Shown piece by piece: positions 1-64,000 of a DNA stretch of 64,000 bases. The stretch is from Candidatus Komeilibacteria bacterium (GTDB taxonomy: Bacteria > Patescibacteriota > Patescibacteriia > UBA1558). Under the pieces are notes generated by a model. The model saw nothing but the letters and a program-made list of their open reading frames with translations. It was not told the DNA's origin and did not search any database. The number at the start of each line of letters is the position of its first letter. Positions within the stretch are counted from its first letter, which is position 1. Location of the stretch: NCBI GenBank assembly GCA_048538275.1, contig JBLYPW010000002.1, forward strand, positions 2,111-66,110. Direction: 5' to 3'. Made by a program: the position numbers and the translations under genes.

Positions 1-2
1 TA

Positions 3-3000
3 CAAGTTGCTTCCAATGGAGCAACCGGCGGTGATATTTTAACGATCAATTCTACGGGGCAGGTCGGCATCGGAACGACGAGTCCTGGAAGTTATTATAC
101 ATATGCTGACGATTTGGTACTATATAAAGTAGATGGAGTGAGTAATCAAGGAGCAGGATTGTCTTTAATTAGTGGTAGTAATGATATAAGCGTTATAGCG
201 TTTGGAGATGGAATGACGGGTAGCTCATCATACGCAGGGAGTATAATGTATAATCATGCTGATAATTCTATGAGACTTAGTACGAATGCTAATGAAGCCA
301 TACGAATAGATTCTTCCGGTGAGGTCGGCATCGGAACTACAGATCCAGGAGCAAAATTAGATGTTTATACTAGTGCTGGGGTTAATGGTGTAAGTCAAGC
401 TCAATTGGTATGGAGTAATGGTGCGCAGGAAGCAGCATTTTTAGGTAATTCGGACGGTGTAGGTACAATTGGATTGGCTTATTATGATGATGACTCTGGT
501 AATGTGTTTAGCGTTTACAGTAGTGATGTTAACGCAGAAGCATATTTTGCCGGTAATGTCGGCATCGGGACGACGGCGCCTTCTGCTCAGCTTGATGTGA
601 TTGGGACAACTGGTGCAACATCTTCTGCTGGGAGTAAAGGATTAGAAGTTTTTGGTGGCACTGGTGGTGTTGGTTCGGCTGGTGTCGGTGGCGCCGGTGG
701 AGGAAATAGTATCCAGGGTGGCACTGGTGGAGTTGGCAATGGCACTTCTGGCGGTGAAGGTTATGCTGGTGGCGCCGGTGGCACAAATATTATACAAGGA
801 GGTACTGGAGGTGTTGGCGCAACTGGCACCATCGGCGATATAGGTGGCGCCGGTGGTGCTGGCGGGGTCGTGTATTTGGTTGGTGGCGCCGGTGGCGCTG
901 GCGGAGCATCGGGCGGCGCAGGGGCTGGTACTAGTGGAGATGGTGGCAATGTTTATATATATGGCGGCGCAGGCAATACAAATGGCGATGTTATCTTGGC
1001 TCACACAGGATCAGCCGCACAGGGTAAGGTTGGTATCGGTACAACGGCGCCAGGCTATTTATTAGATGTGAATGGGAGTTTGAATGCGGGCGCTGCTACG
1101 GTTACATCTTTAACCAGTAGTGGAGCGGTGTCCGGTACAACCGGGACTTTTTCCTCTGTTATTAATGTTGGTGGTACCAGCGGCAGAGCTTATAATTCTT
1201 TTTCAACTTCTGCGGCTAAAAGTAGAAGCAATATAGCTAATGCCGATGATTTATATGTAGCTGGTGATATCGAAGTTGATACATATTTATTTGTCGATGG
1301 TAACGTGGCTATGGCTGAGGATGCTACAATAGGAATTAGCCCTAGCACGGAGAGAATCGTTTTCAATGGGGGGTCCGATGTTATTCAGGTACTTTCTTCA
1401 GATTTTTCTGTAGGTACATCAGATTTTTATGTAGATGATTCCGCAGGTCAGATCGGCATCGGCACAACTTCTCCATCGGCAGATCTTGATGTAGCTGGTA
1501 CATTTAAGACAAGTGGCGTCGGTGATGTTACTATTGCTAATGATATATATATGTCAAATGGTGTAGCTTCTGAGATTCAGAGTAAATCATCTTTGACTAT
1601 CCAAGCAGGAGATGCCGGGACTAATAGTAATATTGTTTTAGATCCACAGGGTACCGGAGGTGTAGTGATAGATATGCCGGCGGGCACTAGTACTCAGGGA
1701 GTTTGTCATAGTGGTGCCAGTGCAGGATCTGGTGGGGCTAGTGCAAGAACGCTTCTCGCGTGTAATGGTGCTCCGGCTGATTATGCTGAGTGGTATAGAG
1801 TCAAGCTGAATGAGAACGTAGAAGCTGGAGACATTGTTTTGCCAGAATATGAGGAAGATAACGTCAAGGGTAAAAATTTTGCACTAGTTAAAAGTGGTGA
1901 GGCATATGCTCGTCCTATAGTAGGTGTTATTTCGACTGAGCCATACCGAGTTATTGGTGAAAATATATTTCCCGAGGGTGCTGAAATTAGCGAGGGCACA
2001 GTAATAGAAATAGAGGGCGTTCATTATGCAGCAGTGGCATTAAATGGTCGCGTGTCTGTTAAAGTATCCGCCGAAAACGGTTCCATTGGAGTTGGGGATA
2101 TGATTACAACCTCTACTATACCAGGCTATGGTATGAAATTAAACGAATGGGAATCAGGACCAATTGTAGGAAAAGCACTCGAATCTTTGGAGAGCGGCGT
2201 TGGTTTAATTGAGGTTTTTATGAGTATTGGATATTATAGCGGTAATTATGCAAAGTTGATTCAAAATAATTTATTGCTGAATGATTATCATTTACAGTTT
2301 GGTACCAGTAATGCATGGACAGTAAATTATGATTCTAGTAATACTGGTAATTTGCTAGTCACATCAAATCAAGCTAATTCTAATTTTGTGGTAAGCTTAG
2401 CTGATCAAAGTGATAGTTTGTTGGTTAATAATGGTAATTTGCAAGTAGGCGACGGTTCTCCAGATTTGAGTTTGGCTGGTAATAGTTTATATGTGCAGGG
2501 TAGTCTAGAAGCTGATGGCGATGCTAGATTGGATGGCGCACTGACAGTAGCCGGTAGTACGACATTAAACGGTCCGCTAGATATTATATATGATGGCGAT
2601 ACGACCATTGGTGGTGACTTGGTATTAGATAAAACTGGTGGTAGTAATATTACTTCTAGTGACCAATTAACTTTAAGTTCTACTTCTGGCCAAGTCCAAA
2701 TAGACGACGAATTAGTGATCGGCAATGATAATGTCGGTATCGGATCTATTACATCAGACAGTGCTGGTGTTACTGTTAAAGCTGATGCTGGAAATTCTGG
2801 ACAGGTGCGGGGTATTAGCCTAGAGTTGGATGATAATGCCGGGCAGTCGGCCTTGACCATTATGAATAGTGACAGTTCGGCCGTGGGCACAGTTGATTCT
2901 CTCGGTAATCTGGCCTTGGCCGGCTCGGTCAATAGCGACTTATCAGTGGTGGCGCAGATGTTCCCGGTCACGACGGATGTCGGCGGCCAATTACCAGATA

Positions 3001-6000
3001 CCGGTGATATTGTTATCACCGCCAATGATAGCTCGGATAATTTAATTCGCTCGCAAAGTGAATATCAGAATAATGTTATTGGTGTAGTTACCGCTAAAGC
3101 GGCCGTTACTTTGGACAATGATGTTATGGGTAGAGCGATCGCTCTGGCTGGCACAGTTGATATTAAAGTTAATGATAGTAATGGCGCAATCGCGGCCGGT
3201 GATTATTTGACCACGTCGGCAACACCGGGTGTTGCCATGAAAGCCACCCAGGCCGGCCCGGTAGTAGCCAAAGCGCTTGAGAGCTTTTCTGGGAGTTCCG
3301 AAGGATCTTCCGGAGTTAGCGAAATTAAAGCCTTTATCCACGTTTCTTGGTATGACCCGCTTTCTGATAATTTGTTGGTTAGTGGAACTTTGACCGTGGG
3401 TGGCGATACTGATTTACAAGGTGGTGTGATCTTAGGTAATGCCAGCGACGATTTGATAGAAGTGAAGGGTAAATTCAAATCTGCTCTCTTGGCTGATAGT
3501 GATAATATTTATAATTTAGGTGACGATACCAATCGTTGGGCGAGCGGTTACTTTGGCACGGAGGTGAAAGTAGACAATTTGAGTTTGACCAATAATCAAA
3601 TCAGCACCACCAATGATTTGGCGATCAAGTCGGTGGAAGGAAATATGACTTTGCAGACTACTGCTCTTGATTCTACTATTACTTTGAAACCGGCTGACGG
3701 CACGGCTGCGCTAGAAGTGAACAGTGATAATAATTTGGCTACTTTGGTGGGACGCGGCGGTTATTTACGCGTGGGTATGGGTAGTACCGCCGATCATGTC
3801 ACTAATGAAAATGATTTATATGTGGCCGGCAGTATGGAAGTAAATGGTGATTTGTATATTGCCGGTGATGTTTTGGCGCCGCGGTTGACTGATAGTATTC
3901 AGCAGCAGATCCAGGAGAATTTAGTATTAAAAACACAGAGCGTTTATGCTCAGGATGATCGTCGCTTTACATGGCAATCTGGTAATTTTCATGATGTGGC
4001 CACTGTTACCACCAGCGATGATAAGTGGGTAGTGGTATATAGCGACGCGGATGATAATGATAGCGGTCATTATATCATATTTGACCGTGATGGCAGTGAA
4101 CAGACGCGAGGTATATTTAATAGCGGCGCCACGAACAATACGCAAGTTGTTGCTATGTCCGGTGGTCAGGTGATGATTGTCTATACCGATGCCGGCAATT
4201 CAAATTATGGCACTTTGGCGGTAGTAAATAGTGCTGGCCAGCTACAAGTGGACGAAACTGTATTCAATAGCGCCGCCACTGATGCTTTGGCAGCGGTTGC
4301 ATTAAACAATGGCAACATTTTCTTGAGTTATAGTGATAATGGCACTGCTAAATATACTATTATTACGCCAAATTATAATATTGTAAAAGGAGAAACCGCT
4401 TTAAGTATTGACAATGTTAGCTCTATCAAAGCAGTACAGTCCGGTCAAGAAATTATCATGACTGTGCTGGGTGGTGTAACCCCAGCATTACAAAGCCTGA
4501 CTATTGATTTGTCTGATTATAGCGTGTTGAGCAATACTGTTACCACTGACACGGTGAATGATATGATATTGCGTTCATCCGGCAAGCAGACAATATTGGC
4601 TTATGTGACAGCGACCGGATTGCATATGGGTGAGATTGATCACAATGCTTTATTTACGGCGTGGTCTTATCAAGTGGCCGGTGTTGAGAAAGTTGATGTA
4701 CAGAGTTTGGCTGGGGAAAGGTGGCTAGTGGTGACTAGCGCCGCTGGTCAGCTGAGTAGAGTGATCTTGGATCAAGCCGGCAATGTTTTATTAGCGCGTG
4801 CTGCTATTGCCGCTAGTGGCAGTGATTGGCAGTTGACAGCTGATCAGCAGGGTAGAGCCTTTTTGGCAACAGCCGCCATTACCGGTTTATCGGGCTTGTC
4901 TTGGGATGAAACGGTTGGTTATGATTTGTTAAATAATCAGGGTCGTTGGCATAGTATCAATGTAAATGTGGGACAGGATGAGAAAGTTGTCTTAGCTATG
5001 CCGTATAATTCAGGTTGGCAGTATTCTGATCCGATTAGTCTGACAGCCGGAGATAATGATATCAATCTTGGTTTTGCCACTTATGAATTTACCAGCCGAG
5101 CGGGTGATAATTATTTCAGTTTGCCGGGCCGGGGATTGGGCGTGGCCGATATTCGCGGCATTAGCGATGAAGAGGGTAGGACATACCAAGCTAAATTTAA
5201 TAATAAGTTCTTTTATATCCCTGACATGGGGGCTGCTCATCAGGTGACAGTGACTTACGCTTTACCCATCAATAGCCAGGCCATGACTATTGTGGGTGGA
5301 ATTGATGATAGTCAAGCTACTATCAATAGCGCTGTCACCTTGAGCGCAGCCCAGGCCAATAGCGTGGCCACCGCTGCTTGGTCAGACGGTACCACTGCGT
5401 TGGCCTTTGTGGATAGCAGCGACCAGTTGGCAAAAATAAATATATATAATGATGCGGATAAGTTAGTGGCTACTAAAGTTTTAAGCTCCACTCCAGCTAG
5501 TGCTATTGCCATGGCGCGCACCGCCAGTGATGATAACTTGGTAGCCTGGCGCAGTGGCCAAGATTTGTACTCTGCTATTGTGAATAAAGGCGGCGCCATT
5601 GCCAACCAACGGCACTTATCCAGCCAAGCAGGGGGTAAATTAGCGATCGTTGGTATTGGTAAAGATAGTGAAGCTTTATTCTATATTGCTAGTGACCAAG
5701 CTTTGCACGCTATCAACTTATCTTATGATAATAATACTGTAACTCCTGATACCACCATAGTGGCGGCGGCAGTGAATGATTTTGCTAGCAGTATTATGCC
5801 GGATGGCAATATTTGGCTGACTTGGAGTGATACGGCCGGTCGCGTGGCAGTGTTAGGAGATGATTTACAAATTATTAGCAGCGCCACTTTCCAATCATTT
5901 GCGCCGGTTAAAGTAGCTACCAGTCGTTTATTAGACAACAATTATTTAATTGGCTTTATTGATAGTAGCGATAATAGCGTTAAATATATGGTCTTCAATG

Positions 6001-8258
6001 ATAATGTTGAATCCGTAGTGGGTACTACTATGATAGGGAATAATGCCAGTAAATTGATATCTAGCCGTCTGCTGGGCGGTCAATCCTGGTTATTATGGCA
6101 GGAAGGTGTTAATTTGCTGGGCGCCTTGGTGGCAGCCGACGGGACTGTACAAATTGACAGCACGACGATAGCTACTGGTAGCTTATTGAACACGCTGGGC
6201 AATAAAGTTATTTATCAAAATGGTAGTGCTATATTGCGTAGTGAAGTATTGCCTTGGACGGGTACAAATTTGGCAGTGGGTAATATCAGTCAAGCGGATT
6301 TTGTTTTTGAAGATTATAGCCTGTCCGATAATGATCAAGCGATTGATAGTAGCGGTGATAATAATAATAGTGCCAACGGCGACGTGGCGGAAAATATGAC
6401 GGTACGCGTGTTGAATGATCAAGATGTACGTCAAATTACGGGCATGACAGTGGAAGAATTTAATACTTATGAATATACGTACTGTGATGTGAAGAATAAT
6501 ACGAATGTAGTTGATACGAATAATGAGGATGTTATTAATGACTGTGCTTGGGAACAATTACCGGCGGCCGGTGATGTCGTAGTAGCTGATTATGCCGGCA
6601 CTGTCATGGCTGTCAAATCAGTTCAAGCCAATGCTCGCAATATTGTTGGCGTGGTAACAACTGATCCGGCGGTTATTTTGAAGAAGAATTTGGAAGGTCG
6701 TACTATTGTACTGACCGGCACTACGCCAGTGAATGTCAGTTTGGAGAATGGTCCGATTGCCAAGGGTGATCTTTTGACTACCGCTACCGCGGCTGGTTAT
6801 GCCATGAAAGCGACGCAAAGAACCGCCGGAACGATTGGCGTGGCTTTGGAGGCTTTTGATCCGGTTGCCAGTTGTCAGCAGCAGACGCGTGATGATTATC
6901 AAGCACAATTGTTAGTAGAGTATCCGGAGTGGGATGAAGCGCAAGTGCAAGAAGCTATTGACGCTTTGGATATTAGTAGTTGCGCTGATACGGCATCGCA
7001 GTATGGGCAGGTTAAAGTATTATTGAGCATCAATAATCCGGTAGTGACCGCCAGTGGCAGTGTCATAACAATTGTGTCCGGTGATGATGTGGATAGCTCT
7101 ACGATTGATTTATCCATTGTTGAATATGAAGAATTTGGCAATGTAGTGGTCAAAGGCGATGCTATTTTTGGTGGCAAGATAACCGTGGCCAAAGCCGAGT
7201 TTTTGGGCAATGTCGTGGTGGCCGGCAATGTTAAACTGGCGGGAGATTTGGAATTAGCCGGCGCTATTACTCAGGATTATTGGGACGGTTCTGACGGTAA
7301 TTTGACGGTTGGTGACGCGGTTTATATTGCCGGCGCCAATACTGTCAATATCACGTGGGCCGATGATGATAGCTTCCACCCGGCTATTGGCTTGGCAGTG
7401 CAAATATTACCGTTTGACTTGATAAACAAGAGTAAATTAGCTGATTATGTGAAAGCTTTAGGGTATGAAGATGTGGATAGTCTGCCGACTGATGTCCGAT
7501 CCACTATTCGCTTGGTGAAAGTGGCTTCGGCTGGAGTAGTGGGAGGCTTTGCTAATTTGCAACCGGGCAACCGTTATTATCTGGCTACTGCCAGTAATGC
7601 GGTAGCTGATGACAGCTGGTCAGATATTAATGATTTATTAGCTGAATCGGCGGCTTTGACGGCGTCTATTAATGATCAGCAAGTAGCGGTGAATGAATTA
7701 TTGGGTAATTCTGAACCAACGCCGACCAACCAACGATCATTATCCATTATACCGCCTCAGAGCGAACAAGCAGTCAAGCAGATTATGGGTGTGGCCAAGA
7801 GTCAGACAGAGTTGTTGATTATGCCGAGCTTAAATTATCAAGGTGGTAATAGCGATGCGGCTGAAATTGTTGAGCCGGCTAGCAGCGCTCCGGTGGTGAA
7901 TGTTAGCCCGGTCAATACTAGTGATGACACAATAGTGAATGTTGACAATAGCGCCACCGAGACCACGTCGGCTGAGGATGATTCTATCAGCGTTGAACAA
8001 GCAGATGACGCAATTAGTAGCGACCCGACAGAAAGTGATGACACGATTGAGAATAATACTGCTAGTACGACTGATAATATAACAACTGATAGCAGTACAA
8101 CTACTGATACTGCCAGCGGTGATGAGGTAGCCGCTCCATCATCAGATACAGTGGATAATATTGATACGACGGCCAGTCAAGACACGGTTTCACTTGATAG
8201 CTCGGCTAGTGATAGTGCGGCAGCGCCCACTGACGACAGCGTTGTGATAGGGGAATGA
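3..8258 (+). CDS. Giant secreted or surface protein of more than 2,750 aa with VGIGTT-P-x-LDV repeats. It is 5'-partial: the reading frame is open to the window edge, and the ORF-track start at 114 is a TTG codon inside the frame. It contains tail-fibre-like repeat modules, a collagen-like Gly-rich block and an S/T/D-rich acidic C-terminal tail.
   Basis: Frame 3 has no stop from position 3 onward, and the GQVGIGTTSPG motif is already present before 114. At least 8 copies of the x-G-x-VGIGTT-x-P-x-x-x-LDV motif occur at intervals of 80-100 aa. This resembles the tail-fibre-domain repeats that, as I recall, occur in proteins with phage endosialidase-chaperone-type C-termini. A Gly-rich GGTGGVG/GGAGGAGG region spans nt 640-1000. 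Three internal repeats of about 95 aa (nt ~1775-2200, 3050-3300, 6585-6860) share GD-L/Y-LTTS-x-x-PG-Y/V-x-MKAT. nt 7850-8255 is a low-complexity S/T/D/E-rich tail. Confidence 0.8.
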   Translation, partial: QVASNGATGGDILTINSTGQVGIGTTSPGSYYTYADDLVLYKVDGVSNQGAGLSLISGSNDISVIAFGDGMTGSSSYAGSIMYNHADNSMRLSTNANEAIRIDSSGEVGIGTTDPGAKLDVYTSAGVNGVSQAQLVWSNGAQEAAFLGNSDGVGTIGLAYYDDDSGNVFSVYSSDVNAEAYFAGNVGIGTTAPSAQLDVIGTTGATSSAGSKGLEVFGGTGGVGSAGVGGAGGGNSIQGGTGGVGNGTSGGEGYAGGAGGTNIIQGGTGGVGATGTIGDIGGAGGAGGVVYLVGGAGGAGGASGGAGAGTSGDGGNVYIYGGAGNTNGDVILAHTGSAAQGKVGIGTTAPGYLLDVNGSLNAGAATVTSLTSSGAVSGTTGTFSSVINVGGTSGRAYNSFSTSAAKSRSNIANADDLYVAGDIEVDTYLFVDGNVAMAEDATIGISPSTERIVFNGGSDVIQVLSSDFSVGTSDFYVDDSAGQIGIGTTSPSADLDVAGTFKTSGVGDVTIANDIYMSNGVASEIQSKSSLTIQAGDAGTNSNIVLDPQGTGGVVIDMPAGTSTQGVCHSGASAGSGGASARTLLACNGAPADYAEWYRVKLNENVEAGDIVLPEYEEDNVKGKNFALVKSGEAYARPIVGVISTEPYRVIGENIFPEGAEISEGTVIEIEGVHYAAVALNGRVSVKVSAENGSIGVGDMITTSTIPGYGMKLNEWESGPIVGKALESLESGVGLIEVFMSIGYYSGNYAKLIQNNLLLNDYHLQFGTSNAWTVNYDSSNTGNLLVTSNQANSNFVVSLADQSDSLLVNNGNLQVGDGSPDLSLAGNSLYVQGSLEADGDARLDGALTVAGSTTLNGPLDIIYDGDTTIGGDLVLDKTGGSNITSSDQLTLSSTSGQVQIDDELVIGNDNVGIGSITSDSAGVTVKADAGNSGQVRGISLELDDNAGQSALTIMNSDSSAVGTVDSLGNLALAGSVNSDLSVVAQMFPVTTDVGGQLPDTGDIVITANDSSDNLIRSQSEYQNNVIGVVTAKAAVTLDNDVMGRAIALAGTVDIKVNDSNGAIAAGDYLTTSATPGVAMKATQAGPVVAKALESFSGSSEGSSGVSEIKAFIHVSWYDPLSDNLLVSGTLTVGGDTDLQGGVILGNASDDLIEVKGKFKSALLADSDNIYNLGDDTNRWASGYFGTEVKVDNLSLTNNQISTTNDLAIKSVEGNMTLQTTALDSTITLKPADGTAALEVNSDNNLATLVGRGGYLRVGMGSTADHVTNENDLYVAGSMEVNGDLYIAGDVLAPRLTDSIQQQIQENLVLKTQSVYAQDDRRFTWQSGNFHDVATVTTSDDKWVVVYSDADDNDSGHYIIFDRDGSEQTRGIFNSGATNNTQVVAMSGGQVMIVYTDAGNSNYGTLAVVNSAGQLQVDETVFNSAATDALAAVALNNGNIFLSYSDNGTAKYTIITPNYNIVKGETALSIDNVSSIKAVQSGQEIIMTVLGGVTPALQSLTIDLSDYSVLSNTVTTDTVNDMILRSSGKQTILAYVTATGLHMGEIDHNALFTAWSYQVAGVEKVDVQSLAGERWLVVTSAAGQLSRVILDQAGNVLLARAAIAASGSDWQLTADQQGRAFLATAAITGLSGLSWDETVGYDLLNNQGRWHSINVNVGQDEKVVLAMPYNSGWQYSDPISLTAGDNDINLGFATYEFTSRAGDNYFSLPGRGLGVADIRGISDEEGRTYQAKFNNKFFYIPDMGAAHQVTVTYALPINSQAMTIVGGIDDSQATINSAVTLSAAQANSVATAAWSDGTTALAFVDSSDQLAKINIYNDADKLVATKVLSSTPASAIAMARTASDDNLVAWRSGQDLYSAIVNKGGAIANQRHLSSQAGGKLAIVGIGKDSEALFYIASDQALHAINLSYDNNTVTPDTTIVAAAVNDFASSIMPDGNIWLTWSDTAGRVAVLGDDLQIISSATFQSFAPVKVATSRLLDNNYLIGFIDSSDNSVKYMVFNDNVESVVGTTMIGNNASKLISSRLLGGQSWLLWQEGVNLLGALVAADGTVQIDSTTIATGSLLNTLGNKVIYQNGSAILRSEVLPWTGTNLAVGNISQADFVFEDYSLSDNDQAIDSSGDNNNSANGDVAENMTVRVLNDQDVRQITGMTVEEFNTYEYTYCDVKNNTNVVDTNNEDVINDCAWEQLPAAGDVVVADYAGTVMAVKSVQANARNIVGVVTTDPAVILKKNLEGRTIVLTGTTPVNVSLENGPIAKGDLLTTATAAGYAMKATQRTAGTIGVALEAFDPVASCQQQTRDDYQAQLLVEYPEWDEAQVQEAIDALDISSCADTASQYGQVKVLLSINNPVVTASGSVITIVSGDDVDSSTIDLSIVEYEEFGNVVVKGDAIFGGKITVAKAEFLGNVVVAGNVKLAGDLELAGAITQDYWDGSDGNLTVGDAVYIAGANTVNITWADDDSFHPAIGLAVQILPFDLINKSKLADYVKALGYEDVDSLPTDVRSTIRLVKVASAGVVGGFANLQPGNRYYLATASNAVADDSWSDINDLLAESAALTASINDQQVAVNELLGNSEPTPTNQRSLSIIPPQSEQAVKQIMGVAKSQTELLIMPSLNYQGGNSDAAEIVEPASSAPVVNVSPVNTSDDTIVNVDNSATETTSAEDDSISVEQADDAISSDPTESDDTIENNTASTTDNITTDSSTTTDTASGDEVAAPSSDTVDNIDTTASQDTVSLDSSASDSAAAPTDDSVVIGE

Positions 8259-8324
8259 TTTGATTGCGACTTTACCCTTCTCATTATGTAAATAAATTTA
8301 GGTAGAAGCAAAATAATTTAGATC

Positions 8325-10754
8325 ATGATTTATCGCCCGCTAAACAATTTAGTTTTTATGAAATTTTTGCAGAACAGTAGAATATTATTAACCAAGTGGT
8401 GGCCCCATATTTTAGTATTGGTTATTTTATTGGCGCAATTTGGTGGCCTATTGGGCAGTAGCTTGCCGGCTGGGTGGGACACATTGCCGCATTATTATGG
8501 TTTGCAAAAAATGGCCGATTGGTTGCCGCAAGGTAAAATAACCGGTTATGATATGAATTGGTTTAGCGGCTTTCCATTGTTCCAATTTTATGGACCACTG
8601 TTGCCAATGTTGATTGCCGGTTTGTATTTACTAGCCGGTAAATTATTAGCTTTGGCGTTTTGGTATCGTTTGGCAATACTATTGAGCTTATTGGCTTTTG
8701 TTTATAGTTTTGTCTGGTTTGTTATCACCTGGTGGGGTAGAAAGTTACGACCGTGGGCATATTTGGTAGCTTTGTCATTTCTATTTTACCCTAAATTATT
8801 ATCCAATCATGCTTTGGGGGCGGGCGCGTCTATTATTGACGGTATGTTTGTTAATTTGTATGGCATCGCTTTATTTTTATTATTTTTGACATTATTGCGC
8901 CGTTGGGAAAGGTTTAGAAATATGCGGGATTGGTGGTGGTTGGTAGTGATTGGTAGCGCCACGGTATTGACTCACACACTCACTACCATTGCTTTGTTGG
9001 TGACGGTATTATTGTATTGTTTATTGCGTTGGCGGCGTAGATTATGGTTATCTATGGCAAAATTAGCGGGCTTGGTATTTTTATTGACTGCTTGGTGGCT
9101 CATACCATTTGGGAAAGGTTTGCCCTATGCTTCATCCGCCACGGCCATCGCTTTACATGATTATTTATTTTTACTTTTCCCTTGGGATTGGCAGGCTTTA
9201 TTACATGGTCAATGGGGGCAGTTAGAATGGTTGGCGGCGGCGGTATTTGTTTGTGGTATTTTTGGGTTGGTAAAATTGATTCATTCCCGCCAGTATATTT
9301 GGCCAAGCTTTTTATTGATTTGGTTATTGATTTTAGCCAGTCGCTATATTGTCACTTTCGCGCCTAATTTTCCGCTACATTATTACCGACTTTTTCCTTT
9401 TGTATATGTAATTTTTTTGGCGATGGCCGCTTTCGGTTTAAGCAGTTTATGGCAATGGTCACGCGCCTATAAAATATGGCGAGGAGTGGGCTTGGCTTTA
9501 TTGGTGTTTGTATTTATTTATACTATTGCTTGGCATTATCGCTTGGCTGGTGGCTCGGGACAGATTGATTGGCGTTATTTGCGTTGGGACAGCCCTTATT
9601 ATTTTGCTTTGGATAAATATCCGGCCGCCCAAGAGGCTCGCCAACTGACTGATTATCTAGCCACCTTGCCGGACAGGCAAAGAATATTGGTAGAACAGCC
9701 CACGACTGATCAAGGCTGGGTTGGCTCGCCTCACTATTTTAAAACTATATTGCCTTTACAAGGCCAAGCAGTGCCGGGCGGTTTGTATATTGAAGGCGCG
9801 ATTGAGAGTCCACTTTTTAGTCCAACTTGGGCGGTCGTCTCGGACAGTTTTACCTGGGGGGAGATGTCTTTGTACAATGATCCGACTTTTCGTCAGCAAA
9901 GCAGTGATTCTATGTTGGAGCGGTTACAATATTTTGGTGTAGATACGGTGGTGGCTATTAGCGATAAGTTGAAAAACGCTTTATCCGCATTTTCCAGCGC
10001 CAAGTTGATTTATAGCTTGCAAGATTATGATGTTTATGAATTGTCTGGTAGTATGCCGTTTGTTTATAGCGCGCATTATCAGCCGGGCATTTATTTTTCC
10101 AATAATAATTTATCTTTTCGTGATTTAGTAAAAATATGGTATAAATTTCCCTTGTTGCTGGATATGCCGATAGTGGAAGCGCGTACTGATCTAGCTACTA
10201 CCCAGTCAGCGGAATTGGAAAAATTCGCTTATATTATGGTAAACGGTAGCTTAGCAACAGGCGATTTAGAACAATTAGCCAATGCGTCTGGTCTGATAAT
10301 ATGGCTAAACGCCCCCAATCCCGCCAATATTCCGGAAAATATGCGCAGTCATTTGTTATTTATAGATGATTTTAGTGCCAATCCGATTAGTGGAGGGCCG
10401 GTTAAATTAGCCAGAGAATTAAGTAAATATAGAGAGGCTTGGCGTTTATCACCGCAGCCGGTGGAGATGATCAGGCAGGATAATGAAAAATTAGAGTTTA
10501 GTGCTAGCGGACCGACGATAATAAATTTTGGTTATTTTCCTTATTGGCAAGATCAATCAGGACAAGAGGTTTATCAAACCACGCCGGCTAGTCAGATGTT
10601 GGTGTGGGCAAATGGCGACACTAATCTGGTTTATCAGCCGGATAAAGATAAAATATTTAGCCGTTGGGTTAGTATAATGACTTTATTAGTTGTATTATTG
10701 TATTGGTTATTGGGCAGAAGAAAGTTTCAGTTAGTTATTAAGAAGTTGTCATAG
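8325..10754 (+). CDS. Polytopic membrane protein with about 12 Trp-rich TM helices and a soluble C-terminal domain of about 350 aa. It is GT-C-like (ArnT/PMT/YfhO-type architecture), so a candidate glycosyltransferase.
   Basis: Hydrophobicity pattern and W/F/L-rich helices in the first ~450 aa. The C-terminal half is hydrophilic. The start could also be the ATG at 8358. No catalytic motif was verified. Confidence 0.55.
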   Translation: MIYRPLNNLVFMKFLQNSRILLTKWWPHILVLVILLAQFGGLLGSSLPAGWDTLPHYYGLQKMADWLPQGKITGYDMNWFSGFPLFQFYGPLLPMLIAGLYLLAGKLLALAFWYRLAILLSLLAFVYSFVWFVITWWGRKLRPWAYLVALSFLFYPKLLSNHALGAGASIIDGMFVNLYGIALFLLFLTLLRRWERFRNMRDWWWLVVIGSATVLTHTLTTIALLVTVLLYCLLRWRRRLWLSMAKLAGLVFLLTAWWLIPFGKGLPYASSATAIALHDYLFLLFPWDWQALLHGQWGQLEWLAAAVFVCGIFGLVKLIHSRQYIWPSFLLIWLLILASRYIVTFAPNFPLHYYRLFPFVYVIFLAMAAFGLSSLWQWSRAYKIWRGVGLALLVFVFIYTIAWHYRLAGGSGQIDWRYLRWDSPYYFALDKYPAAQEARQLTDYLATLPDRQRILVEQPTTDQGWVGSPHYFKTILPLQGQAVPGGLYIEGAIESPLFSPTWAVVSDSFTWGEMSLYNDPTFRQQSSDSMLERLQYFGVDTVVAISDKLKNALSAFSSAKLIYSLQDYDVYELSGSMPFVYSAHYQPGIYFSNNNLSFRDLVKIWYKFPLLLDMPIVEARTDLATTQSAELEKFAYIMVNGSLATGDLEQLANASGLIIWLNAPNPANIPENMRSHLLFIDDFSANPISGGPVKLARELSKYREAWRLSPQPVEMIRQDNEKLEFSASGPTIINFGYFPYWQDQSGQEVYQTTPASQMLVWANGDTNLVYQPDKDKIFSRWVSIMTLLVVLLYWLLGRRKFQLVIKKLS

Positions 10755-10802
10755 CATATAAGTTTTGTATAATTAGTATTTAATCTTTTAAATGATAAAA
10801 TT

Positions 10803-11312
10803 ATGTCTGATGATATTCGTCGGCCGCTCCGCCAAACAATGGAGCGACCGGTTAGCAAAATGATAGACAAGCCATCACGCCCATGGCAGAGTTTGTTTTT
10901 CTCTAGCGTTTGGTTGGGTAGAATGCTTTTATTGGCGGTGATTATTATTTTATTAGCTTGGTGGTGGCAAGACCAAAGGAGTTCGGTGGATTATTTGGCG
11001 GAGTATAATATTCAGTCAGAATGGCAAGCGGTCTTTTTGGATAATGGTCAGACTTATTTTGGTCAAGTGAAGAATGTTAATAGCCAGACTTTGTGGTTGG
11101 ATAATGTTTATTATCTTCAGTCGCAAACGCCTTTACAATCAGGGCCTCAGCCCAAAGAAGGAGAAATAGCGATTGTCAAACTGGGCAAAGAAATTCATGG
11201 CCCGGAGGCGCAGATGATTATCCCGACCGTTGGTATTAGTTATGTAGAGAATTTGAAGGACACCTCTGCAATCGTGAGGGCGATCAAACAGGCAACCCCC
11301 GGCGTTGAATAA
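10803..11312 (+). CDS. Small membrane-anchored protein of 169 aa, paralog of 45856-46398. Its C-terminus (ATPGVE) is encoded by a REP 15-mer.
   Basis: One N-terminal TM segment. The W-Q-A-V-F-L-x-N-G-Q-x-Y-F-G ... N-x-Y-Y-L-Q ... VKLG-x-E-x-HGP block is shared with the protein at 45856. The last codons overlap caacccccggcgttg at 11293-11307. Confidence 0.6.
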   Translation: MSDDIRRPLRQTMERPVSKMIDKPSRPWQSLFFSSVWLGRMLLLAVIIILLAWWWQDQRSSVDYLAEYNIQSEWQAVFLDNGQTYFGQVKNVNSQTLWLDNVYYLQSQTPLQSGPQPKEGEIAIVKLGKEIHGPEAQMIIPTVGISYVENLKDTSAIVRAIKQATPGVE

Positions 11313-11404
11313 AAAAACATGGTAAAAATCAAGGAAAAATTGAAAAATAAAGCCAACCCCCGGCGTTGGCAACCCCCGGCGTTGAATAAAATGTAATTAT
11401 TTAG
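11296..11404 (+). repeat. Duplicated copy of the 85-bp 5' leader cassette of the gene at 14926. It forms a 25-aa decoy ORF at 11327-11404 (MVKIKEKLKNKANPRRWQPPALNKM) and contains two tandem REP 15-mers at 11354-11385.
   Basis: Near-identical to 14900-14985: ggcgttgaataaaaaaacatggtaaaaatcaaggaaaaattgaaaaataaagccaacccccggcgttggcaacccccggcgttg. Confidence 0.7.
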
Positions 11405-11411
11405 TCAATAA

Positions 11412-14400
11412 ATGAAAAAAAGCACAACCTATTATATATCTATATTATTTACTGCCATTATTATTGTGGCGGGTTTAGTTTATCTTTTTCAGGCATATAA
11501 TGTATGGGCATATTTGAATCCTGGCGCTGATCCAATACATTATTGGAATATGGATGAAATGGACTACAATACTTGTCCTAGTGGTGGCGATGTTTGTGAT
11601 ATGACTGGTGTATATAATGGGACAGCTTATGGCAGTATTGGGTGGGTAGGAGAAGATGAGTGCGTTGCTGGCGGTTGTATGTATTTTGACGGAGTGGATG
11701 ATTATGTCAACTTTGGTGATATACCAAGTGTAGAAGGTGATTTGTCTATATCTTTTTGGATACGACCAACAGATATGACTTATCGTCAAAATCCTTTAGG
11801 TAAGGCATATTATGATGAATTTGATTTTACTTTAGAAATAGATGACGGTCTGCAGTATTATCATGGTGAGACATCAAGCTTTTATTATGGTGTTACAACA
11901 GATCCGGAATATTATTTGAGTAATAATCAATGGCAGCACATTGTTGTTACTAGAGACGTGAGCGCACGTACGGGGGTGTATTATGTTAATGGCGCAGCGA
12001 TTAAAACATTTAATTGGGATGCTAGTCGGGATCCAACTGCGGGGGGTGTAAATTTTCAATTTGGTAAGACTTATATTGCGAATGAGTATAAAGGTTATTT
12101 AGATGAAGTAAAAATTTACAATTATCAGAGAAATGCATCCCAGGTGGCTGCTGATTACAATGCCGGCATAGCCGGCCATACTCCTAAAATTGGGTCAGGA
12201 GTTGCTTTAGGATCAAATAATAATGCTGATCCGGGAGTACCTTATGCTTATTGGCAAATGGATGATAGCGCTGTGCCTGGCATAGCTTATGATAGCAGTG
12301 GTAATGGCTTTACTGGAATACCGGCTAATATTTCTTGGGAGCCGGGAAAGAGAGGTAATGCTGCATTATTTAATTCTTCCTCGGATAAAATTACTTTACC
12401 TTATACGTGGCAAGTTACGGATTCTACAAAGCCTTTTGGGTCTAAGAATAGCGACATGTCAATTAGCATGTGGATCTATCCAACCGTTGATAATGCCACC
12501 TGTTCTAATCATAACATCTGTAATATTATGTTTGCTAATGCCGGCACTGCTATAGATGATAATTTTGAAATGGGTTGGTATCAAGATACTGTAAATTTTT
12601 ATATGGAGTTAAGTGGAACAGATTATGAAGTTTTTGTTTCTTCAAATATGATAATACGTGAAAATGCTGAGTGGAGATATATTACCTTGACTAAGTCTTC
12701 AACCGCTGGCGTGAAAGTATATGTGAATGGTATTTTACAAGCCACCTACCCCACTTTAACAGGTACATTTAATGTTAACGGCGTTCAAGGAAATGATTTG
12801 ATGATCGGCCAAACAAATAATACGGGAGTGTATTATAGTGGCTATATTGATGATCTTAGAATTTATGATTATGCTATTGAGGAAAAGCAAATATTAAATG
12901 ATATGTATGCTGCTAAAGGCACGCATCCAATATTGCACTATGCTTTTGAAGAAAATGGTAATACAGCGGCTTCTGATAGCACTCTATCAGCTTTTCAAGG
13001 CACGATAAATGGTTCTCCAAACAGATCGCAGGATGGCGTTTTGGGCAGGGGGTTATATTTTGATGGGTCTGACGATAGAATTGCTATTAGTAATTGGGGT
13101 TATCCTGCGAGCTGGTCTGATTATTTTTCTATTTCAACATGGATAAATGTTCCGGCTTCAGAAACTTGGACCAATGGCTATAAGAGCGCTATTATGGGCA
13201 GAGGGGATGGTGCCGGTTCTCATGGGTTGATAAGACAAACTACCAATAATCAAGTGGCAATGTATGTTAGAGGCGATAATGGTGAAATATATGCGAGCGG
13301 CACTATAACACGGGACAGCTGGCATCATTTAGTGGGAATATGGGACGGGACACAAGTTGCGCTATATATAGATGGGGTATTAGAAAGTCAGACAGGCACA
13401 GCGAGAACTGGTTCGCCTGCTGCGAACACTTGGTATGTCAATGGTCCGGTGACCTTTGGTGGTAATATTGGCCAATATAATGAAGGTGGGCTAGATGAAT
13501 TAAAATTTTATAACTATGCATTAAGTTCTGATGATATTGCCAATGATTTTAATTATGGTTCGGCAGTTGTTTTGGGTGCCGACAAAACTAGTTCATCTTC
13601 TTGGGTTGATGGTGGGTTTGGTGGGGATCCGCTATTAGCTTATTGGAATTTTGAAGAGGGTAGTGGTAGTATAGCACAAGATATAAGCAGTAACGGTTAT
13701 TTGGGTACTTACGTGGGCTCTCCCCAGTATAGCTTGGGTAAGATAGGCTGGGGTTTAGAGTTTGATGGAGGCGATTATATTAATATCGCTGATAATTTAG
13801 GAGATCCAACTGCGATTACTATAGAGCTGTGGTTTAAAAAGTCCAACATCAATGCAGGATCGCAATACATGATGGATGCTAGAAATGGCGGCACTTGGTG
13901 GTGGTTACAGGATTATGTTGCCGGCGTTTGTACAGATAGCAATGGCAATATTTGTTTTGATGCAAGGGCTGAGATTCCATCTTCAGAACTTTCTAATAAT
14001 ACATGGTACCACGTGGCAGTTACTGACGACGCTAGTGCGGTTAAATTATATCTTGATGGCAGGTTGATAGCTACAGGCACTGGTGAAGATCCTGGTTTAG
14101 GGACAAATTTACGAATAGGCACACGATACACTGATGCTAATAGGTTTGTTGGCAGCATGGATGAAATTAAGATATTTAATTATGTTCGTTCTCAAGCACA
14201 AATAGCTTTTGATATGAATGGGGGTAAGCCAACAGCTCATTGGAATTTTGACGAGAATACTGGAACCTCAGCTTATGATAGATATGGTGGCTATACGGGG
14301 ACTTTAACGGGCGATGGTGTAACGTGGGTAGACGGAAAATTTGGTTATGCGCTTAATTTTGCTGGTTCTTCAGATTATATAAATATTGAACCTCTTGATA

Positions 14401-14876
14401 CTGATTTTAATATTGATGGTAATGCTAATGTGACATTTGCTGCATGGATATATCCTACCAGCTTAGGCGCTACCCGAGGTATAATCGGTATCACAACATC
14501 TAACCGTGACTATGCTTTACAAATTAACTCGTCCAATTATTTGATTTATCATTTTAACGACGGTAGTTTTTATAATTGCACAGATTCAACATCAACCGTC
14601 AGCCTTAATACTTGGACTCACGTTGCGGCTAGTATGGAAGATACAGGTTCTAGTAGTACTAGAGTTAGATTGTATAAAGATGGTATATTGGTAAATACAT
14701 GTGATCATGCGGCTGATCCCGTTGGTACTTCCAGTGTATGGGTTATAGGTGGGCTTACCACTACCGTAGAAGAGTTTATTGGCAGTATTGATGATGTGCA
14801 GTTTTATAATTATGCTTTGTCAGATGATCAAGTTAAGAAAGCAATGTTTGCCAACAGTGCCGTCTATCTTGAATAG
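11412..14876 (+). CDS. Giant paralog 1 (1,154 aa): N-terminal signal-anchor followed by about five LamG-like (Laminin_G_3 / concanavalin-A-like lectin) modules.
   Basis: TM helix YYISILFTAIIIVAGLVYLF. Module-terminal motifs recur: LDEVKIYNYQRNASQV, IDDLRIYDYAIEE, LDELKFYNYALSSDDI, MDEIKIFNYVRSQAQI, IDDVQFYNYALSDDQV. They are typical of the LamG/pentraxin-like superfamily. Confidence 0.8.
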   Translation: MKKSTTYYISILFTAIIIVAGLVYLFQAYNVWAYLNPGADPIHYWNMDEMDYNTCPSGGDVCDMTGVYNGTAYGSIGWVGEDECVAGGCMYFDGVDDYVNFGDIPSVEGDLSISFWIRPTDMTYRQNPLGKAYYDEFDFTLEIDDGLQYYHGETSSFYYGVTTDPEYYLSNNQWQHIVVTRDVSARTGVYYVNGAAIKTFNWDASRDPTAGGVNFQFGKTYIANEYKGYLDEVKIYNYQRNASQVAADYNAGIAGHTPKIGSGVALGSNNNADPGVPYAYWQMDDSAVPGIAYDSSGNGFTGIPANISWEPGKRGNAALFNSSSDKITLPYTWQVTDSTKPFGSKNSDMSISMWIYPTVDNATCSNHNICNIMFANAGTAIDDNFEMGWYQDTVNFYMELSGTDYEVFVSSNMIIRENAEWRYITLTKSSTAGVKVYVNGILQATYPTLTGTFNVNGVQGNDLMIGQTNNTGVYYSGYIDDLRIYDYAIEEKQILNDMYAAKGTHPILHYAFEENGNTAASDSTLSAFQGTINGSPNRSQDGVLGRGLYFDGSDDRIAISNWGYPASWSDYFSISTWINVPASETWTNGYKSAIMGRGDGAGSHGLIRQTTNNQVAMYVRGDNGEIYASGTITRDSWHHLVGIWDGTQVALYIDGVLESQTGTARTGSPAANTWYVNGPVTFGGNIGQYNEGGLDELKFYNYALSSDDIANDFNYGSAVVLGADKTSSSSWVDGGFGGDPLLAYWNFEEGSGSIAQDISSNGYLGTYVGSPQYSLGKIGWGLEFDGGDYINIADNLGDPTAITIELWFKKSNINAGSQYMMDARNGGTWWWLQDYVAGVCTDSNGNICFDARAEIPSSELSNNTWYHVAVTDDASAVKLYLDGRLIATGTGEDPGLGTNLRIGTRYTDANRFVGSMDEIKIFNYVRSQAQIAFDMNGGKPTAHWNFDENTGTSAYDRYGGYTGTLTGDGVTWVDGKFGYALNFAGSSDYINIEPLDTDFNIDGNANVTFAAWIYPTSLGATRGIIGITTSNRDYALQINSSNYLIYHFNDGSFYNCTDSTSTVSLNTWTHVAASMEDTGSSSTRVRLYKDGILVNTCDHAADPVGTSSVWVIGGLTTTVEEFIGSIDDVQFYNYALSDDQVKKAMFANSAVYLE

Positions 14877-14925
14877 CTACTAACAACCCCCGGCGTTGGC
14901 AACCCCCGGCGTTGAATAAAAAAAC

Positions 14926-17900
14926 ATGGTAAAAATCAAGGAAAAATTGAAAAATAAAGCCAACCCCCGGCGTTGGCAACCCCCGGCGTTGGCAACCCCC
15001 GGCGTTGTGGCAAAGGCCGTCATCGCCGCTTTAATAGTGGTTGGTTTTCTTGGTGGTATTACCTGGGCGGCTGGTGGCTGGGGATTTGGTAGTGGCAGCA
15101 GTAGCACGACGGATGTTTCTGTCGGCACCTCAGCCGACAAAGGCTTGATTGGTTATTGGCCATTGGATAGTGCTAGTGAGAAAGTGGGGAGTGAATTGGT
15201 TATGAATGAAGATATGGAGTTAGATAGTAATTGGTCAAGTTATAATTCTCCTACAACTAATGAACAAAGTAATGAACAAGTGTATACTGGAACATATAGT
15301 CGAAAATTTATTGCAGATGCTTTAAACGAAGGTATACGGAGTGAAAATTTTAGTGTTATTGCTGGAAAAAAATATAGAGTGACTGCCTGGATATATTCAG
15401 TGAATAAATCTTGGGCTACTCTACGTGTTAGGCATGGCGACGGCACTGGATTTGCATATAATTATGCTAATACTGTCACTAATGGAGAATGGACTTTAAT
15501 AAAAGCCGATTACACAGAGACTATAAGTGGCTCTAACGCATATATTCATTTTGATAGTGGAGGATATTCTAGTGGCACTTGGTATGTTGACAATGTTAGC
15601 ATTAAAGAAATTAAAACAGCTGACGCAACGCCATACTCTCATCACGGTACTGTTTATGGCGCGACGCAGAATGATGATGATATGACCTTTGATGGTACGG
15701 ATGATTATATTAATGCTGGTACTGCTGATATGAATACTGACGAACTTACAATTTCATTTTGGGTTTATTCTGAAGATGCTGGTGATCAGGATCATCATAT
15801 TATATCAAACGCAGACAATACTGGTTGGTATCAGCCCAATGGTTTTGATATTGGGGATGGCTGGACAGCTGGCTATTATTTTTACTATTCATATATAGGT
15901 AACGCCCATATACAGCAACACCCGTCACATATGATCGGCGTTTGGTCGCATATTACTTTTGTTTATGCTAAAGGAGATTATATGAAGGGTTATATAAATG
16001 GTGATTATTTTGCACAATCAGCTAGCGTGGGCACAGAAACTATTAATGCCGCTAATACTTTATATATCGGCAGAGCTATTCGGTCAGGCAAGTTTAAGGG
16101 AAAGCTCAAGGACGTCCGTATCTACAATCGTGCCTTATCTGACACAGAAGTGGCTAGCTTGTATAATGGTGGTAAAAGTGCCAGTAAAAATTTGGTGATT
16201 GGTAGTAAAAGTAAAGGTTTGGTCGGAGAGTGGAAGCTGGATCAGGCGAGTGAAAAGGTGGGCGATGAAATGCATTCCAATTTTGACATGGAGTCGGGTA
16301 TTACTTCGTGGACATTTGATTCCAAAACAAATGGTTCTAGAGATAGCTATACTGCTGACTTTAAGTTTGGTTTAAAATCAGTTAGAATTAAAAATTCTAC
16401 GGTAGGACCGATTGCTTTTTGGCAAGCTAAGTCCGCTTCGGTGGGTGAGTTGTATAAAGTTGTTGTTTGGGCTAAAAATATAGATTCTCCGACGATTCCG
16501 TATTTTAGTTCCGCCGGCGCTACCTTTGTTAGTGGCGATACTTCTTTTGTTGATATCAGTACGACCGAATGGCAAAAATATGAAGGGATTTTTAAGGCAA
16601 CAGATACAACTATTAATATTTACATCAGAACTGCTGCAAATGCGACCCAGGGTTATTTTTTGGTTGATAATTATTCTTTGAAACAAATATACACTAAAGA
16701 TGCAACACCTTATAGTAATAACGGCGCTATTTACGGCGCTACTTATACTACCGATCGCCAGGGTCAAGCTAATAAGGCGATGAGTTTTGATGGAGTGGAT
16801 GATTATATAAATGCGGGTAATATTTCTCAAACAAATTTTGGTACCGGTGATTTTAGTATCAGCGCTTGGATAAATACTACGGATAGTCAATTTTATATTT
16901 TAGGCAAGCAAACCTGGGGAGTAGCAGAAGGTTTTTTTCTAGGCACAAAAGCTGGATATGATGGTGGGGATGATAATTATTTTTGGTTTGATACTGGTTA
17001 TAGTTCTGCTAATGCTAAAATTTTAACCTCACTAATTAATACTGGACAATGGGTCCATGTAGTTGCGATCAGAAGTAATGGAGTTGGTTATATTTATGTT
17101 AATAATGCTTTGGAAGTTACGGATAGTAGTAATTCCCAGAATGTTGACTCAAATGCTAGTCTGACTATAGGACGCCGGACGGGTAGCGGGTATTATTTGG
17201 ATGGTGATCTAAGCGACGTCCGTATCTACGATCGTGCTTTGTCAGCGGAAGAAATAGCTTCTTTGTATAATTCTTACAATCCAATAATATCTACCGGTAG
17301 TCTGCAAAAGGGTTTGGTTTTGGACATGCCGCTGGATAGTAAGCGGGAAAAGGTGGGTGGTGAAACTATTACTAATGGTGATGCGGAAATAGGCGATGTC
17401 ACGGGTTGGTCTGTCCAAGGGGGCGCGAGTAGAAGTTCTGTTATATCGCAATTACATAGCGGTACATATTCTCTACAGGTTACAAATTCTAATACTTCTG
17501 GGGGCTTACCCTATAATTTCATTTATCAGCAAGTTAATGGATTAACAATTGGAGCTACTTATAGAACTGTGGCTTGGGTTAAGGGAGCTACTAGCTCTGA
17601 CACTGGCTACATTGGTGTGTCGGACGATATTGTACAGGGAGAAGCATCTTATTATGGTTCGGATGGCGGTCCTAATCATTCTGATTGGACAAAATTAAGC
17701 GTTACCTTTGTGCCGGAAGCTACTACAGTTTATGTTCAATTATATTCTAACTCAGGTGCTAATATATCGTATTGGGACGATATTAGTTTAAAAGAAATCC
17801 AAACAGCTGACACTACCACTTATTCAAATCATGGAGTTGTTTATGGCGCAACGCAGAATAGTGATAGCATGAGTTTTGATGGTAGCACTAACTATATTGT

Positions 17901-18378
17901 TACATCTAAGAATAATATTGAAAATACATTTACTTTTTCTGCTTGGATAAATGGTGATACTAGTTTTGATGGGCAAATATTGGGCAGGTTGAATACTACT
18001 TGGTCATCATCATCTGTTGGAGATTTTATTTATTACGCAGGTACTTCAGCATGGGGATTATACGGATTTTTAGGAAGTGGTGTGAATGGTGGAGCCAATT
18101 CTTATTTAATAAGCAATTCATTATCTCCTAATACTTGGTATCATTTAGTTGCAACCTATGATGGAACTACGATTAAATATTATAAGGATGGAGTAGATAT
18201 TAATGATGATAAGGCTATGCTATTCAGTGATGATGCATCGTCATTAAATATTTGGATAGGAGCAAGACAGTATAGTGGTAGTATGGCACATTTTGAAGGA
18301 GATATAGCAAATGTGAAAATCTACAATCGTGCTTTATCGGCAGATGAGGTACAATTGTTGTATAATAAGGGGAGGTAA
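14926..18378 (+). CDS. Giant paralog 2 (1,150 aa): leader containing REP, TM anchor, then alternating CBM4/9-like and LamG-like modules.
   Basis: N-terminus MVKIKEKLKNKANPRRWQPPALATPGVV is encoded by three tandem REP 15-mers at 14961-15007, followed by a TM helix. The repeated K-E-I-K/Q-TADxTPYS-x-HG-x-VYGATQN linker occurs 3 times. DVRIYNRALSDTEV-type LamG ends are present. Segments such as WATLRVRHGDGTGF...WYVDNVSIKEI resemble CBM_4_9. Confidence 0.8.
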   Translation: MVKIKEKLKNKANPRRWQPPALATPGVVAKAVIAALIVVGFLGGITWAAGGWGFGSGSSSTTDVSVGTSADKGLIGYWPLDSASEKVGSELVMNEDMELDSNWSSYNSPTTNEQSNEQVYTGTYSRKFIADALNEGIRSENFSVIAGKKYRVTAWIYSVNKSWATLRVRHGDGTGFAYNYANTVTNGEWTLIKADYTETISGSNAYIHFDSGGYSSGTWYVDNVSIKEIKTADATPYSHHGTVYGATQNDDDMTFDGTDDYINAGTADMNTDELTISFWVYSEDAGDQDHHIISNADNTGWYQPNGFDIGDGWTAGYYFYYSYIGNAHIQQHPSHMIGVWSHITFVYAKGDYMKGYINGDYFAQSASVGTETINAANTLYIGRAIRSGKFKGKLKDVRIYNRALSDTEVASLYNGGKSASKNLVIGSKSKGLVGEWKLDQASEKVGDEMHSNFDMESGITSWTFDSKTNGSRDSYTADFKFGLKSVRIKNSTVGPIAFWQAKSASVGELYKVVVWAKNIDSPTIPYFSSAGATFVSGDTSFVDISTTEWQKYEGIFKATDTTINIYIRTAANATQGYFLVDNYSLKQIYTKDATPYSNNGAIYGATYTTDRQGQANKAMSFDGVDDYINAGNISQTNFGTGDFSISAWINTTDSQFYILGKQTWGVAEGFFLGTKAGYDGGDDNYFWFDTGYSSANAKILTSLINTGQWVHVVAIRSNGVGYIYVNNALEVTDSSNSQNVDSNASLTIGRRTGSGYYLDGDLSDVRIYDRALSAEEIASLYNSYNPIISTGSLQKGLVLDMPLDSKREKVGGETITNGDAEIGDVTGWSVQGGASRSSVISQLHSGTYSLQVTNSNTSGGLPYNFIYQQVNGLTIGATYRTVAWVKGATSSDTGYIGVSDDIVQGEASYYGSDGGPNHSDWTKLSVTFVPEATTVYVQLYSNSGANISYWDDISLKEIQTADTTTYSNHGVVYGATQNSDSMSFDGSTNYIVTSKNNIENTFTFSAWINGDTSFDGQILGRLNTTWSSSSVGDFIYYAGTSAWGLYGFLGSGVNGGANSYLISNSLSPNTWYHLVATYDGTTIKYYKDGVDINDDKAMLFSDDASSLNIWIGARQYSGSMAHFEGDIANVKIYNRALSADEVQLLYNKGR

Positions 18379-18600
18379 TTGTCTCATTCCCAGTTTCTCT
18401 TGATTCCGCCGTGGGGCGGACGAAGTGGAGAAATCTGTATTTGCCACTATAAAATATGTTCTTTTAATATACCCTTTATTGCTATTAGACTTCTCCGCTC
18501 GTCCGCACTTCGTTTGGACATCGGTCGAAGTGACTGTGAGAATATAGAAGATTGCTTCGTCCGCTTGCAGAGGCGGATCAGAGTATAATTCGTATGGTCC
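18379..18600. repeat. MITE-like palindromic element, family 3, copy 1.
   Basis: The core cttctccgctcgtccgcacttcgtttggacatcggtcgaagtgac and its partial inverse ggcggacgaagtggagaa are related to the copies at 33463-33600, 39345-39540 and 46590-46860. The 69-aa ORF at 18379-18588 lies inside it and is probably spurious. Confidence 0.6.
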
Positions 18601-18675
18601 GTTGTATTCGTATCTATATTATTCGTATTGTAGCATCATTAGCATTTTTTCGTATCATTCGTATTAAATTTTCGT

Positions 18676-21600
18676 ATGTTAAATAAGATAAAAAATTTCA
18701 TAATTCATAATTTGCTGACCTCTGTCGTCGTAGCTTTAATAGTAGTTGGTTTTATCGTTAGCATTGGCTTGGCTGTTGGTGGCGGTGGTGGTGGCGGCAC
18801 CATTACTGCTGGTGATATAAATAAAGGCCTTGTTTTTCACGCACCACTTAATAGCGAGAGTGAGAAGGTTGGGAGTGAGTTAGTTACTAATGGCGGCTTT
18901 GATAGTTCTACGGGTTGGGGCGCAGGTACTGCGTGGAGTATAGCTAATGGAGTTGCTAGTTATGATGATAGTGGGACAAGTATTTTATCTCAAAATAATG
19001 TATTTACTGTTGGAAAAAGTTATATAATAAAATTTACTATTTCTAATTCTTCTGGCAATGGGGGGTATATAGCTATTTATAGTGATGCCTCGGGGGTTGT
19101 TGGATATACTTATTATACTGATGGAACTTATGTTGTTCAGGGTACTGCTAATGGTACTCAGTTAAGAATTTATGGTTCTTCTGGTGGTAGCAGTTTTGAC
19201 ATTGATGATGTATCAGTTAAAGAAATTCAAACTGCAGACACTACACCGAATGCGAACCATGGTACTGTTTATGGTGCTACTCAGAATACTGATGATATGA
19301 GTTTTGATGGAACTGATGATTATGTTGATGTTGAAGACAGTAATATTCTTGACATACAGGTTATTGATGGAATTAGTATTAGTGCATGGATAAAACCTGT
19401 TAATACTACAGCTTCTGATACATATTCAAGTACTAATCCACAATATATAGTAATAAAAGGTGCAGCTCCATTAAATTCTAATTATTGGTTTAGAATTTTA
19501 GGACAAAAGTTAAACTTTGGGTGGAGAAATAGTGCCAATGATGGCTATAATACCAAGGATATGGATTCTCATAATTTAACTAATAATGAATGGCAACATG
19601 TTTTAGTTATCCATGATGGTTCTGATATAATATTTTATATTGATGGAGTAGAACAGGCTAGTTCTGTTTCTAGTGGTTCAATGACTGATGAGTCTATTAG
19701 TAATTCAGATTTATTGTATATTGGTGTAGAGTTTGGAAACAGTCAAAGATATTTTAATGGCTCAATCAAAGATTTTCGCATATACAACCGAGCATTAAGT
19801 GCTACTGAAGTTAAAAGTCTTTATGACTTGGGTGGGCGACAAAATCAAATCTCAACAGGTTCTTTATACAAAGGTCTTGTCTTAGATATGCCACTTAATA
19901 GTGAGAGTGAGAAAGTTGGGAGTAATATATTTACCTCCAACAATCCAAATTTTGAGAGTGATACAAATTCCCCTCCTGTATACTGGTATAACACAGGAAC
20001 ACATGTGGCTACAGCAGTAGTTGATGCCACATCCCCCAATGGTTCAAATGTAATGGAAATTGTAGCTAGTGGAACAGGTAGTTTTTCAAGTAATGCTGTA
20101 TGGAATGGTTTCTTTAAATATGGTCGTTTAGTTAGTGGAAAATCATACAGATTAATATTTTATGCCAAGTCTATTTCTGGGTCTACTATTATTAGTGGAA
20201 GGTTCCAAAGCATTTCTATTCCTAATTGGACTATAACTACAGATTGGGAAAGATATGAATATGATTTTATTGGAAATGGTGGCACATATAATGAATTATA
20301 TTTTTTGTCTGCTAGTGGAGCGGCAACTTTTAGAATTGATAATATCTTAGTCAAAGAACTCCAAACAGCTGATACAACACCTAATGCTAACCACGGCACA
20401 GTTTATGGTGCTACACAAAATGCTGATACTATGAGCTTTGATGGTGACGATTATGTAAAGATTGATAATATATTACTAGCAGATAACTTCTCAATAAGTT
20501 TTAATTACACACCTGACACAATTGGCTCTAGTAGGGAAATTATTGATATTGGAAAGAATGCATTTACTTATGAGAATTTTAGATTAGGATTATTGTCAAA
20601 CGGTGGAACAGAAACAGTAATTTCTGATACGTCTTCAACAAGAGCATTTCCAACTTCATTTCCTGCTGGAACTTTTACTTCTGGAATAAAGAAATATATT
20701 GCTGTTACTTATGACGGAACAAATTTTAGAAATTATGCTGACGGAACATTAATCTCAACATCTGCTAATGTATCATTTGCAAGTGAATTGGTTTCTACTT
20801 ATTTATTTACAAGAAATGGGGCTACCAATTTTAATGACGGTAGTCTTCAAGACGTCCGTATCTACAACCGAGCATTATCAGCTGATGAGGTTAAACAACT
20901 TTATGATTTGGGTGGACGACAAAATCAAGTCTCTACTGGTAGTTTGTATAAAGGATTGGTTTTGGATATGCCACTCAATAGTGAGAGTGAGAAGGTTGGG
21001 AGTGAGTTAGTTACTAATGGGGATATTGCAAGTAGTGGAGTTACTGACAACTGGACTGCGGTAAATTCAACATTAACAGCTGAAAATAATGGTTTAAAGG
21101 TTTCTGATAATGGTTCATATTCTTCAGCTTATCAGTTAATAAATACTGTTGTTGGAAAGAAATATAGGTTAACCTTTGATGCTGAAGAAGTTTCTGGTGG
21201 TTTTTTTGTTGTTTATACTAGTAGTACAGCACCAGACGGAACATCTTATGGGGATACAGGTAGATATGTTAGTTCTTCTACAGGAAGACAAGTAATTGAT
21301 TTTATTTCTACAACCACAACTCTTCATATAATTTTTGCTTCACAATCAACAGATTATGCTATTTATAATAATATTTCATTTAGAGAAATCCAAACAGCCG
21401 ATACAACACCAAATGCTAATCACGGCATAGTACATGGGGCTACTGTTGGAAGTGATAGTACAAGTTTTGATGGGACGGATGATTATATACAAATACCCTC
21501 TAATTCTAATTTAGACTTACAATATGTTTCAGTTTCAGCTTGGGTAAAATATGCAACTGGTGGGATTATCATTGTAAATAAATATAATACTCAACCTGGA

Positions 21601-21957
21601 ACTTACACTTTATACAAAGACTCAATCACTAATAAATTCAGTTTTCATGTTAGATTAGATGGAAGTGAAGAAACTCAAAGAAAAGCAGAAGCAAACGATG
21701 TAGTGGATACTGAATGGCACCATGTAGTAGGAACTTATGATGGTTCAATAGTTAAACTATATGTTGATTATATTTTGCAAGATACAATTGATTCTACTAG
21801 TGGAGTTATAGATATTGATAATTCTAATATTTTAGGTATAGGATATAGACCAGTTAATGATGACCAGTTTTGGAATGGTCAAATTAAAGACGTCCGTATC
21901 TACAACCGAGCATTATCTGCCGATGAAGTTAAATTATTATATGATAAAGGGCGTTAA
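18676..21957 (+). CDS. Giant paralog 3 (1,093 aa): TM anchor, Gly-run, CBM4/9-like and LamG-like modules.
   Basis: TM helix LLTSVVVALIVVGFIVSIGLAVGGGGGGG. There are 3 copies of KEIQTADTTPNANHG-T/I-VYGAT linkers. Two near-identical DVRIYNRALSA-x-EVK-x-LYDLGGRQNQ-x-STGSLYKGLVLDMPLNSESEKVGS blocks lie at 19770-19920 and 20851-21000. Confidence 0.8.
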   Translation: MLNKIKNFIIHNLLTSVVVALIVVGFIVSIGLAVGGGGGGGTITAGDINKGLVFHAPLNSESEKVGSELVTNGGFDSSTGWGAGTAWSIANGVASYDDSGTSILSQNNVFTVGKSYIIKFTISNSSGNGGYIAIYSDASGVVGYTYYTDGTYVVQGTANGTQLRIYGSSGGSSFDIDDVSVKEIQTADTTPNANHGTVYGATQNTDDMSFDGTDDYVDVEDSNILDIQVIDGISISAWIKPVNTTASDTYSSTNPQYIVIKGAAPLNSNYWFRILGQKLNFGWRNSANDGYNTKDMDSHNLTNNEWQHVLVIHDGSDIIFYIDGVEQASSVSSGSMTDESISNSDLLYIGVEFGNSQRYFNGSIKDFRIYNRALSATEVKSLYDLGGRQNQISTGSLYKGLVLDMPLNSESEKVGSNIFTSNNPNFESDTNSPPVYWYNTGTHVATAVVDATSPNGSNVMEIVASGTGSFSSNAVWNGFFKYGRLVSGKSYRLIFYAKSISGSTIISGRFQSISIPNWTITTDWERYEYDFIGNGGTYNELYFLSASGAATFRIDNILVKELQTADTTPNANHGTVYGATQNADTMSFDGDDYVKIDNILLADNFSISFNYTPDTIGSSREIIDIGKNAFTYENFRLGLLSNGGTETVISDTSSTRAFPTSFPAGTFTSGIKKYIAVTYDGTNFRNYADGTLISTSANVSFASELVSTYLFTRNGATNFNDGSLQDVRIYNRALSADEVKQLYDLGGRQNQVSTGSLYKGLVLDMPLNSESEKVGSELVTNGDIASSGVTDNWTAVNSTLTAENNGLKVSDNGSYSSAYQLINTVVGKKYRLTFDAEEVSGGFFVVYTSSTAPDGTSYGDTGRYVSSSTGRQVIDFISTTTTLHIIFASQSTDYAIYNNISFREIQTADTTPNANHGIVHGATVGSDSTSFDGTDDYIQIPSNSNLDLQYVSVSAWVKYATGGIIIVNKYNTQPGTYTLYKDSITNKFSFHVRLDGSEETQRKAEANDVVDTEWHHVVGTYDGSIVKLYVDYILQDTIDSTSGVIDIDNSNILGIGYRPVNDDQFWNGQIKDVRIYNRALSADEVKLLYDKGR

Positions 21958-24900
21958 ATTAAATAAAATCAACCCCCGGCGTTGGCAACCCCCGGCGTTG
22001 ATTATAATAACAGCGATTATTATTGTAATTGGCCTTATTTATATCTTTAATAAACCAGAACCAGCCACTGCTTGGTTCAATGACGGCTGGCATTATCGGC
22101 AGACAGTAGCTGTTACTAATGCTGGTACTGAACAAACAGACTTTCAGATTAAGATAACTTTAGATACAGCCGCATTGGTTACGGCAGGCAAAATGCAATC
22201 AGATTGTGATGATATAAGACTTACAGACATTAATGGTAATGTATTATCTCATTGGATAGAAGATACCACTTGCAACACCGCGGCAACAGAGATTTGGACA
22301 AAGCTAGCATCAATTCCCACAACAGCAATTAATTTATATTTATATTATGGTAATCCTAGTGTTAATAGTGTTGAGGTGGGACAGTGTGATATGTTTGTAT
22401 GTTGTGGCTCAGATGTAGGTGGATCTTATCATAACAATCCAGGTTATGGATTAACATATAATACAACCGAAGATTATACTTTACAATTCGTTACATTGGA
22501 TTCAGAAATAGCTCAGGATATTGATGTTTATGTTCACGATGGGCCGGCGCCTACAGATACAATTTTATATACAAAATCTATATCTTTATCTTCTGGATTA
22601 AATACAGATGTTAATATTGAGATACCATTAGGTATAGGCACTAATTATTTATTAAGACCAGATAATACTAGGGATAATTTAAAAAGAACGCCTGACGACT
22701 CAAATTTACCATACGTTTGTGAAGGAATTACCATTAATGGTGGTAATCAAGGGTATTCTACATATTATTATTATTTTTATAATTGGAAATTAAGAAAACA
22801 TACTACCACCGAGCCAGTTGTTGGTGATCCATCTTCTGAAGAAAAAGGCCCGGGACCAATTGCTTATTGGAAATTTGATGAGGGTTATGGAATAACCGCA
22901 CAAGATTCTACCACGGGTAATAATGACGGCACCATAACCGGTGCCACTTGGCAAGCAGAAGACATGTGCGTGAGTGGGAAGTGCTTGAGTTTCAACGGCA
23001 GTAGTTATTTTGTTAAGGTTTCCGATAATAGTATTTTAAAACCCACAGATGTTATCACCGTAGGGGCGTGGTTTAATAGTAATGACATTACTACGTCCGG
23101 TCAACGCATAGTTTCTAAAACCGAAGGCAGCGGGTATCAATTAAGTTTAAACGAAAATAGCGCCTGTCCTACCAATACATTGTGTTTTTTAGCCCATGTT
23201 GCTGGAGGATATAGATCAGCTAGTTACGCCTCTTCTAATATAGAAAGCAATAAATGGTATTATCTCGTAGGCACATTTGATGGCACCAATGGTTATCTTT
23301 ATTTGAATGGTGAACAGGTTGGTAGTTTTTCTCAGTCTGGAACAATAGCTACCAGTACAGCTCCCGTATGTTTAGGAGCAGAGGCAACATCAACCTCTTG
23401 TAGTACGGGTTATTTTAATGGTCGGATGGATGGTGTAGGAATTTATAATTACGCTCGCACCGCCGCTCAAATAAAAGCAGATTATCTAGCTGGACAATCA
23501 GGCGCACCATCTGGTGCCAGCGCGTCTTTGGGTAGTAGGCAACAAGATCAGAGTGAAGGTTTGGTAGGTTATTGGAAGATGGATGATGCGGGTGTAGATG
23601 CTGAAGGTGAAACCATCAGTGACAGTTCCGGTAACGGTAATAGCGGCACGCTTTATGGTGATAATGCTACCGGTGATAATGGTACTGGCATGGATTGCAC
23701 AGCTAGCGGTAAATATGGCACGGGTTGTAGTTTTGATGGAGTGGATGATTATGTTTCAATCATAGATAATGGTGATTTGGATTTAGAAACAGCATGGACT
23801 GTCGCGACTTGGGTAAAACGAGAAGGCACTTGCGATAGTGGCGGTTATTCTAAAATAGTTTCAAAATGGGAAAATTATTTTTTAGCTATAGATTGTAATT
23901 TAGGTGATAATGTTTTGTATGGCTGTGTGGGTGATGGCTCTGGTCATACTTGTAATAATTCAAGGGATACGACTTTACCTCTTAATGAATGGCATTTTTT
24001 GACTTTTACATACAGCGAAGCCTTAGGTAAAGCCGATCTTTATATGGATACTCAATTAATACATAGCGTTGATGCTACTAGTACTGCTAGTAGCAATTAT
24101 GATTTAAATTTTGGTACGCCACATTCTGGTGTTACCAATCAGTATTTTCAAGGCAAAATAGATAATGTAAAAATATACAATACCGCCCGTACAGCCGAGC
24201 AGATCATGCGCGATTATAAAACCGGACCACCGCCGGTGGCTTACTATGATTTTGAGGAAAAATCTACATCTATAGCATATGACAAATCAACCTATGGTTA
24301 TAACCTTACAGCCGTTGGACTGGACAGTACAAATATAGTTTTAGGAAAAATTGGCAGTGCCTATAAATATGGGACGTGGACTGAAAGACACACTGGTTCA
24401 AGTTTTAATATTTGTAATAACATAACAATGGAAGCGTGGGTTTATCCTTTATCCACTCCATCAAATATGTATACGATTGTGTTAAATAATGGGGCAAATG
24501 CTGCTTATTTGAGCTATGATCCGTCCAATGGCGTAAGTACATATTGGTACAATAAATCTTCTGTAGGTTATCATTCATCTGGATCGTCCACAGTACCTTT
24601 AAATACATGGTCGCATGTAGCAGCTGTTTGGGATAATACTGGGGCTAATCTTTATGTAAATGGGATATTGAAAAATTTTGTATCATCTACAGGAACTTCG
24701 TCGTGTACTGGTGATGGTTTGGTTGTGGGAGCTGAAAATGACGTTAGACAAATGGATGGTTATATTGACGAGGTGAAAATCTACAACTACGCTCGCACCC
24801 CAGAGCAAATTTTACAAGACATGTATGGGGATGAGGACGCGCATCCGATTGCATATTACAAATTTGATGAGGGGTATGGAACATCTCTCAAAGATTCTAT

Positions 24901-26860
24901 AAATAATAATGATTTAACTAATAGTGGGGCTGATTGGACGCCAAATGGTAGGTTTAATAAGGCTCTAAGTTTTAATGGGTCTAGTGATTACTTAACTCGT
25001 AATATATTTTCTGATGATTGGACAAATTCATCATCTGGAAGTATTTCTATGTGGTTTAATTGGGATAGTACTGACACGGATGGAGTGGCGGGGCTTTTAG
25101 CTATTCAAGACACAAGTACAAACAACAATCTTTTTCGTTTATCTTTGGGTAATACTACCGGAAGCTGGGACGATGAAAGTATAAGAGTAGAATTTTATGA
25201 TAACTCCATTTGGGTTTATAATTATGTTTATAGAGGTGGTGAAGTTTTGTATAGGGATAGTCAGTGGCACAATGTTGTGTTTACTATAAATGAGAATGGT
25301 AATAATTTGTATGTTGATGGTGAAAAATTATCTGTGTCACAATGGGGAAGTTCTTTAGAGGGACAATCATCAACGCGTTGGTTAGATGATATACCAGAAG
25401 TGAATAATATTTTCGTTGGGTCTACGTATAGTAGCGGCGCTCCATATATTAATATTAAGGGTAAAATTGATGAATTAAAAATATTCAACTTTGCCTTGTC
25501 TCCAGAACAGATTAGGAAAGAATATAATCAAAGCGCGGGCTTGCAAATTAGAACACAAAAAAATGATTCATCCACTTGGGATGATGGTGGCTTTGGTGGT
25601 GCCGCGCCAATAGCGTATTGGGATTTTGAAGAGGGTAGTGGTAGTACGGCTTATGACAAGTCGGGCAATGGTTATAATGGTAGCATAGTAGGCGCTGCTT
25701 ATGATTTGGGCAAGAATGGTTGGGGTTTGGATTTTAATGGCACTAGTGATTATGTGAGTACGGGATTTACCGGATCATTTGCTGATATGACACAAGAATT
25801 TTGGATATATTTGCCCAGCGATTTTGATAATACGGTGCGTAATGAGGTGATTGGTGTAGATTGGACAGCTGGCGATAGAGCCACGCATTTTGCTATTGGT
25901 TGGGATAGTACTGCTAATACGCATTGGAATACAGGTAATGACTGGACCAATATACCAAATGACAATTTGAAAACCGGCTGGAACCATGTAGCCTTGGTTA
26001 TGGACAGCTCATCATCAAAGAAAATAGTTTATTTTAATGGCGCGGTAGCTTTGAGTAATAGTAATTATTCGGCGATAAACATATCAACTGATTTACAAAT
26101 CGGATATTTACGCGACTATGCTGGTTCTTATTTAGAATATCCATTAGACGAAATGAAAATATTTAACTACGCGCGCACTCCGGCGCAGATTGCTTATGAT
26201 TACAATGGTGGCAAGCCAATCGGCTGGTGGAAATTTGATGATGGTGAGGGAATTACTGCCAACGACGCTTCGGGTAATGGTAATAATGGAACATTGACCA
26301 ATATGGATCCGGCCACCGATTGGCTGGAAAGTAGCAATTGCCAATTTAATGGTTGTTTGGATTTTGATGGGACGGATGATAGAATTATAATCAATGAAAG
26401 TTCAGTTCTTAAGCTGACCAAAGCCGTTTCAATAGCAGTTTGGGTTAAGCCAAGCGCAATGGGTGTAAATCACTGGGGTTTGGTTAGTCAGGGTGATGCT
26501 TTCGGAGAATCATATTCTTTATATATAAGATACAACACCAACAACATGATAAGGATGGTTATTAATAATAATGGTTCTACGGCAGGAAATTTAGATATAG
26601 GTCAATGGAATCATATTGTGGGAACTTTTGATGTTACAGATGGTATTAAATTATATAAGAATGGAGAGTTGATTACTACAACTGCTTATTCGTCAGATAT
26701 AGTGCCGGTAGCAGAGGGTTTGTATATTGGCTGGCAATCTGGTTTATCAGGTTCAGATTATTTTCAGGGAAATATGGATGACGTCCGTATTTATAACTAC
26801 GCTTTAACAGCAGATCAAGTCAAAGAGGTGATGAATTATGGTTTGATCAGGTTTAAATAG
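21941..26860 (+). CDS. Giant paralog 4 (about 1,640 aa): REP-encoded leader, TM anchor, DUF2341-like domain, then multiple LamG-like modules. It ends in the conserved motif VMNYGLIRFK.
   Basis: The ORF is open from 21857, but the ATG at 21941 gives MIKGVKLNKINPRRWQPPALIIITAIIIV, matching the leader of the other paralogs, and overlaps the previous stop by 17 nt. The REP dimer is at 21970-22000. AWFNDGWHYRQTVAVTN...GKMQSDCDDIRLTD...LYLYYGNPS matches DUF2341 as I recall it. Many DEVKIYNYART-type LamG ends follow. Confidence 0.8.
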   Translation: MIKGVKLNKINPRRWQPPALIIITAIIIVIGLIYIFNKPEPATAWFNDGWHYRQTVAVTNAGTEQTDFQIKITLDTAALVTAGKMQSDCDDIRLTDINGNVLSHWIEDTTCNTAATEIWTKLASIPTTAINLYLYYGNPSVNSVEVGQCDMFVCCGSDVGGSYHNNPGYGLTYNTTEDYTLQFVTLDSEIAQDIDVYVHDGPAPTDTILYTKSISLSSGLNTDVNIEIPLGIGTNYLLRPDNTRDNLKRTPDDSNLPYVCEGITINGGNQGYSTYYYYFYNWKLRKHTTTEPVVGDPSSEEKGPGPIAYWKFDEGYGITAQDSTTGNNDGTITGATWQAEDMCVSGKCLSFNGSSYFVKVSDNSILKPTDVITVGAWFNSNDITTSGQRIVSKTEGSGYQLSLNENSACPTNTLCFLAHVAGGYRSASYASSNIESNKWYYLVGTFDGTNGYLYLNGEQVGSFSQSGTIATSTAPVCLGAEATSTSCSTGYFNGRMDGVGIYNYARTAAQIKADYLAGQSGAPSGASASLGSRQQDQSEGLVGYWKMDDAGVDAEGETISDSSGNGNSGTLYGDNATGDNGTGMDCTASGKYGTGCSFDGVDDYVSIIDNGDLDLETAWTVATWVKREGTCDSGGYSKIVSKWENYFLAIDCNLGDNVLYGCVGDGSGHTCNNSRDTTLPLNEWHFLTFTYSEALGKADLYMDTQLIHSVDATSTASSNYDLNFGTPHSGVTNQYFQGKIDNVKIYNTARTAEQIMRDYKTGPPPVAYYDFEEKSTSIAYDKSTYGYNLTAVGLDSTNIVLGKIGSAYKYGTWTERHTGSSFNICNNITMEAWVYPLSTPSNMYTIVLNNGANAAYLSYDPSNGVSTYWYNKSSVGYHSSGSSTVPLNTWSHVAAVWDNTGANLYVNGILKNFVSSTGTSSCTGDGLVVGAENDVRQMDGYIDEVKIYNYARTPEQILQDMYGDEDAHPIAYYKFDEGYGTSLKDSINNNDLTNSGADWTPNGRFNKALSFNGSSDYLTRNIFSDDWTNSSSGSISMWFNWDSTDTDGVAGLLAIQDTSTNNNLFRLSLGNTTGSWDDESIRVEFYDNSIWVYNYVYRGGEVLYRDSQWHNVVFTINENGNNLYVDGEKLSVSQWGSSLEGQSSTRWLDDIPEVNNIFVGSTYSSGAPYINIKGKIDELKIFNFALSPEQIRKEYNQSAGLQIRTQKNDSSTWDDGGFGGAAPIAYWDFEEGSGSTAYDKSGNGYNGSIVGAAYDLGKNGWGLDFNGTSDYVSTGFTGSFADMTQEFWIYLPSDFDNTVRNEVIGVDWTAGDRATHFAIGWDSTANTHWNTGNDWTNIPNDNLKTGWNHVALVMDSSSSKKIVYFNGAVALSNSNYSAINISTDLQIGYLRDYAGSYLEYPLDEMKIFNYARTPAQIAYDYNGGKPIGWWKFDDGEGITANDASGNGNNGTLTNMDPATDWLESSNCQFNGCLDFDGTDDRIIINESSVLKLTKAVSIAVWVKPSAMGVNHWGLVSQGDAFGESYSLYIRYNTNNMIRMVINNNGSTAGNLDIGQWNHIVGTFDVTDGIKLYKNGELITTTAYSSDIVPVAEGLYIGWQSGLSGSDYFQGNMDDVRIYNYALTADQVKEVMNYGLIRFK

Positions 26861-26864
26861 AATC

Positions 26865-26912
26865 CAACCCCCGGCGTTGCCAACGCCGGGGGTTGACAAC
26901 ACCCGGTGTTGG
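26865..26912. repeat. REP family 1 hairpin (caacccccggcgttg CCAACGCCGGGGGTTG inverted pair) plus the palindrome acaacacccggtgttgg, between paralog 4 and RAYT-A.
   Basis: Perfect inverted repeat of the 15-mer. Second palindrome at 26896-26912. Confidence 0.85.
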
Positions 26913-26962
26913 CGGTAAATTATAGAAAACAGGGTCTATCTAACGATTAACCCTGTATTTTT

Positions 26963-27538
26963 ATGCCTAAAATTGAGCGAAATATTGAACCCGGCTCTAT
27001 TCATCATGTCTATAATCGGTCGGTAGAGAAAAGAACCATATTTTTTATTGACAGAGATTATCAATGGTTTTTAGAAAAAATAGCGTTTTATAAAGTTAAA
27101 TATAAGGTAAAAATCTTAGCTTTTGCGCTTTTGCCTAACCATTGGCATTTGTTAGTGCAGGAACAGGAAGTAGTCCAACCCCCGGCGTTGGCAACGCCGG
27201 GGGTTGTTAGAATGATTGGAGATTTATGCAATGCCTATGTCAAGCGCTTCAACATAGCTCATGATCGCTCTGGACCCTTATTCCAGGGCAGATTTAAGTC
27301 AAAAGTGGTTGAAGATGAGCATTATTTGCAGAATCTTATTAATTATATCAATCTCAATCCAGTAAAACATAAAATAGTAAAGAATATTAAAGACTGGGAT
27401 TATACGTCACATTGGCACTACTTGGAGAAAGGGAAATTTGCTTTGGTTGATAAGAGTGAGTTTATAGATTTTGCGGTTTATAAGGCTGGCGTGGTTGATT
27501 ATTTACGAAAATTTGAGAATATTGAGGAAGAATTTTAA
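26963..27538 (+). CDS. IS200-like HuH tyrosine transposase, REP-associated (RAYT-A, 191 aa). It carries an in-frame REP hairpin insertion.
   Basis: N-terminus MPKIERNIEPGSIHHVYNR. HuH motif LLPNHWHLLV. C-terminal Y motif HYLQNLINYINLNPVKHKIV. REP caacccccggcgttggcaacgccgggggttg at 27177-27207 is translated as QPPALATPGVV. REP hairpins flank the gene at 26865-26895 and 27542-27572. Confidence 0.8.
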   Translation: MPKIERNIEPGSIHHVYNRSVEKRTIFFIDRDYQWFLEKIAFYKVKYKVKILAFALLPNHWHLLVQEQEVVQPPALATPGVVRMIGDLCNAYVKRFNIAHDRSGPLFQGRFKSKVVEDEHYLQNLINYINLNPVKHKIVKNIKDWDYTSHWHYLEKGKFALVDKSEFIDFAVYKAGVVDYLRKFENIEEEF

Positions 27539-27541
27539 ATC

Positions 27542-27572
27542 CAACCCCCGGCGTTGCCAACGCCGGGGGTTG
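27542..27572. repeat. REP family 1 hairpin immediately 3' of RAYT-A.
   Basis: caacccccggcgttgccaacgccgggggttg, a perfect inverted pair. Confidence 0.85.
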
Positions 27573-27673
27573 GATTACACAAAATCGTATTTTTCTGTTA
27601 TAATTTAATCGTAAAATTACAAAAAAAGAGGGCCATGTTAAAAGGTTTTTTGACGTGGCTTTTTATAATATAG

Positions 27674-30600
27674 ATGTTGAATATAAAGGAAAAATTTAAA
27701 ATCAACCCCCGGCGTTGGCAACGCCGGGGGTTGGCAACACCCGGTGTTGGAATCCGCATCGCTTCTATTCTTTTTATTGCTATCATTATAGTAGCTGGTT
27801 TAATTTATATATTCAATAAACCTCAATCAGTAGAAGCAACTTGGTGGAACCCCACCTGGAGTTATAGACAAAGCATTGCTGTCACCAATGGCTCAGGCGG
27901 TACTTTAACAGATTTTCAAGTTGAGATATTGCAGAATGTTGATTTGAGTAGCCTTAATACAGCCGGCAAGCTGCAAGCAGATTTGGCTGATTTACGTTTT
28001 ACCGATATAAATCATAGAGTTCTGCCTTATTGGATAGAAGATAATACTATCTCTTCTGTAAATGCTTGGATTAAAATACCATCTATTCCTACAACCGGTA
28101 CTACTATTTATATGTATTATGGGAATTCATCGGCTAGTGATGCGCAGGATGGATTTAATACATTTTTGGCTTTTGATGATTTTGAAGACGGGGATATGAG
28201 TACATGGGAGCATATAGATGCTTGGGGAGATAATCTTGGCACATGGACAGAGTCTGGTGGCGTTATGCGTGCTGATTGTAATACTTTATGGTGCCATGAA
28301 ACTGCCTGGCAACATGTAAATTTTCAAACCGATAATGTTGCTTTAGCTGCCAAACATCGTTGTTTGGGTAATAATTCTGACGGTGAAGGTGGGATAGGTA
28401 TTTCTTTTACAGGCGGATGGGAAAATTATAGCACACAACAAACAATGCTTATCCGTAATGATAATCAAGATATCTGGGCAAGTGGAGGCACCCCTAGTAC
28501 CACCGTGTCGTTTACTAATACATGTAATACATGGTATAAAACCGAAATTAGAGATATTGCTGGCTCTAATGCAACTTTATGGGTGGATGATGTACAAAAA
28601 CATGCCACCACTAATAGTGTTACTACTGTAAACGGTAGGCCAGCTTTATCCCAGTATAAGGGTGATATTGAATACGACTGGGTATATTATAGAAAATTAG
28701 CATCCACTCAGCCTACAGCCGGCAGTCCAGCCACTGAAGAAAACGCCCCCGGCCCAGTGGGTTATTGGAATTTTAATGAGGGATTTGGCACAACAGCTTA
28801 TGATAGTACAGGTTATGGTAATGATGGGACAATTTCAGGGGCAACCTGGGTGCAGAATGGTAAAAGTGGTAGAGCTTTGAGTTTTAACGGGAGTAGTGAT
28901 TATATTATAACTAATAATGATATTGGAATATCAGGAACAGATGAAAGGACAGTTAGTTTATGGGTAAAAACTACATCAGCAAATGTTACTACAAATTCTA
29001 TTATTTTTGGAATGGGCACCGCTGCTGCTAATAATTTATTTGCCATGAGAACTGATTCTACTACTGATACTTGGAGATTTACAGATGCATCAGTTGCAAG
29101 AGAAACAAATGTCTCAACAACTGGTCAGTGGCAACACATAGTAACTATACTTGATTCTAGTCAACAATTAAGCGTTTATATTGATGGAATTATAACAGAT
29201 GTAAATAATATTGATTTGTCATCACAAGATACTACTAATGCTCCTTTCTATATTGGTTCAAGTGTTAATAATACTTTGTATTTTGATGGTCTCATAGACG
29301 AAGTACGCATCTACGACCGTGCCTTGTCAGCCAATGAAGTGAAACAGCTTTATAATCAAAATGCCGGCAGCTTTAATGTCGGGCAGTCTGGTATATCCAC
29401 TTCTTGCGCTGATCAATTGGCAAAAAATCCCGGCTCTAAGTCTGGTGTTTATACTATTGATCCTGGCTATGGAGTTGATCCTTTTGATGTTTATTGTGAT
29501 ATGGAGACTGACGGTGGGGGGTGGACTATGGTGGCATCAAATCATTCTAGTAGTACTTTAATACCCTCTGGCACTGGCAGAAATTCTGCTGAGTATGAGT
29601 TGGATAGGAATGGCAGTTATACTGCGTTAGGGACACCTTCTCCAAATACGGATTATATTATTGGCGCAGCTATTAATATATTGGAATGGGATGAAGCAAG
29701 GATTACTATGTTTGGGTTTGATTCAACTAGTTCATCGTATGTTTATCCCACAAATTTGGGAGATTATGCAGATGTTAAATGGGATGTTCCTGGTTCTGAT
29801 GCCGGACGGTTGGATCAGGCCGTTGCGGCAGCTAGTGTGTCCATATTTAGGAATAATAATTTTGCAAGTTTTCATCCAAGTGTTGCTTATTTCTATGTAG
29901 ATGGAGTACATCATGACTATATGCCAGATAGTGTATATGGCGCTAATGCAAATCAGGCAACAGTTGGAGGTGTTGGTAGAAGTGGCACGACTGTTACCGG
30001 TACATACTTTGGGCATGGTGTAACTGAGGGAAGTTTTGAGGGTTCATATGGCCCAGGAAACACGGCGAGTAAAAATGCCTCTGGGTATGTTACGTGGGTT
30101 AGAAGTAATACTGTGACTAGTTCATCTGGCGTTGCTCTAGACCTCCCCTTTGAAGCCGTATCCGGCTCTACGACTTATGATATTTCTGGTAATGAAAATA
30201 ATGGCACCATTACCGGCGCTACTCACAAAACTTCAGCCAATTGTAAGGTGGGGCGGTGTTTTGAGTTTGATGGGAGTGGTGATACTATAACCATAAGTGA
30301 TAGCACCAGTATTAATGCTATAGGGCAAGCTATGACGCTATCTGCCTGGGTTAAACCATCAGCATTTACAACTAGTTATAGGTCGGGGATTATCACAAGA
30401 CGTAATGGCAATGCAGGTATTGGATTTTATTTGGCCGGTGATTTAGATCCTGCTACATCAGGAACAATGGAGGCTATGATTGGGGGCGGGGCAAATGTTG
30501 CAGCTAATACAGCCTTACCACTAGATGAGTGGTCTTATACAACTATGGTCGCAAGCGGCGACAGTATTTCTTTTTATTTGAATGGAGTAGATGATGGTGG

Positions 30601-33412
30601 CGGCGTTTTGACCGGTTGGACCTGGGATGATGGTGTGGCTGTTCAGATTGGTGGAGTTACTGGTACAGCTGGTTATACAATATTTGGATTTATTGATGAG
30701 CCTAAAATATTCAACCGCGCTCTTACGCAAAGAGAAATTATGATGGAAATGAACGCTGGTAAACATCAGCCAGTATTAGATTTAGGTTTTGATGAAGGTG
30801 GAGGCAGTACAGCTTATGATAAGTCAGTTTTAACTAATAATGGTAGTATTTCTGGAGCTGATTATAAAACTCCGGAAAATTGTGTAAGTGGAAGTTGTTT
30901 GGATTTTAATGGTAGTAGTGATCATGTACGGATTACAGATAGCAGTTCTGGTGATGATTTGGATTTTGGTAGTGACAGCTTTACCGTTTCAGCTTGGGCT
31001 AATATTGATGAAGGAACAACTGCGCGTGGCACAGTACTATCCAAATCTAATGATGTGACTATGCCGGATACAGTTGGCTATTGGTTGATGGGACCCTATA
31101 CTGGTTGGTCTAGCACCTTTGCTTTTGCTACCAACGATGGTTCAGGTAGCACATTTTATGTTAGTGATGGTGATACTAGCTTGATAGATGGTAAGTGGCA
31201 TCACGTTGGTTTGATTTTAAATAGAGATACGGGCATTATGACGCTTTATGAAGATGGTCAGTCAGTTGACACGGCTGATATTAGTTCTTTGGGTAGTATT
31301 TCTAATAGTTATAATTTTGGTGTAGGTAGTTATCAAGGTGGTGGCAGTAATGTGATCAATGGCAAAATAGATGAAGTTAAAATGTATAATTATGCTTTAA
31401 CAGAAGCAGAATTAAAACAAGAATACACTCAATCCAAAGGTCAGTTTGGGCGGACTAGTGCGGTGGGAGAAAAAACCACGCCCGGAGCTTCTTGCGCGGA
31501 TATTTTAGCGAAAAATTCTCAGGTCGCAGATGGATATTATTGGATAGATCCTAATGGCGGATCACAATCAGACGCTTTTAAGGTTTATTGTGATATGACC
31601 ACTAATGGCGGGGGCTGGACATTGATTGAGTCATTTTCTTTAGCTAATAAAGCAAGTTTTACATCATTTTTGGGCAACGTGTCTATAAATGAGGATGATC
31701 CGACTCAAATAGATAATTATAGATTATCTAAGACTAGAATGGATAATTTAAATGGCGTTTCAACACAATGGCGCTCAACCTGTCAAATGAATCAGGATCC
31801 TACTAGAGATTATGCAATATCTAATAAATCAGATACAGATATAATGACATTTGCAATTACTGATAGTTGCCGGGTTATGGTTGATGTAAATGTCCGTGGT
31901 TATAATTGTCAAAATTGTCAGGCTAAGTGGTGGGGTTATGCCGCAGGTAGTAAGCATACCCACTTAGATTCAAGCATTAATAATGCTGTGTGTGGTGTAG
32001 GATCGCTTGACTCAGACGCTGGCTCTGTAAGTTCAGAAGATAATTGGGGTTATTATGCTTATACAAATCCTGAATTTCAATGTACTGCTTCTAGCGATTC
32101 AACAACAAATTGGTGGATGGGAGGTCTTGGCAGTAGTATTTCTACCGGCCCTGTTCTTGACATGACTTTTGATAAATATGTTGGTGGAGTTTATTTGGAT
32201 GAGAGTGGCAACGGACATAATACTACTACTATTAGCAGTGATCCTGAATGGAAAACAACAGTCAATTGTAAGTCGGGCAGATGTGTAGATTTTGATGATA
32301 GTTCGGATTGGGTTAGGATTGCAGCAAATTCAGTATTTGATTTTACAGGCGACTATACTTTAGAGGCGTGGATTAAGCCAAATTCTGTCGTGGGTTATCG
32401 TCACGGCATTATGGGTAAATATTCTAGCGATGGTTGGGGTTTGAATTTGCATGAAGATAAGGTGAATTTTGGTAGTCATACTTGTAGTAACTTTAGTGGT
32501 TCAACTAGTTTGCAAGCAGGTGCTTGGTATCATGTGGTGGGTATTTATAAAGAAACAGGTGATGATGAACTTTATGTGAATAGTCGTTTAGATGGAACTG
32601 GTAATTTAACCGACGGGAATTGTAATGCTGATACTAGCGATGTTGTTATTGGTACTTATAGAACTTCAACAACAGAAGAGTTTAATGGGATCATTGATCA
32701 GGTAAAAATATACGATAGAGCTTTAACACAGAGAGAAATATCTATGAACTATAATGGCGGTCAACCGATTGGTTGGTGGCGACTGGATGAGGGGGCGGAT
32801 AATTTATGTTCTGACGGCAAAGACGCTTGTGATAGTTCCGGTGAAGGGAATAATGGGACAGAAAGTGGAAATATTACTTGGATAACAGATACTTCTTTGT
32901 GTAAACAGGGTGGTTGTGCTAGTTTTGACGGGAGCGGGGATTATATACAAACTAGTTTATCCCAAACTTTTAATTCAACGACTATATCTTTCTGGATGGA
33001 TTGGGATAATTATGGAACAGATACTATCGATTTTATAGGAGAAAGTGAGGATAGTAGTAAAGTAATGGTTCACACCGGCGGTGGATCAGGGATAAATGGT
33101 ATAAGGTTTCATTTTGCTTCAAGCGCTTCAGGGTTTGATACAATAGGTATAATCGGCTCTGGTTGGAATCATTATTTAGTCACTTATGATAATGGGAGTA
33201 TAAAAATTTATAAAAACGGAGTTTTGGAAAATTCCGCAACGGTGACAGATGAGTCTGCTACTATAAGTTCTTGGGATATTGGCAGAAGAAGTAATAGTGA
33301 TGGTTATCATTTTAATGGTTCTTTAGATGATATCCGCATCTACAACTACGCCCTCACCGATAAACAGGTTAAAGAAGTATATAATCAAGGGTTGATTCAT
33401 TTTACCCCGTAA
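27674..33412 (+). CDS. Giant paralog 5 (1,912 aa): REP-encoded leader, TM anchor, DUF2341-like domain, LamG-like modules and two fibrinogen-C-terminal-like domains.
   Basis: Leader MLNIKEKFKINPRRWQRRGLATPGVG is encoded by the REP inverted pair plus palindrome at 27705-27752. TM helix IASILFIAIIIVAGLIYIF. DUF2341-like block TWWNPTWSYRQSIAVTN...GKLQADLADLRFTD...IYMYYGNSSA. Fibrinogen-like motifs CADQLAKNPGSKSGVYTIDPGYGVDPFDVYCDMETDGGGWTMVA at ~29395-29560 and CADILAKNSQVADGYYWIDPNGG..FKVYCDMTTNGGGWTLIE at ~31480-31640. LamG ends DEVRIYDRALSANEV, DEVKMYNYALTEAEL, DDIRIYNYALTDKQV. Confidence 0.8.
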   Translation: MLNIKEKFKINPRRWQRRGLATPGVGIRIASILFIAIIIVAGLIYIFNKPQSVEATWWNPTWSYRQSIAVTNGSGGTLTDFQVEILQNVDLSSLNTAGKLQADLADLRFTDINHRVLPYWIEDNTISSVNAWIKIPSIPTTGTTIYMYYGNSSASDAQDGFNTFLAFDDFEDGDMSTWEHIDAWGDNLGTWTESGGVMRADCNTLWCHETAWQHVNFQTDNVALAAKHRCLGNNSDGEGGIGISFTGGWENYSTQQTMLIRNDNQDIWASGGTPSTTVSFTNTCNTWYKTEIRDIAGSNATLWVDDVQKHATTNSVTTVNGRPALSQYKGDIEYDWVYYRKLASTQPTAGSPATEENAPGPVGYWNFNEGFGTTAYDSTGYGNDGTISGATWVQNGKSGRALSFNGSSDYIITNNDIGISGTDERTVSLWVKTTSANVTTNSIIFGMGTAAANNLFAMRTDSTTDTWRFTDASVARETNVSTTGQWQHIVTILDSSQQLSVYIDGIITDVNNIDLSSQDTTNAPFYIGSSVNNTLYFDGLIDEVRIYDRALSANEVKQLYNQNAGSFNVGQSGISTSCADQLAKNPGSKSGVYTIDPGYGVDPFDVYCDMETDGGGWTMVASNHSSSTLIPSGTGRNSAEYELDRNGSYTALGTPSPNTDYIIGAAINILEWDEARITMFGFDSTSSSYVYPTNLGDYADVKWDVPGSDAGRLDQAVAAASVSIFRNNNFASFHPSVAYFYVDGVHHDYMPDSVYGANANQATVGGVGRSGTTVTGTYFGHGVTEGSFEGSYGPGNTASKNASGYVTWVRSNTVTSSSGVALDLPFEAVSGSTTYDISGNENNGTITGATHKTSANCKVGRCFEFDGSGDTITISDSTSINAIGQAMTLSAWVKPSAFTTSYRSGIITRRNGNAGIGFYLAGDLDPATSGTMEAMIGGGANVAANTALPLDEWSYTTMVASGDSISFYLNGVDDGGGVLTGWTWDDGVAVQIGGVTGTAGYTIFGFIDEPKIFNRALTQREIMMEMNAGKHQPVLDLGFDEGGGSTAYDKSVLTNNGSISGADYKTPENCVSGSCLDFNGSSDHVRITDSSSGDDLDFGSDSFTVSAWANIDEGTTARGTVLSKSNDVTMPDTVGYWLMGPYTGWSSTFAFATNDGSGSTFYVSDGDTSLIDGKWHHVGLILNRDTGIMTLYEDGQSVDTADISSLGSISNSYNFGVGSYQGGGSNVINGKIDEVKMYNYALTEAELKQEYTQSKGQFGRTSAVGEKTTPGASCADILAKNSQVADGYYWIDPNGGSQSDAFKVYCDMTTNGGGWTLIESFSLANKASFTSFLGNVSINEDDPTQIDNYRLSKTRMDNLNGVSTQWRSTCQMNQDPTRDYAISNKSDTDIMTFAITDSCRVMVDVNVRGYNCQNCQAKWWGYAAGSKHTHLDSSINNAVCGVGSLDSDAGSVSSEDNWGYYAYTNPEFQCTASSDSTTNWWMGGLGSSISTGPVLDMTFDKYVGGVYLDESGNGHNTTTISSDPEWKTTVNCKSGRCVDFDDSSDWVRIAANSVFDFTGDYTLEAWIKPNSVVGYRHGIMGKYSSDGWGLNLHEDKVNFGSHTCSNFSGSTSLQAGAWYHVVGIYKETGDDELYVNSRLDGTGNLTDGNCNADTSDVVIGTYRTSTTEEFNGIIDQVKIYDRALTQREISMNYNGGQPIGWWRLDEGADNLCSDGKDACDSSGEGNNGTESGNITWITDTSLCKQGGCASFDGSGDYIQTSLSQTFNSTTISFWMDWDNYGTDTIDFIGESEDSSKVMVHTGGGSGINGIRFHFASSASGFDTIGIIGSGWNHYLVTYDNGSIKIYKNGVLENSATVTDESATISSWDIGRRSNSDGYHFNGSLDDIRIYNYALTDKQVKEVYNQGLIHFTP

Positions 33413-33434
33413 AGTAACGAAGTTACTAACGGGG
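33405..33434. repeat. Palindrome family 2 (ccccgtaaagtaacgaagttactaacgggg), overlapping the stop codon of paralog 5.
   Basis: Nested inverted repeat with inner stem gtaacgaagttac. Related copies at 39306-39336 and 44821-44935. Confidence 0.75.
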
Positions 33435-33462
33435 TGAGGGATAATGGTTATAACATATCAAT

Positions 33463-33600
33463 ATACAATACCCCGTCACTTCGACCGATGTCCAAACGCA
33501 GTGCGGACGAGTGGAGAAGTCTATAGAGCAGCCGTGTGATGAGAGACTTCTCCGCTCGCTTTCGCTCGGTCGAAGTGAAGAGGAGTATGGTTACTAGGGG
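33463..33600. repeat. MITE-like palindromic element, family 3, copy 2.
   Basis: ccccgtcacttcgaccgatgtccaaacgcagtgcggacgagtggagaagtctatagagcagccgtgtgatgagagacttctccgctcgctttcgctcggtcgaagtga is a long imperfect palindrome. Confidence 0.7.
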
Positions 33601-33686
33601 CGGTAGAATTAAAAAGCCGTTCGGAGGAAGCTCCAGACACGTCTGACGTGTCCAGCTTCCGACGAACGTGTGGATGAGGCAAAATT

Positions 33687-33806
33687 ATGCTAAAAATATT
33701 AAAAAACTTAATAAAAACGAGCCGGTGGCGCCACCGGCCTCCGGCTCCCGGCCTCCGGCTCCCAGCCTCCGGCCTTAGGCTCGGAGAGCGTTGGAATTAG
33801 TAAATC
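33687..33806. repeat. About 120-bp GC-rich insertion, relative to the paralogous leader at 39540-39590. It has 9-bp direct repeats ATGCTAAAA at both ends and internal cctccggctcc tandem units.
   Basis: Upstream regions 33586-33686 and 39516-39587 align. The second copy runs straight into ATGCTAAAATTAGCC. The first copy duplicates ATGCTAAAA at 33687 and 33807, with ...gccggtggcgccaccggcctccggctcccggcctccggctcccagcctccggcc... in between. Confidence 0.6.
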
Positions 33807-36800
33807 ATGCTAAAATTAGCCAAAAAATTTAAAATCAACCCCCAGCGTTGGCAACCCCCGGCGTTGGGAATATTAATAACAGCGATTATTATTGTATTTG
33901 CCGTGGTTTATTTTCTTCGAACACCCGGTGTTGTACAGGCAGAATGGTGGAATGAGGGCTGGCATTATAGAGATTCATATCCTATTACATACTCATCATC
34001 TGGTTCGGAATTAACAGAATATCAAGTCTTGGTGGAGGATCTGGATACTGCTACTCTAATAGCGGCTGGCAAGATGCAGTCTGATTGCGCGGATATTAGG
34101 TTTACAGATGTTAATAGTACAGTATTGAATTATTCTATTGTCGGCGCTACTTGTAATACCAGCAATACTAAAATATGGGTGAAGATGGAAAGCATCCCGG
34201 CAGGAGGAACAACTTTGTATTTATATTATGGCAATCCAAGTGCTAGTTTTTATCAAAGTGAAGAGAACACATTTAGTTATAGTACAGAAAAAACAGTGGG
34301 ATATGTTTTAAATGACGGGAGTACAGCTTTTGATTTAATTAGTTTGGCAGATGGTAATTCTATAACACACAATAGTACGACTTTAACTTTGAATAAAGGT
34401 GAAAGTAGCGCCCTTACTACCTCTACTTATTTACCAGTAACTGCCAAAAAATTATTTAATATGTCCACTGAGGAGTATGATACTATTGTACCGATTGGTT
34501 GGGCTGGCACGGAGTTTGTTTACCAGAATCGCAACGGGACTTATGAAACAGATTTTGTTATGGTCAGTCCGTGGGGTACGGCTACCGTACAAATATATAT
34601 TGATGGTGTGCAATGTGGTGCTGATAGAACAGTAACTAGCTCTGGTTTAAAGGTGACAGACTGTGGCGGCGCTGCTTCTGATGTGTTTAGGATAGTAAGT
34701 GATATACCTATCATTGTAAATAGGTCTAGCAGTGTAAATGATCCCCACCCTATGCATCCGGCTGATTTAGGACCTTGGTATGGTTGGGATTCAAGCGGCG
34801 ATTATATTGCCGCTGGCCCTAGTGGAGCCAGTTATCAGTGGATAGATAGTGGCATGAGCTCTGTTTCCTCAAGTAGTTTAGGTGCAAATGCGGGGACTAC
34901 TTTAGAAGCTGGTGGTGGCAGTTATTATTCTGGTGATACTATTAAGGTTTGGTCAACAGATTATGTTATGGGCGCGTCTACAGCTGGTGATGCTGACGGA
35001 GGGGATGCTACTACTTATTTGCCAAACTGGGAATTTGGCACCATAACCGGGTCGCCTTATGCAACGGATTTTGTGGCAGTACTATCTGATCAGGCAGTCA
35101 CTTGTACAACTTATAATAATAGCGGTGCCACCGTAAATACACAGCAATTATCTAGTACCAATACACAGGTTTATGAACTGGGTGGAACAAACTTTGGTAT
35201 AGGAAGTACTAGTGAATATATTAGTGGTGCTTGGTATGTAGAATGTGATGGGCCAGCTATGTTTGTATCACAAAATGTTGATGATGAACAAAATATGTGG
35301 TCTTGGCCTATGATGCGGCAGTTTTCTTATCCTACACCAGCGGTTGGTTCGGCTAGTGGTGAGGAAAAAGGAGAAGCACCAATATTGTATTGGAAGTTTG
35401 ATGAAGGTGTAGATAATTCTTGTTCTGGTGGCGGCGATGTGTGTGATTCCACAACCACCGGCGATCACAGGAACTTAGTGGGAGAACCAGATTGGCAGAG
35501 TGAAGACATGTGCGTGTCTGGTAAATGTTTATACTTTGACGGTACTAATGATTATATAGATTTAGGTTTTGGCAGCGGTCGTAATTTAGCTACCGATCCA
35601 TTATCAATAAGTATGTGGGTTAGACCAACTAGTTCTAGTGAAGATAATATGTACATAGCAACAGTGAATGGTACCAATCAGAGATTTTATTTTGCTATAC
35701 AAAATGGTTTATGGGATATGGGAATTCAAAATTCAACTTGGAGTCAAGGGGGTGCTGTTACTAGTGCAGACCTTAACGAATGGACGCATATAGCTATTGT
35801 CGCTAATGGTTCAGCAGTTAGGTTATATGTTAATGGTAATTATAGTTTTCAGAAAACATATACTTCGTATGCATTAGCTGGTAATATTGCCATTGCCAGC
35901 CAAGGCCCTGCAGGTGGTTATAAATGGCGAGGCTCCATAGATGATGTTAAAATTTATAATTATGCTCGTACAGACGATCAGATTAAAGCCGACTACTTAG
36001 CCGGCTTATCTGGCTCTTCGTCTGGTGTTGGCGCGTCTTTGGGCAGTAGGCAACAAGATCAGAGTGAAGGGCTGGTTGGTTATTGGCAGATGGATGATGC
36101 GGGTGTAGATGCTGAAGGTGAAACCATCAGTGATAGTTCCGGTAACGGCAACAGCGGCACGCTTTATGGTGATAATGCTACCGGTGATAATGGTACTGGT
36201 ATGGATTGTACCGTTACCGGTAAATATGGTACGGGTTGTAGTTTTGACGGGGTGGATGATTATGTTCTGAGTAGTTCCAATATCCCCGCTATGTCAAATT
36301 TTACGATATCAGTATGGCTACAGTGGGATGATTATGGCACTTCAAATACTCAATTTGTCACTGGAGGTGCTCAGGAGCAGTTTGAAATTCAAACCGGTGG
36401 AGGCAGCGGAACAAACGGTTTACGTTTTATACCCAATACTCACGACGCATCTACGTTAGATGTTGCTAATGCAATTCCAGATGCAAACTGGCATCATTAT
36501 GCAGTTGTATATACCAACAATGATCAAGTACTTGCATATAGAGACGGAGACGAAATTGGAAATAAGAGTCACTCGGTAAGTAGTAGTACTACAGCAAGTC
36601 AATTCAATATTGGAAGAAGAAGCAATAATAGTTATTTTTTTGATGGCAAAATAGATAATGTAAAAATATACAATACCGCCCGTACAGCCGAGCAGATAAT
36701 GAGGGATTATAAAACTGGACCATCGCCGGTGGCTTATTATGATTTTGAAGAACAATCCACTAGCATAGCCTATGACAGATCAGGCACTGGTGTTAATTTA

Positions 36801-39272
36801 ACGGCTACTGGTCTTGATAGTACAAATATTGGTTTAGGTAAATATGGCAGTGCATATAAATATACTACATGGGAAGAAAATCATATAGGAACGGCTAGTA
36901 GTATTTGTAATACTATCACCATGGAAGCCTGGATCTACCCATTATCTGATCCTGCTGAAAGATATACCATAGTATTTTATTCAGGTTCTCAAGCCGCTTA
37001 TTTAAGCTATGCTAATGGGCAAGCCCTTAATACTTATTGGGCCAGCAAATCTTCTCCTGGTTATCATACGTCTGGTGCAAGCACTGTACCAATTAATCAG
37101 TGGTCTCATGTAGCCGCAGTTTGGGATGATGCTGGTGTCAGCCTTTATGTTAATGGCATTGAAAAAAATAGAGTGTCAACAACGGGTGGCTCTTGTACGG
37201 GAACAAGTTTAACTTTAGCTGCGCAAAATAGTGGACGACAAATGAATGGCTATATTGATGATGTTCGGATTTATGATTATCCCCGTACCCAGGAACAAAT
37301 TCTTTGGGACATGTATGGTGATGAATCGCCACACCCCATTGCTTATTGGAATTTTGATGAGGGATATGGCAGTACAGTTAATGATAGTGGGCCCTTGGGG
37401 GCTGATGGTACCATTACGGGTGGAACTTGGACAACGGATGGTAAATTAGCTAATGGTGTATCTATCAATAGTACGGACTCTATTAGTTGTGGCACTCATT
37501 CAGGTTTAATATTCGGTAGCGCAGATCATTCTTTTAGTGCTTGGGTAAAGCCAAGCGCTTTAACTAATTCTAATAATTATATTGTTGCCATTGGTAATAA
37601 TGCAACTGGCGAGCAATCCGGATTTGGTGTGAAAAGTGATGGAGATTTATTTCACTCAGCCTATTCTTCTCCTTTGGTAAGTTTTGATACGTCAGTTTCT
37701 ACGGGCAATTGGTATCATTTAGCTTTGGTACACGATAGTGGCACGAGTTATGCTTATGTGAACGGTGAACAAGTTAGCGGTCAAGCTATAGCTATGAATA
37801 TTACTACTGGCAAATGTTATATAGGCGCTCATACAGCCGCTGGTTCAACATTTAATGACGGCATCTTGGATGAAGTAAAAATATTCAATTTTGCTTTATC
37901 CCCAGAACAAGTCCGTCAAGAATATAATCAAGGTAGTCAGGTATCATTAGGTAAGCAAAAAAATGATTCATCCACTTGGGATGATGGTGGTTTTGGTGGT
38001 GCGGCGCCAGTAGCATATTGGAATTTTGAAGAGGGTAGTGGTTCTACGGTTTATGACCGGTCTGTTAATAGTAATAATGGTACGATTACCAATGCCACTT
38101 ATACGCTGGGTAAGCCTGGTTGGGGTATGCAGTTTGATCCTACTAATGAATATGTTTCTATTCCAGACCATACTGCATTAAAGCCAACAGAGATTACAGT
38201 TGAGGCTTGGGTAAAGCCTGGCACTACCATGTCTAATAATAGGATTATTTCTAAAACAGAGGTTAGTGGTTATACAATGGGCATGGCGATAGATGGTACA
38301 GCTGATAGTAACTTTTATGTATATAGAGATGGTGGATATATTAATGCTGGTTGGGATGTTTCTAATTTTAGTTCAGGTACTTGGTATCATATGGTTGGTA
38401 CTTATGATGGACAATATATTAAATTTTATGTAAATGGAGATCTTAAAGAATCTGTGGATGCGATTGGTAATTATCCCATAACATATATTGCTAATAATCT
38501 TTGTATTGGAATTGAAGCTGGCGGTACTACTTGTACAGATACTCGTGATTTTGACGGTGTTATAGACGAAGTAAAAATATTTGACTACGCTCGTACCCAA
38601 GCACAAATTGCTTATGATTATAATGGTGGTAAGCCGGTCGGTTGGTGGCCACTTGATAACAATGAGGGCATAACCGCTATGGATATTTCCGGAAATGGTA
38701 ATCATGGAACATTGACCGATATGGATCCGGCCACTGATTGGCTGGATGGTACAAGTTGTCAATACGAAGGCTGTCTGGATTTTGATGGGATGGATGATTA
38801 TGTTGATATCTCTTCATACGATATTTCTACCCCAAGTTTTACAGCTTCCTTATGGTTTAATATGACTACGTTAGAGGATAGTGATTATAATATACTTTTA
38901 CAGCAAACTGATAGTGGTTCAGGAACGGGTAGAACATTCCTTGGGATACACACAACCACTAATGACATATTTACAAATATTGGTAATTCACAATTAACTT
39001 CAGGAATCATTCCAGATACAGGAACTTGGTATCACGCTGTAGTATCTTTTGACGGTTCTAATCTCAAATTATATGTTAATGGAAAGTTAGAAAATTCCAC
39101 TACTGATGTGTTGGAAAGCGCTAACGCTTCAATATTAATTGGGGCTGGCAAATCGTTTTCTGCTACTCAATTCTTTGATGGTAAACTAGACGATGTTAGA
39201 ATATATAATTATGATCTAACCGCTGATCAAGTAAAAGAAGTTATGAACCACGGAGCTGTTTATTTTAAATAA
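33807..39272 (+). CDS. Giant paralog 6 (1,821 aa): REP-encoded leader, TM anchor, DUF2341-like domain, many LamG-like modules. It ends in VMNHGAVYFK.
   Basis: Leader MLKLAKKFKINPQRWQPPAL, with the REP dimer at 33836-33867. DUF2341-like block EWWNEGWHYRDSYPITY...GKMQSDCADIRFTD...LYLYYGNPSA. Several blocks are about 93 percent identical at nucleotide level to paralog 4 (for example 36033-36270 versus 23521-23760). Confidence 0.8.
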   Translation: MLKLAKKFKINPQRWQPPALGILITAIIIVFAVVYFLRTPGVVQAEWWNEGWHYRDSYPITYSSSGSELTEYQVLVEDLDTATLIAAGKMQSDCADIRFTDVNSTVLNYSIVGATCNTSNTKIWVKMESIPAGGTTLYLYYGNPSASFYQSEENTFSYSTEKTVGYVLNDGSTAFDLISLADGNSITHNSTTLTLNKGESSALTTSTYLPVTAKKLFNMSTEEYDTIVPIGWAGTEFVYQNRNGTYETDFVMVSPWGTATVQIYIDGVQCGADRTVTSSGLKVTDCGGAASDVFRIVSDIPIIVNRSSSVNDPHPMHPADLGPWYGWDSSGDYIAAGPSGASYQWIDSGMSSVSSSSLGANAGTTLEAGGGSYYSGDTIKVWSTDYVMGASTAGDADGGDATTYLPNWEFGTITGSPYATDFVAVLSDQAVTCTTYNNSGATVNTQQLSSTNTQVYELGGTNFGIGSTSEYISGAWYVECDGPAMFVSQNVDDEQNMWSWPMMRQFSYPTPAVGSASGEEKGEAPILYWKFDEGVDNSCSGGGDVCDSTTTGDHRNLVGEPDWQSEDMCVSGKCLYFDGTNDYIDLGFGSGRNLATDPLSISMWVRPTSSSEDNMYIATVNGTNQRFYFAIQNGLWDMGIQNSTWSQGGAVTSADLNEWTHIAIVANGSAVRLYVNGNYSFQKTYTSYALAGNIAIASQGPAGGYKWRGSIDDVKIYNYARTDDQIKADYLAGLSGSSSGVGASLGSRQQDQSEGLVGYWQMDDAGVDAEGETISDSSGNGNSGTLYGDNATGDNGTGMDCTVTGKYGTGCSFDGVDDYVLSSSNIPAMSNFTISVWLQWDDYGTSNTQFVTGGAQEQFEIQTGGGSGTNGLRFIPNTHDASTLDVANAIPDANWHHYAVVYTNNDQVLAYRDGDEIGNKSHSVSSSTTASQFNIGRRSNNSYFFDGKIDNVKIYNTARTAEQIMRDYKTGPSPVAYYDFEEQSTSIAYDRSGTGVNLTATGLDSTNIGLGKYGSAYKYTTWEENHIGTASSICNTITMEAWIYPLSDPAERYTIVFYSGSQAAYLSYANGQALNTYWASKSSPGYHTSGASTVPINQWSHVAAVWDDAGVSLYVNGIEKNRVSTTGGSCTGTSLTLAAQNSGRQMNGYIDDVRIYDYPRTQEQILWDMYGDESPHPIAYWNFDEGYGSTVNDSGPLGADGTITGGTWTTDGKLANGVSINSTDSISCGTHSGLIFGSADHSFSAWVKPSALTNSNNYIVAIGNNATGEQSGFGVKSDGDLFHSAYSSPLVSFDTSVSTGNWYHLALVHDSGTSYAYVNGEQVSGQAIAMNITTGKCYIGAHTAAGSTFNDGILDEVKIFNFALSPEQVRQEYNQGSQVSLGKQKNDSSTWDDGGFGGAAPVAYWNFEEGSGSTVYDRSVNSNNGTITNATYTLGKPGWGMQFDPTNEYVSIPDHTALKPTEITVEAWVKPGTTMSNNRIISKTEVSGYTMGMAIDGTADSNFYVYRDGGYINAGWDVSNFSSGTWYHMVGTYDGQYIKFYVNGDLKESVDAIGNYPITYIANNLCIGIEAGGTTCTDTRDFDGVIDEVKIFDYARTQAQIAYDYNGGKPVGWWPLDNNEGITAMDISGNGNHGTLTDMDPATDWLDGTSCQYEGCLDFDGMDDYVDISSYDISTPSFTASLWFNMTTLEDSDYNILLQQTDSGSGTGRTFLGIHTTTNDIFTNIGNSQLTSGIIPDTGTWYHAVVSFDGSNLKLYVNGKLENSTTDVLESANASILIGAGKSFSATQFFDGKLDDVRIYNYDLTADQVKEVMNHGAVYFK

Positions 39273-39305
39273 TTATTTAATAAGCAGGTGATGAACCCCG
39301 TAAAG

Positions 39306-39540
39306 TAACGAAGTTACTAATGGGGGTGAGGGATAATGGTCATAACAAATCAATATACAATACTCCGTCACTTCGACCGATGTCCAAACGCAGTGCGGAC
39401 GAGTGGAGAAGTCTATAGAGTAGCCGTGTGATGAGAGACTTCTCCACTCGCTTTCGCTCGATCGAAGTGACGGATGGGTTATGATGACTCGGTCGAAGTG
39501 ACGAGGAGTATGGTTACTAGGGGTGGTAGAATTAAAAAGC
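39306..39540. repeat. Palindrome family 2 copy (39306-39336) followed by MITE-like family 3 copy 3 (39345-39540).
   Basis: ccccgtaaagtaacgaagttactaatggggg, then ccgtcacttcgaccgatgtccaaacgcagtgcggacgagtggagaagtctatagagtagccgtgtgatgagagacttctccactcgctttcgctcgatcgaagtgac. Confidence 0.7.
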
Positions 39541-39587
39541 CGTTCGGAGGAAGCTGCTTCCGACGAACGTGTTGATGAGGTAAAATT

Positions 39588-42500
39588 ATGCTAAAATTAG
39601 CCAAAAAATTTAAAATCAACCCCCGGCGTTGGCAACCCCCGGCGTTGATTATAATAACAGCGATTATTATTGTATTTGCTGTGGTTTATTTTCTCCGAAC
39701 ACCCGGTGTTGTACAGGCAGAATGGTGGAATGATGGGTGGCATTATCGGCAGACAATTTCTTTAACAAATTCAGGTGCGGCACAAACCAATACGCAGGTA
39801 AAAATACTTAGTGCAGAAGACTTAAGTTCTTTAGTAACAGCTGGCAAGCTGCAATCCGACCTTGACGACCTTAGGTTTACTGATGTTAATGGTAATATTC
39901 TTAAACATTGGATAGAAGATTCTACTAATTCAAGTGTAGATATTTGGGCCTTTATAGATTCTGTATCAGCATCTGGCGCTACTATCTATATGTATTATGG
40001 CAATCCTTCTGCTAGTGCTGATATAGTTGCTTTAGGCACGGCTGCATATCCGGGGATATCTTGTAAATCTGTATTACTGAGTGGTATTACTGCGGATGGT
40101 ATATATTATATTGATCCTACCGGACAAGAAACTACAGATAAGCTTCAAGCTTACTGTGATATGAACACTAGTAGTGGTGGCTGGACTTTGATTTTTCAAA
40201 GAAGAGGTGGTGAGAGTTATAATAATGCAGAATCTTGTGGCTCAAATCTTAATTCTTTTTTAAGAGCTAGCTGCGGGTCATTAACCTCTTTAAACTATGG
40301 AGATTCATATAGTATGGATATAGATTATGCGCCGATTGCTAATGAATACATGTTTAGACAATATGATTCCAACATGACTTTTGATAGTGGCGATGCTTTT
40401 ATTATTAATTCTGACAATTTATTATTTCCTAATATTACCACTAGTTTAAGTAATATTGCTGTGAACGCAATTTGTGATTATAATAATGCGAACTGCGATA
40501 CTACGGATACTTATTTTAAATATACTGGCGCCGGATATTTTAGCAGTACGTATTGTAATAATGGTTATACTACAGGGTATGGAGGTAATTATGGATATTG
40601 TCAGAATGGCATTTCAACAACTTACTACTCAAATGGACTTTTTGGTAATAGATTGGCGTATGATGAAACAAAACTATGGGCACACAATAATGGATCTGAT
40701 GAGTATATGGAAAGGGTTTTTGTGCGTGAATCTACTATTTCAACCACTGGCCACACAGTTACAGCAAGCACCCCCTCCTCCGAAGAAAAAGGTCCTGGCC
40801 CGATAGCCTATTGGAAATTTGATGAAGGTTATGGAACTACTGCCTATGATAGTAGTAGCAATAATAACAACGGTTCTATTTCTGGTGCTGCATGGCAGAC
40901 GGAAGATATGTGTGTGACTGGAAAATGTTTATTATATAACGGTACAGAATATGTAGGTTCTTTTAGTGATAATTTAAGTATGGGGTCAGAAGATTTTACA
41001 GTTTCAGCTTGGTTTAAAACAAATAGTGTTGTCACTTATGGTCAGTGGATTGTTGGTAATAAAGGTACTAGCACTAGTAATGATACAGGCTTTGAGTTAA
41101 TAATGGAGGGTGGTAGGCCTGGTATTTTTATTGCAGATGGTTCTAATAATATTAAATATCAGACTGCCAATTCATATGCGGATAATACTTGGCATTTTAT
41201 AACTGCTACGGTTAGTAGGGGTAGTAGCATTAAGCTTTATGTGGATGGCAAATTTATTTCAGAAAGGAGTGAAACGTTAGCGGGTAGTATTAATGTAAGT
41301 TATGGTTTATCTGTTGGTTTAAGACCTGGCGGAGGAAGTGAATTTAATGGTTTCATCGACGAAGTTAAAATTTACCCCTACGCCCGCACCGCTACTCAAA
41401 TCAAAGCCGATTATTTAGCGGGCCAAGTTGGCGTTGCTGAGGGCACAACCGCTGGTTTTGGTTCAGCAACCACTGGCAAGTCTTTATCAGATGGTCTGGT
41501 TGGTTATTGGAAGATGGATGAGGCAAGTTGGAATGGAACATCTGGAGAAGTTATAGACAGCTCTGGTAGTGGTAATAATGGTACGGCAGGAAACGAAGCA
41601 TCAATAACAGGTGGAAAGTTTGGTAATGGAGGTACTTTTGATGGAAGTAATGATTATATATCAATACCTGACAGCTCAGCTGATTTGAGTGGTGATTTTT
41701 CTGTTTCTATGTGGGTTCATCCCAATGACAATAGTCAAAATCCAAGATGGTTTGGTCTTGTGGATGGGTCAAATACTTTAGCAGTGGGGTACATGGATGA
41801 TGATACAGTCTATTTTAGATTTGGTGGTGATTCTATAATAACTGATTCAACTCTAACTTACGGAAACTGGTATTATGTGACTTTTGTTTATCAATCCAAC
41901 GCAAAGCAAATATATATAAACGGAGAAATAATGAATACAAGTTCAGGAGGCATTACTGGTGATTCAACATTATCTGCTATAGGTGCAGGTTATGCAACAA
42001 CAAGCTACACTGCTGATGGAGAAATTGACGAAGTAAGATTATATGAACGTGCCCTATCAGCCAAAGAAGTTCGTGATTTATACAATTGGGCGCCCGGGCC
42101 AGTTGCCTATTATAATTTTGATGAAAAAACAGGCACCACGGCTTATGATAAATCAGGCAATGGAAATAATGGCACTTTAACCAATATGGATGCAGCAACG
42201 GACTGGGTATCTGGTAAATATGGCAGTGCTTTAGATTTTGATGGAGTTAATGATTATGTCAACATACCCGATCCTGGAGCAAATTCTGTATTTGATGTTA
42301 CGCAAAATCTTACAATTTCCATGTGGATGAATAAAGCGGTGGATAGCGCCCACGGTAATTTGATAGAAAAGGGAGGTTCTTGGTGGATTCATCACGATTC
42401 TGCTTTTGAAGGGTATGCTGGCAATGGCATTCAGGGCGATGCTTTTCATGGTATTCCAGAATGGAATTATGATTTAGCTGAGAATACTTGGTATTATGTG

Positions 42501-44798
42501 AGTTATACTTATAATGGTGTTATAGAGAGGGGGTATATTAATGGATTTCAGGTGTGGCAAAATAGTAGAACAGGCAGTATTACTTTGAATGATAACCCAA
42601 TACAATTAGGGTCGCGGAGCGGATCGGCTGAAAAATATCAAGGTAAATTAGATGAAGTTAAAATCTACAACTACGCTCGTACTCATAAGCAAATTGTTGA
42701 AGATATGAATGCTGGACATCCAGCTGGTGGTAGTCCAGTGGCTTCTCAGTTGGGATATTGGAAATTTGATGAAGGTTATGGTGACACAGCGTATGATAGT
42801 GGTTTTGGTGGGAATGATGGAACTATAACAGGGGCTAGTTGGAGTGATGAAGGTAAAAATAATAAAGGTATTTTAATTAACAGCACAGACAGTATTAATT
42901 GTGGCACTGATTCAGCATTTGCCTTTGGTGATAATGCGCATTCGTTTACGGCCTGGGTAAAGCCCTCAGCCCTAACTAGTGCCTATAATTATATTGTTGC
43001 GGTAGGTAATAATACTGATGGTAATCAATCCGGATTTGGTATTAGGAGCAATGGTAATTTATTTCATTCAGCTTATAGCGCGCCATTAGTTAATTTTAAC
43101 ACTACAATTAGTATAGGCGATTGGTCTCATTTAGCCTTAATTTATGAGAATGGTATAAGTTATGTTTATGTTGATGGTGTTTTAGCTGATAGTCAAAATA
43201 TAATTATGAATGTAACCACGGGTAAGTGCTATATTGGTACTCATACTGGCGGCACTTCTACGTTTAATGATGGAATTTTAGACGAAGTTAAAATATATAA
43301 TTACGCCCTGACAGCTGATGAAGTATTAATAGACATGAACCAAGGTGCAAGCTCTGTGATGGGTAATTTAGGCACAGACAGTTCTGGTAATCCGGATAAT
43401 TCAGCTAGTCGGGCTTATTGTGTACCGGGTGATACTAGTACTTGTGATCCGCCGGTGGCTGAATGGAAATTTGATGAAAAAACAGGTACTAGTACTTATG
43501 ATACATCTGAAAATAATTACACTGGTACTATAACCAATGCTACTTGGACTAGTGGTAAATTAGGAGGAGGATTAGGTTTTAATGGAACGAATGCATATGT
43601 GGATTGTTCAGATATTAATTCGCCTTCAAGTAGTTCAAAGATTTCTATAGGTGCTTGGGTTAAGTGGGATACATTGACTGGCCATAGGGCTATATTTACA
43701 GATGGAGGAGTCACACGAGGTATTGAATTTGGTTTGTATAATGATGAGCTTCACTTAGGTGTAGAGAATAATGATAGCCATAGAAGTATTGGCTATGCTA
43801 CCTCAAATTTAACTACTGATCGTTGGTATAATGTTGCAGCGGTTGCTGATGGACCGAATGGTGATATGTTTATTTACGTTGATGGAGTTTTAGTTGCATC
43901 AGATACAGCGCTAACTACTTTTACTGATTATAATGGAAGTAATGGCACTACTGTTGGAAATGCTGGGACGCAGTCTCCATCGGCAAATAATAATTCTGGA
44001 GTTCAGTCATATTTTCATTCAGGAGATATTGATAATGTTCGTATTTATGACTATGCTCGTACGCCCGCTCAAATTGCTTGGGATTTTAATAGAGGCGCGC
44101 CGGTGGGCTGGTGGAAATTTGATGAATGTGAAGGCTCTACAGTTTATGATTGGGCGCCATCTGGCGATGGTTATCGCGGAAATGACGGTACGATTACTAT
44201 TGGTGGCACCGGTACACAAACAGCCGTTGGTACTTGCGAAACATCAGGCACAGCTTGGTATAATGGCGCGAGCGGCCAGATTAATTCATCTTTAAATTTT
44301 GATGGGACGGATGATTATGTTGATGTGCCAGCCAGCGCTATAGTTCCAGGAAACGAAATAGCAATTGCTTTTTGGGAAAAGACACCAGCGGAGAAACAAA
44401 GCAGTATGATTTGGTTTGAGGATGCTAATGGAAGAGTGGTTAATATACATTTATTTTACAGTAATGGTAATACTTACTGGGATGCCGGCGTAGATAGCGG
44501 GGGCTATGATAGAATATACAAAAGTAACCCCAGTTTAGTATTGGGTCAGTGGAATCACTGGGTATTTACTAAAAATGCTGCTACGGGAATAATGAAGATA
44601 TACTTAAATGGAAAGGAATGGCATAGCGACACTGGTAAAAATAAACCTATTACAACACCCAATAGTTCTGGCAAAATTGGTTCTAGTAATACACTTTTTT
44701 ATGAAGGTAAATTAGATGATATGCGTATCTATAATTATGCTTTGACTGCCGAACAGATCCAGCAAGTCATGAACCACGGAGCTGTGTATTTTAAATAA
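39588..44798 (+). CDS. Giant paralog 7 (1,736 aa): REP-encoded leader, TM anchor, DUF2341-like domain, fibrinogen-like domain and LamG-like modules. It ends in VMNHGAVYFK.
   Basis: Leader MLKLAKKFKINPRRWQPPALIIITAIIIVFAVVYFL, with the REP dimer at 39617-39647. Fibrinogen-like CKSVLLSGITADGIYYIDPTGQETTDKLQAYCDMNTSSGGWTLIFQRRGGESYNN at ~40050-40230. LamG ends DEVKIYPYARTATQI, DEVRLYERALSAKEV, DEVKIYNYARTHKQI, DDMRIYNYALTAEQI. Confidence 0.8.
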   Translation: MLKLAKKFKINPRRWQPPALIIITAIIIVFAVVYFLRTPGVVQAEWWNDGWHYRQTISLTNSGAAQTNTQVKILSAEDLSSLVTAGKLQSDLDDLRFTDVNGNILKHWIEDSTNSSVDIWAFIDSVSASGATIYMYYGNPSASADIVALGTAAYPGISCKSVLLSGITADGIYYIDPTGQETTDKLQAYCDMNTSSGGWTLIFQRRGGESYNNAESCGSNLNSFLRASCGSLTSLNYGDSYSMDIDYAPIANEYMFRQYDSNMTFDSGDAFIINSDNLLFPNITTSLSNIAVNAICDYNNANCDTTDTYFKYTGAGYFSSTYCNNGYTTGYGGNYGYCQNGISTTYYSNGLFGNRLAYDETKLWAHNNGSDEYMERVFVRESTISTTGHTVTASTPSSEEKGPGPIAYWKFDEGYGTTAYDSSSNNNNGSISGAAWQTEDMCVTGKCLLYNGTEYVGSFSDNLSMGSEDFTVSAWFKTNSVVTYGQWIVGNKGTSTSNDTGFELIMEGGRPGIFIADGSNNIKYQTANSYADNTWHFITATVSRGSSIKLYVDGKFISERSETLAGSINVSYGLSVGLRPGGGSEFNGFIDEVKIYPYARTATQIKADYLAGQVGVAEGTTAGFGSATTGKSLSDGLVGYWKMDEASWNGTSGEVIDSSGSGNNGTAGNEASITGGKFGNGGTFDGSNDYISIPDSSADLSGDFSVSMWVHPNDNSQNPRWFGLVDGSNTLAVGYMDDDTVYFRFGGDSIITDSTLTYGNWYYVTFVYQSNAKQIYINGEIMNTSSGGITGDSTLSAIGAGYATTSYTADGEIDEVRLYERALSAKEVRDLYNWAPGPVAYYNFDEKTGTTAYDKSGNGNNGTLTNMDAATDWVSGKYGSALDFDGVNDYVNIPDPGANSVFDVTQNLTISMWMNKAVDSAHGNLIEKGGSWWIHHDSAFEGYAGNGIQGDAFHGIPEWNYDLAENTWYYVSYTYNGVIERGYINGFQVWQNSRTGSITLNDNPIQLGSRSGSAEKYQGKLDEVKIYNYARTHKQIVEDMNAGHPAGGSPVASQLGYWKFDEGYGDTAYDSGFGGNDGTITGASWSDEGKNNKGILINSTDSINCGTDSAFAFGDNAHSFTAWVKPSALTSAYNYIVAVGNNTDGNQSGFGIRSNGNLFHSAYSAPLVNFNTTISIGDWSHLALIYENGISYVYVDGVLADSQNIIMNVTTGKCYIGTHTGGTSTFNDGILDEVKIYNYALTADEVLIDMNQGASSVMGNLGTDSSGNPDNSASRAYCVPGDTSTCDPPVAEWKFDEKTGTSTYDTSENNYTGTITNATWTSGKLGGGLGFNGTNAYVDCSDINSPSSSSKISIGAWVKWDTLTGHRAIFTDGGVTRGIEFGLYNDELHLGVENNDSHRSIGYATSNLTTDRWYNVAAVADGPNGDMFIYVDGVLVASDTALTTFTDYNGSNGTTVGNAGTQSPSANNNSGVQSYFHSGDIDNVRIYDYARTPAQIAWDFNRGAPVGWWKFDECEGSTVYDWAPSGDGYRGNDGTITIGGTGTQTAVGTCETSGTAWYNGASGQINSSLNFDGTDDYVDVPASAIVPGNEIAIAFWEKTPAEKQSSMIWFEDANGRVVNIHLFYSNGNTYWDAGVDSGGYDRIYKSNPSLVLGQWNHWVFTKNAATGIMKIYLNGKEWHSDTGKNKPITTPNSSGKIGSSNTLFYEGKLDDMRIYNYALTAEQIQQVMNHGAVYFK

Positions 44799-44820
44799 TT
44801 ATTTAATAAGTAGGTGATGA

Positions 44821-44935
44821 ATCCTGTAAAGTAGCGAAGCTACTAACGGGATGAACCCTGTAAAGCAGTGAAGCTACTAACGGGGTGAACCCTGTAAAGT
44901 AGTGAAGCTACTAACAGGGTGAACCACGGCGCGGT
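44821..44935. repeat. Three tandem copies of a ~36-bp unit from palindrome family 2 (ccctgtaaagtagtgaagctactaacggggtgaa), immediately 3' of the minus-strand RAYT-B.
   Basis: Visible direct repeats. Each carries the inner hairpin gtagYgaagctac. Confidence 0.8.
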
Positions 44936-44941
44936 TTCTTT

Positions 44942-45619
44942 TTAAAATTTATTATTAATATTATTTCTATCTTGCGCCCAATTTGCAGGATTATTTTTGA
45001 TATATTCCCTGATTCTATCTAAATCATTATCATCTCTAATAATGTGTTCGTAATAATTGGATTGCCAGGCAAACCCCTGTAAACCAATATCATGAATGCG
45101 TTTGGTACATGCCGATTTGAATGAACGAACAATATTACCCAACGACGTTTTATTTAACATGGGATTGTATTTTCCGGTAATGCCACCCGCCATTTTGGCA
45201 CCCACCGCCATTTTGGCACCCACCGCCGTTTTGGCACCCACCGCCATTTTGGCACCCACCGCCATTTTGGTACCCACCGCCGTAGAGACGCGATTAATCG
45301 CGTCTCTACGGCGGTGGGTTGGTTCATTCAAATCGGCATTAATGACAAATATGACATGAATATGGTTAGGCATGACCATATATTCATCCAATGAAATATT
45401 ATTAAAATGTTTATTCATATTTGATAAATTTTGTTTTATTATCTCACCGTATTTATTTAATATCATTTGATCATGAATTACCTGACCAAAATACTCAATT
45501 CTATTTTTAGTACAAATGGTCACAAAATAATTTCCCGGTTGAGAATAATCATAATCTAATATCCTATTGGATGTGAGCCTATATTTTTCTTGGTATAATT
45601 TTGGGTTATATTGGGGCAT
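44942..45619 (-). CDS. RAYT-B (225 aa), an IS200-like/RAYT-type Y1 HuH transposase on the minus strand. An 18-bp microsatellite (AVGAKM x5) and a 44-bp perfect palindrome are inserted in frame.
   Basis: HuH motif MVMPNHIHVIF. C-terminal block GFAWQSNYYEHIIRDDNDLDRIREYIKNNPANW, which I recall as typical of TnpA_REP. Tandem ggcacccaccgccatttt units at ~45183-45290. Palindrome ccaccgccgtagagacgcgattaatcgcgtctctacggcggtgg at ~45282-45328. Confidence 0.8.
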   Translation of the reverse strand: MPQYNPKLYQEKYRLTSNRILDYDYSQPGNYFVTICTKNRIEYFGQVIHDQMILNKYGEIIKQNLSNMNKHFNNISLDEYMVMPNHIHVIFVINADLNEPTHRRRDAINRVSTAVGTKMAVGAKMAVGAKTAVGAKMAVGAKMAGGITGKYNPMLNKTSLGNIVRSFKSACTKRIHDIGLQGFAWQSNYYEHIIRDDNDLDRIREYIKNNPANWAQDRNNINNKF

Positions 45620-45855
45620 AATAAAAAAGGGTTAGTATTGAAACCGACCCTGTTTACCCCGTTTAACGTGGTTTGCCACATTTGATGAGGTTTGTCTATT
45701 GTGATTTATAGGTTTAGTTTATACTTTCAGTTATTTTTGTCAAAGCTTTTACTCGCCGGGGGTTGGAACATTATCCCCAGTTGAAGGTTTTATAAAATTG
45801 TTGTATAATACAGCTACAAATTGAGGGCTCAATTTATTATTAAAAAATTGTTAAT

Positions 45856-46398
45856 ATGACAGAAGATATCAAAAAACCGGATATGGCCGCTGCTTCTGGG
45901 CAGATGGAAAAGCCTAAGAAGAAAGCCGCCAAAGGTGGTATTGTAGCCAAGATTATAATGATCTTGATAGTGGTTGTTATTATTTTAGGCGGACTCTATT
46001 TTGTAGATAAATATACCAGTATTAATATCTTTGGTGTGCAATCAGCCGATGATAAAGTTACGGTAACCGATTGGCAGGCAGTATTTTTGAGCAATGGCCA
46101 AGTTTATTTTGGTAAAATAGTTAAACAAAATGATGATACATTAATATTACGTAATATTTATTATCTTCAGGTAGTACAACAGCCATTGCAAGCCACTCAA
46201 ACCGGCGAAGCTGTTGACACGCAAAATCAGCAACAGCAGAACCAATTATCTTTGGTAAAGCTAGGTAATGAATTGCACGGACCGCAAGATGAAATGCATA
46301 TTAATCCCAGTCAGGTTTTATTTACAGAACAGTTAAAGTCTGATTCCAAAGTAGTTGACGCTATCAATCGTTATTTGCAAGATCAGCAGAGCCAATAA
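45856..46398 (+). CDS. Small membrane-anchored protein (180 aa), paralog of 10803-11312.
   Basis: TM helix IIMILIVVVIILGGLYFV. Shared block WQAVFLSNGQVYFGK...LILRNIYYLQ...VKLGNELHGPQDEM. A candidate promoter TTGAAG-17-TATAAT lies at 45781-45809. Confidence 0.6.
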   Translation: MTEDIKKPDMAAASGQMEKPKKKAAKGGIVAKIIMILIVVVIILGGLYFVDKYTSINIFGVQSADDKVTVTDWQAVFLSNGQVYFGKIVKQNDDTLILRNIYYLQVVQQPLQATQTGEAVDTQNQQQQNQLSLVKLGNELHGPQDEMHINPSQVLFTEQLKSDSKVVDAINRYLQDQQSQ

Positions 46399-46416
46399 TA
46401 CGAATTTATAGATTTT

Positions 46417-46452
46417 TAAAACAACTCCTGCATAGGAGTTGTTTTAATTTTA
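46417..46452 (+). terminator. Rho-independent terminator.
   Basis: aaaacaactcctgcataggagttgtttt is a perfect 10-bp stem with a 4-nt loop, followed by a T-rich tract, 20 nt after the stop at 46398. Confidence 0.7.
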
Positions 46453-46589
46453 GGAAAGTTTATCACGAATATAGCAAATAATACCAATTATAGAAATAGA
46501 TAAAACTTATAATCTCTGATCACGGCGATTTCACGTATCATAATCATTGTGATTCGCACTATTTATAATCCTTATTAACCCCGTATGAC

Positions 46590-46860
46590 GGGGTTCCATC
46601 CGCTCACCATAACCCCTCTGTCACTTCGACTGAGTCATCATAACCACTCTGTCACTTTGACTAAGTCATCATAACTCATCTATCCCTTCGACCGAGTCAT
46701 CACACCCCCTCCGTCATCTCGACCGAGTCATCATACCCCCTCCGTCACTTCGACCGAGCGAAAGCGAGCGGAGAAGTCTCTCATCACGCGGCTACACTAT
46801 AGACTTCTCCGCTCGTCCGCACTGCGTTTGGACATCGGTCGAAGTGACGGGTAAGTATAT
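46590..46860. repeat. MITE-like family 3 copy 4, preceded by about five tandem ~30-bp units (ctctgtcacttcgacYgagtcatcataacc).
   Basis: Tandem units at 46598-46760. The palindromic core cgagcggagaagtctctcatcacgcggctacactatagacttctccgctcgtccgcactgcgtttggacatcggtcgaagtgac is at 46760-46853. Confidence 0.7.
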
Positions 46861-47055
46861 AATTAGTTTATTATTTGTGTATCATTAGTATTTTTTTTTA
46901 GTATAAAGTATAAAGTGCCACTTTACACTTTACACTTCTTAATATATAATATTCATAGGGTAGAGGACTGTGCATAAGTCTTAAACAAGGCTTTCTAAGC
47001 CTTTTCCCGAGAACTATATCTTTCCCCCAGCCGCTCGCGAGCGGCTGGGGCCCCC

Positions 47056-47289
47056 ATGCTTATGGCGAAAATAAAAATTGGACAATTAGCCAAAAGGGTT
47101 GGTTGCTTGCCGTCCACTATTCATTTTTATACGCAAGAGGGCCTACTAACAGTAGCTGGCACAACTCGTGGCGGCTATCGTTTGTATGAGGAGAAATATG
47201 CTTTAGATAGGATAGAGAGAATTCATAAGTTGAAAACCAAGCAGCGTTTAACATTAGCCGAGATAAAAAAAGTATTAAGGGTCAAATAA
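47056..47289 (+). CDS. Short MerR-family HTH DNA-binding protein (77 aa).
   Basis: IGQLAKRVGCLPSTIHFYTQEGLL...GGYRLYEEKYALDRIERIHKLKTKQRLTLAEIKKVL resembles the MerR N-terminal HTH plus the start of the dimerisation helix. No effector domain. Confidence 0.5.
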   Translation: MLMAKIKIGQLAKRVGCLPSTIHFYTQEGLLTVAGTTRGGYRLYEEKYALDRIERIHKLKTKQRLTLAEIKKVLRVK

Positions 47290-47537
47290 ATATGGTAAAT
47301 TATCGTAAATCATGGATAAGTCGCAATGGTACGGTGCGCCCGGACCGTCAAACTTTTCTTGCTCAGCGGCCTTCCCGAGTGGTCAATTATCCCTCTGATC
47401 ATCGTACAACTACGCCACCAAAGTTTGTTAAATTCATCCATAACTTATTGTTTTAATAAAGCATTGATTAATTTGCCAAATTCGTACTTTTTGGCTAATA
47501 TATAAATTATCGTTTAAGATTTATTATTACCTTATAT

Positions 47538-50393
47538 ATGAAGAGTTTTGCCGAGCAAGAAGTCAAAATATTGGCTCATTGGGAAAAAGACAATACCTTT
47601 CAAAAAAGTTTAGACAAACCGTCCCCGCGGGGCGATTTTGTTTTTTATGATGGACCGCCTTTTGCTACCGGTGAGCCGCATTATGGTCACATTGTAGCCA
47701 GCGTGATGAAGGATGTTGTGCCGCGTTATCAGACAATGCGCGGTTATCATGTGGAGCGAAAGTGGGGTTGGGATTGTCATGGCCTGCCGGTAGAAAATTT
47801 GGTGGAACAAGAATTGGATCTGAAAGAAAAGAGTGATATTGAAGCGATGGGTGTGGCTCAGTTTAACGACGCTTGTCGCGTTTCGGTTTTGCGCTATGCT
47901 GATAGCTGGCGCCAAGTTATACCGCGCATTGGCCGCTGGGTGGATATGGAACATGATTATAAGACCATGGATAGTGACTATATGGAATCAATTTGGTGGG
48001 TATTTAAGAATCTTTATGATCAGAGCTTGATTTATGAAGGCTATAAGTCTATGCATATTTGTCCGCGCTGTCAGACGACTTTGTCCAACTTTGAGGTGAC
48101 GCAGAATTATAAGGATATTAAGGACCTTTCTGTGACGGCTAAGTTTGCATTGCAGGACGAGCCCGGTACTTATTTATTGGCTTGGACTACCACGCCTTGG
48201 ACTTTGCCCGGCAATGTAGCTTTGGCAGTGAATCCTAAAATAAAATATGTCAAAGTTAAGATAGGTGAGGATAATTATATTGTGGCAAAAGATAGTCTAG
48301 ACAGGGTTATGATGGACAAGGACTATAAGGTAGTTAGTGATGTTGATATTAACTCATTATTAGAAAAAAAATATCAACCGTTATTTGATTATTATGTTCA
48401 ATCTGATTTGGACAATAAAGATAATATTTATACCATTCAATTAGCAGATTTTGTTACAGCAGAAGATGGTACTGGGATTGTTCATATTGCACCGGCTTTT
48501 GGTGAAGATGATTTGCAGTTGGGTCAGGCCAAAGATTTGCCTTTTATCCAACACGTTGATGAATCTGGTAAGTTTAAAGACGAGGTAAGAGAGTGGGCCG
48601 GTCAGTCGGTCAAACCTAAAGACAATCCGCAACAAGCCGACATTGAAATTATCAAATATTTAGCGGCTCAGGATTTATTATTCTCCAAATTAAAATATGA
48701 GCACAGTTATCCGCATTGTTGGCGTTGCGATACGCCATTATTAAACTACGCAACCTCATCTTGGTTTGTGAAAGTGACGGCGATCAAAGACAAAATGTTG
48801 AAGAATAATGAGGAAATTAATTGGCAGCCAGAACATATTAAAAACGGACGCTTTGGCAAGTGGCTGGAGGGAGCGCGTGATTGGGCAATTTCTCGCCAGC
48901 GCTATTGGGGTGCCGGTTTACCAATTTGGAAACACAATGTTACCGGCGAGATTAAATGTATTGCCAGTGTAGCTGAGTTGGAAAAATTGACCGGTCAGCC
49001 GATCAAAGACCTGCACCGCCCTTATATTGATGATATTGCTTGGTCAGATGAGCAGGGTAAGTGGCAACGCATTCCTGATGTGCTGGATTGTTGGTTTGAA
49101 TCAGGCTCCATGCCTTATGCCCAGAATCATTACACCGGTGAAGCGCAACCGAAATTTGATCCGACTCAGGGTAAAAATTTTCCGGCTCAGTTTATTGCTG
49201 AGGGGCAAGATCAGACCCGGGGTTGGTTTTATACTTTGATTGTATTGTCCACCGCATTATTTGACCAGCCGGCTTTTACTAATGTGATCGTCAATGGCAT
49301 AGTATTGGCGGAGGATGGTGCGAAAATGTCAAAGCGCCTACGCAATTATCCTGATCCGATGACAGTGATTGATAAATACGGCGCTGATGCTTTGCGGTAT
49401 TATTTATTAACTTCACCAGTGATCAAAGCCATGGATTTGCGTTTTTCGGAGAAAGATGTTGCCGAAGTTTATCGTAATGTTATTATGACTACTGTGAATA
49501 TCGTATCTTTTTATAAAATGTATGCCAATAGTGCCAGCGATGATAAAGAGTCCAGTGTATTGGATGATTGGCTAACGGCGCGTTGGCAGCAAATTGCACG
49601 CACAGTGACCAAGCATATGGAGACTTATCGTTTGGTAGAAGCCGCGCGTCCATTGGCTGAGTTTATCAATGATTTTTCTACTTGGTATATTCGTCGTAGC
49701 CGTGATCGCTTTAAGGCTGGTTCTAGCGCGGCTATTCAGACAACCCGGACCGTTTTATTGGACTTGGCTAAAATAAGCGCTCCTTTTATGCCGTTTTTGG
49801 CAGAGTGGATTTATCAAGAGCTGGGCAGTACAGCATCGGTTCATTTGGAAGATTGGCCGTCGGCAGGCAAATTGTCTGATGATCAGGAAAAAGTTTTGGC
49901 CAAAATGTCAGCCGTGCGCAGCTTGGTGGAGCGAGGTCATGCTTTGCGCGATGAAGCTGGTATTAAGGTGCGTCAGCCCCTGTCCAGTTTTACTGTGTAT
50001 AATGATGTTTTGCAAAACAATGATGCTGAGTATTTAGAAATTTTGGCGGCGGAATTAAATGTTAGGAAAATTGTATTAGCTGACACCTTATTAGACGATG
50101 CTATTTTGGATACTAAAATAACTCCCGCATTGCAGCGGGCTGGTGATTTGCGGGAGCTGATTCGTCATGTTAATAATTTACGTAAGCAAGCTGGTTTAAC
50201 GATTGCAGATCGGATTATTTTATATTGGCAAAGTAGGGATAAAGATTTGCAAGAACTATTTAGCACAGCCGATACCGAAATTAAGCAGCAAGTATTAGCG
50301 GATAATATTGTGAATGATAATAAACCTGGTTTGATTACAGATGAGGTAAAAATCAATGGCAAAGATTTGCGATTGAGTTTAACAAAAGAATAA
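47538..50393 (+). CDS. ileS: Isoleucine--tRNA ligase, type 2 (eukaryote/archaeal-like).
   Basis: FYDGPPFATGEPHYGHIVASVMKDVVPRYQTMRGYHVERKWGWDCHGLPVE contains the HIGH-class HYGH motif. KMSKRLRNYPDP is the KMSKS motif. WAISRQRYWG is conserved. 951 aa. Confidence 0.85.
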   Translation: MKSFAEQEVKILAHWEKDNTFQKSLDKPSPRGDFVFYDGPPFATGEPHYGHIVASVMKDVVPRYQTMRGYHVERKWGWDCHGLPVENLVEQELDLKEKSDIEAMGVAQFNDACRVSVLRYADSWRQVIPRIGRWVDMEHDYKTMDSDYMESIWWVFKNLYDQSLIYEGYKSMHICPRCQTTLSNFEVTQNYKDIKDLSVTAKFALQDEPGTYLLAWTTTPWTLPGNVALAVNPKIKYVKVKIGEDNYIVAKDSLDRVMMDKDYKVVSDVDINSLLEKKYQPLFDYYVQSDLDNKDNIYTIQLADFVTAEDGTGIVHIAPAFGEDDLQLGQAKDLPFIQHVDESGKFKDEVREWAGQSVKPKDNPQQADIEIIKYLAAQDLLFSKLKYEHSYPHCWRCDTPLLNYATSSWFVKVTAIKDKMLKNNEEINWQPEHIKNGRFGKWLEGARDWAISRQRYWGAGLPIWKHNVTGEIKCIASVAELEKLTGQPIKDLHRPYIDDIAWSDEQGKWQRIPDVLDCWFESGSMPYAQNHYTGEAQPKFDPTQGKNFPAQFIAEGQDQTRGWFYTLIVLSTALFDQPAFTNVIVNGIVLAEDGAKMSKRLRNYPDPMTVIDKYGADALRYYLLTSPVIKAMDLRFSEKDVAEVYRNVIMTTVNIVSFYKMYANSASDDKESSVLDDWLTARWQQIARTVTKHMETYRLVEAARPLAEFINDFSTWYIRRSRDRFKAGSSAAIQTTRTVLLDLAKISAPFMPFLAEWIYQELGSTASVHLEDWPSAGKLSDDQEKVLAKMSAVRSLVERGHALRDEAGIKVRQPLSSFTVYNDVLQNNDAEYLEILAAELNVRKIVLADTLLDDAILDTKITPALQRAGDLRELIRHVNNLRKQAGLTIADRIILYWQSRDKDLQELFSTADTEIKQQVLADNIVNDNKPGLITDEVKINGKDLRLSLTKE

Positions 50394-50503
50394 TCTTAAG
50401 TTTATCAGTTTGGCAGGTTTTAAGTTGTGTGTATTATTATCAAAATCAAAAAATAATAATGTCCAATTTATAAACTTAACACTTACCAATTCATTCACTA
50501 TTC

Positions 50504-51190
50504 ATGGGTTATCTCAAAGAAAACGCCATTGTATTACGCCAAACCACCGTGAGAAGAGGAGACCGGTGGTATACTTTATTATGTTCCGTAGCCGGCAAGC
50601 TGGATGTATTGGTGCGTAGTGCAGCCAGCAGTAAAAGTAAGCTGGCGGGGCATTTGTCAGTAGGCAGTAAGGTGGCGGTAATGTTAGCGCCGGGTAAGAG
50701 TATTATTCATTTAGCTGGTGTGAAACGTTTGCATAATTATCACCGGCCAGATCAAGAATTAGCCAGTTTATTACTGCGTTGGTCGTTGTTACACAGGACG
50801 GATCGTTTGTTATTTGGCAATGAAAATATTAATGACATATACCCGGTTTTAGATGATGTGTTATCTGTTTTATCAGATATGTCAGTTAGTAAACAATGGC
50901 AATTGGCTGATATTTATTTAGCGCATTTATTGGGCGCGGTGGGATTGGCGCCGGATTTTAAAACAGCCGGTCATTATTTTAGCTTAGGGCAAGCTCGTTC
51001 TAGCAGGCAGGTAGACGATTGGCCACAATTATTATCGTCAGAAACAATGACAGCCGCCGCTTATTGGTTTAGCCCGGCACACAATTGGCCAGACAAAATA
51101 GTATATTGGCAAAAAATTAGTAAGCCAAAAGGTTTATTTGCGCAATTTCACAGTTTGGTAGATAATTATTATAGATATCAAACCAGTTAA
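50504..51190 (+). CDS. recO: Possible DNA repair protein RecO, with an N-terminal OB-fold-like region.
   Basis: ENAIVLRQTTVRRGDRWYTLLCSVAGKLDVLVRSAASSKSKLAGHLSVGSKVAV resembles the RecO N-terminal pattern (ivLr..d.gE.d.i..llT.e.G.l.lvarGar.sks.l.g.l.pf). There is no Cys4 zinc finger, so this is tentative. Confidence 0.4.
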   Translation: MGYLKENAIVLRQTTVRRGDRWYTLLCSVAGKLDVLVRSAASSKSKLAGHLSVGSKVAVMLAPGKSIIHLAGVKRLHNYHRPDQELASLLLRWSLLHRTDRLLFGNENINDIYPVLDDVLSVLSDMSVSKQWQLADIYLAHLLGAVGLAPDFKTAGHYFSLGQARSSRQVDDWPQLLSSETMTAAAYWFSPAHNWPDKIVYWQKISKPKGLFAQFHSLVDNYYRYQTS

Positions 51191-51193
51191 TTT

Positions 51194-53005
51194 ATGTCCG
51201 ACACTAATAAAGAAAAAGAATTAGACATGATACGTCAGGCTTTTGGTAATAGCGATTATCGTATGACCAAGCCGGTGGCTAATAAACCGATTTTAGATAA
51301 GCGGCGTCGTTTATTACCATGGTTGGCGGCAGCTTTGGTAGTCAGCTTGGCTTTGACTATTTATTTTGGCATCAATACTATTCAAGGGACTGATCAGTCA
51401 ATTTTACTCAATATTGATTCTAGCTCAGAAGTGGTTGCCGGCAAACAAGTAAGTTATACTATTCATTATCAAAATGAAGATAAGGTGCCCATGACTCAGT
51501 TGTCTTTGAGTATTATTTATCCGGACGGCTTTACTTTCCAATCCGCTTCAACGGTACCAGCTAATGATGGTAAAAATTATTGGGAATTGCCGGATTTGCC
51601 GGCTCGTACAGCTAGTGCTATACAGGTGAACGGTTATTTAATAGGAGAGCAGGGTGAAAATAAAAATATTAAGGTGGAACTAGCTTATGAACCGGCTAAT
51701 TTTTCTTCCACTTTTGTGGCAGCGGCAGAATTTTCTCAAACTATTACTGATTTGGCTGTAGATATGTGGGCAGATGCGCCCAGCGAAGCCTTGCCGGGAG
51801 AATCTATTGGTTTGAAAATACATATTTTGAATCATCAGACTGACAATTGGCAACCATTGGCCGTAGAACTCACTTTGCCGGATCAAATTATGCTTTTGGA
51901 TGCTGACCCGGCCATTGAGTCAGATAATTTAATTCCTACTTGGCATATAGATAGTTTAGACCCCGAGCAAGAGAAAATTATTATGTTGCGGGCTGAAATA
52001 ATAGATGGGATCACTTTGGATAGATTGATTTGGCATTTACAGCTTTGGTCCGGTCTTGATAAGGATAAAAGAATATTATTGGATGATGATAGCGCCCAGA
52101 TTGATATTGCTAAACCTCAGGTGGTCGCTAGCTTAGCTTTGGCTGATGATAAAAATTTGATAAATTGGGGGGATATTATAAATTATCAATTAAAAATAAC
52201 TAATACGGGAGAATATACATTACATGATGCTACGCTTAGTTTATTATTGGATAGTGATTTTATAAATTGGCAAAACTGGCAAGCCAGCACTGGTATGCGT
52301 CGGGAAGATAATAAGGTGATTTGGACGACAGACCATCCCAAAGTTGGAGATAAGTTAAAGAATTTTGCGCCTGGCGATGAAATCAATATAAAGATTGGTG
52401 CCAAGTTACAAAATAAACCGATTGACGCGAATACTTTAACCTCAGCTGATTTATTAGTGCGCAGTGTGGCAAAATTGTCGGTACCGATTGGTCAGGGTGA
52501 ATATGTATCGGCCAGTGATACCATAACCGTGCAAATCGGGCAATTGCTTAGTTTGACCATGCGGCCATATTATTATGATGGTAGTGGTCAGGCGGTGGGT
52601 AGTGGGGCCATGCCACCGCAAGTAGGTTTGCCTACTGTTTATATCATTGATTGGCAATTAGCAGTCGGTCCTCAAGATTTGCAGTCTATTAGCTTATCCT
52701 CTTCCTTGCCCCCAGGAGTTGATTGGGTGGGTAGCAGCGGTGACGCGTCGGTAGAAATTAATAATTTGACGAAAGAAATTTCTTTATCTTTTGATAATTT
52801 ATCAGCCAGTAGTGTTTTAGCGGGAAGCTGGCAAGTACAGCTAAAACCCGAGGCCGATGATGTGGGGCAGTGGCCAATATTATTAAATCCTTGGCATATG
52901 CAAGCTAATGCTGGCGAGGTAGTTTGGCAAGGACAGACAGATGCTATCAATAGTCGTTTATTGACAGATAGCAAGGCCGCCAATAATGATAAAGTTATAA
53001 AGTAA
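51194..53005 (+). CDS. Hypothetical membrane-anchored extracytoplasmic protein (603 aa).
   Basis: Single N-terminal TM helix LLPWLAAALVVSLALTIYFGI, then a hydrophilic beta-rich sequence. No motif recognised. Confidence 0.6.
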   Translation: MSDTNKEKELDMIRQAFGNSDYRMTKPVANKPILDKRRRLLPWLAAALVVSLALTIYFGINTIQGTDQSILLNIDSSSEVVAGKQVSYTIHYQNEDKVPMTQLSLSIIYPDGFTFQSASTVPANDGKNYWELPDLPARTASAIQVNGYLIGEQGENKNIKVELAYEPANFSSTFVAAAEFSQTITDLAVDMWADAPSEALPGESIGLKIHILNHQTDNWQPLAVELTLPDQIMLLDADPAIESDNLIPTWHIDSLDPEQEKIIMLRAEIIDGITLDRLIWHLQLWSGLDKDKRILLDDDSAQIDIAKPQVVASLALADDKNLINWGDIINYQLKITNTGEYTLHDATLSLLLDSDFINWQNWQASTGMRREDNKVIWTTDHPKVGDKLKNFAPGDEINIKIGAKLQNKPIDANTLTSADLLVRSVAKLSVPIGQGEYVSASDTITVQIGQLLSLTMRPYYYDGSGQAVGSGAMPPQVGLPTVYIIDWQLAVGPQDLQSISLSSSLPPGVDWVGSSGDASVEINNLTKEISLSFDNLSASSVLAGSWQVQLKPEADDVGQWPILLNPWHMQANAGEVVWQGQTDAINSRLLTDSKAANNDKVIK

Positions 53006-53012
53006 TAATTTT

Positions 53013-54212
53013 ATGATTGGTGACTGGCGAGTATTAAAAAAATCAACCATTTCATCCGCGCGCAGAGGGCGTTTGGTCACGGGGCATGGTATTATCCAAA
53101 CCCCATTTTTTATGCCTATTGCCACCAAGGGCACGGTTAAAAGTTTAAGTGGTGATGATATGTCAGCTTTAGGTGCGCAGATTGTTTTGGCTAATACTTA
53201 TCATCTATATTTGCGTCCGGGATTAGAAGTATTGCGTCGGGTCGGCGGTTTGCACAATTTTATGAATTGGTCTGGGCCGATATTGACTGATTCAGGCGGT
53301 TTTCAGGTTTTTTCCTTGGCTGCCAGCGTGCAGCGAGTAGGCGTAAATAAAACCGGCCAAGCAGTTAAGGTAGATAGAAAAATCAGTCAACGCGGAGTAG
53401 AATTTCGTTCTTTCTGGGATGGATCAAAGCACTTATTTACCCCAGCCAAAGTTTTACATATTCAAAAAATAATTGGCTCGGATATAGCGATGGTGCTTGA
53501 CGAATGCGTGGGCAATCCCGCCACGCGCGAGCAAGCAGAGCAAGCTCTGCGCCGCACCACGCAGTGGGCGGGCCAGTCCCTGGCCGCTCGCGCTAAGTAT
53601 TTGGACTCTGCCCAATTATTATTTGCCATTGTGCAGGGATCAACTTATCAAGATTTACGTTTAACTTCCGCGCAAGAGTTGATTGCTTTGCAAGGGAGCG
53701 GTAAAAAAGTTTGGGATGGCTTTGCTATTGGCGGATTAGCAGTGGGTGAGAGTAATAAACAAATGTATCAAGTGCTTGATTATACGGTGCCGGCCTTACC
53801 AAGTGATAAACCGCGGTATTTGATGGGAGTTGGTTATCCTGATAATATCATTGAGGCTGTCAGACGAGGAGTTGATATGTTTGATTGTGTTATTCCAACT
53901 CGCGAGGCACGGCACGGACGATTGTATAAGTGGCTTTATTCAGATATAGCCAGTACTATCAAGGCTATTGTTGGAGGAAAACAATTTTATACCACTATCA
54001 ATATAAACAATGCTAGCTTTGCTCAGTCTTCAGTGATTTTACGACCAAACTTTTCTGCCAGTTGGTTGGATAATTATTCTTTAGCCTATTGGCATCATTT
54101 GTTTAAAGTAGGTGAGCCGCTAGCGCTACGTCTGGCTACTTGGAATAATGTTGCCTTTTACTTACAGTTAATGGCGCTATTGCGGCGAGCCATAAAGGAG
54201 GATCGTTTATGA
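53013..54212 (+). CDS. tgt: Queuine tRNA-ribosyltransferase.
   Basis: ARRGRLVTGHGIIQTPFFMPIATKGTVKSL...IVLANTYHLYLRPG...GGLHNFMNWSGPILTDSGGFQVFSL...MVLDEC...GFAIGGLAVGE...VIPTREARHG is the classic Tgt signature. Confidence 0.85.
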   Translation: MIGDWRVLKKSTISSARRGRLVTGHGIIQTPFFMPIATKGTVKSLSGDDMSALGAQIVLANTYHLYLRPGLEVLRRVGGLHNFMNWSGPILTDSGGFQVFSLAASVQRVGVNKTGQAVKVDRKISQRGVEFRSFWDGSKHLFTPAKVLHIQKIIGSDIAMVLDECVGNPATREQAEQALRRTTQWAGQSLAARAKYLDSAQLLFAIVQGSTYQDLRLTSAQELIALQGSGKKVWDGFAIGGLAVGESNKQMYQVLDYTVPALPSDKPRYLMGVGYPDNIIEAVRRGVDMFDCVIPTREARHGRLYKWLYSDIASTIKAIVGGKQFYTTININNASFAQSSVILRPNFSASWLDNYSLAYWHHLFKVGEPLALRLATWNNVAFYLQLMALLRRAIKEDRL

Positions 54213-54487
54213 ATATAATTATTTTTGCAGTTGCTTTACTTTTACTTTGGGTTGGTTTTTTATTGCGCGGCCGGCAAGTGGTTTGGCAGGTAGCGGAATT
54301 AAACCCCCGTCAACAAGCTTGGTGGCGTGGCCAACTAGCTTTGGCTAATTATTGTTTATGGGCAGCAGCGTTTTCCTTTGTCTGCGGTATTATTTGGTGG
54401 TGGTGGCCGGTTGTCGTATGGCTTTGGTTGGGCGTATTGCTGATTGGATTGTGGTATATTACTTATATTAGTTATTCCAAAAAATAA
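54209..54487 (+). CDS. Small integral membrane protein (92 aa).
   Basis: Two or three hydrophobic W-rich helices. Its start overlaps the tgt stop (ATGA). Confidence 0.5.
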   Translation: MNIIIFAVALLLLWVGFLLRGRQVVWQVAELNPRQQAWWRGQLALANYCLWAAAFSFVCGIIWWWWPVVVWLWLGVLLIGLWYITYISYSKK

Positions 54488-54509
54488 GTAAAAATGGTAT
54501 AATTTTTAC

Positions 54510-54872
54510 ATGATAACAAAAGCCGAAGCAATTTACGCTACCCGTTATTTATTGTGGGATTTTGTACGCGATATAATATATTTTCCTATTTGGTGGTATA
54601 GTGCGGGCCTGATTTTGGCTGGACGTTGGTTTAGCCGCGGCTTGCGTGCTGGTACGCAACGTTTAGCGCTGGTAATTTTGTTCCGTTATTGGTTTAAGCC
54701 GATGTATGGCCAAACTGATTGGCAGGGCAAGATTATCAGTTTTTTTATGCGCACCGTTACTTTGCTTTGGAAATTTTTCTTGTGGATGATTTGGCTAGCT
54801 ATTATGTTGGCATTATTGGCGGCCTATATTATTATTTTGCCAGCCATTCTTTATGAATTGTTTTTTGTTTAA
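54510..54872 (+). CDS. Small integral membrane protein (120 aa).
   Basis: Hydrophobic helices. A candidate extended -10 TGGTATAAT lies at 54495-54503, just upstream. Confidence 0.5.
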   Translation: MITKAEAIYATRYLLWDFVRDIIYFPIWWYSAGLILAGRWFSRGLRAGTQRLALVILFRYWFKPMYGQTDWQGKIISFFMRTVTLLWKFFLWMIWLAIMLALLAAYIIILPAILYELFFV

Positions 54873-54875
54873 ATT

Positions 54876-57497
54876 ATGAATAAACAGCCAGCACAAACTA
54901 TAAATTTGGAAGGTTATGATATTTATTGGGGCAAAAGCTATTCTACTCTATCTGTTTTGGTAGATCGTATTCATCATGGTATCCGGCTGGTATGGCTAGG
55001 AATATTATGGTTATTGGTAGCGGCCGGTTGGGTGGTCTTTATTTGGCATATATATAAACTGATTGACGCGCATTATGACTTTTTCTTAGTCAGTAGCTGG
55101 CAGGGCGATCATTTGCATTGGTGGTGGTTTGGTATTTTAGTGATGTTATATATTTTTTATTATCATCAAAAAGATAAAGGTGGTCGTTATACGGTTCTTC
55201 AGCCGGGAGATATTGATAAACATAAAAAGCGAGAGTCTTTGGATATTAGTTTTGCTTTTAGTCGGGCTAGTCATAAGGCAATGGAGCGGGCTTATGAAAT
55301 CGCTCACCAAGATAGTGGCAGCGCTATTCAATCTTTACATATTTTTGCCTCTTTATTACATGATGAGCGGGTTGGTTTGATTTTGCATCGTCTTGGTGTT
55401 GCTAGTGTAGATATACAGCAAACCACAGATCGTCTCATAAAAAATGACGGACTGATTTCGCCGACCAGTAGTTTGAATTTGGATGACAATGCTAGCCATG
55501 TAGTTTTATCCGCTTATTTAACCGCTTATCAACGTGGTGATAGCCAAGTAGAGATTCCTGATTTATTGTCAGCGGTGGTAGAAAGGGATGTTAAAGTCAA
55601 GGAGATTCTATTTGCTTATAAATTAACTGAAGATCAAATTAATAATGTCATAGCTTGGCTGCGTATTCAGCAGGCTTTGGCGGATCGTTATCGTCGCTAT
55701 CAGTATAAAGCCGGGTTTCGCCCCAAAGGAACAATGGACAAGGCTATGACCGCGGTAGCCACCCCCACCCTAGATCAATATAGTGATGATTTTACTGCTT
55801 TGGCTAAGGCTGGTTATTTTGGCCTGTGCGTGGCACGCGAAAAAGAATTTAATGAGCTATATAATATTTTAGAAGGTGGTGGAGCGCCATTATTGGTCGG
55901 TAATCCTGGCGTGGGGGTGGATAGTATAATTGAAGGTTTGGCTAATCGGATGGCGGCAGATGAAGTGCCGGCAGTTTTACAAGACAAACGCTTAGTGTCT
56001 TTGCATATATCAAAATTAGTAGCCGGCGCCACTACGGCCGGTGAATTGGAAGAGCGGGTAATGCGCCTGGTGTTTGAAATTAGTCGGGCTGGCAATATTG
56101 CATTATATATCAATAATTTACATAATTTGGTGGGCATTGGTGCGGCTGGTGCCAGTAATGTTGATTTGGCTGATGTACTGACGGAAAGTTTGATGAAACG
56201 CGGTATGTTGGTGCTAGGATCTACGACACCAAATGATTTCCGTAAATATATAGAGCATAGTGCTTTTAATAATTATTTTGATAAATTAGAAATAAATGAA
56301 CCTGATATAAATCAAGCCATTCAAATGCTAGAGGCCAATATTGGCAGTATAGAACATAAACAGGAAGTATTTTTTTCTTATGAAGCTTTAGATCGGGCGG
56401 TGGTATTGTCACAGCGTTATATTCCGGATCATTTTTTGCCCAGCAAAGCGATAAATATAGTAGAAGAAGTAGCCGCTCGTGTACGCAGTCAGCGAGGTAA
56501 GGATCAGTTGGTTAGCGGTCAGGATGTAGCCGAGCTTATTTCTAGTAAGACAGACATACCGCTGACTGCAGTGACCAGTGATGAATCGGCCAAATTATTA
56601 AATCTAGAGGAATTAATTCATCAAAGTATCGTCAATCAAAGTGAAGCCGTGAAGGTAGTATCTGCTGCCTTGCGGCGAGCGCGGGCTGAACTGCGCGATA
56701 CTAAGCGACCGATTGCCAGTTTCCTTTTTTTGGGTCCGACGGGCGTTGGTAAATCAGAGTTAGCCAAGACATTGGCAGCGGTTTATTTTGGCGGTAGCGA
56801 ACGTATGATCCGTTTGGATATGTCAGAGTATCAAGAAAAAAATAGTTTACAGCGCATGTTAGGTACTCCCGGAAGCAATGAGGGCGGTATTTTAACCGAA
56901 GCAGTGCGTGAATCTCCTTATTCTATTTTATTATTAGATGAAATAGAAAAAGCCCATCCTGATATTTTAAATATTTTTTTACAGGTAATGGAGGATGGAA
57001 GATTGACGGATGTGACTGGCCGGACGGTTGATTTTACCAATCTAATTATTATTGCTACTTCCAATGCGGGCACCAATTATATTCAAGATCAGACTAAGGC
57101 CGGTGCTACGGCAGAACAAATAAAAAATGCCTTATTAGAATCAGAATTACGTCCTTATTTTCGTCCTGAGTTTTTGAATCGTTTTGATAATATTGTTGTG
57201 TTCAAGCCATTAACCCAGGATCACATTGAACAGATCGCTGTTTTATTATTAAACGGTCAAAAAAAGCGCTTGGCTACCAAGGGAATATTTTTGGAAGCTA
57301 CACCGGCGGCAATTAAAGAGTTGGCGATTGCTGGCTATGATCCAAAATTTGGCGCTCGTCCTTTGCGTCGCGTTATTCAAGAGCAGGTGGAGAACGCCTT
57401 GGCCAACTTTTTATTAAAAGGCAAAATAGATCGTCGCGATAAGGTGATATTAGAAGCTGGTGGACAGATTCGCGTGGAAAAAGCCCAAAAATTGTAA
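54876..57497 (+). CDS. Clp/Hsp100-family AAA+ ATPase (ClpA/B/C-like, 873 aa). It has N-terminal hydrophobic segments and a degenerate first Walker A.
   Basis: The first ~130 aa contain two hydrophobic helices (LVWLGILWLLVAAGWVVFIW, WWWFGILVMLYIFYY). Clp-N-like AIQSLHIFASLLHDERVGLILHRLGV. D1 Walker A reads GNPGVGVDSIIEGLANR instead of GxPGVGKTAIVEGLA, so the lysine is missing. D2 is intact: GPTGVGKSELAKTLA, LLDEIEKAHPDILNIFLQVMEDGRLTD, IIIATSNAG. Confidence 0.75.
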   Translation: MNKQPAQTINLEGYDIYWGKSYSTLSVLVDRIHHGIRLVWLGILWLLVAAGWVVFIWHIYKLIDAHYDFFLVSSWQGDHLHWWWFGILVMLYIFYYHQKDKGGRYTVLQPGDIDKHKKRESLDISFAFSRASHKAMERAYEIAHQDSGSAIQSLHIFASLLHDERVGLILHRLGVASVDIQQTTDRLIKNDGLISPTSSLNLDDNASHVVLSAYLTAYQRGDSQVEIPDLLSAVVERDVKVKEILFAYKLTEDQINNVIAWLRIQQALADRYRRYQYKAGFRPKGTMDKAMTAVATPTLDQYSDDFTALAKAGYFGLCVAREKEFNELYNILEGGGAPLLVGNPGVGVDSIIEGLANRMAADEVPAVLQDKRLVSLHISKLVAGATTAGELEERVMRLVFEISRAGNIALYINNLHNLVGIGAAGASNVDLADVLTESLMKRGMLVLGSTTPNDFRKYIEHSAFNNYFDKLEINEPDINQAIQMLEANIGSIEHKQEVFFSYEALDRAVVLSQRYIPDHFLPSKAINIVEEVAARVRSQRGKDQLVSGQDVAELISSKTDIPLTAVTSDESAKLLNLEELIHQSIVNQSEAVKVVSAALRRARAELRDTKRPIASFLFLGPTGVGKSELAKTLAAVYFGGSERMIRLDMSEYQEKNSLQRMLGTPGSNEGGILTEAVRESPYSILLLDEIEKAHPDILNIFLQVMEDGRLTDVTGRTVDFTNLIIIATSNAGTNYIQDQTKAGATAEQIKNALLESELRPYFRPEFLNRFDNIVVFKPLTQDHIEQIAVLLLNGQKKRLATKGIFLEATPAAIKELAIAGYDPKFGARPLRRVIQEQVENALANFLLKGKIDRRDKVILEAGGQIRVEKAQKL

Positions 57498-57501
57498 TTC
57501 A

Positions 57502-57537
57502 ATTCAACCTTCAAGGTTTAGACCTTGAAGGTTGAAT
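57502..57537. repeat. Palindrome family 4 (caaccttcaaggtttagaccttgaaggttg), 5' flank of RAYT-C.
   Basis: Near-perfect inverted repeat. A second copy lies at 58011-58048. Confidence 0.85.
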
Positions 57538-57606
57538 TTGACCAATACGCAGCGGTGTGTTAAGTTCCAAATAACAGGGTTGATTTAATTATTGACCCGT
57601 TTTTTT

Positions 57607-58023
57607 ATGCCTAATGTAGCACGTAATTTTTTTCCTGGTAGCATTCACCATGTTTATAATAGGGCTAATGCAGGATTGATTATTTTTAGAAATGACAGGG
57701 ATTATGCTTATTTTTTGCATAGAATTAGTGTTTATAGGAAAAGAACCAGAGTTCATATCATCACTCAAGCCGTGTTACCAAACCATTGGCATTTTCTTTT
57801 GCAAGAGCCTAATGATGTGATAGGCAATAATAAATTACCCGCTATTTCAAAATTTGTGTCCTTATTATCTAATTCTTATACTAGATATTTTCAGTTAAAA
57901 TATGGTTATTTGGGGAGAATATTCCAGGGGCAGTTTAAGTCTAAGTGGGTTGAAGATGATGATTATTATGCTTATTTAATTGATTATATAACTCATAATA
58001 AGTTGCATCACCGCCAACCTTGA
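57607..58023 (+). CDS. RAYT-C, an IS200-like HuH transposase (about 138 aa from the ATG at 57607; the ORF track begins at the TTG at 57592). The 3' palindrome possibly truncates its C-terminus.
   Basis: MPNVARNFFPGSIHHVYNRA parallels the RAYT-A N-terminus. HuH motif VLPNHWHFLLQE. C-terminal YAYLIDYITHN. The stop is created inside the family 4 palindrome. Confidence 0.75.
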   Translation: MPNVARNFFPGSIHHVYNRANAGLIIFRNDRDYAYFLHRISVYRKRTRVHIITQAVLPNHWHFLLQEPNDVIGNNKLPAISKFVSLLSNSYTRYFQLKYGYLGRIFQGQFKSKWVEDDDYYAYLIDYITHNKLHHRQP

Positions 58024-58048
58024 AGGTCTAGACCTTCAAGGTTGGCGG
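58011..58048. repeat. Palindrome family 4 copy (ccgccaaccttgaaggtctagaccttcaaggttggcgg), 3' flank of RAYT-C.
   Basis: Perfect 38-bp palindrome overlapping the last codons of RAYT-C. Confidence 0.85.
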
Positions 58049-58129
58049 CTAGCTTGACCAGCTTGTTTTAATTTGTTAGTTTATAGTCTTATCGGACTTT
58101 AATAATTACATAGTATAAAAGGAGGAAGT

Positions 58130-59338
58130 ATGAGCTTTTTAGGTGGGAGGATTCGCCGTCTTCGTTTTAAGCATGAAGAAAAGATGGTTTATTGTTTAGT
58201 CAGAGCTGATATTTGGCAGAGTGACGCGGCTGTGATTCGGCAACCAGCTGCGCTAGCGGGAAAGATTTTAGTCGGCACTTGGCAGCGCTTGGATAATATT
58301 TATGATAATTTAGCCAGCGCTAAAAAACATGCATTTAGTCGTCAAGACAGGCGCTATATGCTACTTGATAATATCTGGGCTGCTCATCGTCAAGCTAATT
58401 ATATTTTGATTGGCATTGGCAAAAATAAATTTCAGGGCGAAAGAAAAGTCTTGCGCGAGTTAAGACGTCTCACCAGAGTTTATCACAACCGCACGGCAAA
58501 TTTGAGTAAAGAAAATGTCGCGGCCATATTCAGTGATTATCAAAAAGATATTGATAGAGTACGTAAAGAACTCATCAATAGCAAAGCTTTGCTCAAGCAA
58601 GACGCCTTACAAAAATGGGAAAGTATTGCTGGCGGTCAAGACATTCTTGGTCGGCTAAATAAACAGGCAACGGGCGCTAAGTTATGGAAGGCGGGAGATG
58701 ATTTGTCAGCGCGCTTGGCGGATTTAAGAGCTGTTTACAGCAAAGCCGTTGTTCATGCTGCTACCTTTGCGGGTCAAATTGATCTGGTAGTAGAGCTGCT
58801 TTGGGCCGTTGAAAACTGGGCTAAAATAATTCTTTTGGATGTGCAGAATCTTCGCTCTGAAGGTATTCATACAGCCTTAAGAACAGAGCTTGTTTGGCAT
58901 CAGCAGCAATTGCGAGAAATTGATTTTTCTCCCTATGTAGTCAGTAATGTTTATTGGGGTGAATTATTAACCACTGCAAATTCATTATTAAGCAATGAGT
59001 TGGTGCTAAGCAATATTAAGCGTTTGTGGCGCCTGTGTCGTATCAAGCGGATTCAATTGATAGTGGAAGAGATGATCGGTTTAATCAGCTATCATGATGC
59101 TGGTGATGCATATACTCAGTGGAGCGCTGAGTTGTCTAGAAAAAATCAGTTGATCAGCCGAATGTTTCGTGCTTATCGCGCATTGGCTTATGATCGTAAT
59201 TTGACCAGATATAAAAGGCTGCAATTGCGCTGGGATAATTTATCGGTTGTATTGGCTGATAATAAAGGTCATCGTTCGCACGCATTTTGGCAAGAGCACA
59301 AAGCCCAATTAAAGGAATTTTCGCAAAAATTGAATTAA
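58130..59338 (+). CDS. Hypothetical protein (402 aa), predicted helical or coiled-coil.
   Basis: Long ORF with an AGGAGG-like aaggaggaag RBS 6 nt upstream. No motif recognised. Confidence 0.55.
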   Translation: MSFLGGRIRRLRFKHEEKMVYCLVRADIWQSDAAVIRQPAALAGKILVGTWQRLDNIYDNLASAKKHAFSRQDRRYMLLDNIWAAHRQANYILIGIGKNKFQGERKVLRELRRLTRVYHNRTANLSKENVAAIFSDYQKDIDRVRKELINSKALLKQDALQKWESIAGGQDILGRLNKQATGAKLWKAGDDLSARLADLRAVYSKAVVHAATFAGQIDLVVELLWAVENWAKIILLDVQNLRSEGIHTALRTELVWHQQQLREIDFSPYVVSNVYWGELLTTANSLLSNELVLSNIKRLWRLCRIKRIQLIVEEMIGLISYHDAGDAYTQWSAELSRKNQLISRMFRAYRALAYDRNLTRYKRLQLRWDNLSVVLADNKGHRSHAFWQEHKAQLKEFSQKLN

Positions 59339-59352
59339 CCAAAAAAAGCTTA

Positions 59353-59392
59353 AACCCCGTTGTTTGAAATATAATCGGCGGGGTTTTTTAGT
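59353..59392 (+). terminator. Candidate intrinsic terminator.
   Basis: aaaccccg...cggggtttttt: an 8-bp stem with a long ~20-nt loop, then a T6 run, 15 nt after the stop at 59338. Confidence 0.4.
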
Positions 59393-59449
59393 TGACTTGT
59401 GATTAGTTTTTTGGTAATAAGTATGGTTTTTTTGTATTATTGGGTTAAT

Positions 59450-59478
59450 TTGCTAAATTGACTAAAATCCCCTATAAT
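59450..59478 (+). promoter_or_regulatory. Sigma70-like promoter TTGCTA-17 nt-TATAAT upstream of the GlyRS gene.
   Basis: -35 ttgcta at 59450-59455. A 17-nt spacer. -10 tataat at 59473-59478. Confidence 0.5.
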
Positions 59479-59500
59479 TTAGGGGTTAATTGTTATAAAT

Positions 59501-60913
59501 TTGCTAAAATACATGGCCCGACAAAAACAGTCAACAGACAATGGTTTGATGGAAAAAGTGGTGGCTTTGGCCAAGCGTCGCGGTTTTATTTTTCCTTCTT
59601 CAGAAATTTATGGAGGACTTGCTGCTACTTATGATTATGGTCCTTTGGGCGTGGAGTTAAAAAATAATATTAAACAGGCTTGGTGGAAAATGTTTGTTAC
59701 CGATAGACCAGACATGGTGGGCATTGATGCTGCCATTATTATGCATCCGAAAGTTTGGGAAGCGTCTGGCCATATTCAGAATTTTTCTGACCCTTTAGTG
59801 GATTGTAAACAATGTAAACGACGCTATCGGGCTGATCATTTATTGTCAGCAGACTCTTTAAGTCCGCAGTATGATAAAGCGCAGGCCCCTGAATTAGACA
59901 ATATTAAATGTCCAGAATGTGGCGGAGAATTGACGGCAGCGCGTAATTTTAATTTAATGTTTAAGACTCACATGGGTCCGGTGGAGGATGAAGGTGCGGA
60001 AGTATACTTGCGTCCGGAGACCGCTGGCGGCATGTTTGTTAATTTTAAAAATATTGTAGATACGATGCGCATGCGTATACCTTTTGGCATGGGGCAAGTT
60101 GGTAAAGCTTTTAGAAACGAGATAACCACGGAAAATTTTATTTTTCGGACAAGAGAATTTGAACAATTAGAAGTAGAATATTTTATTCACCCCCAAGATT
60201 GGCAGAAACATTTTGCCGATTGGTTGAAGATTATGGATGATTGGTGTGAGTTTATTGGTGTGCCCAAAGAAAATTATGTAAAGGTTGAAATAGATGAAAA
60301 GGATAGAGCTTTTTATTCAAAGCGGACAGTAGATTTTGAGTATAAATATCCATTTGGCCAAAAAGAATTATATGGCCTAGCGTACCGGACAGATTATGAT
60401 TTGACACAACACGCCAAGTTTTCTAAGCAAGATTTAACATATACAGACCCTATTACAAAAGAAAAATATATTCCTCATGTGATTGAGCCATCGCTAGGAC
60501 TTGATCGCTCGGTATTGGCTTGTTTATTGTCAGCTTATACAGAAATAGCCGGTGGCAGGTCAACCACTACAGATGCTATCAAAGATATAGAAGTGGTATT
60601 ACGCTTACCCTATGTTTTAGCGCCTATTAAAGTAGCTATTCTGCCCTTATCAAAGAAAGAACCATTAGCCAATTTGGCTAAAGAAATTGATGAGTTGTTA
60701 CGTCCGCATTGGCGAACGATGTATGATGAAACAGCTTCTATTGGTAAACGTTATCGTCGTCAGGATGAAATTGGTACACCATATTGCGTGACCGTGGATT
60801 TTGATAGTTTGGCAGATGGACAAGTGACTGTACGTGATCGTGATACCATGGAGCAAGTGAGAATAGCTATTACCGAGTTGCCTGATTATTTCAAAAATAA
60901 ATTAAATTTTTAA
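59501..60913 (+). CDS. glyQS: Glycine--tRNA ligase, alpha2 (GlyQS) type.
   Basis: MEKVVALAKRRGFIFPSSEIYGGLAATYDYGPLGVELKNNIKQAWW is the hallmark GlyRS N-terminus. The true start may be the internal ATG at 59549 (MEKVV...). Confidence 0.85.
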   Translation: MLKYMARQKQSTDNGLMEKVVALAKRRGFIFPSSEIYGGLAATYDYGPLGVELKNNIKQAWWKMFVTDRPDMVGIDAAIIMHPKVWEASGHIQNFSDPLVDCKQCKRRYRADHLLSADSLSPQYDKAQAPELDNIKCPECGGELTAARNFNLMFKTHMGPVEDEGAEVYLRPETAGGMFVNFKNIVDTMRMRIPFGMGQVGKAFRNEITTENFIFRTREFEQLEVEYFIHPQDWQKHFADWLKIMDDWCEFIGVPKENYVKVEIDEKDRAFYSKRTVDFEYKYPFGQKELYGLAYRTDYDLTQHAKFSKQDLTYTDPITKEKYIPHVIEPSLGLDRSVLACLLSAYTEIAGGRSTTTDAIKDIEVVLRLPYVLAPIKVAILPLSKKEPLANLAKEIDELLRPHWRTMYDETASIGKRYRRQDEIGTPYCVTVDFDSLADGQVTVRDRDTMEQVRIAITELPDYFKNKLNF

Positions 60914-60928
60914 GTTCATTTATATACA

Positions 60929-62221
60929 ATGTTAAAAAAGAAAATTCATGAACAGTTATTGGCTAATGGCGCGCGTGTTATTTTAGCGCCTCGCCAAGAA
61001 ACGGAAGCGGTTACTTTATTGGTAATGTTTGGCGTGGGTTCACGTCAGGAAAATGCCGACAACAATGGCGTTTCACATTTTATTGAGCATTTATTTTTTA
61101 AAGGAACGACCCATCGTCCATCCACTTTATTGATCAGCCAAGAATTGGATAAAATCGGTGCCAGTTATAATGCTTTTACCAGTAAAGATTATACCGGGTA
61201 TTATGTCAAAGTAGCTAAAAAACATTTACCCATAGCATTTGATATTTTATCCGATATGTTATTACATCCTTTATTTAAAGGAGTGGAAATAAATCGGGAG
61301 CGGGGAGTGATAATTGAAGAAATCAGAATGTATCAGGACAATCCCGCTTGGCATATTGGCGATATTTTGGAACAATCGGTTTATCGTGGTCATCCTTTAG
61401 GACAAGACATTGCCGGACCGGAAGAAATAATAGCCGGTATCAAGCGAAGTGACATTATCGGATATAGAGATAGTTTTTATGCGCCTGCTAATATGGTAAT
61501 TGCTCTGGCTGGTAACTTTAGCAAAACAACTGCTCATCATTATTTGCACCAATATTTTGACAAACCTTTTGGGCCCAATCAGGTAGCGAGTGGGGATCAT
61601 TTATTAGTACCAGCGCAAACGCAGCCACGTTTACAATTGGAGTATAAGGATACAGCCCAAGCGCAACTGGCTTTGGGGTGGGTAGCACCGGGTAAAATTA
61701 GCTCGGATTATTGGCCGTTATTGGTCATGGCTACAATTTTGGGGGGTAATATGAGTTCGCGTTTGTTTATCAATGTACGTGAACGTAATGGCTTGGCTTA
61801 TACCGTGAAGGCGGGTGTGGATGATCATCCTGATGTCAGCACTTTTTATGTACAGGCCGGTGTGGCTAAAGATAAGCTGGATAAAACTTTATCATTGATT
61901 TGGCGAGAGCTGAGGCAGGTTAAAAATAAACTGGTTACTAAAACAGAATTAGACAAGGCAAAAGATTATTTGCAGGGCAAATTAGTATTATCTTTAGAGG
62001 ATAGTTTTACAGAAGCATATCGTTTGGCCGAACAAACTTTATGGCAAGGCAAGGTGCAGAATATTGCGCGCACCAAGCGGGCGATCGCCGCAGTCACTCC
62101 TGCTCAAGTGCGTCAAATAGCTCGTCATATTTTAAATTCTGTAAATACAAATTTGGCCATTATCGGCCCTTATAAAAGTAAAACAAAATTTAAACAATGG
62201 TTAAATAAACAAACTATATGA
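60929..62221 (+). CDS. M16-family zinc metallopeptidase (insulinase/pitrilysin-like).
   Basis: Inverted zinc motif HFIEHLFFKGT (HxxEH). The overall M16 N-terminal domain pattern continues through NRERGVIIEEIRMYQDNP. Confidence 0.8.
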   Translation: MLKKKIHEQLLANGARVILAPRQETEAVTLLVMFGVGSRQENADNNGVSHFIEHLFFKGTTHRPSTLLISQELDKIGASYNAFTSKDYTGYYVKVAKKHLPIAFDILSDMLLHPLFKGVEINRERGVIIEEIRMYQDNPAWHIGDILEQSVYRGHPLGQDIAGPEEIIAGIKRSDIIGYRDSFYAPANMVIALAGNFSKTTAHHYLHQYFDKPFGPNQVASGDHLLVPAQTQPRLQLEYKDTAQAQLALGWVAPGKISSDYWPLLVMATILGGNMSSRLFINVRERNGLAYTVKAGVDDHPDVSTFYVQAGVAKDKLDKTLSLIWRELRQVKNKLVTKTELDKAKDYLQGKLVLSLEDSFTEAYRLAEQTLWQGKVQNIARTKRAIAAVTPAQVRQIARHILNSVNTNLAIIGPYKSKTKFKQWLNKQTI

Positions 62222-63261
62222 GTACAGACAACTTGACCATCAATATTTCCACACAGACTTTTATAAAAATATTGATTTTTATCATTGCTGTCGGTTTTAT
62301 TTATTTGGTGCGGGAAGCGGTAGCTTTGATTTTCATTGCTTTGATTTTAGCATCTGCTCTAGATCCTTTGGTGGATTGGTTGCGCAAATTTAAGATCCCA
62401 CGTGGTTTGGGCATTATTATTATTTATCTTGTATTGTTTGCTATTATTAGTGGTGTGATTATTTTAATAATTCCGCCCATAACTTCTGAATTAAAATTAA
62501 TAGCCAATGACTTTCCGGCTTATTATGAAAAGGTAATTTCCGGATTCAATTATTTGACGACCAATCGTAGTGAAATGGAGGTAGCTGATCAGATTCAAGG
62601 CAGCTTAGACTCTATTACCAGTAATCTTAGTCGAGCAGCGAGTGGTGCTTTTTCTACTTTGATGGATATTTTTGGCGGTATTATTTCCTTTTTCTTGGTA
62701 CTGGTCATTACTTTTTATTTTACCGTAGAGGAAGAGGGGATGAAGCGTTTTGTTCGTTCTATTAGCCCGGCCCATTATCAGCCATATTTAATGCAGTTGA
62801 TGGCGCGCATTCAACGTCGTTTAGGTTATTGGTTACGTGGGCAGCTGATTTTATCTTTAATAATATTTATTCTCACTTTTATTGGCTTGACTTTGCTCGG
62901 TGTAGAATATGCTTTATTATTAGCTTTGTTGGCCGGAGTGTTTGAAGTCATTCCTTATTTAGGACCGTTTTTAGGTGCAGTACCAGCTGTATTTTTAGCT
63001 TTTGCGCAATCGCCGGTCAAAGCTATGCTGGTTGCTATTTTATATGTGATTGTTCAGCAATTAGAAAATAATGTCATCGTGCCTAAAGTGATGAGCAAGT
63101 CTGTCGGTATCAATCCCTTGGTAGTCATAATTGTATTATTGATCGGTGGTAAATTGGGTGGAGTTGTTGGCATGGTATTGGCCGTACCGGTAGCAACCGC
63201 TATCTCTGTCTTTTTGGAAGATTTTATGGATAGAAGAATAAAACAAGCCGCCGATGCCTAA
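62218..63261 (+). CDS. AI-2E family transporter (PerM/UPF0118-type permease).
   Basis: Eight-TM pattern. The N-terminal LILASALDPLVDWLRKFKIPRGLGIIIIYLVLF and C-terminal LGPFLGAVPAVFLAF...VIVPKVMSKSVGINPLVVI blocks are characteristic. Confidence 0.7.
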   Translation: MSTDNLTINISTQTFIKILIFIIAVGFIYLVREAVALIFIALILASALDPLVDWLRKFKIPRGLGIIIIYLVLFAIISGVIILIIPPITSELKLIANDFPAYYEKVISGFNYLTTNRSEMEVADQIQGSLDSITSNLSRAASGAFSTLMDIFGGIISFFLVLVITFYFTVEEEGMKRFVRSISPAHYQPYLMQLMARIQRRLGYWLRGQLILSLIIFILTFIGLTLLGVEYALLLALLAGVFEVIPYLGPFLGAVPAVFLAFAQSPVKAMLVAILYVIVQQLENNVIVPKVMSKSVGINPLVVIIVLLIGGKLGGVVGMVLAVPVATAISVFLEDFMDRRIKQAADA

Positions 63262-63934
63262 TGTGAGCACCCTATTTATTGTAGCTACGCCTCTAGGTAA
63301 TTTAAATGATATTAGCTTGCGAGCTTTGGATACTTTACGCAATGTTGATGTTATAGCTTGTGAAGATACCCGTGTTTCTAGTAAGTTGCTGGCGCATTAT
63401 GACATCAGCAAACCTTTATTGTCATATTGGCAACACAGTAAATCAGTACAAACAGAGAAAGTATTGGCTTTATTGGGTCAAGGTAAAACGGTAGCTTTGT
63501 TGACTGATGCCGGGACGCCAGGCATAGCGGATCCAGGAGGACGATTGGTGGCCGCTGTTAGTTTGGCGGGTTATAATGTCATACCAGTGCCGGGACCGAG
63601 CGCTATTGTCACTGCGCTTAGTATTTCTGGTTTTGCGGCAGATGAATTTATGTTTTTTGGTTTTCTACCTCATAAAAAAGGACGACAAACAAAATTGCAA
63701 GAGGTGGTAACTACGACTACAACCGCTGTTTTATATGAGTCGGTTCACCGTATAGAAAAATTATTACAACAGTTGATTGAATATGGGATTGGCGACCGAC
63801 GCATTGTATTAGCTAGAGAATTAACAAAAAAATTTGAAACTATTTATCGGGGCACAGCAAAAGAAGTATTAGCACAATTATCTGCTGATACTATCAAAGG
63901 GGAGTTTGTATTAGTGATGGATAGAAAGAATTAA
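63254..63934 (+). CDS. rsmI: 16S rRNA (cytidine1402-2'-O)-methyltransferase RsmI (tetrapyrrole-methylase fold).
   Basis: LFIVATPLGNLNDISLRALDTLRNVDVIACEDTRVSSKLL...LLTDAGTPGIADPGGRLVAAV...IPVPGPSAIVTAL matches RsmI. Confidence 0.8.
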   Translation: MPNVSTLFIVATPLGNLNDISLRALDTLRNVDVIACEDTRVSSKLLAHYDISKPLLSYWQHSKSVQTEKVLALLGQGKTVALLTDAGTPGIADPGGRLVAAVSLAGYNVIPVPGPSAIVTALSISGFAADEFMFFGFLPHKKGRQTKLQEVVTTTTTAVLYESVHRIEKLLQQLIEYGIGDRRIVLARELTKKFETIYRGTAKEVLAQLSADTIKGEFVLVMDRKN

Positions 63935-64000
63935 ATTATGGAAAAGTTTTATATCACAACGCCTATATATTATGTCAACGACCCCGCCACGGACTCACTA

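Follow-up and report, generated by a model that had tools for sequence, protein, structure and literature searches.

The 64-kb stretch of DNA analysed here (the window; 40% GC) raises the question of how a short, GC-rich, REP-type repeat comes to lie in frame at the 5' ends of surface-protein paralogs, and whether the peptide that it encodes there, NPRRWQPPAL, is itself selected. An earlier note on this DNA had described the repeat as a 15-mer; that sequence (AACCCCCGGCGTTGG) is present in the window in 11 exact copies and in 24 copies with at most 2 mismatches (chance expectation 0.00 and 0.04, respectively), but the GC-rich unit is in fact 16 nt long (CAACCCCCGGCGTTGG) and recurs at that spacing. 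The frame therefore shifts at each step along an array (NPRRW, QPPAL, ATPGV), in agreement with the earlier view that the frame changes from copy to copy and that the repetition is at the level of the DNA. The 24 copies fall in 14 clusters, all between 3 and 46 kb of the window, and every site reported previously was recovered, with coordinates shifted by at most 1-2 nt. Approximately 10 of these 14 clusters fall wholly or partly within long ORFs or annotated proteins, a departure from the extragenic placement of a REP, and by the REPIN criterion there are 4 inverted pairs (at 26866, 27177, 27543, and 27704) versus 7 direct arrays. The identity, positions, and frames of the repeat are established as follows, with P1 to P7 denoting the paralogs:

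11291..11396, + strand: single unit closing a small protein, followed by a direct dimer in a decoy leader mini-ORF (11319-11396)
14884..14991, + strand: direct dimer past the P1 stop and second copy of a 94-nt module (14898-14991)
14926..15008, + strand: P2 leader (12 codons) and direct trimer, in frame (MVKIKEKLKNKA-NPRRWQPPALATPGV); this ATG is the PGAP start of MFW0837849.1
21941..22001, + strand: putative P4 leader and direct dimer, in frame, overlapping the P3 3' end (frame analysis)
26865..26912, + strand: inverted pair (26866-26894) and variant unit, past the P4 stop and ahead of RAYT-A
26963..27538, + strand: RAYT-A, Y1 HUH transposase of REP-associated type, 191 aa (Pfam, motifs, structure match)
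27176..27206, + strand: inverted pair (27177-27205) within RAYT-A, read as QPPALATPGV
27542..27572, + strand: inverted pair (27543-27571), 4 nt 3' of the RAYT-A stop (repeat search, folding)
27674..27750, + strand: P5 leader (10 codons), inverted pair, and variant unit, in frame (MLNIKEKFKI-NPRRWQRRGLATPGVG-TM)
33807..33867, + strand: P6 leader and direct dimer, in frame, NPQRWQPPAL (frame analysis, PGAP)
33920..33932, + strand: variant unit AACACCCGGTGTT directly past the P6 membrane anchor, encoding TPGV
39588..39648, + strand: P7 leader and direct dimer, in frame (frame analysis, PGAP)
39698..39710, + strand: variant unit AACACCCGGTGTT past the P7 membrane anchor
45752..45764, - strand: degenerate single unit, intergenic (match to unit)

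The last of these had been called a half-site at 45754-45766; the site exists, but only 11 of its 13 bases match the unit.

The gene most closely associated with the repeat is RAYT-A, one of 3 Y1_Tnp genes of different types in the window and 100% identical to NCBI MFW0837852.1 (Ca. Komeilibacteria). It scores 28 bits against Pfam Y1_Tnp (PF01797; cut-off 23), and both its HUH motif (N59-H60-x-H62, NHWH) and Tyr128 are invariant among 14 homologues, the latter lying in YINLNPVKH, which aligns to DYIYINPVKH of 4ER8. This structure, an E. coli RAYT bound to REP, is the top PDB match of RAYT-A by sequence and by fold (Foldseek E = 9.5e-10, TMt 0.73), as compared with E ~5e-6 and TMt ~0.6 for the TnpA of ISDra2 and IS608, and the predicted fold of RAYT-A is thus nearer to the RAYT structure than to either IS200/IS605 TnpA. 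As had been proposed, inverted pairs flank the gene and fold as strong hairpins (-20.3 kcal/mol each, z = -6.3, as ssDNA), and a further pair is translated within it; in the AF2 model (mean pLDDT 85.8) this internal pair falls in residues 67-79, a loop at the surface that links the HUH strand to the helix after it. The 3' end of the upstream array forms TTGACA, followed 17 nt on by TAAATT, giving a promoter-like site upstream of RAYT-A; another promoter-like site, at 27576-27604, is conserved upstream of the P5 leader.

The association with RAYT genes extends to nine related loci in other CPR genomes, which share the layout; the 13-nt palindromic core is particular to each locus, and the period is again 16 nt. 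RAYTs 39-66% identical to RAYT-A have the genome-specific unit both beside the gene and 25-60 nt downstream of the HUH codons (the layout being present at L001, L003-L008, L009, L010 (two genes), L011, L012, and L013), and all 9 loci whose RAYT is at least 39% identical hold their own genome's repeat at the site of the RAYT-A internal copy. In the wider family this loop is mostly 18-19 residues long and is expanded in a subset only. Genes neighbouring RAYT-A are common to L001 and the window, a hint of vertical inheritance of RAYT-A. Taken together, this association indicates that the unit is the cognate REP-type repeat of RAYT-A, apparently a domesticated Y1 (HUH) transposase, as the earlier note had supposed from copies flanking the gene and translated within it; we infer that the mobility of the repeat may be RAYT-dependent. 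A limited literature search found no description of a RAYT-internal repeat copy, nor a paper describing REP/RAYT systems in CPR bacteria.

The repeat family is characterized by a 13-nt (quasi-)palindromic core with ends AAC...GTT; units follow one another at 16-nt intervals, either in direct tandem or in inverted pairs. Across 36 units from 9 loci, units start with (C)AAC and finish with GTT(G), A3 and T13 are invariant, and the 6-bp hairpin symmetry is kept, with 84.7% of cells pairing vs. 72.7 +/- 1.6 in shuffles and 35 two-sided changes vs. 13, a value exceeded by 0 of 500 shuffles. The terminal GTAG or CGTC tetranucleotide that tags a REP superfamily (PMC3733652) is absent from all 36. Good folding is confined to inverted pairs and to the variant unit CAACACCCGGTGTTGG (-3.8 kcal/mol): the major unit by itself folds poorly (-0.6 kcal/mol, no more stable than shuffles), and direct dimers and trimers have no significant structure. 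The exact dimer was not found in GTDB representative genomes or JGI metagenomes. Because it is short and GC-rich, the unit carries no stop codon, and none was found in six frames of the unit in tandem or inverted arrangement, as reported earlier; this property had been considered unusual, but 61% of nucleotide shuffles of the unit are equally free of stops in six frames.

The system resembles the REP/RAYT systems (REPtrons) of Escherichia, Pseudomonas, and Stenotrophomonas in that a small Y1 HUH gene is flanked by a short GC-rich palindromic repeat, which is also dispersed nearby, lineage-specific, and matched to its transposase, with inverted pairs forming strong hairpins and repeats directly past stop codons. 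It differs in its units (13-16 nt here vs. 20-40 nt, lacking the GTAG/CGTC head), in its direct tandem arrays of fixed 16-nt period, in a major unit that is an imperfect palindrome, in the overlap of most window clusters with ORFs, including a copy inside the transposase ORF, and in its host, a CPR bacterium of Candidatus Komeilibacteria. Hairpin-forming repeats either side of the gene and the transposase fold also recall IS200/IS605 elements (TnpA Y1, subterminal hairpins); here, however, the gene is apparently fixed in place, with neighbours conserved in L001 and the window, and short repeats are dispersed without it. Intragenic REPs, whose novelty the earlier note had implied, are already described, many at ORF N-termini (Di Nocera et al. 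2013, PMC3733652), as are Rickettsia palindromic elements inserted in frame (PMC10969869). Like the present arrays, these lie in frame in real genes as short extra peptides, many at ORF N-termini, and their ends give terminal codons or stops; the Rickettsia elements, however, are ~150 bp long with a conserved peptide per family, whereas here 16-nt units are read in all three frames and the sites are cytoplasmic tails of paralogous surface proteins and the transposase's own loop.

Among the paralogs, six of seven had been said to carry the repeat in frame; this stands for five LamG/DUF2341 paralogs (starts 14926, 21941, 27674, 33807, and 39588), where the repeat lies behind a Lys-rich leader of 10-12 codons. 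In the sixth case it belongs to a terminated 26-codon mini-ORF (11319-11396) upstream of P1, and the copy at 14884-14914, formerly placed at a 5' coding end, lies in the P1-P2 spacer, 8 nt past the P1 stop. A leader beside the repeat is not always fused to a gene: the copies at 11319-11396 and 33687-33800 are mini-ORFs that terminate. The repeat is missing from P1 and P3, and unit number and orientation vary among the other paralogs; the decapeptide NPRRWQPPAL, claimed for the paralog 5' ends generally, is replaced in P6 by NPQRWQPPAL and in P5, because its second unit is inverted, by NPRRWQRRGL.

Whether these arrays are translated depends on where the genes start. The PGAP start is the leader ATG for P2, P5 (MFW0837853.1, ATG 27674), P6, and P7, while the annotated start of P4 is none of 21857, 21923, 21941, or TTG 21998. 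It is conceivable that the arrays are ordinary extragenic REPs in a 5' UTR, with true TTG or GTG starts at the array 3' edge and long ORFs that are artefacts of an ATG lying upstream by chance and of a repeat without stops: every array closes with a TTG or GTG in frame, and two decoy leaders are unfused to genes. The leaders, however, are homologous among paralogs (MLNIKEKFKI, MLKLAKKFKI, MVKIKEKLKNKA; P3, without the repeat, has MLNKIKNF) and with the L001 orthologue, where MLKILKKLKL precedes three units of L001's own repeat, and they are always in frame. A TTG start would leave the P4, P6, and P7 anchors without a charged tail, a feature that all homologues possess. In distant homologues the tail ahead of the membrane anchor is rich in Lys and Arg, and those tails that bear a palindrome run without a stop for 66 and 86 codons, a length reached by 0.3% and 0.6% of shuffles, respectively. 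The gene frame is the sole open frame in the tails (n = 6). Moreover, the alternative starts would lie in GC-rich repeat DNA, whereas in this genome, where Shine-Dalgarno sequences are rarely used (the P7 ATG has GAGG 7 nt upstream), AT-rich DNA precedes starts, leader ATGs included. Precedents exist on the other side, as an open frame at L009 runs through repeats ahead of the point where the CysRS-like protein really starts, and many N-terminal REPs of other bacteria were judged non-coding (PMC3733652); on balance these comparisons suggest that the paralog 5'-end repeats are probably translated, and we consider the 5' UTR interpretation unlikely.

Translation need not imply selection of the peptide. 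That NPRRWQPPAL is a selected part of a conserved signal anchor, a domesticated leader as suggested earlier, receives next to no credence here: although its two Arg residues add to the cytoplasmic tail in line with the positive-inside rule, the orthologous site at L001 is occupied by the repeat of that genome, which encodes another peptide, NTRHRRYPASAIPGI; with the peptide varying from one genome's repeat to the next, domestication is unsupported. The differing P5 and P6 peptides, the repeat-free P1 and P3, the variable number and orientation of units, and the reading of the same DNA in other frames in RAYT-A and the small protein contradict it further. An effect of unit number rather than of the peptide was also considered, in which the arrays would be contingency loci where gain or loss of one 16-nt unit shifts the frame and switches paralogs on or off. 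In Neisseria opa genes, CTCTT repeats form a phase-variable tract in the leader-coding region of surface-protein genes. The likeness is that the repeat length is indivisible by three (16 mod 3 = 1) and that the arrays sit between the start codon and the body of the surface-protein gene, with 2 or 3 units depending on the paralog, all presently in frame. The tracts here, however, are very short (2-3 units of a dispersed, transposase-associated element), some contain inverted units, and copies in RAYT-A and at gene 3' ends lie where switching would be senseless; unit-number variation was not seen at the sole locus comparable between strains (2 units each), and L001 and L002, from two samples, are identical. 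We regard such switching as very improbable. Only slightly less so is the possibility that the RAYT-A clade keeps the intra-ORF repeat for a function, such as self-limiting cleavage, hairpin-based autoregulation, or a master copy keeping dispersed repeats uniform, and that the same-strand paralog 5' arrays are cassette boundaries cut and rejoined as ssDNA by the transposase; if true, this would provide integron-like duplication, deletion, and re-heading of giant surface-protein genes in a reduced episymbiont genome.

Evidence for exchange at the repeats comes from three repeat-bounded structural differences. The duplicated leader is real and longer than the 85 bp previously given: 11291-11384 and 14898-14991 are identical over 94 nt (100%), either side of P1. 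Strains L090/L091 have the 11291-11384 copy, whereas L089 lacks it, the breakpoint falling within a unit. The spacer between the small protein and P1 occurs as three strain alleles, distinguished by this module, which is bounded by repeats, and by the exchange of a single type of unit. The small protein (10803-11312) does, as described earlier, take its closing residues from a unit (...KQATPGVE), and its C-terminus is ...ATPGVE in the window vs. ...ATPTSGPRP in L089. Additionally, repeats enclose a YraN-ComM segment in L001 that the window lacks, a 2-kb difference whose junction falls inside the inverted pair 3' of RAYT-A. The earlier reading of the units as recombination sites is thus borne out in so far as the duplicated module, the strain-level indel, and the difference from the relative are all bounded by units; this supports the repeats as markers of rearrangement boundaries, and we infer recombination as the probable mechanism behind these differences.

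The reading that we favour, with a probability of roughly 0.65, is that the repeat belongs to RAYT-A as its cognate REP-type element, is translated as unselected filler, has spread by duplication and recombination, and serves as a breakpoint. Copies lying in permissive coding DNA, or brought into it by recombination, would simply be translated. The paralog arrays would occupy a cytoplasmic tail, between the Lys-rich N-terminal leader and the membrane anchor, that tolerates Pro/Gly/Arg-rich filler, the RAYT-A array a surface loop after the HUH strand, and repeats at gene 3' ends would provide final codons; in a relative, the middle of PrmC contains three in-frame units (48 nt). The peptide would not be selected, each genome's own repeat filling these sites with a different one. 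The arrays would have spread among paralogs mainly via gene duplication and repeat-to-repeat recombination or conversion, and would act as breakpoints for duplications and deletions.

These results suggest that REP/RAYT systems operate in ultra-small CPR genomes where, with scarce intergenic space, repeats may spill into permissive coding DNA. For annotation, repeat-coded peptides (NPRRWQPPAL, ATPGV, PTSKVG) get into protein databases, and adjacent N-terminal starts need care. For the evolution of surface proteins, identical 32-48-nt arrays heading tandem paralogs would be substrates for recombination, and the three repeat-bounded rearrangements indicate that the arrays have been breakpoints. 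For RAYT biology, a transposase clade in which one surface loop recurrently contains the target repeat, in the form typical of the local repeat family, is a starting point for asking how the match between RAYT and REP sequences is maintained.

The GC-rich 15-mer reported in the earlier note (AACCCCCGGCGTTGG) is a real repeat, with 11 exact copies and 24 copies with no more than two mismatches in the 64 kb window, where chance expectations were 0.00 and 0.04, respectively; reading of the individual sites showed, however, that the unit really spans 16 nt (CAACCCCCGGCGTTGG) and is organized either as direct dimers and trimers or as inverted pairs, with a second, variant unit type (CAACACCCGGTGTTGG) alongside this major unit. 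Because 16 mod 3 = 1, consecutive units are read in changing frames, in agreement with the earlier observation that successive copies encode NPRRW, QPPAL, and ATPGV. No stop codons were found in any frame of either strand, in tandem or inverted arrangement; the unit is therefore stop-free as described, but this is not special, since 61% of nucleotide shuffles were equally stop-free and the property is thus expected from composition. As single-stranded DNA, the major unit folded into a poor hairpin (-0.6 kcal/mol), which argues against a hairpin formed by a single major unit; the structure of direct arrays was not significant, and inverted pairs reached -20.3 kcal/mol (z = -6.3). Neither GTDB representative genomes nor JGI metagenomes held a match to the exact dimer pattern, and Rfam had no matches in the window. 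Copies were located at the following sites, where P1-P7 are the seven paralogs, all LamG/DUF2341 giant proteins, and RAYT-A is the Y1 (HUH) transposase gene at 26963-27538 (plus strand).

Copies of the repeat in the window
ATGs at 14926 (P2), 21941 (P4), 27674 (P5), 33807 (P6), 39588 (P7): in-frame array 10-12 codons past each ATG
11319-11396: terminated 26-codon decoy leader holding a dimer, upstream of P1, which has its own start
8 nt past the P1 stop: copy
Between the P4 stop and RAYT-A: copy
Inside RAYT-A: copy
4 nt past the RAYT-A stop: copy
Final codons of the small protein (10803-11312): copy
Directly past the P6 and P7 membrane anchors: single variant units

A perfect 19-nt palindrome of the variant unit (GGCAACACCGGGTGTTGCC), encoding ATPGVA, was also observed at 3215-3239, deep in a 2714-aa ORF without a Pfam match; this could be an embedded unit or a product of chance.

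The window comes from a Candidatus Komeilibacteria MAG, and its proteins are identical to NCBI MFW0837847-55. RAYT-A passed the Pfam Y1_Tnp model and keeps the HUH and Tyr motifs, and by both sequence and predicted fold its closest solved structure is 4ER8, the E. coli RAYT with a bound REP hairpin. We compared this locus with those of RAYTs 39-66% identical to RAYT-A, taken from ENA, JGI, and GTDB genomes (L001, L003-L008, L009, L010 with two genes, L011, L012, and L013). In every compared locus the unit is particular to that genome but built alike, with a 13-nt palindromic core and a 16-nt period where tandem (for example CGACACCCGGCATC.., CAACCTCGAAGGTTGG, CAACCCGTCGGGTTG, AACGTCCGACGTT, CGACCTCGCAGGTCG, CCACCCCACGGGTT, and AACCCCGCGGGTT), and in each the unit both adjoins the RAYT gene and recurs within it, 25-60 nt past the HUH codons, leaving the ORF intact while its frame and peptide vary by locus. 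In 36 units taken together, two-sided changes preserve the 6-bp hairpin symmetry, with 84.7% of cells pairing vs. 72.7 ± 1.6 in shuffles and 35 double changes vs. 13 in shuffles (slid controls, 22-43%). These comparative loci are decisive, and on their evidence the window repeat is most likely a REP-type repeat cognate to a clade of RAYTs; the association with a RAYT proposed in the earlier note is borne out by the gene, its fold, the flanking repeats, and covariation between genomes.

The AF2 model of RAYT-A places the residues coded by the repeat in a surface loop that connects the HUH strand to the following helix. In the wider RAYT family this post-HUH loop usually has 18-19 residues; a minority of members have an expanded loop, often one with (T/N)PGV-type peptides. 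Among more distant RAYTs, a stem of at least 8 bp was present there in only 7 of 92 RAYT-like ORFs, so an internal hairpin general to RAYTs is ruled out. The RAYT-internal copy is a feature of the RAYT-A clade. Ahead of the RAYT gene, the last unit upstream contributes its 3' end to a TTGACA that ACA completes, with a -10-like hexamer 16-17 nt on; this arrangement was seen in the window (26893-26921), in L004 (~118-150), and upstream of the RAYTs of L010, L011, and L012, and the repeat may thereby provide the transposase promoter with its -35 box.

The array had been described as in frame in six of the seven paralogs; this holds for five (P2 and P4-P7), but that of P1 sits in the terminated decoy leader, and P3 has a similar leader (MLNKIKNF) with the repeat absent. 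We infer that the repeat is translated in the paralogs. Leaders are homologous between paralogs, which counts in favor of translation, the PGAP start is the leader ATG for P2, P5, P6, and P7, and none of the six tails has an open frame other than that of the gene. The P5 orthologue of L001 encodes MLKILKKLKL followed by three units of its own genome (NTRHRRYPASAIPGI) and then the anchor ILTAIIIVAGLLYIFNKP. Tails before the anchor are Lys/Arg-rich in more distant DUF2341 homologues; in L095 and L092 they also hold GC-rich palindromes, and their open frames run for 66 and 86 codons, lengths that 0.3% and 0.6% of shuffles match, respectively. In L005, a PrmC methyltransferase gene contains midway an in-frame run of three units in tandem (2292-2336, 48 nt) that encodes ATFEVANLRGCQPSRL right before the ILDIGCG motif; this repeat class can therefore be coding. 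The alternative, that translation starts past the repeat rather than at the leader ATGs, seems unlikely, though an in-frame TTG or GTG closes each array, two leader copies are terminated mini-ORFs, none of four candidate starts looked up for P4 equaled its annotated start, and many N-terminal REPs are reported to lie upstream of the real start (PMC3733652). Translation from the leader ATGs is also favored by the finding that starts in the window genome come after AT-rich DNA and rarely have a Shine-Dalgarno motif; a Shine-Dalgarno test of them is uninformative because only ~3 of 25 have one. The window (27576-27673) and L001 (4761-4860) share a promoter-like site (TG-TATAAT) and a hairpin-bearing 5' region ahead of the P5 leader.

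The peptide itself is in all likelihood a passenger, since at the orthologous site it varies with each genome's repeat (L001 vs. the window), the small protein ends in ...ATPGVE in the window vs. ...ATPTSGPRP in a close strain, and paralogs differ in unit number and orientation. A conserved peptide is ruled out by the different peptide at the orthologous site of L001, and the proposed domestication as a signal-anchor leader was, for the same reason, not borne out.

The other earlier proposal, that the repeats act as recombination sites, gained support from a repeat-bounded duplication, spacer alleles, and a 2-kb difference, with breakpoints falling in repeat units in three independent comparisons. 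The duplicated leader module was confirmed as 94 identical nt at 11291-11384 and 14898-14991 (unit, spacer, leader, two units), and P1 is therefore bracketed by it. The spacer between the small protein and P1 has three alleles among close strains with otherwise identical flanks: L090 and L091 keep the module with a variant-type second unit, and in L089 the module is absent and a single unit is split by a different GC-rich element. In L001, the repeats following the RAYT and a unit at the stop of ComM enclose a 2-kb YraN-ComM segment; the window lacks this segment, and the repeat after RAYT-A forms the junction there. The more distant CPR contig L095 likewise has YraN, DprA, and ComM here, an indication that the window lineage underwent a deletion. 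That the arrays form a phase-variation switch is possible but unsupported, as the little comparable data gave no support. A search with five concatenated N-termini returned distant homologues only and no strain-level variants of paralog 5' ends. Integron-like cassette shuffling is likewise possible but unsupported.

Other RAYT genes and repeat families were also found.

Further RAYT genes and repeats
44942-45619, minus strand: RAYT-B, second Y1_Tnp gene, with different repeats in the same post-HUH loop (45187-45330)
57592-58023: RAYT-C, third RAYT-like ORF (143 aa), 44% identical to RAYT-A, truncated past the Tyr motif
33406-33433, 39297-39324, 44823-44918: hairpin repeat family CCCGTAAAGTARCGAAGYTACTAACGGG with GTAG-type core
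33687-33800: second decoy leader (MLKILKNLIKT..., GAGG 7 nt upstream)
33440-33680, 39330-39580, 18400-18560: long composite intergenic repeats (..CTTCGACCGATGTCCAAACGCAGTGCGGACGAGTGGAGAAGTCT..)
L095, 3955-4704 and 15567-16349: two Y1_Tnp genes, with a separate palindromic repeat flanking each

The RAYT-B loop repeats comprise a palindrome with a 22-bp stem and GTAG head (..CCGTAGAGACGCGATTAATCGCGTCTCTACGG..) plus five 18-nt tandem units, are translated as ..THRRRDAINRVSTAVGTKMAVGAKMAVGAK.., and have no further copies in the window. RAYT-C has a loop of similar length without a recognizable repeat, and none flanks the gene. The CCCGTAAAGTARCGAAGYTACTAACGGG family directly follows the P5, P6, and P7 stops, with single copies at P5 and P6 and three in tandem at P7, and the composite repeats are common to the P5/P6 and P6/P7 spacers and inverted in the P2/P3 spacer. 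The second decoy leader continues into another GC-rich repeat (CCGGCCTCCGGCTCC...) and ends 7 nt before the P6 leader ATG; an element related to this repeat splits the single REP unit in L089 (584-645). One L095 Y1_Tnp gene holds a repeat copy within its ORF, upstream of the HUH codons, and the L095 gene order (RAYT, YraN, DprA, ComM, DUF2341 giant protein) is like that of L001.

Compared with the classical REP definition, the window repeat differs in unit size, lacks the GTAG/CGTC head, has a fixed 16-nt tandem period and an imperfect major unit, and is mostly intragenic in this window, with one copy in the transposase gene. A limited literature search found no description of a CPR host, the 16-nt tandem design, a RAYT-internal copy matching the local repeat family, or the regular leader-anchor position in tandem surface-protein paralogs. 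By gene, fold, flanking repeats, and covariation between genomes, the system is nonetheless REP/RAYT, and because in-frame palindromic repeats have already been described (PMC3733652; RPEs in PMC10969869), the central surprise of the earlier note adds a further instance but no new principle.

Follow-up and report, generated by a model that had tools for sequence, protein, structure and literature searches.

A tandem array of seven giant LamG-repeat proteins with REP-type palindromes at its gene boundaries in Candidatus Komeilibacteria

Organization of the locus

We analysed a 64-kb stretch of a metagenome-assembled genome (MAG) of Candidatus Komeilibacteria (CPR/Patescibacteria), referred to below as the window. 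The assignment is backed by GlyRS, whose sequence is 100% identical to that of a Komeilibacteria MAG protein. About 33 kb of the window consists of seven adjoining genes encoding huge proteins with export signals (P1 to P7, Table 1), which NCBI already names "LamG/DUF2341 domain-containing" (accessions MFW0837848-55). As a preliminary description had reported, all seven ORFs lie on one strand, here the plus strand, and encode 1,093–1,912 aa; all are intact and uninterrupted. The strict head-to-tail arrangement claimed there did not hold, because a RAYT-like ORF (RAYT, REP-associated tyrosine transposase) interrupts the series. The likely start codon of P4 lies 17 nt inside P3. Two paralogous membrane proteins stand at opposite ends of the array and bracket it, and GC content and GC skew run on without a break into the flanking housekeeping genes. 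The giant Gly-rich ORF upstream had no match in Pfam, NCBIfam or PHROG.

Three architectures were distinguished. P1 contains LamG modules only, with neither DUF2341 nor CBM; P2 and P3 alternate CBM4/9-like modules with LamG; and P4–P7 share the order signal peptide, DUF2341 beta-sandwich, one exchangeable head, EEKGPGP-type linker and five or six LamG modules. The head is a ~150-aa region without a named domain, a DUF1080-like domain, an unannotated ~365-aa domain or a fibrinogen-like lectin. The two subfamilies proposed earlier, P2/P3 and P4–P7, were recovered, with P1 falling in neither, and the KEIQTADTTP-type linkers ascribed to P2/P3 are visible in the translations.

Table 1. Features of the array and its borders (positions in the window; REP16 is the 16-nt unit described in the text)
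Feature	Position	Strand	Description
Upstream giant Gly-rich repetitive protein	3-8258	+	>2750 aa; ORF runs past left window edge
169-aa membrane protein	10803-11312	+	paralog of the 180-aa protein at 45856-46398 (31-42% identity, E 1e-21 to 1e-23)
Exact 94-nt duplicate of 14898-14991	11291-11384	+	REP, AATAAAAAAAC, ATG leader, REP-REP
Paralog 1	11412-14876	+	1154 aa; signal/TM segment, 5 LamG; MFW0837848.1 'LamG domain-containing protein'
REP16 cluster	14884-15007	+	two units in P1-P2 spacer, three in P2 leader
Paralog 2	14926-18378	+	1150 aa; K-rich leader, three in-frame REP units, long hydrophobic segment
Paralog 2 modules	within 14926-18378	+	3 x (CBM4/9-like + LamG)
Paralog 3	18676-21957	+	1093 aa; leader/TM without REP, Gly7 linker, 3 x (CBM4/9-like + LamG)
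Paralog 4 ORF	21857-26860	+	1667 aa as open frame
Paralog 4, likely true start ATG 21941	21941-26860	+	about 1639 aa
Paralog 4 parts		+	signal peptide with 2 REP units, DUF2341 approx. 22073-22400, ~150-aa head, 6 LamG
Further REP16 clusters	21970-22000, 26865-26911, 27542-27572, 27703-27749, 33836-33866, 39617-39647		
RAYT/IS200-like gene (REP-associated tyrosine transposase / IS200 Y1)	26963-27538	+	191 aa, between paralogs 4 and 5
Paralog 5	27674-33412	+	1912 aa; signal peptide with REP hairpin 27703-27749
Paralog 5 N-terminal part		+	DUF2341 approx. 27839-28154, then DUF1080-like ConA-type domain
Paralog 5 rest		+	LamG, FReD-like 29366-30142, 2 LamG, FReD-like 31439-32161, 2 LamG
34-nt GTAG-type hairpin repeat	33404-33437	+	CCCYGTAAAGTARYGAAGYTACTAACGGGG; directly 3' of P5 stop
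Further copies of 34-nt repeat	39295-39328; 44816-44925		after P6; after P7
~107-nt hairpin element	33476-33582	.	terminal inverted repeats CCGTCACTTCGACCGA / TCGGTCGAAGTGACGG
Further copies of ~107-nt element	39366-39472; 46740-46850; 18410-18546		second copy inverted; third partial and inverted
Paralog 6	33807-39272	+	1821 aa; signal peptide with 2 REP units, DUF2341 approx. 33942-34278
Paralog 6 rest		+	unannotated ~365-aa 'X' domain 34284-35384, then 6 LamG
Variant REP16 units	33919 and 39697		
Paralog 7	39588-44798	+	1736 aa; signal peptide with 2 REP units, DUF2341 approx. 39723-40037
Paralog 7 rest		+	FReD-like 40035-40805, then 6 LamG
Second RAYT-like gene	44942-45619	-	3' border of array

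Domain content of the array proteins

The LamG, DUF2341 and fibrinogen-related calls of the preliminary description passed HMM tests in Pfam and NCBIfam. All seven proteins matched Laminin_G_3 (PF13385) in Pfam with E-values of 1e-65 to 1e-155 (221–513 bits; cut-off 27.6), and the best stretches spanned the full profile (1–151/151) in each. Using a module HMM built in this analysis, we counted 34 LamG modules (5, 3, 3, 6, 5, 6 and 6 in P1 to P7). The module ending D/E-x-V-K/R-I-Y-N-Y/R-A-L/R-S/T, which had been proposed as a shared feature, was present in 31 of them. DUF2341 (PF10102) scored 48.3, 69.9, 50.8 and 39.8 bits in P4, P5, P6 and P7, respectively, against a cut-off of 23.4.

The CBM4/9-like assignment of P2 and P3 was borne out directly for one segment, the third of P2, which scored 46.7 bits with CBM_4_9 (PF02018; cut-off 25.9). 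Segments P2a (25.4 bits) and P3b (17.3 bits) fell below this cut-off, and the remaining ones gave no match. Each of the six segments shows homology to the others (E 1e-12 to 1e-18); those of P3 and the other non-passing segments are CBM-like only by homology to P2 segments.

P5 (two copies) and P7 matched Fibrinogen_C/COLFI in Pfam, bear the signature YCDM..GGGWT (C..YCDM.T.GGGWT) and exceeded the cut-off of 30 bits for NCBIfam NF040941 (GGGWT_bact), with 128.2 bits over two stretches in P5 and 51.3 bits in P7. The fibrinogen-related label thus stands for both proteins, with a Pfam (PF00147) alignment limited to about the first 50 profile positions (4–54 of 221). A PDB profile search with the FReD-like head gave an E-value of 1e-12.

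Structure prediction, which had been suggested as a check on the individual modules, gave mixed results. The AF2 model of the FReD-like head was of low confidence (pLDDT 63, with residues 172–221 and 235–257 below 50); its top Foldseek matches in the PDB were all FReDs (E 1e-5, probability 1.0, TM 0.40–0.49). DUF2341 was modelled as a confident generic beta-sandwich (pLDDT ~90), with no convincing solved relative in the PDB, and the model of the P6 head (pLDDT <50) was too poor to use. At the sequence level, the P6 head recurs in 181 representative clusters, mostly at residues ~160–560 of 1,500–2,100-aa proteins.

Export signals

The leaders of P4–P7 consist of a K/R leader, a hydrophobic core, a P/G-containing c-region and AxA, followed directly by the conserved W-W/F-x-x-x-W-x-Y-R start of DUF2341. 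The same arrangement was found in at least 10 homologues from other CPR genomes and in at least 10 P6-like representatives. Sec signal peptides that can be cleaved are recognised by such a Pro/Gly-broken c-region with small residues at −3/−1, and judging from the conserved AxA|WW, those of P4–P7 are most likely cleavable and not anchors. The class III prepilin-type signal G|F/M-T-L-x-E (G|FTLxE) is absent from these leaders. In P2 and P3, a hydrophobic stretch of 22–24 residues is followed by a Gly-rich linker, which makes these two the only possible membrane anchors. The earlier term "signal-anchored" was therefore correct as to N-terminal export signals, doubtful as to anchors in P4–P7 and possibly right for P2/P3 only. 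No anchoring motif was seen on reading the C-terminal sequences.

REP units, RAYT genes and other repeats

The gene boundaries of the array are marked by a 16-nt unit, CAACCCCCGGCGTTG (REP16), which occurs 26 times at ≤1 mismatch, always between 11.3 and 39.7 kb. Half of the units (13 of 26) lie inside ORFs, namely in the P2, P4, P5, P6 and P7 leaders, the RAYT gene and the C-terminus of the flanking ORF O3. Read in three frames, REP16 contributes the leader segment "NPRRWQPPAL(ATPGVV)" of five paralogs; neither the homologues in the fetched related loci nor the P6-like representatives checked carry this segment. Many REP16 doublets are direct, not inverted. The REP doublet had no exact match among the metagenome contigs searched.

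The RAYT-like ORF between P4 and P5 is flanked by inverted REP pairs (26865-26895 and 27542-27572, with perfect 15-nt arms) and holds a further pair in frame (27176-27206). Its translation shows HWH and Y..NP motifs and scored 28 bits with Pfam Y1_Tnp (cut-off 23) and 71.2 bits with NCBIfam REP_Tyr_transpos (cut-off 80). The second RAYT-like gene contains a 48-nt palindrome (45272-45319) and an 18-nt tandem repeat (45187-45281). Taken together, the sequences indicate that REP-type palindromes sit at the gene boundaries and that the adjoining RAYT-like genes serve them. Upstream of P1, the exact 94-nt duplicate of the P2 leader region forms a truncated leader mini-ORF (MVKIKEKLKNKANPRRWQPPALNK*).

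Two further repeats were located between the genes. After P7, the 34-nt hairpin repeat is present in 3.2 tandem copies that abut the 3' end of the second RAYT gene. The ~107-nt hairpin element folds at −56 kcal/mol (z = −7.5). A search of these structured intergenic repeats for tRNA or Rfam RNA found none. A sigma-70 promoter scan gave no excess over the shuffled background, and terminator-like matches were mainly REP hairpins read on the minus strand.

Divergence and codon usage of the paralogs

LamG module identity averages 26%, and in the gene bodies dS is saturated (>1.2) with dN/dS of 0.16–0.38. The paralogs are thus old and under purifying selection overall. The family had been called "diversifying", a term that fits it only as a description of old divergence; the tests run gave no sign of positive selection. 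The leader/5' regions are 93–98% identical, on bodies with dS>1.2. Homogenisation or exchange has affected the leaders and flanks at the 5' side of the paralogs as well as their 3' ends.

The preliminary description had also pointed to a DVRIYN-encoding motif conserved at wobble positions. This 17-mer, GACGTCCGTATCTACAA, is real: it is exact at 16111, 20851 and 21889 and has one mismatch at 17215, with six matches at ≤3 mismatches against 0.04 expected. Two of the four coordinates given before were correct (17215 and 20851), and two needed small shifts (16118 to 16111 and 21890 to 21889). Exact copies occur in P2 and P3 only. The motif is not peculiar to the locus, since the I-Y-N-Y strand that closes each LamG module is rich in C-ending codons, a bias also found in distant lineages, and the wobble conservation of the 17-mer is its extreme case. 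Avoidance of TATAAT (the −10 box) was rejected as the cause, as Y-N pairs outside the motif use TATAAT in 37 of 48 cases, as expected. Accurate codons at conserved sites were likewise rejected as a sufficient cause: the invariant Tyr of HMM column 143 is TAC in 2 of 34 modules, and the FDGxDDY motif in 0 of 17. The bias may point to a constraint on translation or recombination that LamG repeat proteins share.

Relatives in other genomes

Full-length relatives at ~30% identity were found in Parcubacteria, Shapirobacteria, Amesbacteria (three in tandem) and other Patescibacteria MAGs. In CPR and DPANN, a wide range of surface-type passenger domains occurs in fusion with DUF2341, and PF10102 is present in all 102 DUF2341 relatives. 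Homologues of the upstream giant ORF directly precede a DUF2341-LamG gene in other CPR genomes (loci L004-L007, L010 and L023). This recurrence in other CPR of the order signal peptide, DUF2341, head and LamG string, together with the upstream giant gene and tandem copies, marks the array proteins as putative adhesins of a known type. Prokaryotic homologues of the fibrinogen-like domain, at 48–56% identity, come from Paceibacterota, Aenigmarchaeota and Bdellovibrionales. Every array protein looked up was a singleton at 90% clustering, and P4 starting from ATG 21941 was absent from the collection. Among 65 IleRS-anchored related loci, no LamG gene and no REP16 was present, so the place of the array beside IleRS is not conserved.

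Probable function and alternative readings

CPR genomes are roughly 1 Mb in size, and CPR bacteria are thought to be dependent on attachment to other cells. The array and the conserved upstream giant gene form a block of at least 42 kb for lectin-repeat proteins, which makes these proteins prime host-recognition candidates in Komeilibacteria. We consider it reasonably probable that the locus encodes a tandem family of Sec-exported, multivalent lectin-type proteins. By domain analogy, the array proteins probably serve in attachment and belong to a type described before in CPR: LamG/concanavalin proteins count as accepted candidates for adhesion in CPR/DPANN (PMC11310336, PMC12911398; for CPR also PMC11809585), Patescibacteria are on record as having large DUF2341 proteins (PMC11809585), and a LamG domain lies at the tip of haloarchaeal Tat-fimbriae (PMC11821415). 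Assignment to the Tat-fimbria tip protein TafC (NCBIfam NF052521) was rejected: the equivalog calls for at least 410 bits and a TafA-like N-terminal donor-strand domain, whereas scores were 99–204 bits and the match was limited to the LamG part (positions ~149–366 of 373).

P4–P7 would be cut at AxA just before DUF2341, and the conserved DUF2341 end would hold or assemble the protein on the envelope of the cell. Extending outward, the variable heads and the strings of LamG modules would bind glycans or proteins, either on a partner cell or on polymers, and seven paralogs at about 26% module identity may provide a broad ligand range. Cleavage of the signal peptides would leave retention at the surface without an explanation, which counts against this reading. 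Adhesin is also not the sole reading, because LamG_3 modules occur in enzymes, toxins and phage virion proteins as well.

The CBM and ConA-type modules might instead bind environmental polysaccharides or glycoproteins for scavenging by an auxotrophic cell. We regard such nutrient capture as rather unlikely: Pfam/NCBIfam scans of the paralogs and their neighbours found neither a catalytic domain of the glycosidase or lyase type nor a transporter domain, and seven non-catalytic proteins of 1,100–1,900 aa would be costly for plain substrate capture. DUF2341 proteins encoded in archaeal type IV pilus (T4P) loci have been likened to PilY adhesins (PMC4858521), and one DUF2341 relative (P0040) has a prepilin N-terminal domain. 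The array proteins could accordingly be MshQ/PilY-like pilus-tip adhesins, with DUF2341 docking onto the pilus. The AxA Sec-type leaders, lacking a class III signal, and the absence of pilin, PilB/C/M-Q and prepilin peptidase among the ORFs scanned or read in the 64-kb window make this very unlikely.

A structural envelope or matrix of the S-layer kind, a coat of jelly-rolls formed with the upstream giant Gly-rich protein, seems just as improbable as a pilus role. Pairing with the giant repetitive ORF is conserved across CPR lineages, the locus takes up a very large share of a small genome, and it is under purifying selection, all of which would suit a coat. Seven highly divergent paralogs with swappable lectin heads speak for ligand diversity more than for a lattice, and in the seven paralogs Pfam detected neither an S-layer homology (SLH) domain nor any other domain known from lattices. 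Least probable of all, and extremely so, is that these are receptor-binding proteins derived from a prophage or mobile element. The LamG modules do match PHROG families of virion structural proteins, LamG proteins are encoded by CPR phages (PMC11310336), and transposase-like genes and repeats lie within the locus. However, the PHROG matches are at the level of the LamG module only; four flanking ORFs tested (O1, an 809-aa ORF, O3 and O4) had no phage match; no relative was found in IMG/VR; base composition is continuous with that of the flanking genes; and the RAYTs are of the REP type, not phage integrases.

The array products resemble the LamG surface proteins of CPR/DPANN in their Laminin_G_3 family, signal peptide, large size and presumed role, and differ in that seven paralogs with 34 modules form one 33-kb block and, compared with the CPR homologues checked, in that REP sequence is read in frame inside leaders. 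P4–P7 share with MshQ/PilY-type (arCOG03508) proteins an N-terminal DUF2341 after the signal peptide, followed by LamG-type modules; they differ in the prepilin-type signal and T4P genes, neither of which was found here. The P5/P7 domains share the YCDxxxxGGGW signature with the fibrinogen-related domains (ficolins, tachylectin-5A, FIBCD1), and the top fold matches are FReDs; the distal ligand-binding part is divergent and poorly modelled. DUF2341, the unannotated ~365-aa head and the prokaryotic fibrinogen-like lectins supply testable domains; the current picture of CPR biology is refined, not altered.

The repeats bear comparison with the REP/REPIN-RAYT systems of Proteobacteria (PMC3116915, PMC5581495, PMC3733652). 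Both have many short GC-rich palindromes, a Y1/HUH RAYT-like gene between inverted copies of its own REPs, and GTAG- and CGTC-ended palindrome types. The present case differs in having a CPR bacterium as host, in that half of the units lie in ORFs and in frame, in its many direct doublets, and in a RAYT score that falls short of the NCBIfam equivalog cut-off. Rickettsia palindromic elements (RPEs) are similarly mobile palindromes tolerated, and translated, within genes of a reduced genome (PMC10969869). RPEs are ~150 bp long, whereas the present units are 16 nt and concentrated at the signal-peptide n/h junction of one paralog family, with one copy in a RAYT. The in-frame units would exemplify, outside Rickettsia, selfish palindromes turned protein-coding, here in export signals.

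Variable surface protein families of Mycoplasma (vsp/vlp) have conserved 5' ends. The array resembles them in its tandem paralogs with near-identical leaders and divergent bodies; unlike theirs, the bodies here are anciently diverged and not cassette copies. As to a phase-variation switch, no invertase, inverted gene, promoter homopolymer tract or other recognised switch was found, and tandem-repeat scans returned only the REP and intergenic repeats.

REP/RAYT might also act as portable gene-boundary cassettes (a 5' leader doublet and 3' hairpins), co-opted both as signal-peptide code and as a substrate for recombination of adhesin genes. We think this unlikely. If true, REP cassettes would mediate duplication, insertion and end-exchange, reshuffling the surface-protein repertoire of CPR. 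In its favour, P1 is bracketed by REP doublets, with the exact duplicate of the P2 leader upstream, and near-identical leaders sit on bodies with saturated dS, their REP segment being absent from the homologues checked.

Architecture of the seven paralogs

The array consists of seven giant ORFs on one strand, none interrupted as a pseudogene would be. The preliminary description called it head-to-tail, which holds for the strand but not for contiguity, as a RAYT/IS200-like ORF (RAYT, REP-associated tyrosine transposase) parts P4 from P5. Pfam profiles matched Laminin_G_3 in all seven paralogs (E 1e-65 to 1e-155; 3-6 stretches per protein), DUF2341 in P4-P7, CBM_4_9 in P2, and Fibrinogen_C/COLFI in P5 (two copies) and P7 (one), in agreement with the LamG, DUF2341 and fibrinogen-related content described before. 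An HMM made from the modules counted 34 LamG modules, and the ending motif previously described was present in 31 of them. The CBM4/9-like character of P2 and P3 was upheld in part: their six inter-LamG segments are homologous to one another (E 1e-12 to 1e-18), but only one exceeds the CBM_4_9 cut-off (25.9 bits) alone, a second scoring 25.4.

These proteins belong to a known kind, already annotated automatically in GenBank. By exact look-up, six of them are NCBI MFW0837848-50 and MFW0837853-55, with identical start codons and the names "LamG domain-containing" or "DUF2341 domain-containing protein"; in a set of ~15 billion proteins clustered at 90%, all six were singletons. P4 most likely starts at ATG 21941, with a 17-nt overlap with P3, and its exact sequence from this codon was absent from the same protein collection. 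GC content and GC skew of the array run on unbroken into the downstream housekeeping genes, for which a related JGI contig shows synteny. The GlyRS encoded in the window has 100% identity to a protein from a Candidatus Komeilibacteria MAG.

P4-P7 follow a common plan, in which a K-rich n-region leads into a hydrophobic core, then a Pro/Gly c-region and AxA, ahead of W-W/F-N/D-x-x-W-x-Y-R, the start of DUF2341; beyond this domain, one variable head leads through a (V/M)R(K/Q)...EEKG(P/E)(G/A)P linker to 5-6 LamG modules, and the string terminates in ...YN(Q/H/Y)G(L/A)(I/V)(H/Y/R)F(K/TP). The DUF2341 model was a confident beta-sandwich (pLDDT ~90), for which no convincing solved relative was found. 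The fibrinogen-like domains of P5 and P7 carry the C..YCDM.T.GGGWT signature and score above the NCBIfam NF040941 cut-off, the match being limited at sequence level to the first ~50 profile positions. As a profile they match tachylectin-5A, FIBCD1, tenascin and fibrinogen (E 1e-12 to 1e-9), and their prokaryotic homologues share 48-56% identity. An AF2 model of moderate confidence (pLDDT 63; distal part outside the model) had solely fibrinogen-related top PDB fold matches (E 1e-5, TM 0.40-0.49).

The P6 head had no Pfam or PDB matches and gave no confident structural model; a full HMMER scan recovered 181 representative clusters (E<=1e-30 for 69 of them). Homologues typically occupy residues ~160-560 of 1,500-2,100-aa proteins, nearly always right behind an N-terminal region of ~160 residues, and the P6-like representatives checked have the signal/AxA/WW start and LamG-type C-terminus of P6. 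Given this shared placement, start and C-terminus, the architecture is recurrent though unannotated. The head is a candidate new domain family.

All seven paralogs had been described as signal-anchored, which is doubtful for P4-P7. Their c-regions (NKPEPATA|W, NKPQSVEA|TW, RTPGVVQA|EW) conform to the -3/-1 rule, with AxA ahead of WW, and we infer that the leaders are cut by signal peptidase I. CPR relatives (Parcubacteria, Shapirobacteria, Amesbacteria and other MAGs) have the same small-x-small|W junction, as do the P6-like representatives checked. In P2 and P3 a Gly/Ser-rich linker comes after a stretch of 22-24 hydrophobic residues, and these two proteins may stay membrane-anchored. Reading by eye revealed no obvious sorting signal in any paralog C-terminus.

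Coordinates of features in the window and in related loci (L numbers, loci from other CPR or related genomes, in their own numbering)
Feature	Position	Strand	Remarks
Giant Gly-rich repetitive ORF	3-8258		>2750 aa, open at left window edge; upstream of array
Homologues of giant ORF	L004 178-4404; L005 178-6438; L010 54-8681		also in L006, L007, L023
Polytopic membrane protein	8325-10754		809 aa; between giant ORF and array; no family match
Small membrane protein pair	10803-11312; 45856-46398		169 and 180 aa, one at each side of array; 31-42% identity
P1	11412-14876	+	5 LamG, LamG-only; P1-P7 1,093-1,912 aa
P2	14926-18378	+	3 LamG
P3	18676-21957	+	3 LamG
P4	21857-26860	+	6 LamG; head, ~150-aa segment without assigned family
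P5	27674-33412	+	5 LamG; head, DUF1080/3-keto-disaccharide-hydrolase-like ConA domain (32% identity to relative P0012, which has PF06439); two extra fibrinogen-like domains among LamG modules
P6	33807-39272	+	6 LamG; head, ~365-aa unannotated domain at 34284-35384 (residues 160-526)
P7	39588-44798	+	6 LamG; head, fibrinogen-like domain
I-Y-N-Y strand examples	16111-16127; 24767-24799; 33326-33358
First RAYT-like gene	26963-27538	+	191 aa; flanking REP hairpins 26865-26895, 27542-27572; REP pair in frame 27176-27206
Second RAYT-like gene (RAYT2)	44942-45619	-	palindromes in frame 45272-45319
Third RAYT-like gene	57592-58023	+	palindromes 57501-57538, 58011-58048
RAYT homologue in L004	4401-5033		palindromes in frame 4555-4598
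34-nt GTAG-type hairpin	33404-33437; 39295-39328; 44816-44925		immediately 3' of P5, P6, P7 stops
~107-nt MITE-like hairpin	33476-33582; 39366-39472; 46740-46850 (inverted); 18410-18546 (partial, inverted)		16-nt CGTC-type terminal inverted repeats

REP units within signal peptides

The 16-nt palindromic unit REP, CAACCCCCGGCGTTG(G), was present in 26 copies with <=1 mismatch (0.7 expected), confined to array gene boundaries (11293-39711); half of them (13/26) lie within ORFs. Inverted pairs form perfect 15-bp hairpins on both sides of the first RAYT-like gene, which is the classical REP-RAYT arrangement. REP doublets or triplets start at codon 10 in P4-P7 and at codon 12 in P2, in frame throughout, and since 16 is no multiple of 3, consecutive units are read in three frames. 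The result is N-P-R-R-W / Q-P-P-A-L / A-T-P-G-V within the signal peptides, as part of the leader noted earlier. P5 has no other start codon 3' of its REP and the PGAP starts are identical, indicating that the leader REP is most likely translated.

The REP-encoded segment was absent from homologues in the related loci fetched and from the P6-like representatives checked. The hydrophobic core of P1 is homologous to the other leaders but without the segment, and the exact doublet occurred 0 times in the metagenome collection. These absences indicate a lineage-specific insertion between n- and h-regions, which would afterwards have spread across the paralogs. P1 has REP doublets on both sides, and ahead of it 11291-11384 is an exact 94-nt copy of 14898-14991 (REP, P2 start and leader, REP doublet), forming a 24-codon truncated leader ORF closed by a stop. 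Judged from the sequence, bracketing and duplicate are the footprint of a REP-associated rearrangement. The leader REP is a hairpin in P5 (-35 kcal/mol, 30 nt past the AUG) and has the direct, non-hairpin form in the other REP-bearing paralogs. Among known systems, REPIN/RAYT (PMC3116915, PMC5581495, PMC3733652) comes closest, and the in-frame translation has its nearest parallel in Rickettsia palindromic elements (PMC10969869). REP DNA read within signal peptides and marking rearrangement junctions may merit follow-up.

The 64 kb contain three RAYT-like genes, and every one has a palindrome family of its own. In RAYT2, an 18-nt tandem repeat (45187-45281) encodes (VGAKMA)n. The GTAG-type hairpins could be terminators or mRNA stabilisers; behind P7, 3.2 tandem copies abut RAYT2 (fold -45.6 kcal/mol, z = -7.3). 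Beside one ~107-nt element lie five tandem 31-nt units TCATCATAACCCCTCTGTCACTTCGACCGAG (46604-46758), whose copy number varies by site. The 169-aa membrane protein ends in a REP unit, read as ATPGVE and stop.

Codon bias and paralog evolution

A DVRIYN-encoding motif was said to be conserved across paralogs, wobble positions included. The 17-mer GACGTCCGTATCTACAA is a real repeated signal, found exactly at 20851 and with one mismatch at 17215, both as reported, but the copies placed at 16118 and 21890 begin at 16111 and 21889 (both exact), and exact copies are restricted to P2 and P3. Its codons are rare (GAC 17%, GTC 8%, CGT 20%, ATC 11%, TAC 13%), and it is the strongest case of a wider trend: across the 34 LamG modules, C-ending codons made up 31-53% at the I-Y-N-Y columns versus ~10% elsewhere. 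Tyr was encoded by TAC in 22/43 cases (51%) at this strand versus 59/577 (10%) elsewhere (p = 3e-10). Equally conserved columns lacked the bias (invariant Tyr column 143, TAC 2/34; FDGxDDY, 0/17). The enrichment recurred in LamG giants of other CPR and one Woesearchaeota genome (L004, L005, L007, L012; p 0.035 to 3e-4), and was not seen in three smaller samples. Avoidance of TATAAT was rejected on test as the cause. The bias may reflect translational accuracy or pacing at a strand critical for folding, or else GC-biased conversion where recombination joins sequences; as a pattern that spans lineages, it may merit follow-up.

The LamG modules share 26% identity on average, and a few positionally orthologous ones more (P4.L3-P6.L3, the third modules of P4 and P6, 68%; P6.L4-P7.L4 62%; P4.L2-P6.L2 51%). 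For such pairs dS was saturated (1.2-2.3) and dN/dS was 0.16-0.38; this marks the paralogs as old and functional, with purifying selection acting on them. P6 and P7 are 93-94% identical over nt 1-162, 80% over ~310 nt 5' of the genes and 91% at their 3' ends, and the P4/P7 leaders are 98.5% identical over 68 nt. Inside P4 and P6, the best-matching tract (316 nt, 87.7% identity) begins precisely at a LamG terminal motif and stops at the next FDGVDDY motif. Near-identical ends on diverged bodies, together with these tract limits, suggest that conserved junctions have undergone gene conversion or exchange.

Relatives, neighbours and possible function

Full-length relatives occur in many CPR MAGs at ~25-31% identity, two or three in tandem in L005 and L007, and proteins of CPR and DPANN combine DUF2341 with many passenger domains. 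As LamG genes were absent from 65/65 loci anchored on IleRS homologues, the array position is lineage-specific. The giant Gly-rich ORF gave no match in a family search, and its homologues lie directly 5' of a DUF2341-LamG gene in six of the related loci, which makes it a conserved neighbour across CPR lineages, with the RAYT homologue placed between the two in L004. The small membrane protein pair received no family assignment; variants with >=90% identity occur on short ENA and Logan contigs.

The best-supported reading, in which function is inferred, is that P1-P7 are a family of multivalent, lectin-type exported proteins. The conserved DUF2341 end would lie nearest the cell; glycans or proteins, either of a partner cell or of polymers, would be the ligands of the variable heads and LamG strings. 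This reading agrees with published proposals on LamG/concanavalin proteins in CPR and DPANN organisms (PMC11310336, PMC12911398, PMC11809585), and the LamG tip of haloarchaeal Tat-fimbriae offers an analogy (PMC11821415). The adhesin or carbohydrate-binder proposal of the preliminary description is partly supported. Rival readings are the capture of polymers for nutrition and the formation of an envelope lattice. Pilus-tip adhesins are a further rival; no T4P gene was found among the window ORFs scanned or read, and the leaders show no prepilin signal. Phage origin has no support, and no phage link of the array was found.

GT-C-like or O-antigen-ligase-like membrane proteins, called by eye from N-terminal sequences, lie near homologous genes in L001, L006, L010 and L023, a hint of glycosylation of the LamG giants. 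Between the 3' repeats of the array and IleRS, a small ORF (47057-47290; MAKIKIGQLAKRVGCLPSTIHFYTQEGLL...) resembles by eye a MerR-type HTH regulator. TTCGTAT occurs six times in a ~95-nt stretch (18585-18678) that lies immediately 5' of the P3 start codon and reaches into it, and a GC-rich 14-nt repeat, CCGGCCTCCGGCTC, lies in 2.9 copies (33730-33775) inside an insertion 5' of P6; both are possible regulatory sites. A 12-codon ORF (27635-27673; MLKGFLTWLFII, then stop) with GAGGG upstream ends one base ahead of the P5 start codon, which may reflect chance or translational coupling.

Follow-up and report, generated by a model that had tools for sequence, protein, structure and literature searches.

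Two families of tagged hairpin repeats bear on the locus described here. In Neisseria, SsnA is a tiny GIY-YIG nuclease that acts strand-specifically on single-stranded DNA (ssDNA), not on double-stranded DNA or RNA; it cuts a hairpin repeat, the Neisseria Transformation Sequence (NTS), and its gene stands in an NTS-ssnA-NTS architecture (Chenal et al., Nat Commun 2025, PMC11893778). The bases critical for this enzyme are the GTC ahead of the palindrome and the C directly after it, the post-palindrome cytosine being the most critical base for SsnA binding (PMC11893778). CGTC-tagged REPs, which include dRS3 of Neisseria and RPE-4/6 of Rickettsia, have two unpaired ends, one a tag that reads CGTC (or TGTC/CCTC) and the other a short tail, CCA, with perfect 8-9-bp stems and 4-5-nt loops (Di Nocera, De Gregorio and Rocco, BMC Genomics 2013, PMC3733652).

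We have analysed a 64-kb stretch of DNA from a Candidatus Komeilibacteria bacterium (hereafter the window), which contains four palindromic elements in intergenic spacers. We put at about three in four the probability that these elements are gene-less doublets of hairpin units like the Ssn-related motifs (SRM) and NTS, of the same superfamily as the CGTC-tagged REPs, and that they represent, as part of this overall explanation, the non-autonomous, gene-less form of a unit-ssn-unit cassette. Understood in this way, they are neither a new kind of element nor a gene regulator, but a diverged member of a recently described system.

Four elements in the window

The four palindromic loci listed in the initial annotation are all present, approximately where it had placed them. 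With up to two mismatches allowed, GTCACTTCGACCGA was matched 11 times, where shuffled sequences lead one to expect 0.07, and every match falls within the four loci. A wider regex detected no further copy within the 64-kb window, and the count of four refers to this window only. The corrected extents are 18391-18534 (copy A), 33475-33579 (copy B), 39367-39502 (copy C) and 46604-46848 (copy D). A core common to the four had been proposed: copies B, C and D do carry the whole of it, 105 nt that are 93% and 89% complementary in the inverted-repeat comparison, but copy A has the long arm only.

In copy B, a long unit with the tag CGTC (33475-33522, plus strand) is followed by a 21-nt spacer, ATAGAGCAGCCGTGTGATGAG, common to C and D (33523-33543), and by a short unit on the minus strand (33544-33579), which has the apical mini-hairpin GCGAAAGC and a tag mutated from GTC to TTC. 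Copy C has the long unit at 39367-39414 (plus), the 21-nt spacer at 39415-39435 and the short unit at 39436-39471 (minus), followed by an extra 31-nt terminal half-unit that is not in B (39472-39502, minus), made of a 16-nt flank-like spacer and CTCGGTCGAAGTGAC. The whole doublet of copy D is inverted relative to B and C: its short unit lies at 46744-46779 (plus), its 21-nt spacer, the reverse complement of the B/C spacer with three substitutions, at 46780-46800, and its long unit, an inverted-repeat match to the core, at 46801-46848 (minus). Ahead of the complete short unit stands a tandem array of about 4.5 terminal half-units of 31 nt (46604-46743, plus), the half-unit consisting of a tag and 5' half-stem, GTCACTTCGACCGAG, and a 16-nt spacer. 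Scored as a tandem repeat, the array covers 46604-46758 with a period of 31, 5.0 copies and 80% matches, in agreement with the approximately five 30-bp subunits first annotated there. In copy A, the right unit (18487-18534, minus) is the long variant GTCACTTCGACCGA-TGTCCAAACGAAGTGCGGAC-GAGCGGAGAAGTCT, an inverted-repeat match with 96% identity to B. The left unit (18391-18436, plus) is decayed: it has lost the tag and 5' half-stem, with the terminal GTCAC box, but retains TCCGCCGTGGGGCGGA as its apical hairpin and GGAGAAATCT as its tail, as judged by eye against metagenome units of the form GTCATCTCGACCGAAGTCCGCCAAAGGCGGACGGAGTGGAGAGATCT. The spacer between them, at 18437-18486, is AT-rich, unrelated to that of B, C and D, and about 49-50 nt long (49 nt, against 21 nt in the others).

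Folding bears out the long imperfect hairpin that had been proposed, for B, C and D, with z-scores of -5.4 to -7.6 as DNA and -5.5 to -7.5 as RNA. A palindrome of a second family was likewise confirmed about 40 nt upstream of B (33405-33430) and of C (39296-39321). The idea of a composite insertion hotspot, which had been drawn from these two cases, is plausible, because the spacers are mosaics of at least five palindrome families, although it rests on a single cassette. Indeed, the entire intergenic cassette is about 97% identical between B and C, whereas the adjoining coding DNA is only about 55% identical. Since B and C thus form one cassette, the four loci exist but correspond to fewer than four independent events. 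Gene conversion could explain the likeness of B and C. Copy D, in an unrelated context, is 93% identical to B. These likenesses point to recent copying within the window.

The roughly 400 nt of extra DNA in which copy D sits are missing from three syntenic Komeilibacteria loci, and none of these repeats was found in those three loci, which have the same genes. These data support placement of the elements at unrelated sites. No protein of the window had an exact match in the collections searched, where the best hit of its isoleucyl-tRNA synthetase (IleRS) is 70% identical.

Anatomy and distribution of the hairpin unit

An element is an inverted pair of hairpin units of 36-48 nt (36 and 48 nt in the window). 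Read 5' to 3' on its own strand, a unit opens with a (C/T)GTC tag and a 5-bp stem of the form A-NNN-C. A tandem G·A comes next, then two C-G pairs on either side of a bulged pyrimidine, and an apex, from which the returning stem leads to the CT tail. The apex varies from a GNA or GAAA mini-loop (from 3 nt) to a hairpin of about 35 nt. Within a doublet the units stand tail to tail with their tags outward, one tagged unit per strand.

Pairing of the stem is strongly supported by covariation. The triplet at the head is complementary to the one at the tail in 97 of 110 units, counting only units that had not triggered the selection of their locus, and nine triplet types occur. In a set of 24 minimal units, the proportion of paired cells is 98%, compared with 80% after shuffling and no more than 54% in slid controls; both sides have changed in five of the seven pairs, one side alone in none, and no one-sided (G·T) change was found in the 168 cells of this set.

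Intact heads in the window read (C/T/A)GTCAC or GTCAT, and all window units end in GAAGT-C-T or GAAAT-C-T. The GTC and the post-stem C that are critical for SsnA are kept in the intact units, the exceptions being the right unit of B (TTC) and the decayed tag end of the left unit of A; one half-unit of D also has an aberrant tag, ATCCC. Intact units further show the features of an SRM, namely a directional 5' tag HGTCWY, a hairpin semi-palindrome of 20-50 nt and a post-palindrome C. Among 152 units of other organisms, the base 5' of GTC is T in 89 and C in 50; conservation of the TCT tail in those loci is partly by construction, because the search patterns fixed it. The published SRM pattern, HGTCWYN(0-2)YYVSBRHN(0-5)WNVSBRGN(0-2)RNCYNB, has no match in the window, for which shuffles give an expectation of 0.2, and finds 1 of 315 units, whereas canonical NTS-like units of the same loci do match. 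The unit class therefore falls outside the biochemically tested range.

The initial annotation named a lack of further copies and of conservation beyond this locus as its refutation. This refutation fails, for the unit is conserved far outside the locus: it occurs in at least five phyla, in at least 120 metagenome contigs, and in 15 stretches of eight MAGs labelled as Syntrophaceae, Christensenella, three Bacteroidota lineages, Pirellulales and Patescibacteria. Tags-outward doublets are the commonest arrangement (49, with spacers of 8-63 nt), followed by tags-inward (16) and tandem pairs (10), and 115 of 254 units are singletons. A target-site duplication is lacking in 45 of 53 doublets; in the others it is 2-3 nt long, which is the chance level.

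Ssn genes and alternative explanations

At 10 loci of other organisms, units of the window's class adjoin or bracket a gene of about 96 aa that encodes a single GIY-YIG domain. Seven loci chosen by the unit alone have a small GIY-YIG ORF near the units, and in most of these cases it is bracketed tags-outward (locus L003 has the opposite layout). Reciprocally, bracketing by units was observed in all three gene families chosen by protein alone (L140, L150 and L151). The four proteins tested share 44-48% identity (E 1e-21 to 1e-26) with the SsnA homologue of N. gonorrhoeae, whose gene sits among CGTCATTCCCGCGCAGGCGGGAATCTAG repeats (NTS), that is, in the published Neisseria arrangement. Hairpins or doublets, CGTC-type or GTCA-tagged, also stand beside the homologues in Azospirillum, Planktothrix, Spirosoma and Novosphingobium. 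Half-unit arrays built like those in the window recur beside ssn genes in other organisms, and are also present at the Planktothrix locus. Units that bracket such genes mark the elements as diverged Ssn-related motifs. Neither an ssn gene nor a remnant was found in the 64-kb window; the host presumably encodes an Ssn elsewhere in its genome.

By analogy with Neisseria, this Ssn would bind the hairpins when the DNA becomes single-stranded during replication, repair or transformation, and would nick it a few nucleotides 5' of the tag, so that the window units are putative cleavage sites. As to the manner of spread, we infer that the doublets reached new intergenic sites by a form of copying that creates no target-site duplication and that may also be prone to duplicate the terminal half-unit. 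Any effects on the neighbouring giant surface-protein genes would then come from ssDNA cleavage and recombination, not from promoters or RNA structure.

Other mobile systems might produce such repeats. The elements had been called MITE-like, and in a loose sense the term holds, because they are short, non-coding, palindromic and multi-copy, and resemble a gene-less derivative of a small gene-carrying cassette. A classical MITE, the deletion derivative of a DDE-transposase insertion sequence that moves by cut-and-paste through its terminal inverted repeats, is nevertheless largely ruled out already, and we give it hardly any credence: the size (105-245 bp), inverted termini, lack of an ORF, copy number and intergenic position would suit it, but target-site duplications are absent, no transposase recurs near the units, and the arms are hairpins tagged on one side, not plain terminal inverted repeats; they fold by themselves with the support of covariation and also occur singly. 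A transposase was likewise rejected as the partner gene, the gene found between such arms elsewhere being that of the 96-aa GIY-YIG ssDNA nuclease. Ordinary REPs, mobilised as REPIN or BIME doublets by a RAYT (HUH/Y1) of the window or of another region, would share with the elements the doublet layout, the absence of target-site duplication and the ssDNA-hairpin logic. The window does contain three Y1_Tnp/REP_Tyr_transpos genes (26963-27538, 44942-45619 and 57607-58023), RAYT2 being 1 kb from copy D, and these HUH nucleases could in principle act on hairpins; each, however, is flanked by a different palindrome family of its own, never by these units. No REPtron, in which a RAYT is flanked by the same units, was found among the three or in about 1 Mb of unit loci, and that 1 Mb, from other organisms, has no RAYT at all near the units, whereas Ssn genes appear there repeatedly. 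Moreover, the tag is CGTC, not GT[AG]G, and in the Di Nocera 2013 study CGTC repeats were not found to flank any tyrosine transposase gene (PMC3733652). We consider a RAYT an improbable agent.

It could also be argued that the elements are inert relics, spread among paralog spacers by segmental duplication or gene conversion, with no dedicated enzyme and no present activity. The single B/C cassette, the decayed arm of A, the mutated tag of B and the lack of an ssn gene in the window all point that way. Against it, copy D is not part of the paralog array and occupies DNA absent from relatives, yet it is 93% identical to B; the tag and post-stem C are otherwise intact, and half-unit arrays of matching design recur beside ssn genes elsewhere. 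We judge this explanation unlikely, if less so than mobilisation by a RAYT. Finally, the initial annotation suggested that the elements, placed in 5' untranslated regions of the giant paralogs, might act as promoters or RNA structures, and a cis-acting role for the LamG paralogs could take the form of a 5'-UTR or 3'-end hairpin, a terminator or an mRNA stabiliser. The unidirectional spacers, the very stable RNA folds, an inter-arm position that is U·G in B, U-A in C and C-G in D, and the known influence of REPs on transcripts (PMC3733652) agree with it. However, the genes that follow D downstream are a MerR-like ORF and ileS, and not a LamG paralog. Nor do the data support a conserved role as 5'-UTR or promoter, because the syntenic loci keep the genes without the elements and orientation is unbiased (both orientations in the window; 44 units on the same strand as the genes and 46 on the opposite strand in other loci). 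The hairpin has no U-tract after it, and terminator matches are not in excess, nor are promoter-like sites (59 against 51.9 expected, a background level). Rfam gave no match in the window at the gathering threshold; at a relaxed E-value the element gave miRNA-hairpin matches only (E 0.03-1), and the units of eight loci gave nothing. The lack of G·T intermediates among covarying pairs, which is also an indirect hint of action on ssDNA, and the inactivity of SsnA on RNA also speak against such a role, which we regard as very unlikely.

Beyond the preferred reading as gene-less doublets of an Ssn-related system, a wider proposal is speculative and rather doubtful: the units may belong to a large uncatalogued Ssn/SRM branch, defined by a G·A-interrupted stem and a modular apex, undetectable by the published motif and abundant in Bacteroidota, Planctomycetota, Desulfobacterota, Bacillota and CPR bacteria. 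If so, the unit-ssn-unit cassette would be the true minimal mobile element and the gene-less doublets its 'MITEs', while half-unit arrays would be footprints of copying, for example by a nick 5' of the tag and template switching at the hairpin. Doublets between the giant LamG paralogs of an ultra-small CPR genome might then steer ssDNA cleavage, recombination and gene diversification.

Comparison with known systems

Like bacterial MITEs (Correia/NEMIS, RUP, or BOX with its variable boxB), the window elements are small, non-coding and repeated, with inverted ends and at times a variable number of internal or terminal modules. They differ in having neither a target-site duplication nor a parental DDE insertion sequence, and in that their arms are autonomous hairpins. 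REPIN-RAYT systems and BIMEs (Bertels and Rainey 2011; Nunvar 2010; Quentin 2018, PMC6006769) are closer: they too are non-autonomous inverted-hairpin doublets, with a single-copy nuclease partner whose targets are ssDNA hairpins bearing a 5' guide tag, without target-site duplication, and with several palindrome families forming mosaics in the same spacers. In contrast, the partner of the unit class is GIY-YIG, not HUH/Y1, the tag is CGTC in place of GT[AG]G, and the primary sequence of the unit class is conserved across phyla, whereas REPINs are species-specific.

With CGTC-tagged REPs (PMC3733652) the resemblance extends to the terminal CGTC or TGTC tag, the A-T first pair and the short unpaired tail; to frequent dimers, often heterodimers, with 20-100-nt spacers; to a mostly intergenic position between unidirectional or convergent genes; and to a sequence unusually similar across phyla with no transposase gene attached. 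The stem of the window class, however, is imperfect (5 bp, a tandem G·A and two pairs round a bulge), its loops range from 3 nt to more than 30 nt, and its tail is CT(N), not CCA.

As for the SRM/NTS-SsnA system (PMC11893778), the window class departs from it in a stem broken by the tandem G·A and the bulged pyrimidine, and in a modular apex, from a GNA triloop to hairpins of 20-35 nt, the NTS loop being far smaller than the long hairpin at the apex of the long unit in the window. The window units, moreover, occur only as gene-less doublets with half-unit arrays, and their host belongs to the Patescibacteria (CPR), which the main text of PMC11893778 does not mention. What the two have in common is a directional motif with the (C/T)GTC tag, the A-T first pair and the post-stem C, multi-copy and mostly intergenic, clustered beside surface-protein genes, and, for the unit class in other organisms, the motif-gene-motif arrangement around GIY-YIG genes of about 95 aa.

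Anatomy of the four elements

Allowing at most two mismatches, the sequence GTCACTTCGACCGA has 11 matches in the window against 0.07 expected, and all 11 fall at the four loci that the initial annotation had reported as a repeat. A looser regular expression found no further copy outside them in the 64-kb window. The elements are called A to D in coordinate order. B (33475-33579) is a 105-nt core common to B, C and D; C (39367-39502) has the core and one extra 31-nt unit, and D (46604-46848) carries the core inverted relative to B and C, with a tandem array at 46604-46758 (31 nt x5.0) that corresponds to the roughly five tandem subunits previously noted. In A (18391-18534), only one arm is intact (18487-18534); the other has kept its tail and apical hairpin and lost its terminal box, and the spacer is 49 nt. 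Core alignments reach 93% over 117 nt (I2) and 89% over 157 nt (I1). The core of B, C and D folds into one long imperfect hairpin, as had been proposed, both as DNA (z of -5.4 to -7.6) and as RNA (z of -5.5 to -7.5), with a stability matched by none of 200 shuffles.

Each arm also folds on itself as a hairpin unit, so that the element is a doublet, that is, an inverted pair of units. In 5' to 3' order on its own strand, a unit begins with a (C/T)GTC tag and a 5-bp stem, A-NNN-C paired with G-N'N'N'-T. Above this stem comes a G·A/A·G tandem mismatch, then a C-G (or G-C) pair and, beyond a bulged pyrimidine, one more C-G pair; the apex is either a mini-loop (GNA or GAAA) or a variable hairpin of greater length, and a CT tail ends the unit. 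In the window, a long unit (48 nt, apex TGTCCAAACGCAGTGCGGAC) and a short unit (36 nt, apex GCGAAAGC) are joined tail to tail through a conserved 21-nt spacer, and each doublet is therefore a heterodimer with its tags outward. Because the 31-nt array unit is made of the tag, the 5' half-stem and 16 nt that by eye look like the sequence flanking B and C on the outside, we conclude that the half-unit arrays arose by tandem duplication of the terminal 31 nt of the doublet.

Local history and other palindromes of the window

A palindrome of family 2, another repeat of the window, lies about 40 nt upstream of both B and C, as the initial annotation had seen. Because the spacers of B and C, from this palindrome to the next start codon, are about 97% identical, compared with about 55% in the adjoining coding DNA, B and C are not independent events.

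The organism belongs to a Patescibacteria lineage nearest Ca. Komeilibacteria, its IleRS being 67-70% identical to the best matches. Three syntenic Komeilibacteria loci (L137, L138 and L139) share the gene order LamG/DUF2341 giants, which are surface-protein paralogs, 176-aa gene, MerR, ORF of about 53 aa (not called in L139), ileS, recO and beyond. None of the repeat families of the window is found in these loci, save one weak family 1-like 15-mer in L138. In the relatives, no more than about 15 nt separate the terminator of the 176-aa gene from the MerR operator-like palindrome after it; in the window, this gap measures about 400 nt and includes D. D is 93% identical to B despite its unrelated context. 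Together, the repeat-free syntenic loci, the identity of D with B and the near-identical B/C cassette show, at the level of sequence, recent and lineage-specific copying of the elements, and no conserved regulatory feature. The observation of the initial annotation is confirmed, and its interpretation is upheld in part; its suggestion of a promoter or RNA-structure role finds no support, the elements being missing from the syntenic loci and promoter-like matches, like terminator-like ones, being at background level in the window.

The window also contains RAYT-like genes (RAYT, REP-associated Y1/HUH nuclease). One lies at 26963-27538 (Pfam Y1_Tnp; NCBIfam REP_Tyr_transpos, E 8e-20), with a palindrome CAACCCCCGGCGTTG/CAACGCCGGGGGTTG on both flanks (26865-26911 and 27542-27572) and again in frame inside the gene (27176-27206); gene and flanking palindromes form what we take to be a REPtron in a CPR genome. 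The second (44942-45619, minus strand) has the motifs NHIH, WQ and YIKNNP, which fit subclass 2.4 of Quentin 2018 (PMC6006769). Its stop codon is followed by three tandem 34-nt family 2 palindromes (44816-44925), and an in-frame 18-nt x5.3 repeat with a palindrome (45187-45320) separates its HUH and Y motifs. A third RAYT-like ORF (57607-58023) shares 45% identity with the first. The palindromes that bracket it (57504-57535 and 58015-58046) belong to a fourth family, CAACCTTCAAGGTTTAGACCTTGAAGGTTG, and seem to truncate its C-terminus. Directly after the LamG giants of the closest syntenic relative, a 191-aa ORF (L138, 5974-6549) gives a faint Y1_Tnp match, so genes of the RAYT type may recur at this locus, with the palindrome families of the window essentially absent in L138.

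Other repeats crowd the same region. The family 1 16-mer CAACCCCCGGCGTTGG has 25 copies in all, including those at 11354, 14961, 21970, 27703, 33836 and 39617; in six LamG/DUF2341 giants it is found in frame among roughly the first 30 codons, right ahead of the membrane anchor, and there codes for ...NPRRWQPPAL..., and it is absent from L137 and L139, with one weak 2-mismatch match in L138. A family 2 palindrome (33405-33430) overlaps and supplies the TAA stop of the ORF at 27674-33412. At 33688-33815, a 119-nt insertion bounded by a 9-nt direct repeat, ATGCTAAAA, contains three copies of CCGGCCTCCGGCTC besides a palindrome, GCCGGTGGCGCCACCGGC. Through this insertion the paralog start codon is duplicated, and a short dead-end ORF begins at the upstream copy. 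Just upstream of paralog start codons, at about 33610-33665 and 39535-39570, lies a fifth hairpin family, GCCGTTCGGAGGAAGC...GCTTCCGACGAACG. Since a 22-nt palindrome, CCAGACACGTCTGACGTGTCCA, is nested in the loop of its B copy, these spacers are mosaics of nested palindromes. Six TTCGTAT copies lie within about 90 nt (18590-18680) upstream of the ORF at 18676-21957.

Distribution of the unit and neighbouring Ssn genes

When species-representative genomes were scanned with the exact pattern of the two conserved boxes, these were found in 8 MAGs, labeled Syntrophaceae, Christensenella (many copies), Roseivirgaceae, Bacteroidales, Flavobacteriales (two), Pirellulales and Patescibacteria. A Y/R-relaxed scan of metagenomes gave units in at least 120 contigs, so the conservation beyond this locus to which the initial annotation had looked does exist. 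Viral contigs gave 1 match, and a phage-borne unit was rejected on this ground. The sequence between the boxes is variable yet always pairing: head and tail triplets, of nine types, are complementary in 97 of the 110 units that did not themselves trigger the selection of a locus. For 24 minimal 27-nt units, 98% of cells are paired; shuffles give 80%, and sliding the partner columns gives no more than 54%. Changes are two-sided in 5 of 7 pairs and one-sided (G·T) in none. The arrangement seen most often is the tags-outward doublet with a spacer of 8-63 nt (49, versus 16 tags-inward and 10 tandem), and singletons are numerous. With genes called crudely from ORFs, units are mainly intergenic and unbiased in orientation relative to genes (44:46).

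Half-unit arrays precede one full unit in the unrelated contigs L039, L065, L073, L099 and L116, and apparently L013. In the first five of these, in L160 and in the window (46604-46743), they have a period of 23-37 nt, 3-5 copies, an array-specific spacer and one complete unit at the end; one such array adjoins a Planktothrix ssn gene. Such arrays, for which the literature covered describes no mechanism, are possibly an unexplained footprint of unit copying. In a Christensenella MAG, unit clusters lie on both sides of a 381-aa reverse transcriptase gene (L004, 4970-7304; Pfam RVT_1, E 2e-17), and units hold a fixed position beside paralogous ORFs (L010, L012 and L015, the latter with an ORF of 1619 aa), echoing the placement beside giant paralogs in the window.

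A first clustering of neighbour genes used ORFs of at least 100 aa, hence was blind to the 96-aa genes of Ssn, a small GIY-YIG ssDNA nuclease, and found no recurrent neighbour of that size around units. Among ORFs between inverted units, a single-domain GIY-YIG gene of about 96 aa lies close to units in seven unit-selected loci (L038, L051, L076, L114, L009, L045 and L003). In most, the layout is unit(+), 26-90 nt, gene, 5-65 nt, unit(-); L003 is opposite. In an independent test with loci selected by protein, three of three gene families (L140, L150, L151) were bracketed likewise. The four GIY-YIG proteins tested from these loci share 44-48% identity (E 1e-21 to 1e-26) with the product of a gene of Neisseria gonorrhoeae located among CGTCATTCCCGCGCAGGCGGGAATCTAG repeats, which is the NTS-ssnA-NTS layout of Chenal et al. 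2025 (PMC11893778), NTS being the Neisseria repeat of SsnA. Homologues in Azospirillum, Planktothrix, Spirosoma and Novosphingobium adjoin CGTC-type or GTCA-tagged hairpins or doublets, in Planktothrix with half-unit arrays too. NCBIfam has no model for these proteins, and PDB gives weak UPF0213 matches only.

SsnA is a site-specific ssDNA nuclease whose binding to the NTS hairpin is restricted to one strand, with cleavage a few nucleotides upstream; dsDNA and RNA are not substrates, and the enzyme depends most on the GTC before the palindrome and the C directly after it (PMC11893778). At least one Ssn-related motif (SRM) is present in 71% of regions around ssn homologue genes (PMC11893778). 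Because such units bracket ssn homologues elsewhere, the window elements are, to judge by their sequence, SRM-type units laid out as a gene-less cassette. No ssn gene or remnant was found within the 64-kb window: a weak tblastn match to SsnA (58862-59047, E 0.014) was dismissed, as it lies inside an unrelated 402-aa ORF. In the relative, a small GIY-YIG gene at the end of L138 looks by eye UPF0213-like rather than Ssn-like, with no upstream unit.

Origin of the elements and related systems

We favour the reading that the elements are recognition sites of an Ssn encoded in trans; we put the probability of this identity at about 0.75, and consider present activity an even bet. On this reading they were copied as gene-less doublets without duplication of the target, and a biological effect, if any, would arise through ssDNA nicking and recombination beside the giant surface-protein paralogs.

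Other origins were considered. Inert relics, spread by duplication or gene conversion alone, are unlikely. Mobilization as REPINs by the RAYTs is rather improbable: such genes are at hand, but each of the three in the window is flanked by a different palindrome, and a phmmer search and an HUH/Y motif regular expression found no RAYT in about 1 Mb of unit loci. A cis-acting RNA element seems very doubtful; the core does fold as RNA, and Rfam, at gathering and relaxed thresholds, gave no family and miRNA-like hairpin noise only. A classical MITE, for all the palindromic form, is scarcely credible, and target-site duplications are absent in 45 of 53 doublets. Among known elements, REPs of RAYT subclass 2.6 (Quentin 2018) are unrelated to the unit. 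Rejected by eye were a hammerhead ribozyme, a CRISPR array (spacers within the array hardly differ), an integron attC (no GTTRRRY or RYYYAAC motifs, no integrase) and an intrinsic terminator (no T-run). Full-text searches of the literature with unit sequence strings returned irrelevant primer matches only.

If recognition by Ssn is correct, an apparent 'MITE' of a CPR genome is now assigned to a system of GIY-YIG ssDNA nucleases and hairpin motifs described only in 2025. The main value lies in the extension of the Ssn/SRM system to CPR and several other phyla, in a form that current motif definitions miss. For this locus, the idea of a promoter or regulatory RNA falls away, and the evidence points to recombination control at the ssDNA level beside hypervariable surface-protein genes. 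For annotation, the units yield many spurious small ORFs and break assemblies, and new Ssn/site pairs could be mined as ssDNA tools.

The published degenerate SRM pattern finds no site in the window and 1 of 315 units, while it does detect canonical NTS-like units in the same loci; it thus misses a widespread class of Ssn-type sites. The interrupted stem and modular apex place this class outside catalogued or assayed SRMs. In its combination of tag and hairpin, the class fits the CGTC-tagged REPs, a superfamily described by Di Nocera et al. (2013, PMC3733652), whose members are unusually alike across phyla, often dimeric and without dedicated transposase (PMC3733652), and our results bear on the open question of what spreads them. 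Finally, Neisseria repeats cluster near surface-protein genes, and DNA carrying them transforms less often (PMC11893778); the window elements, beside surface-protein genes as well, parallel these NTS clusters.
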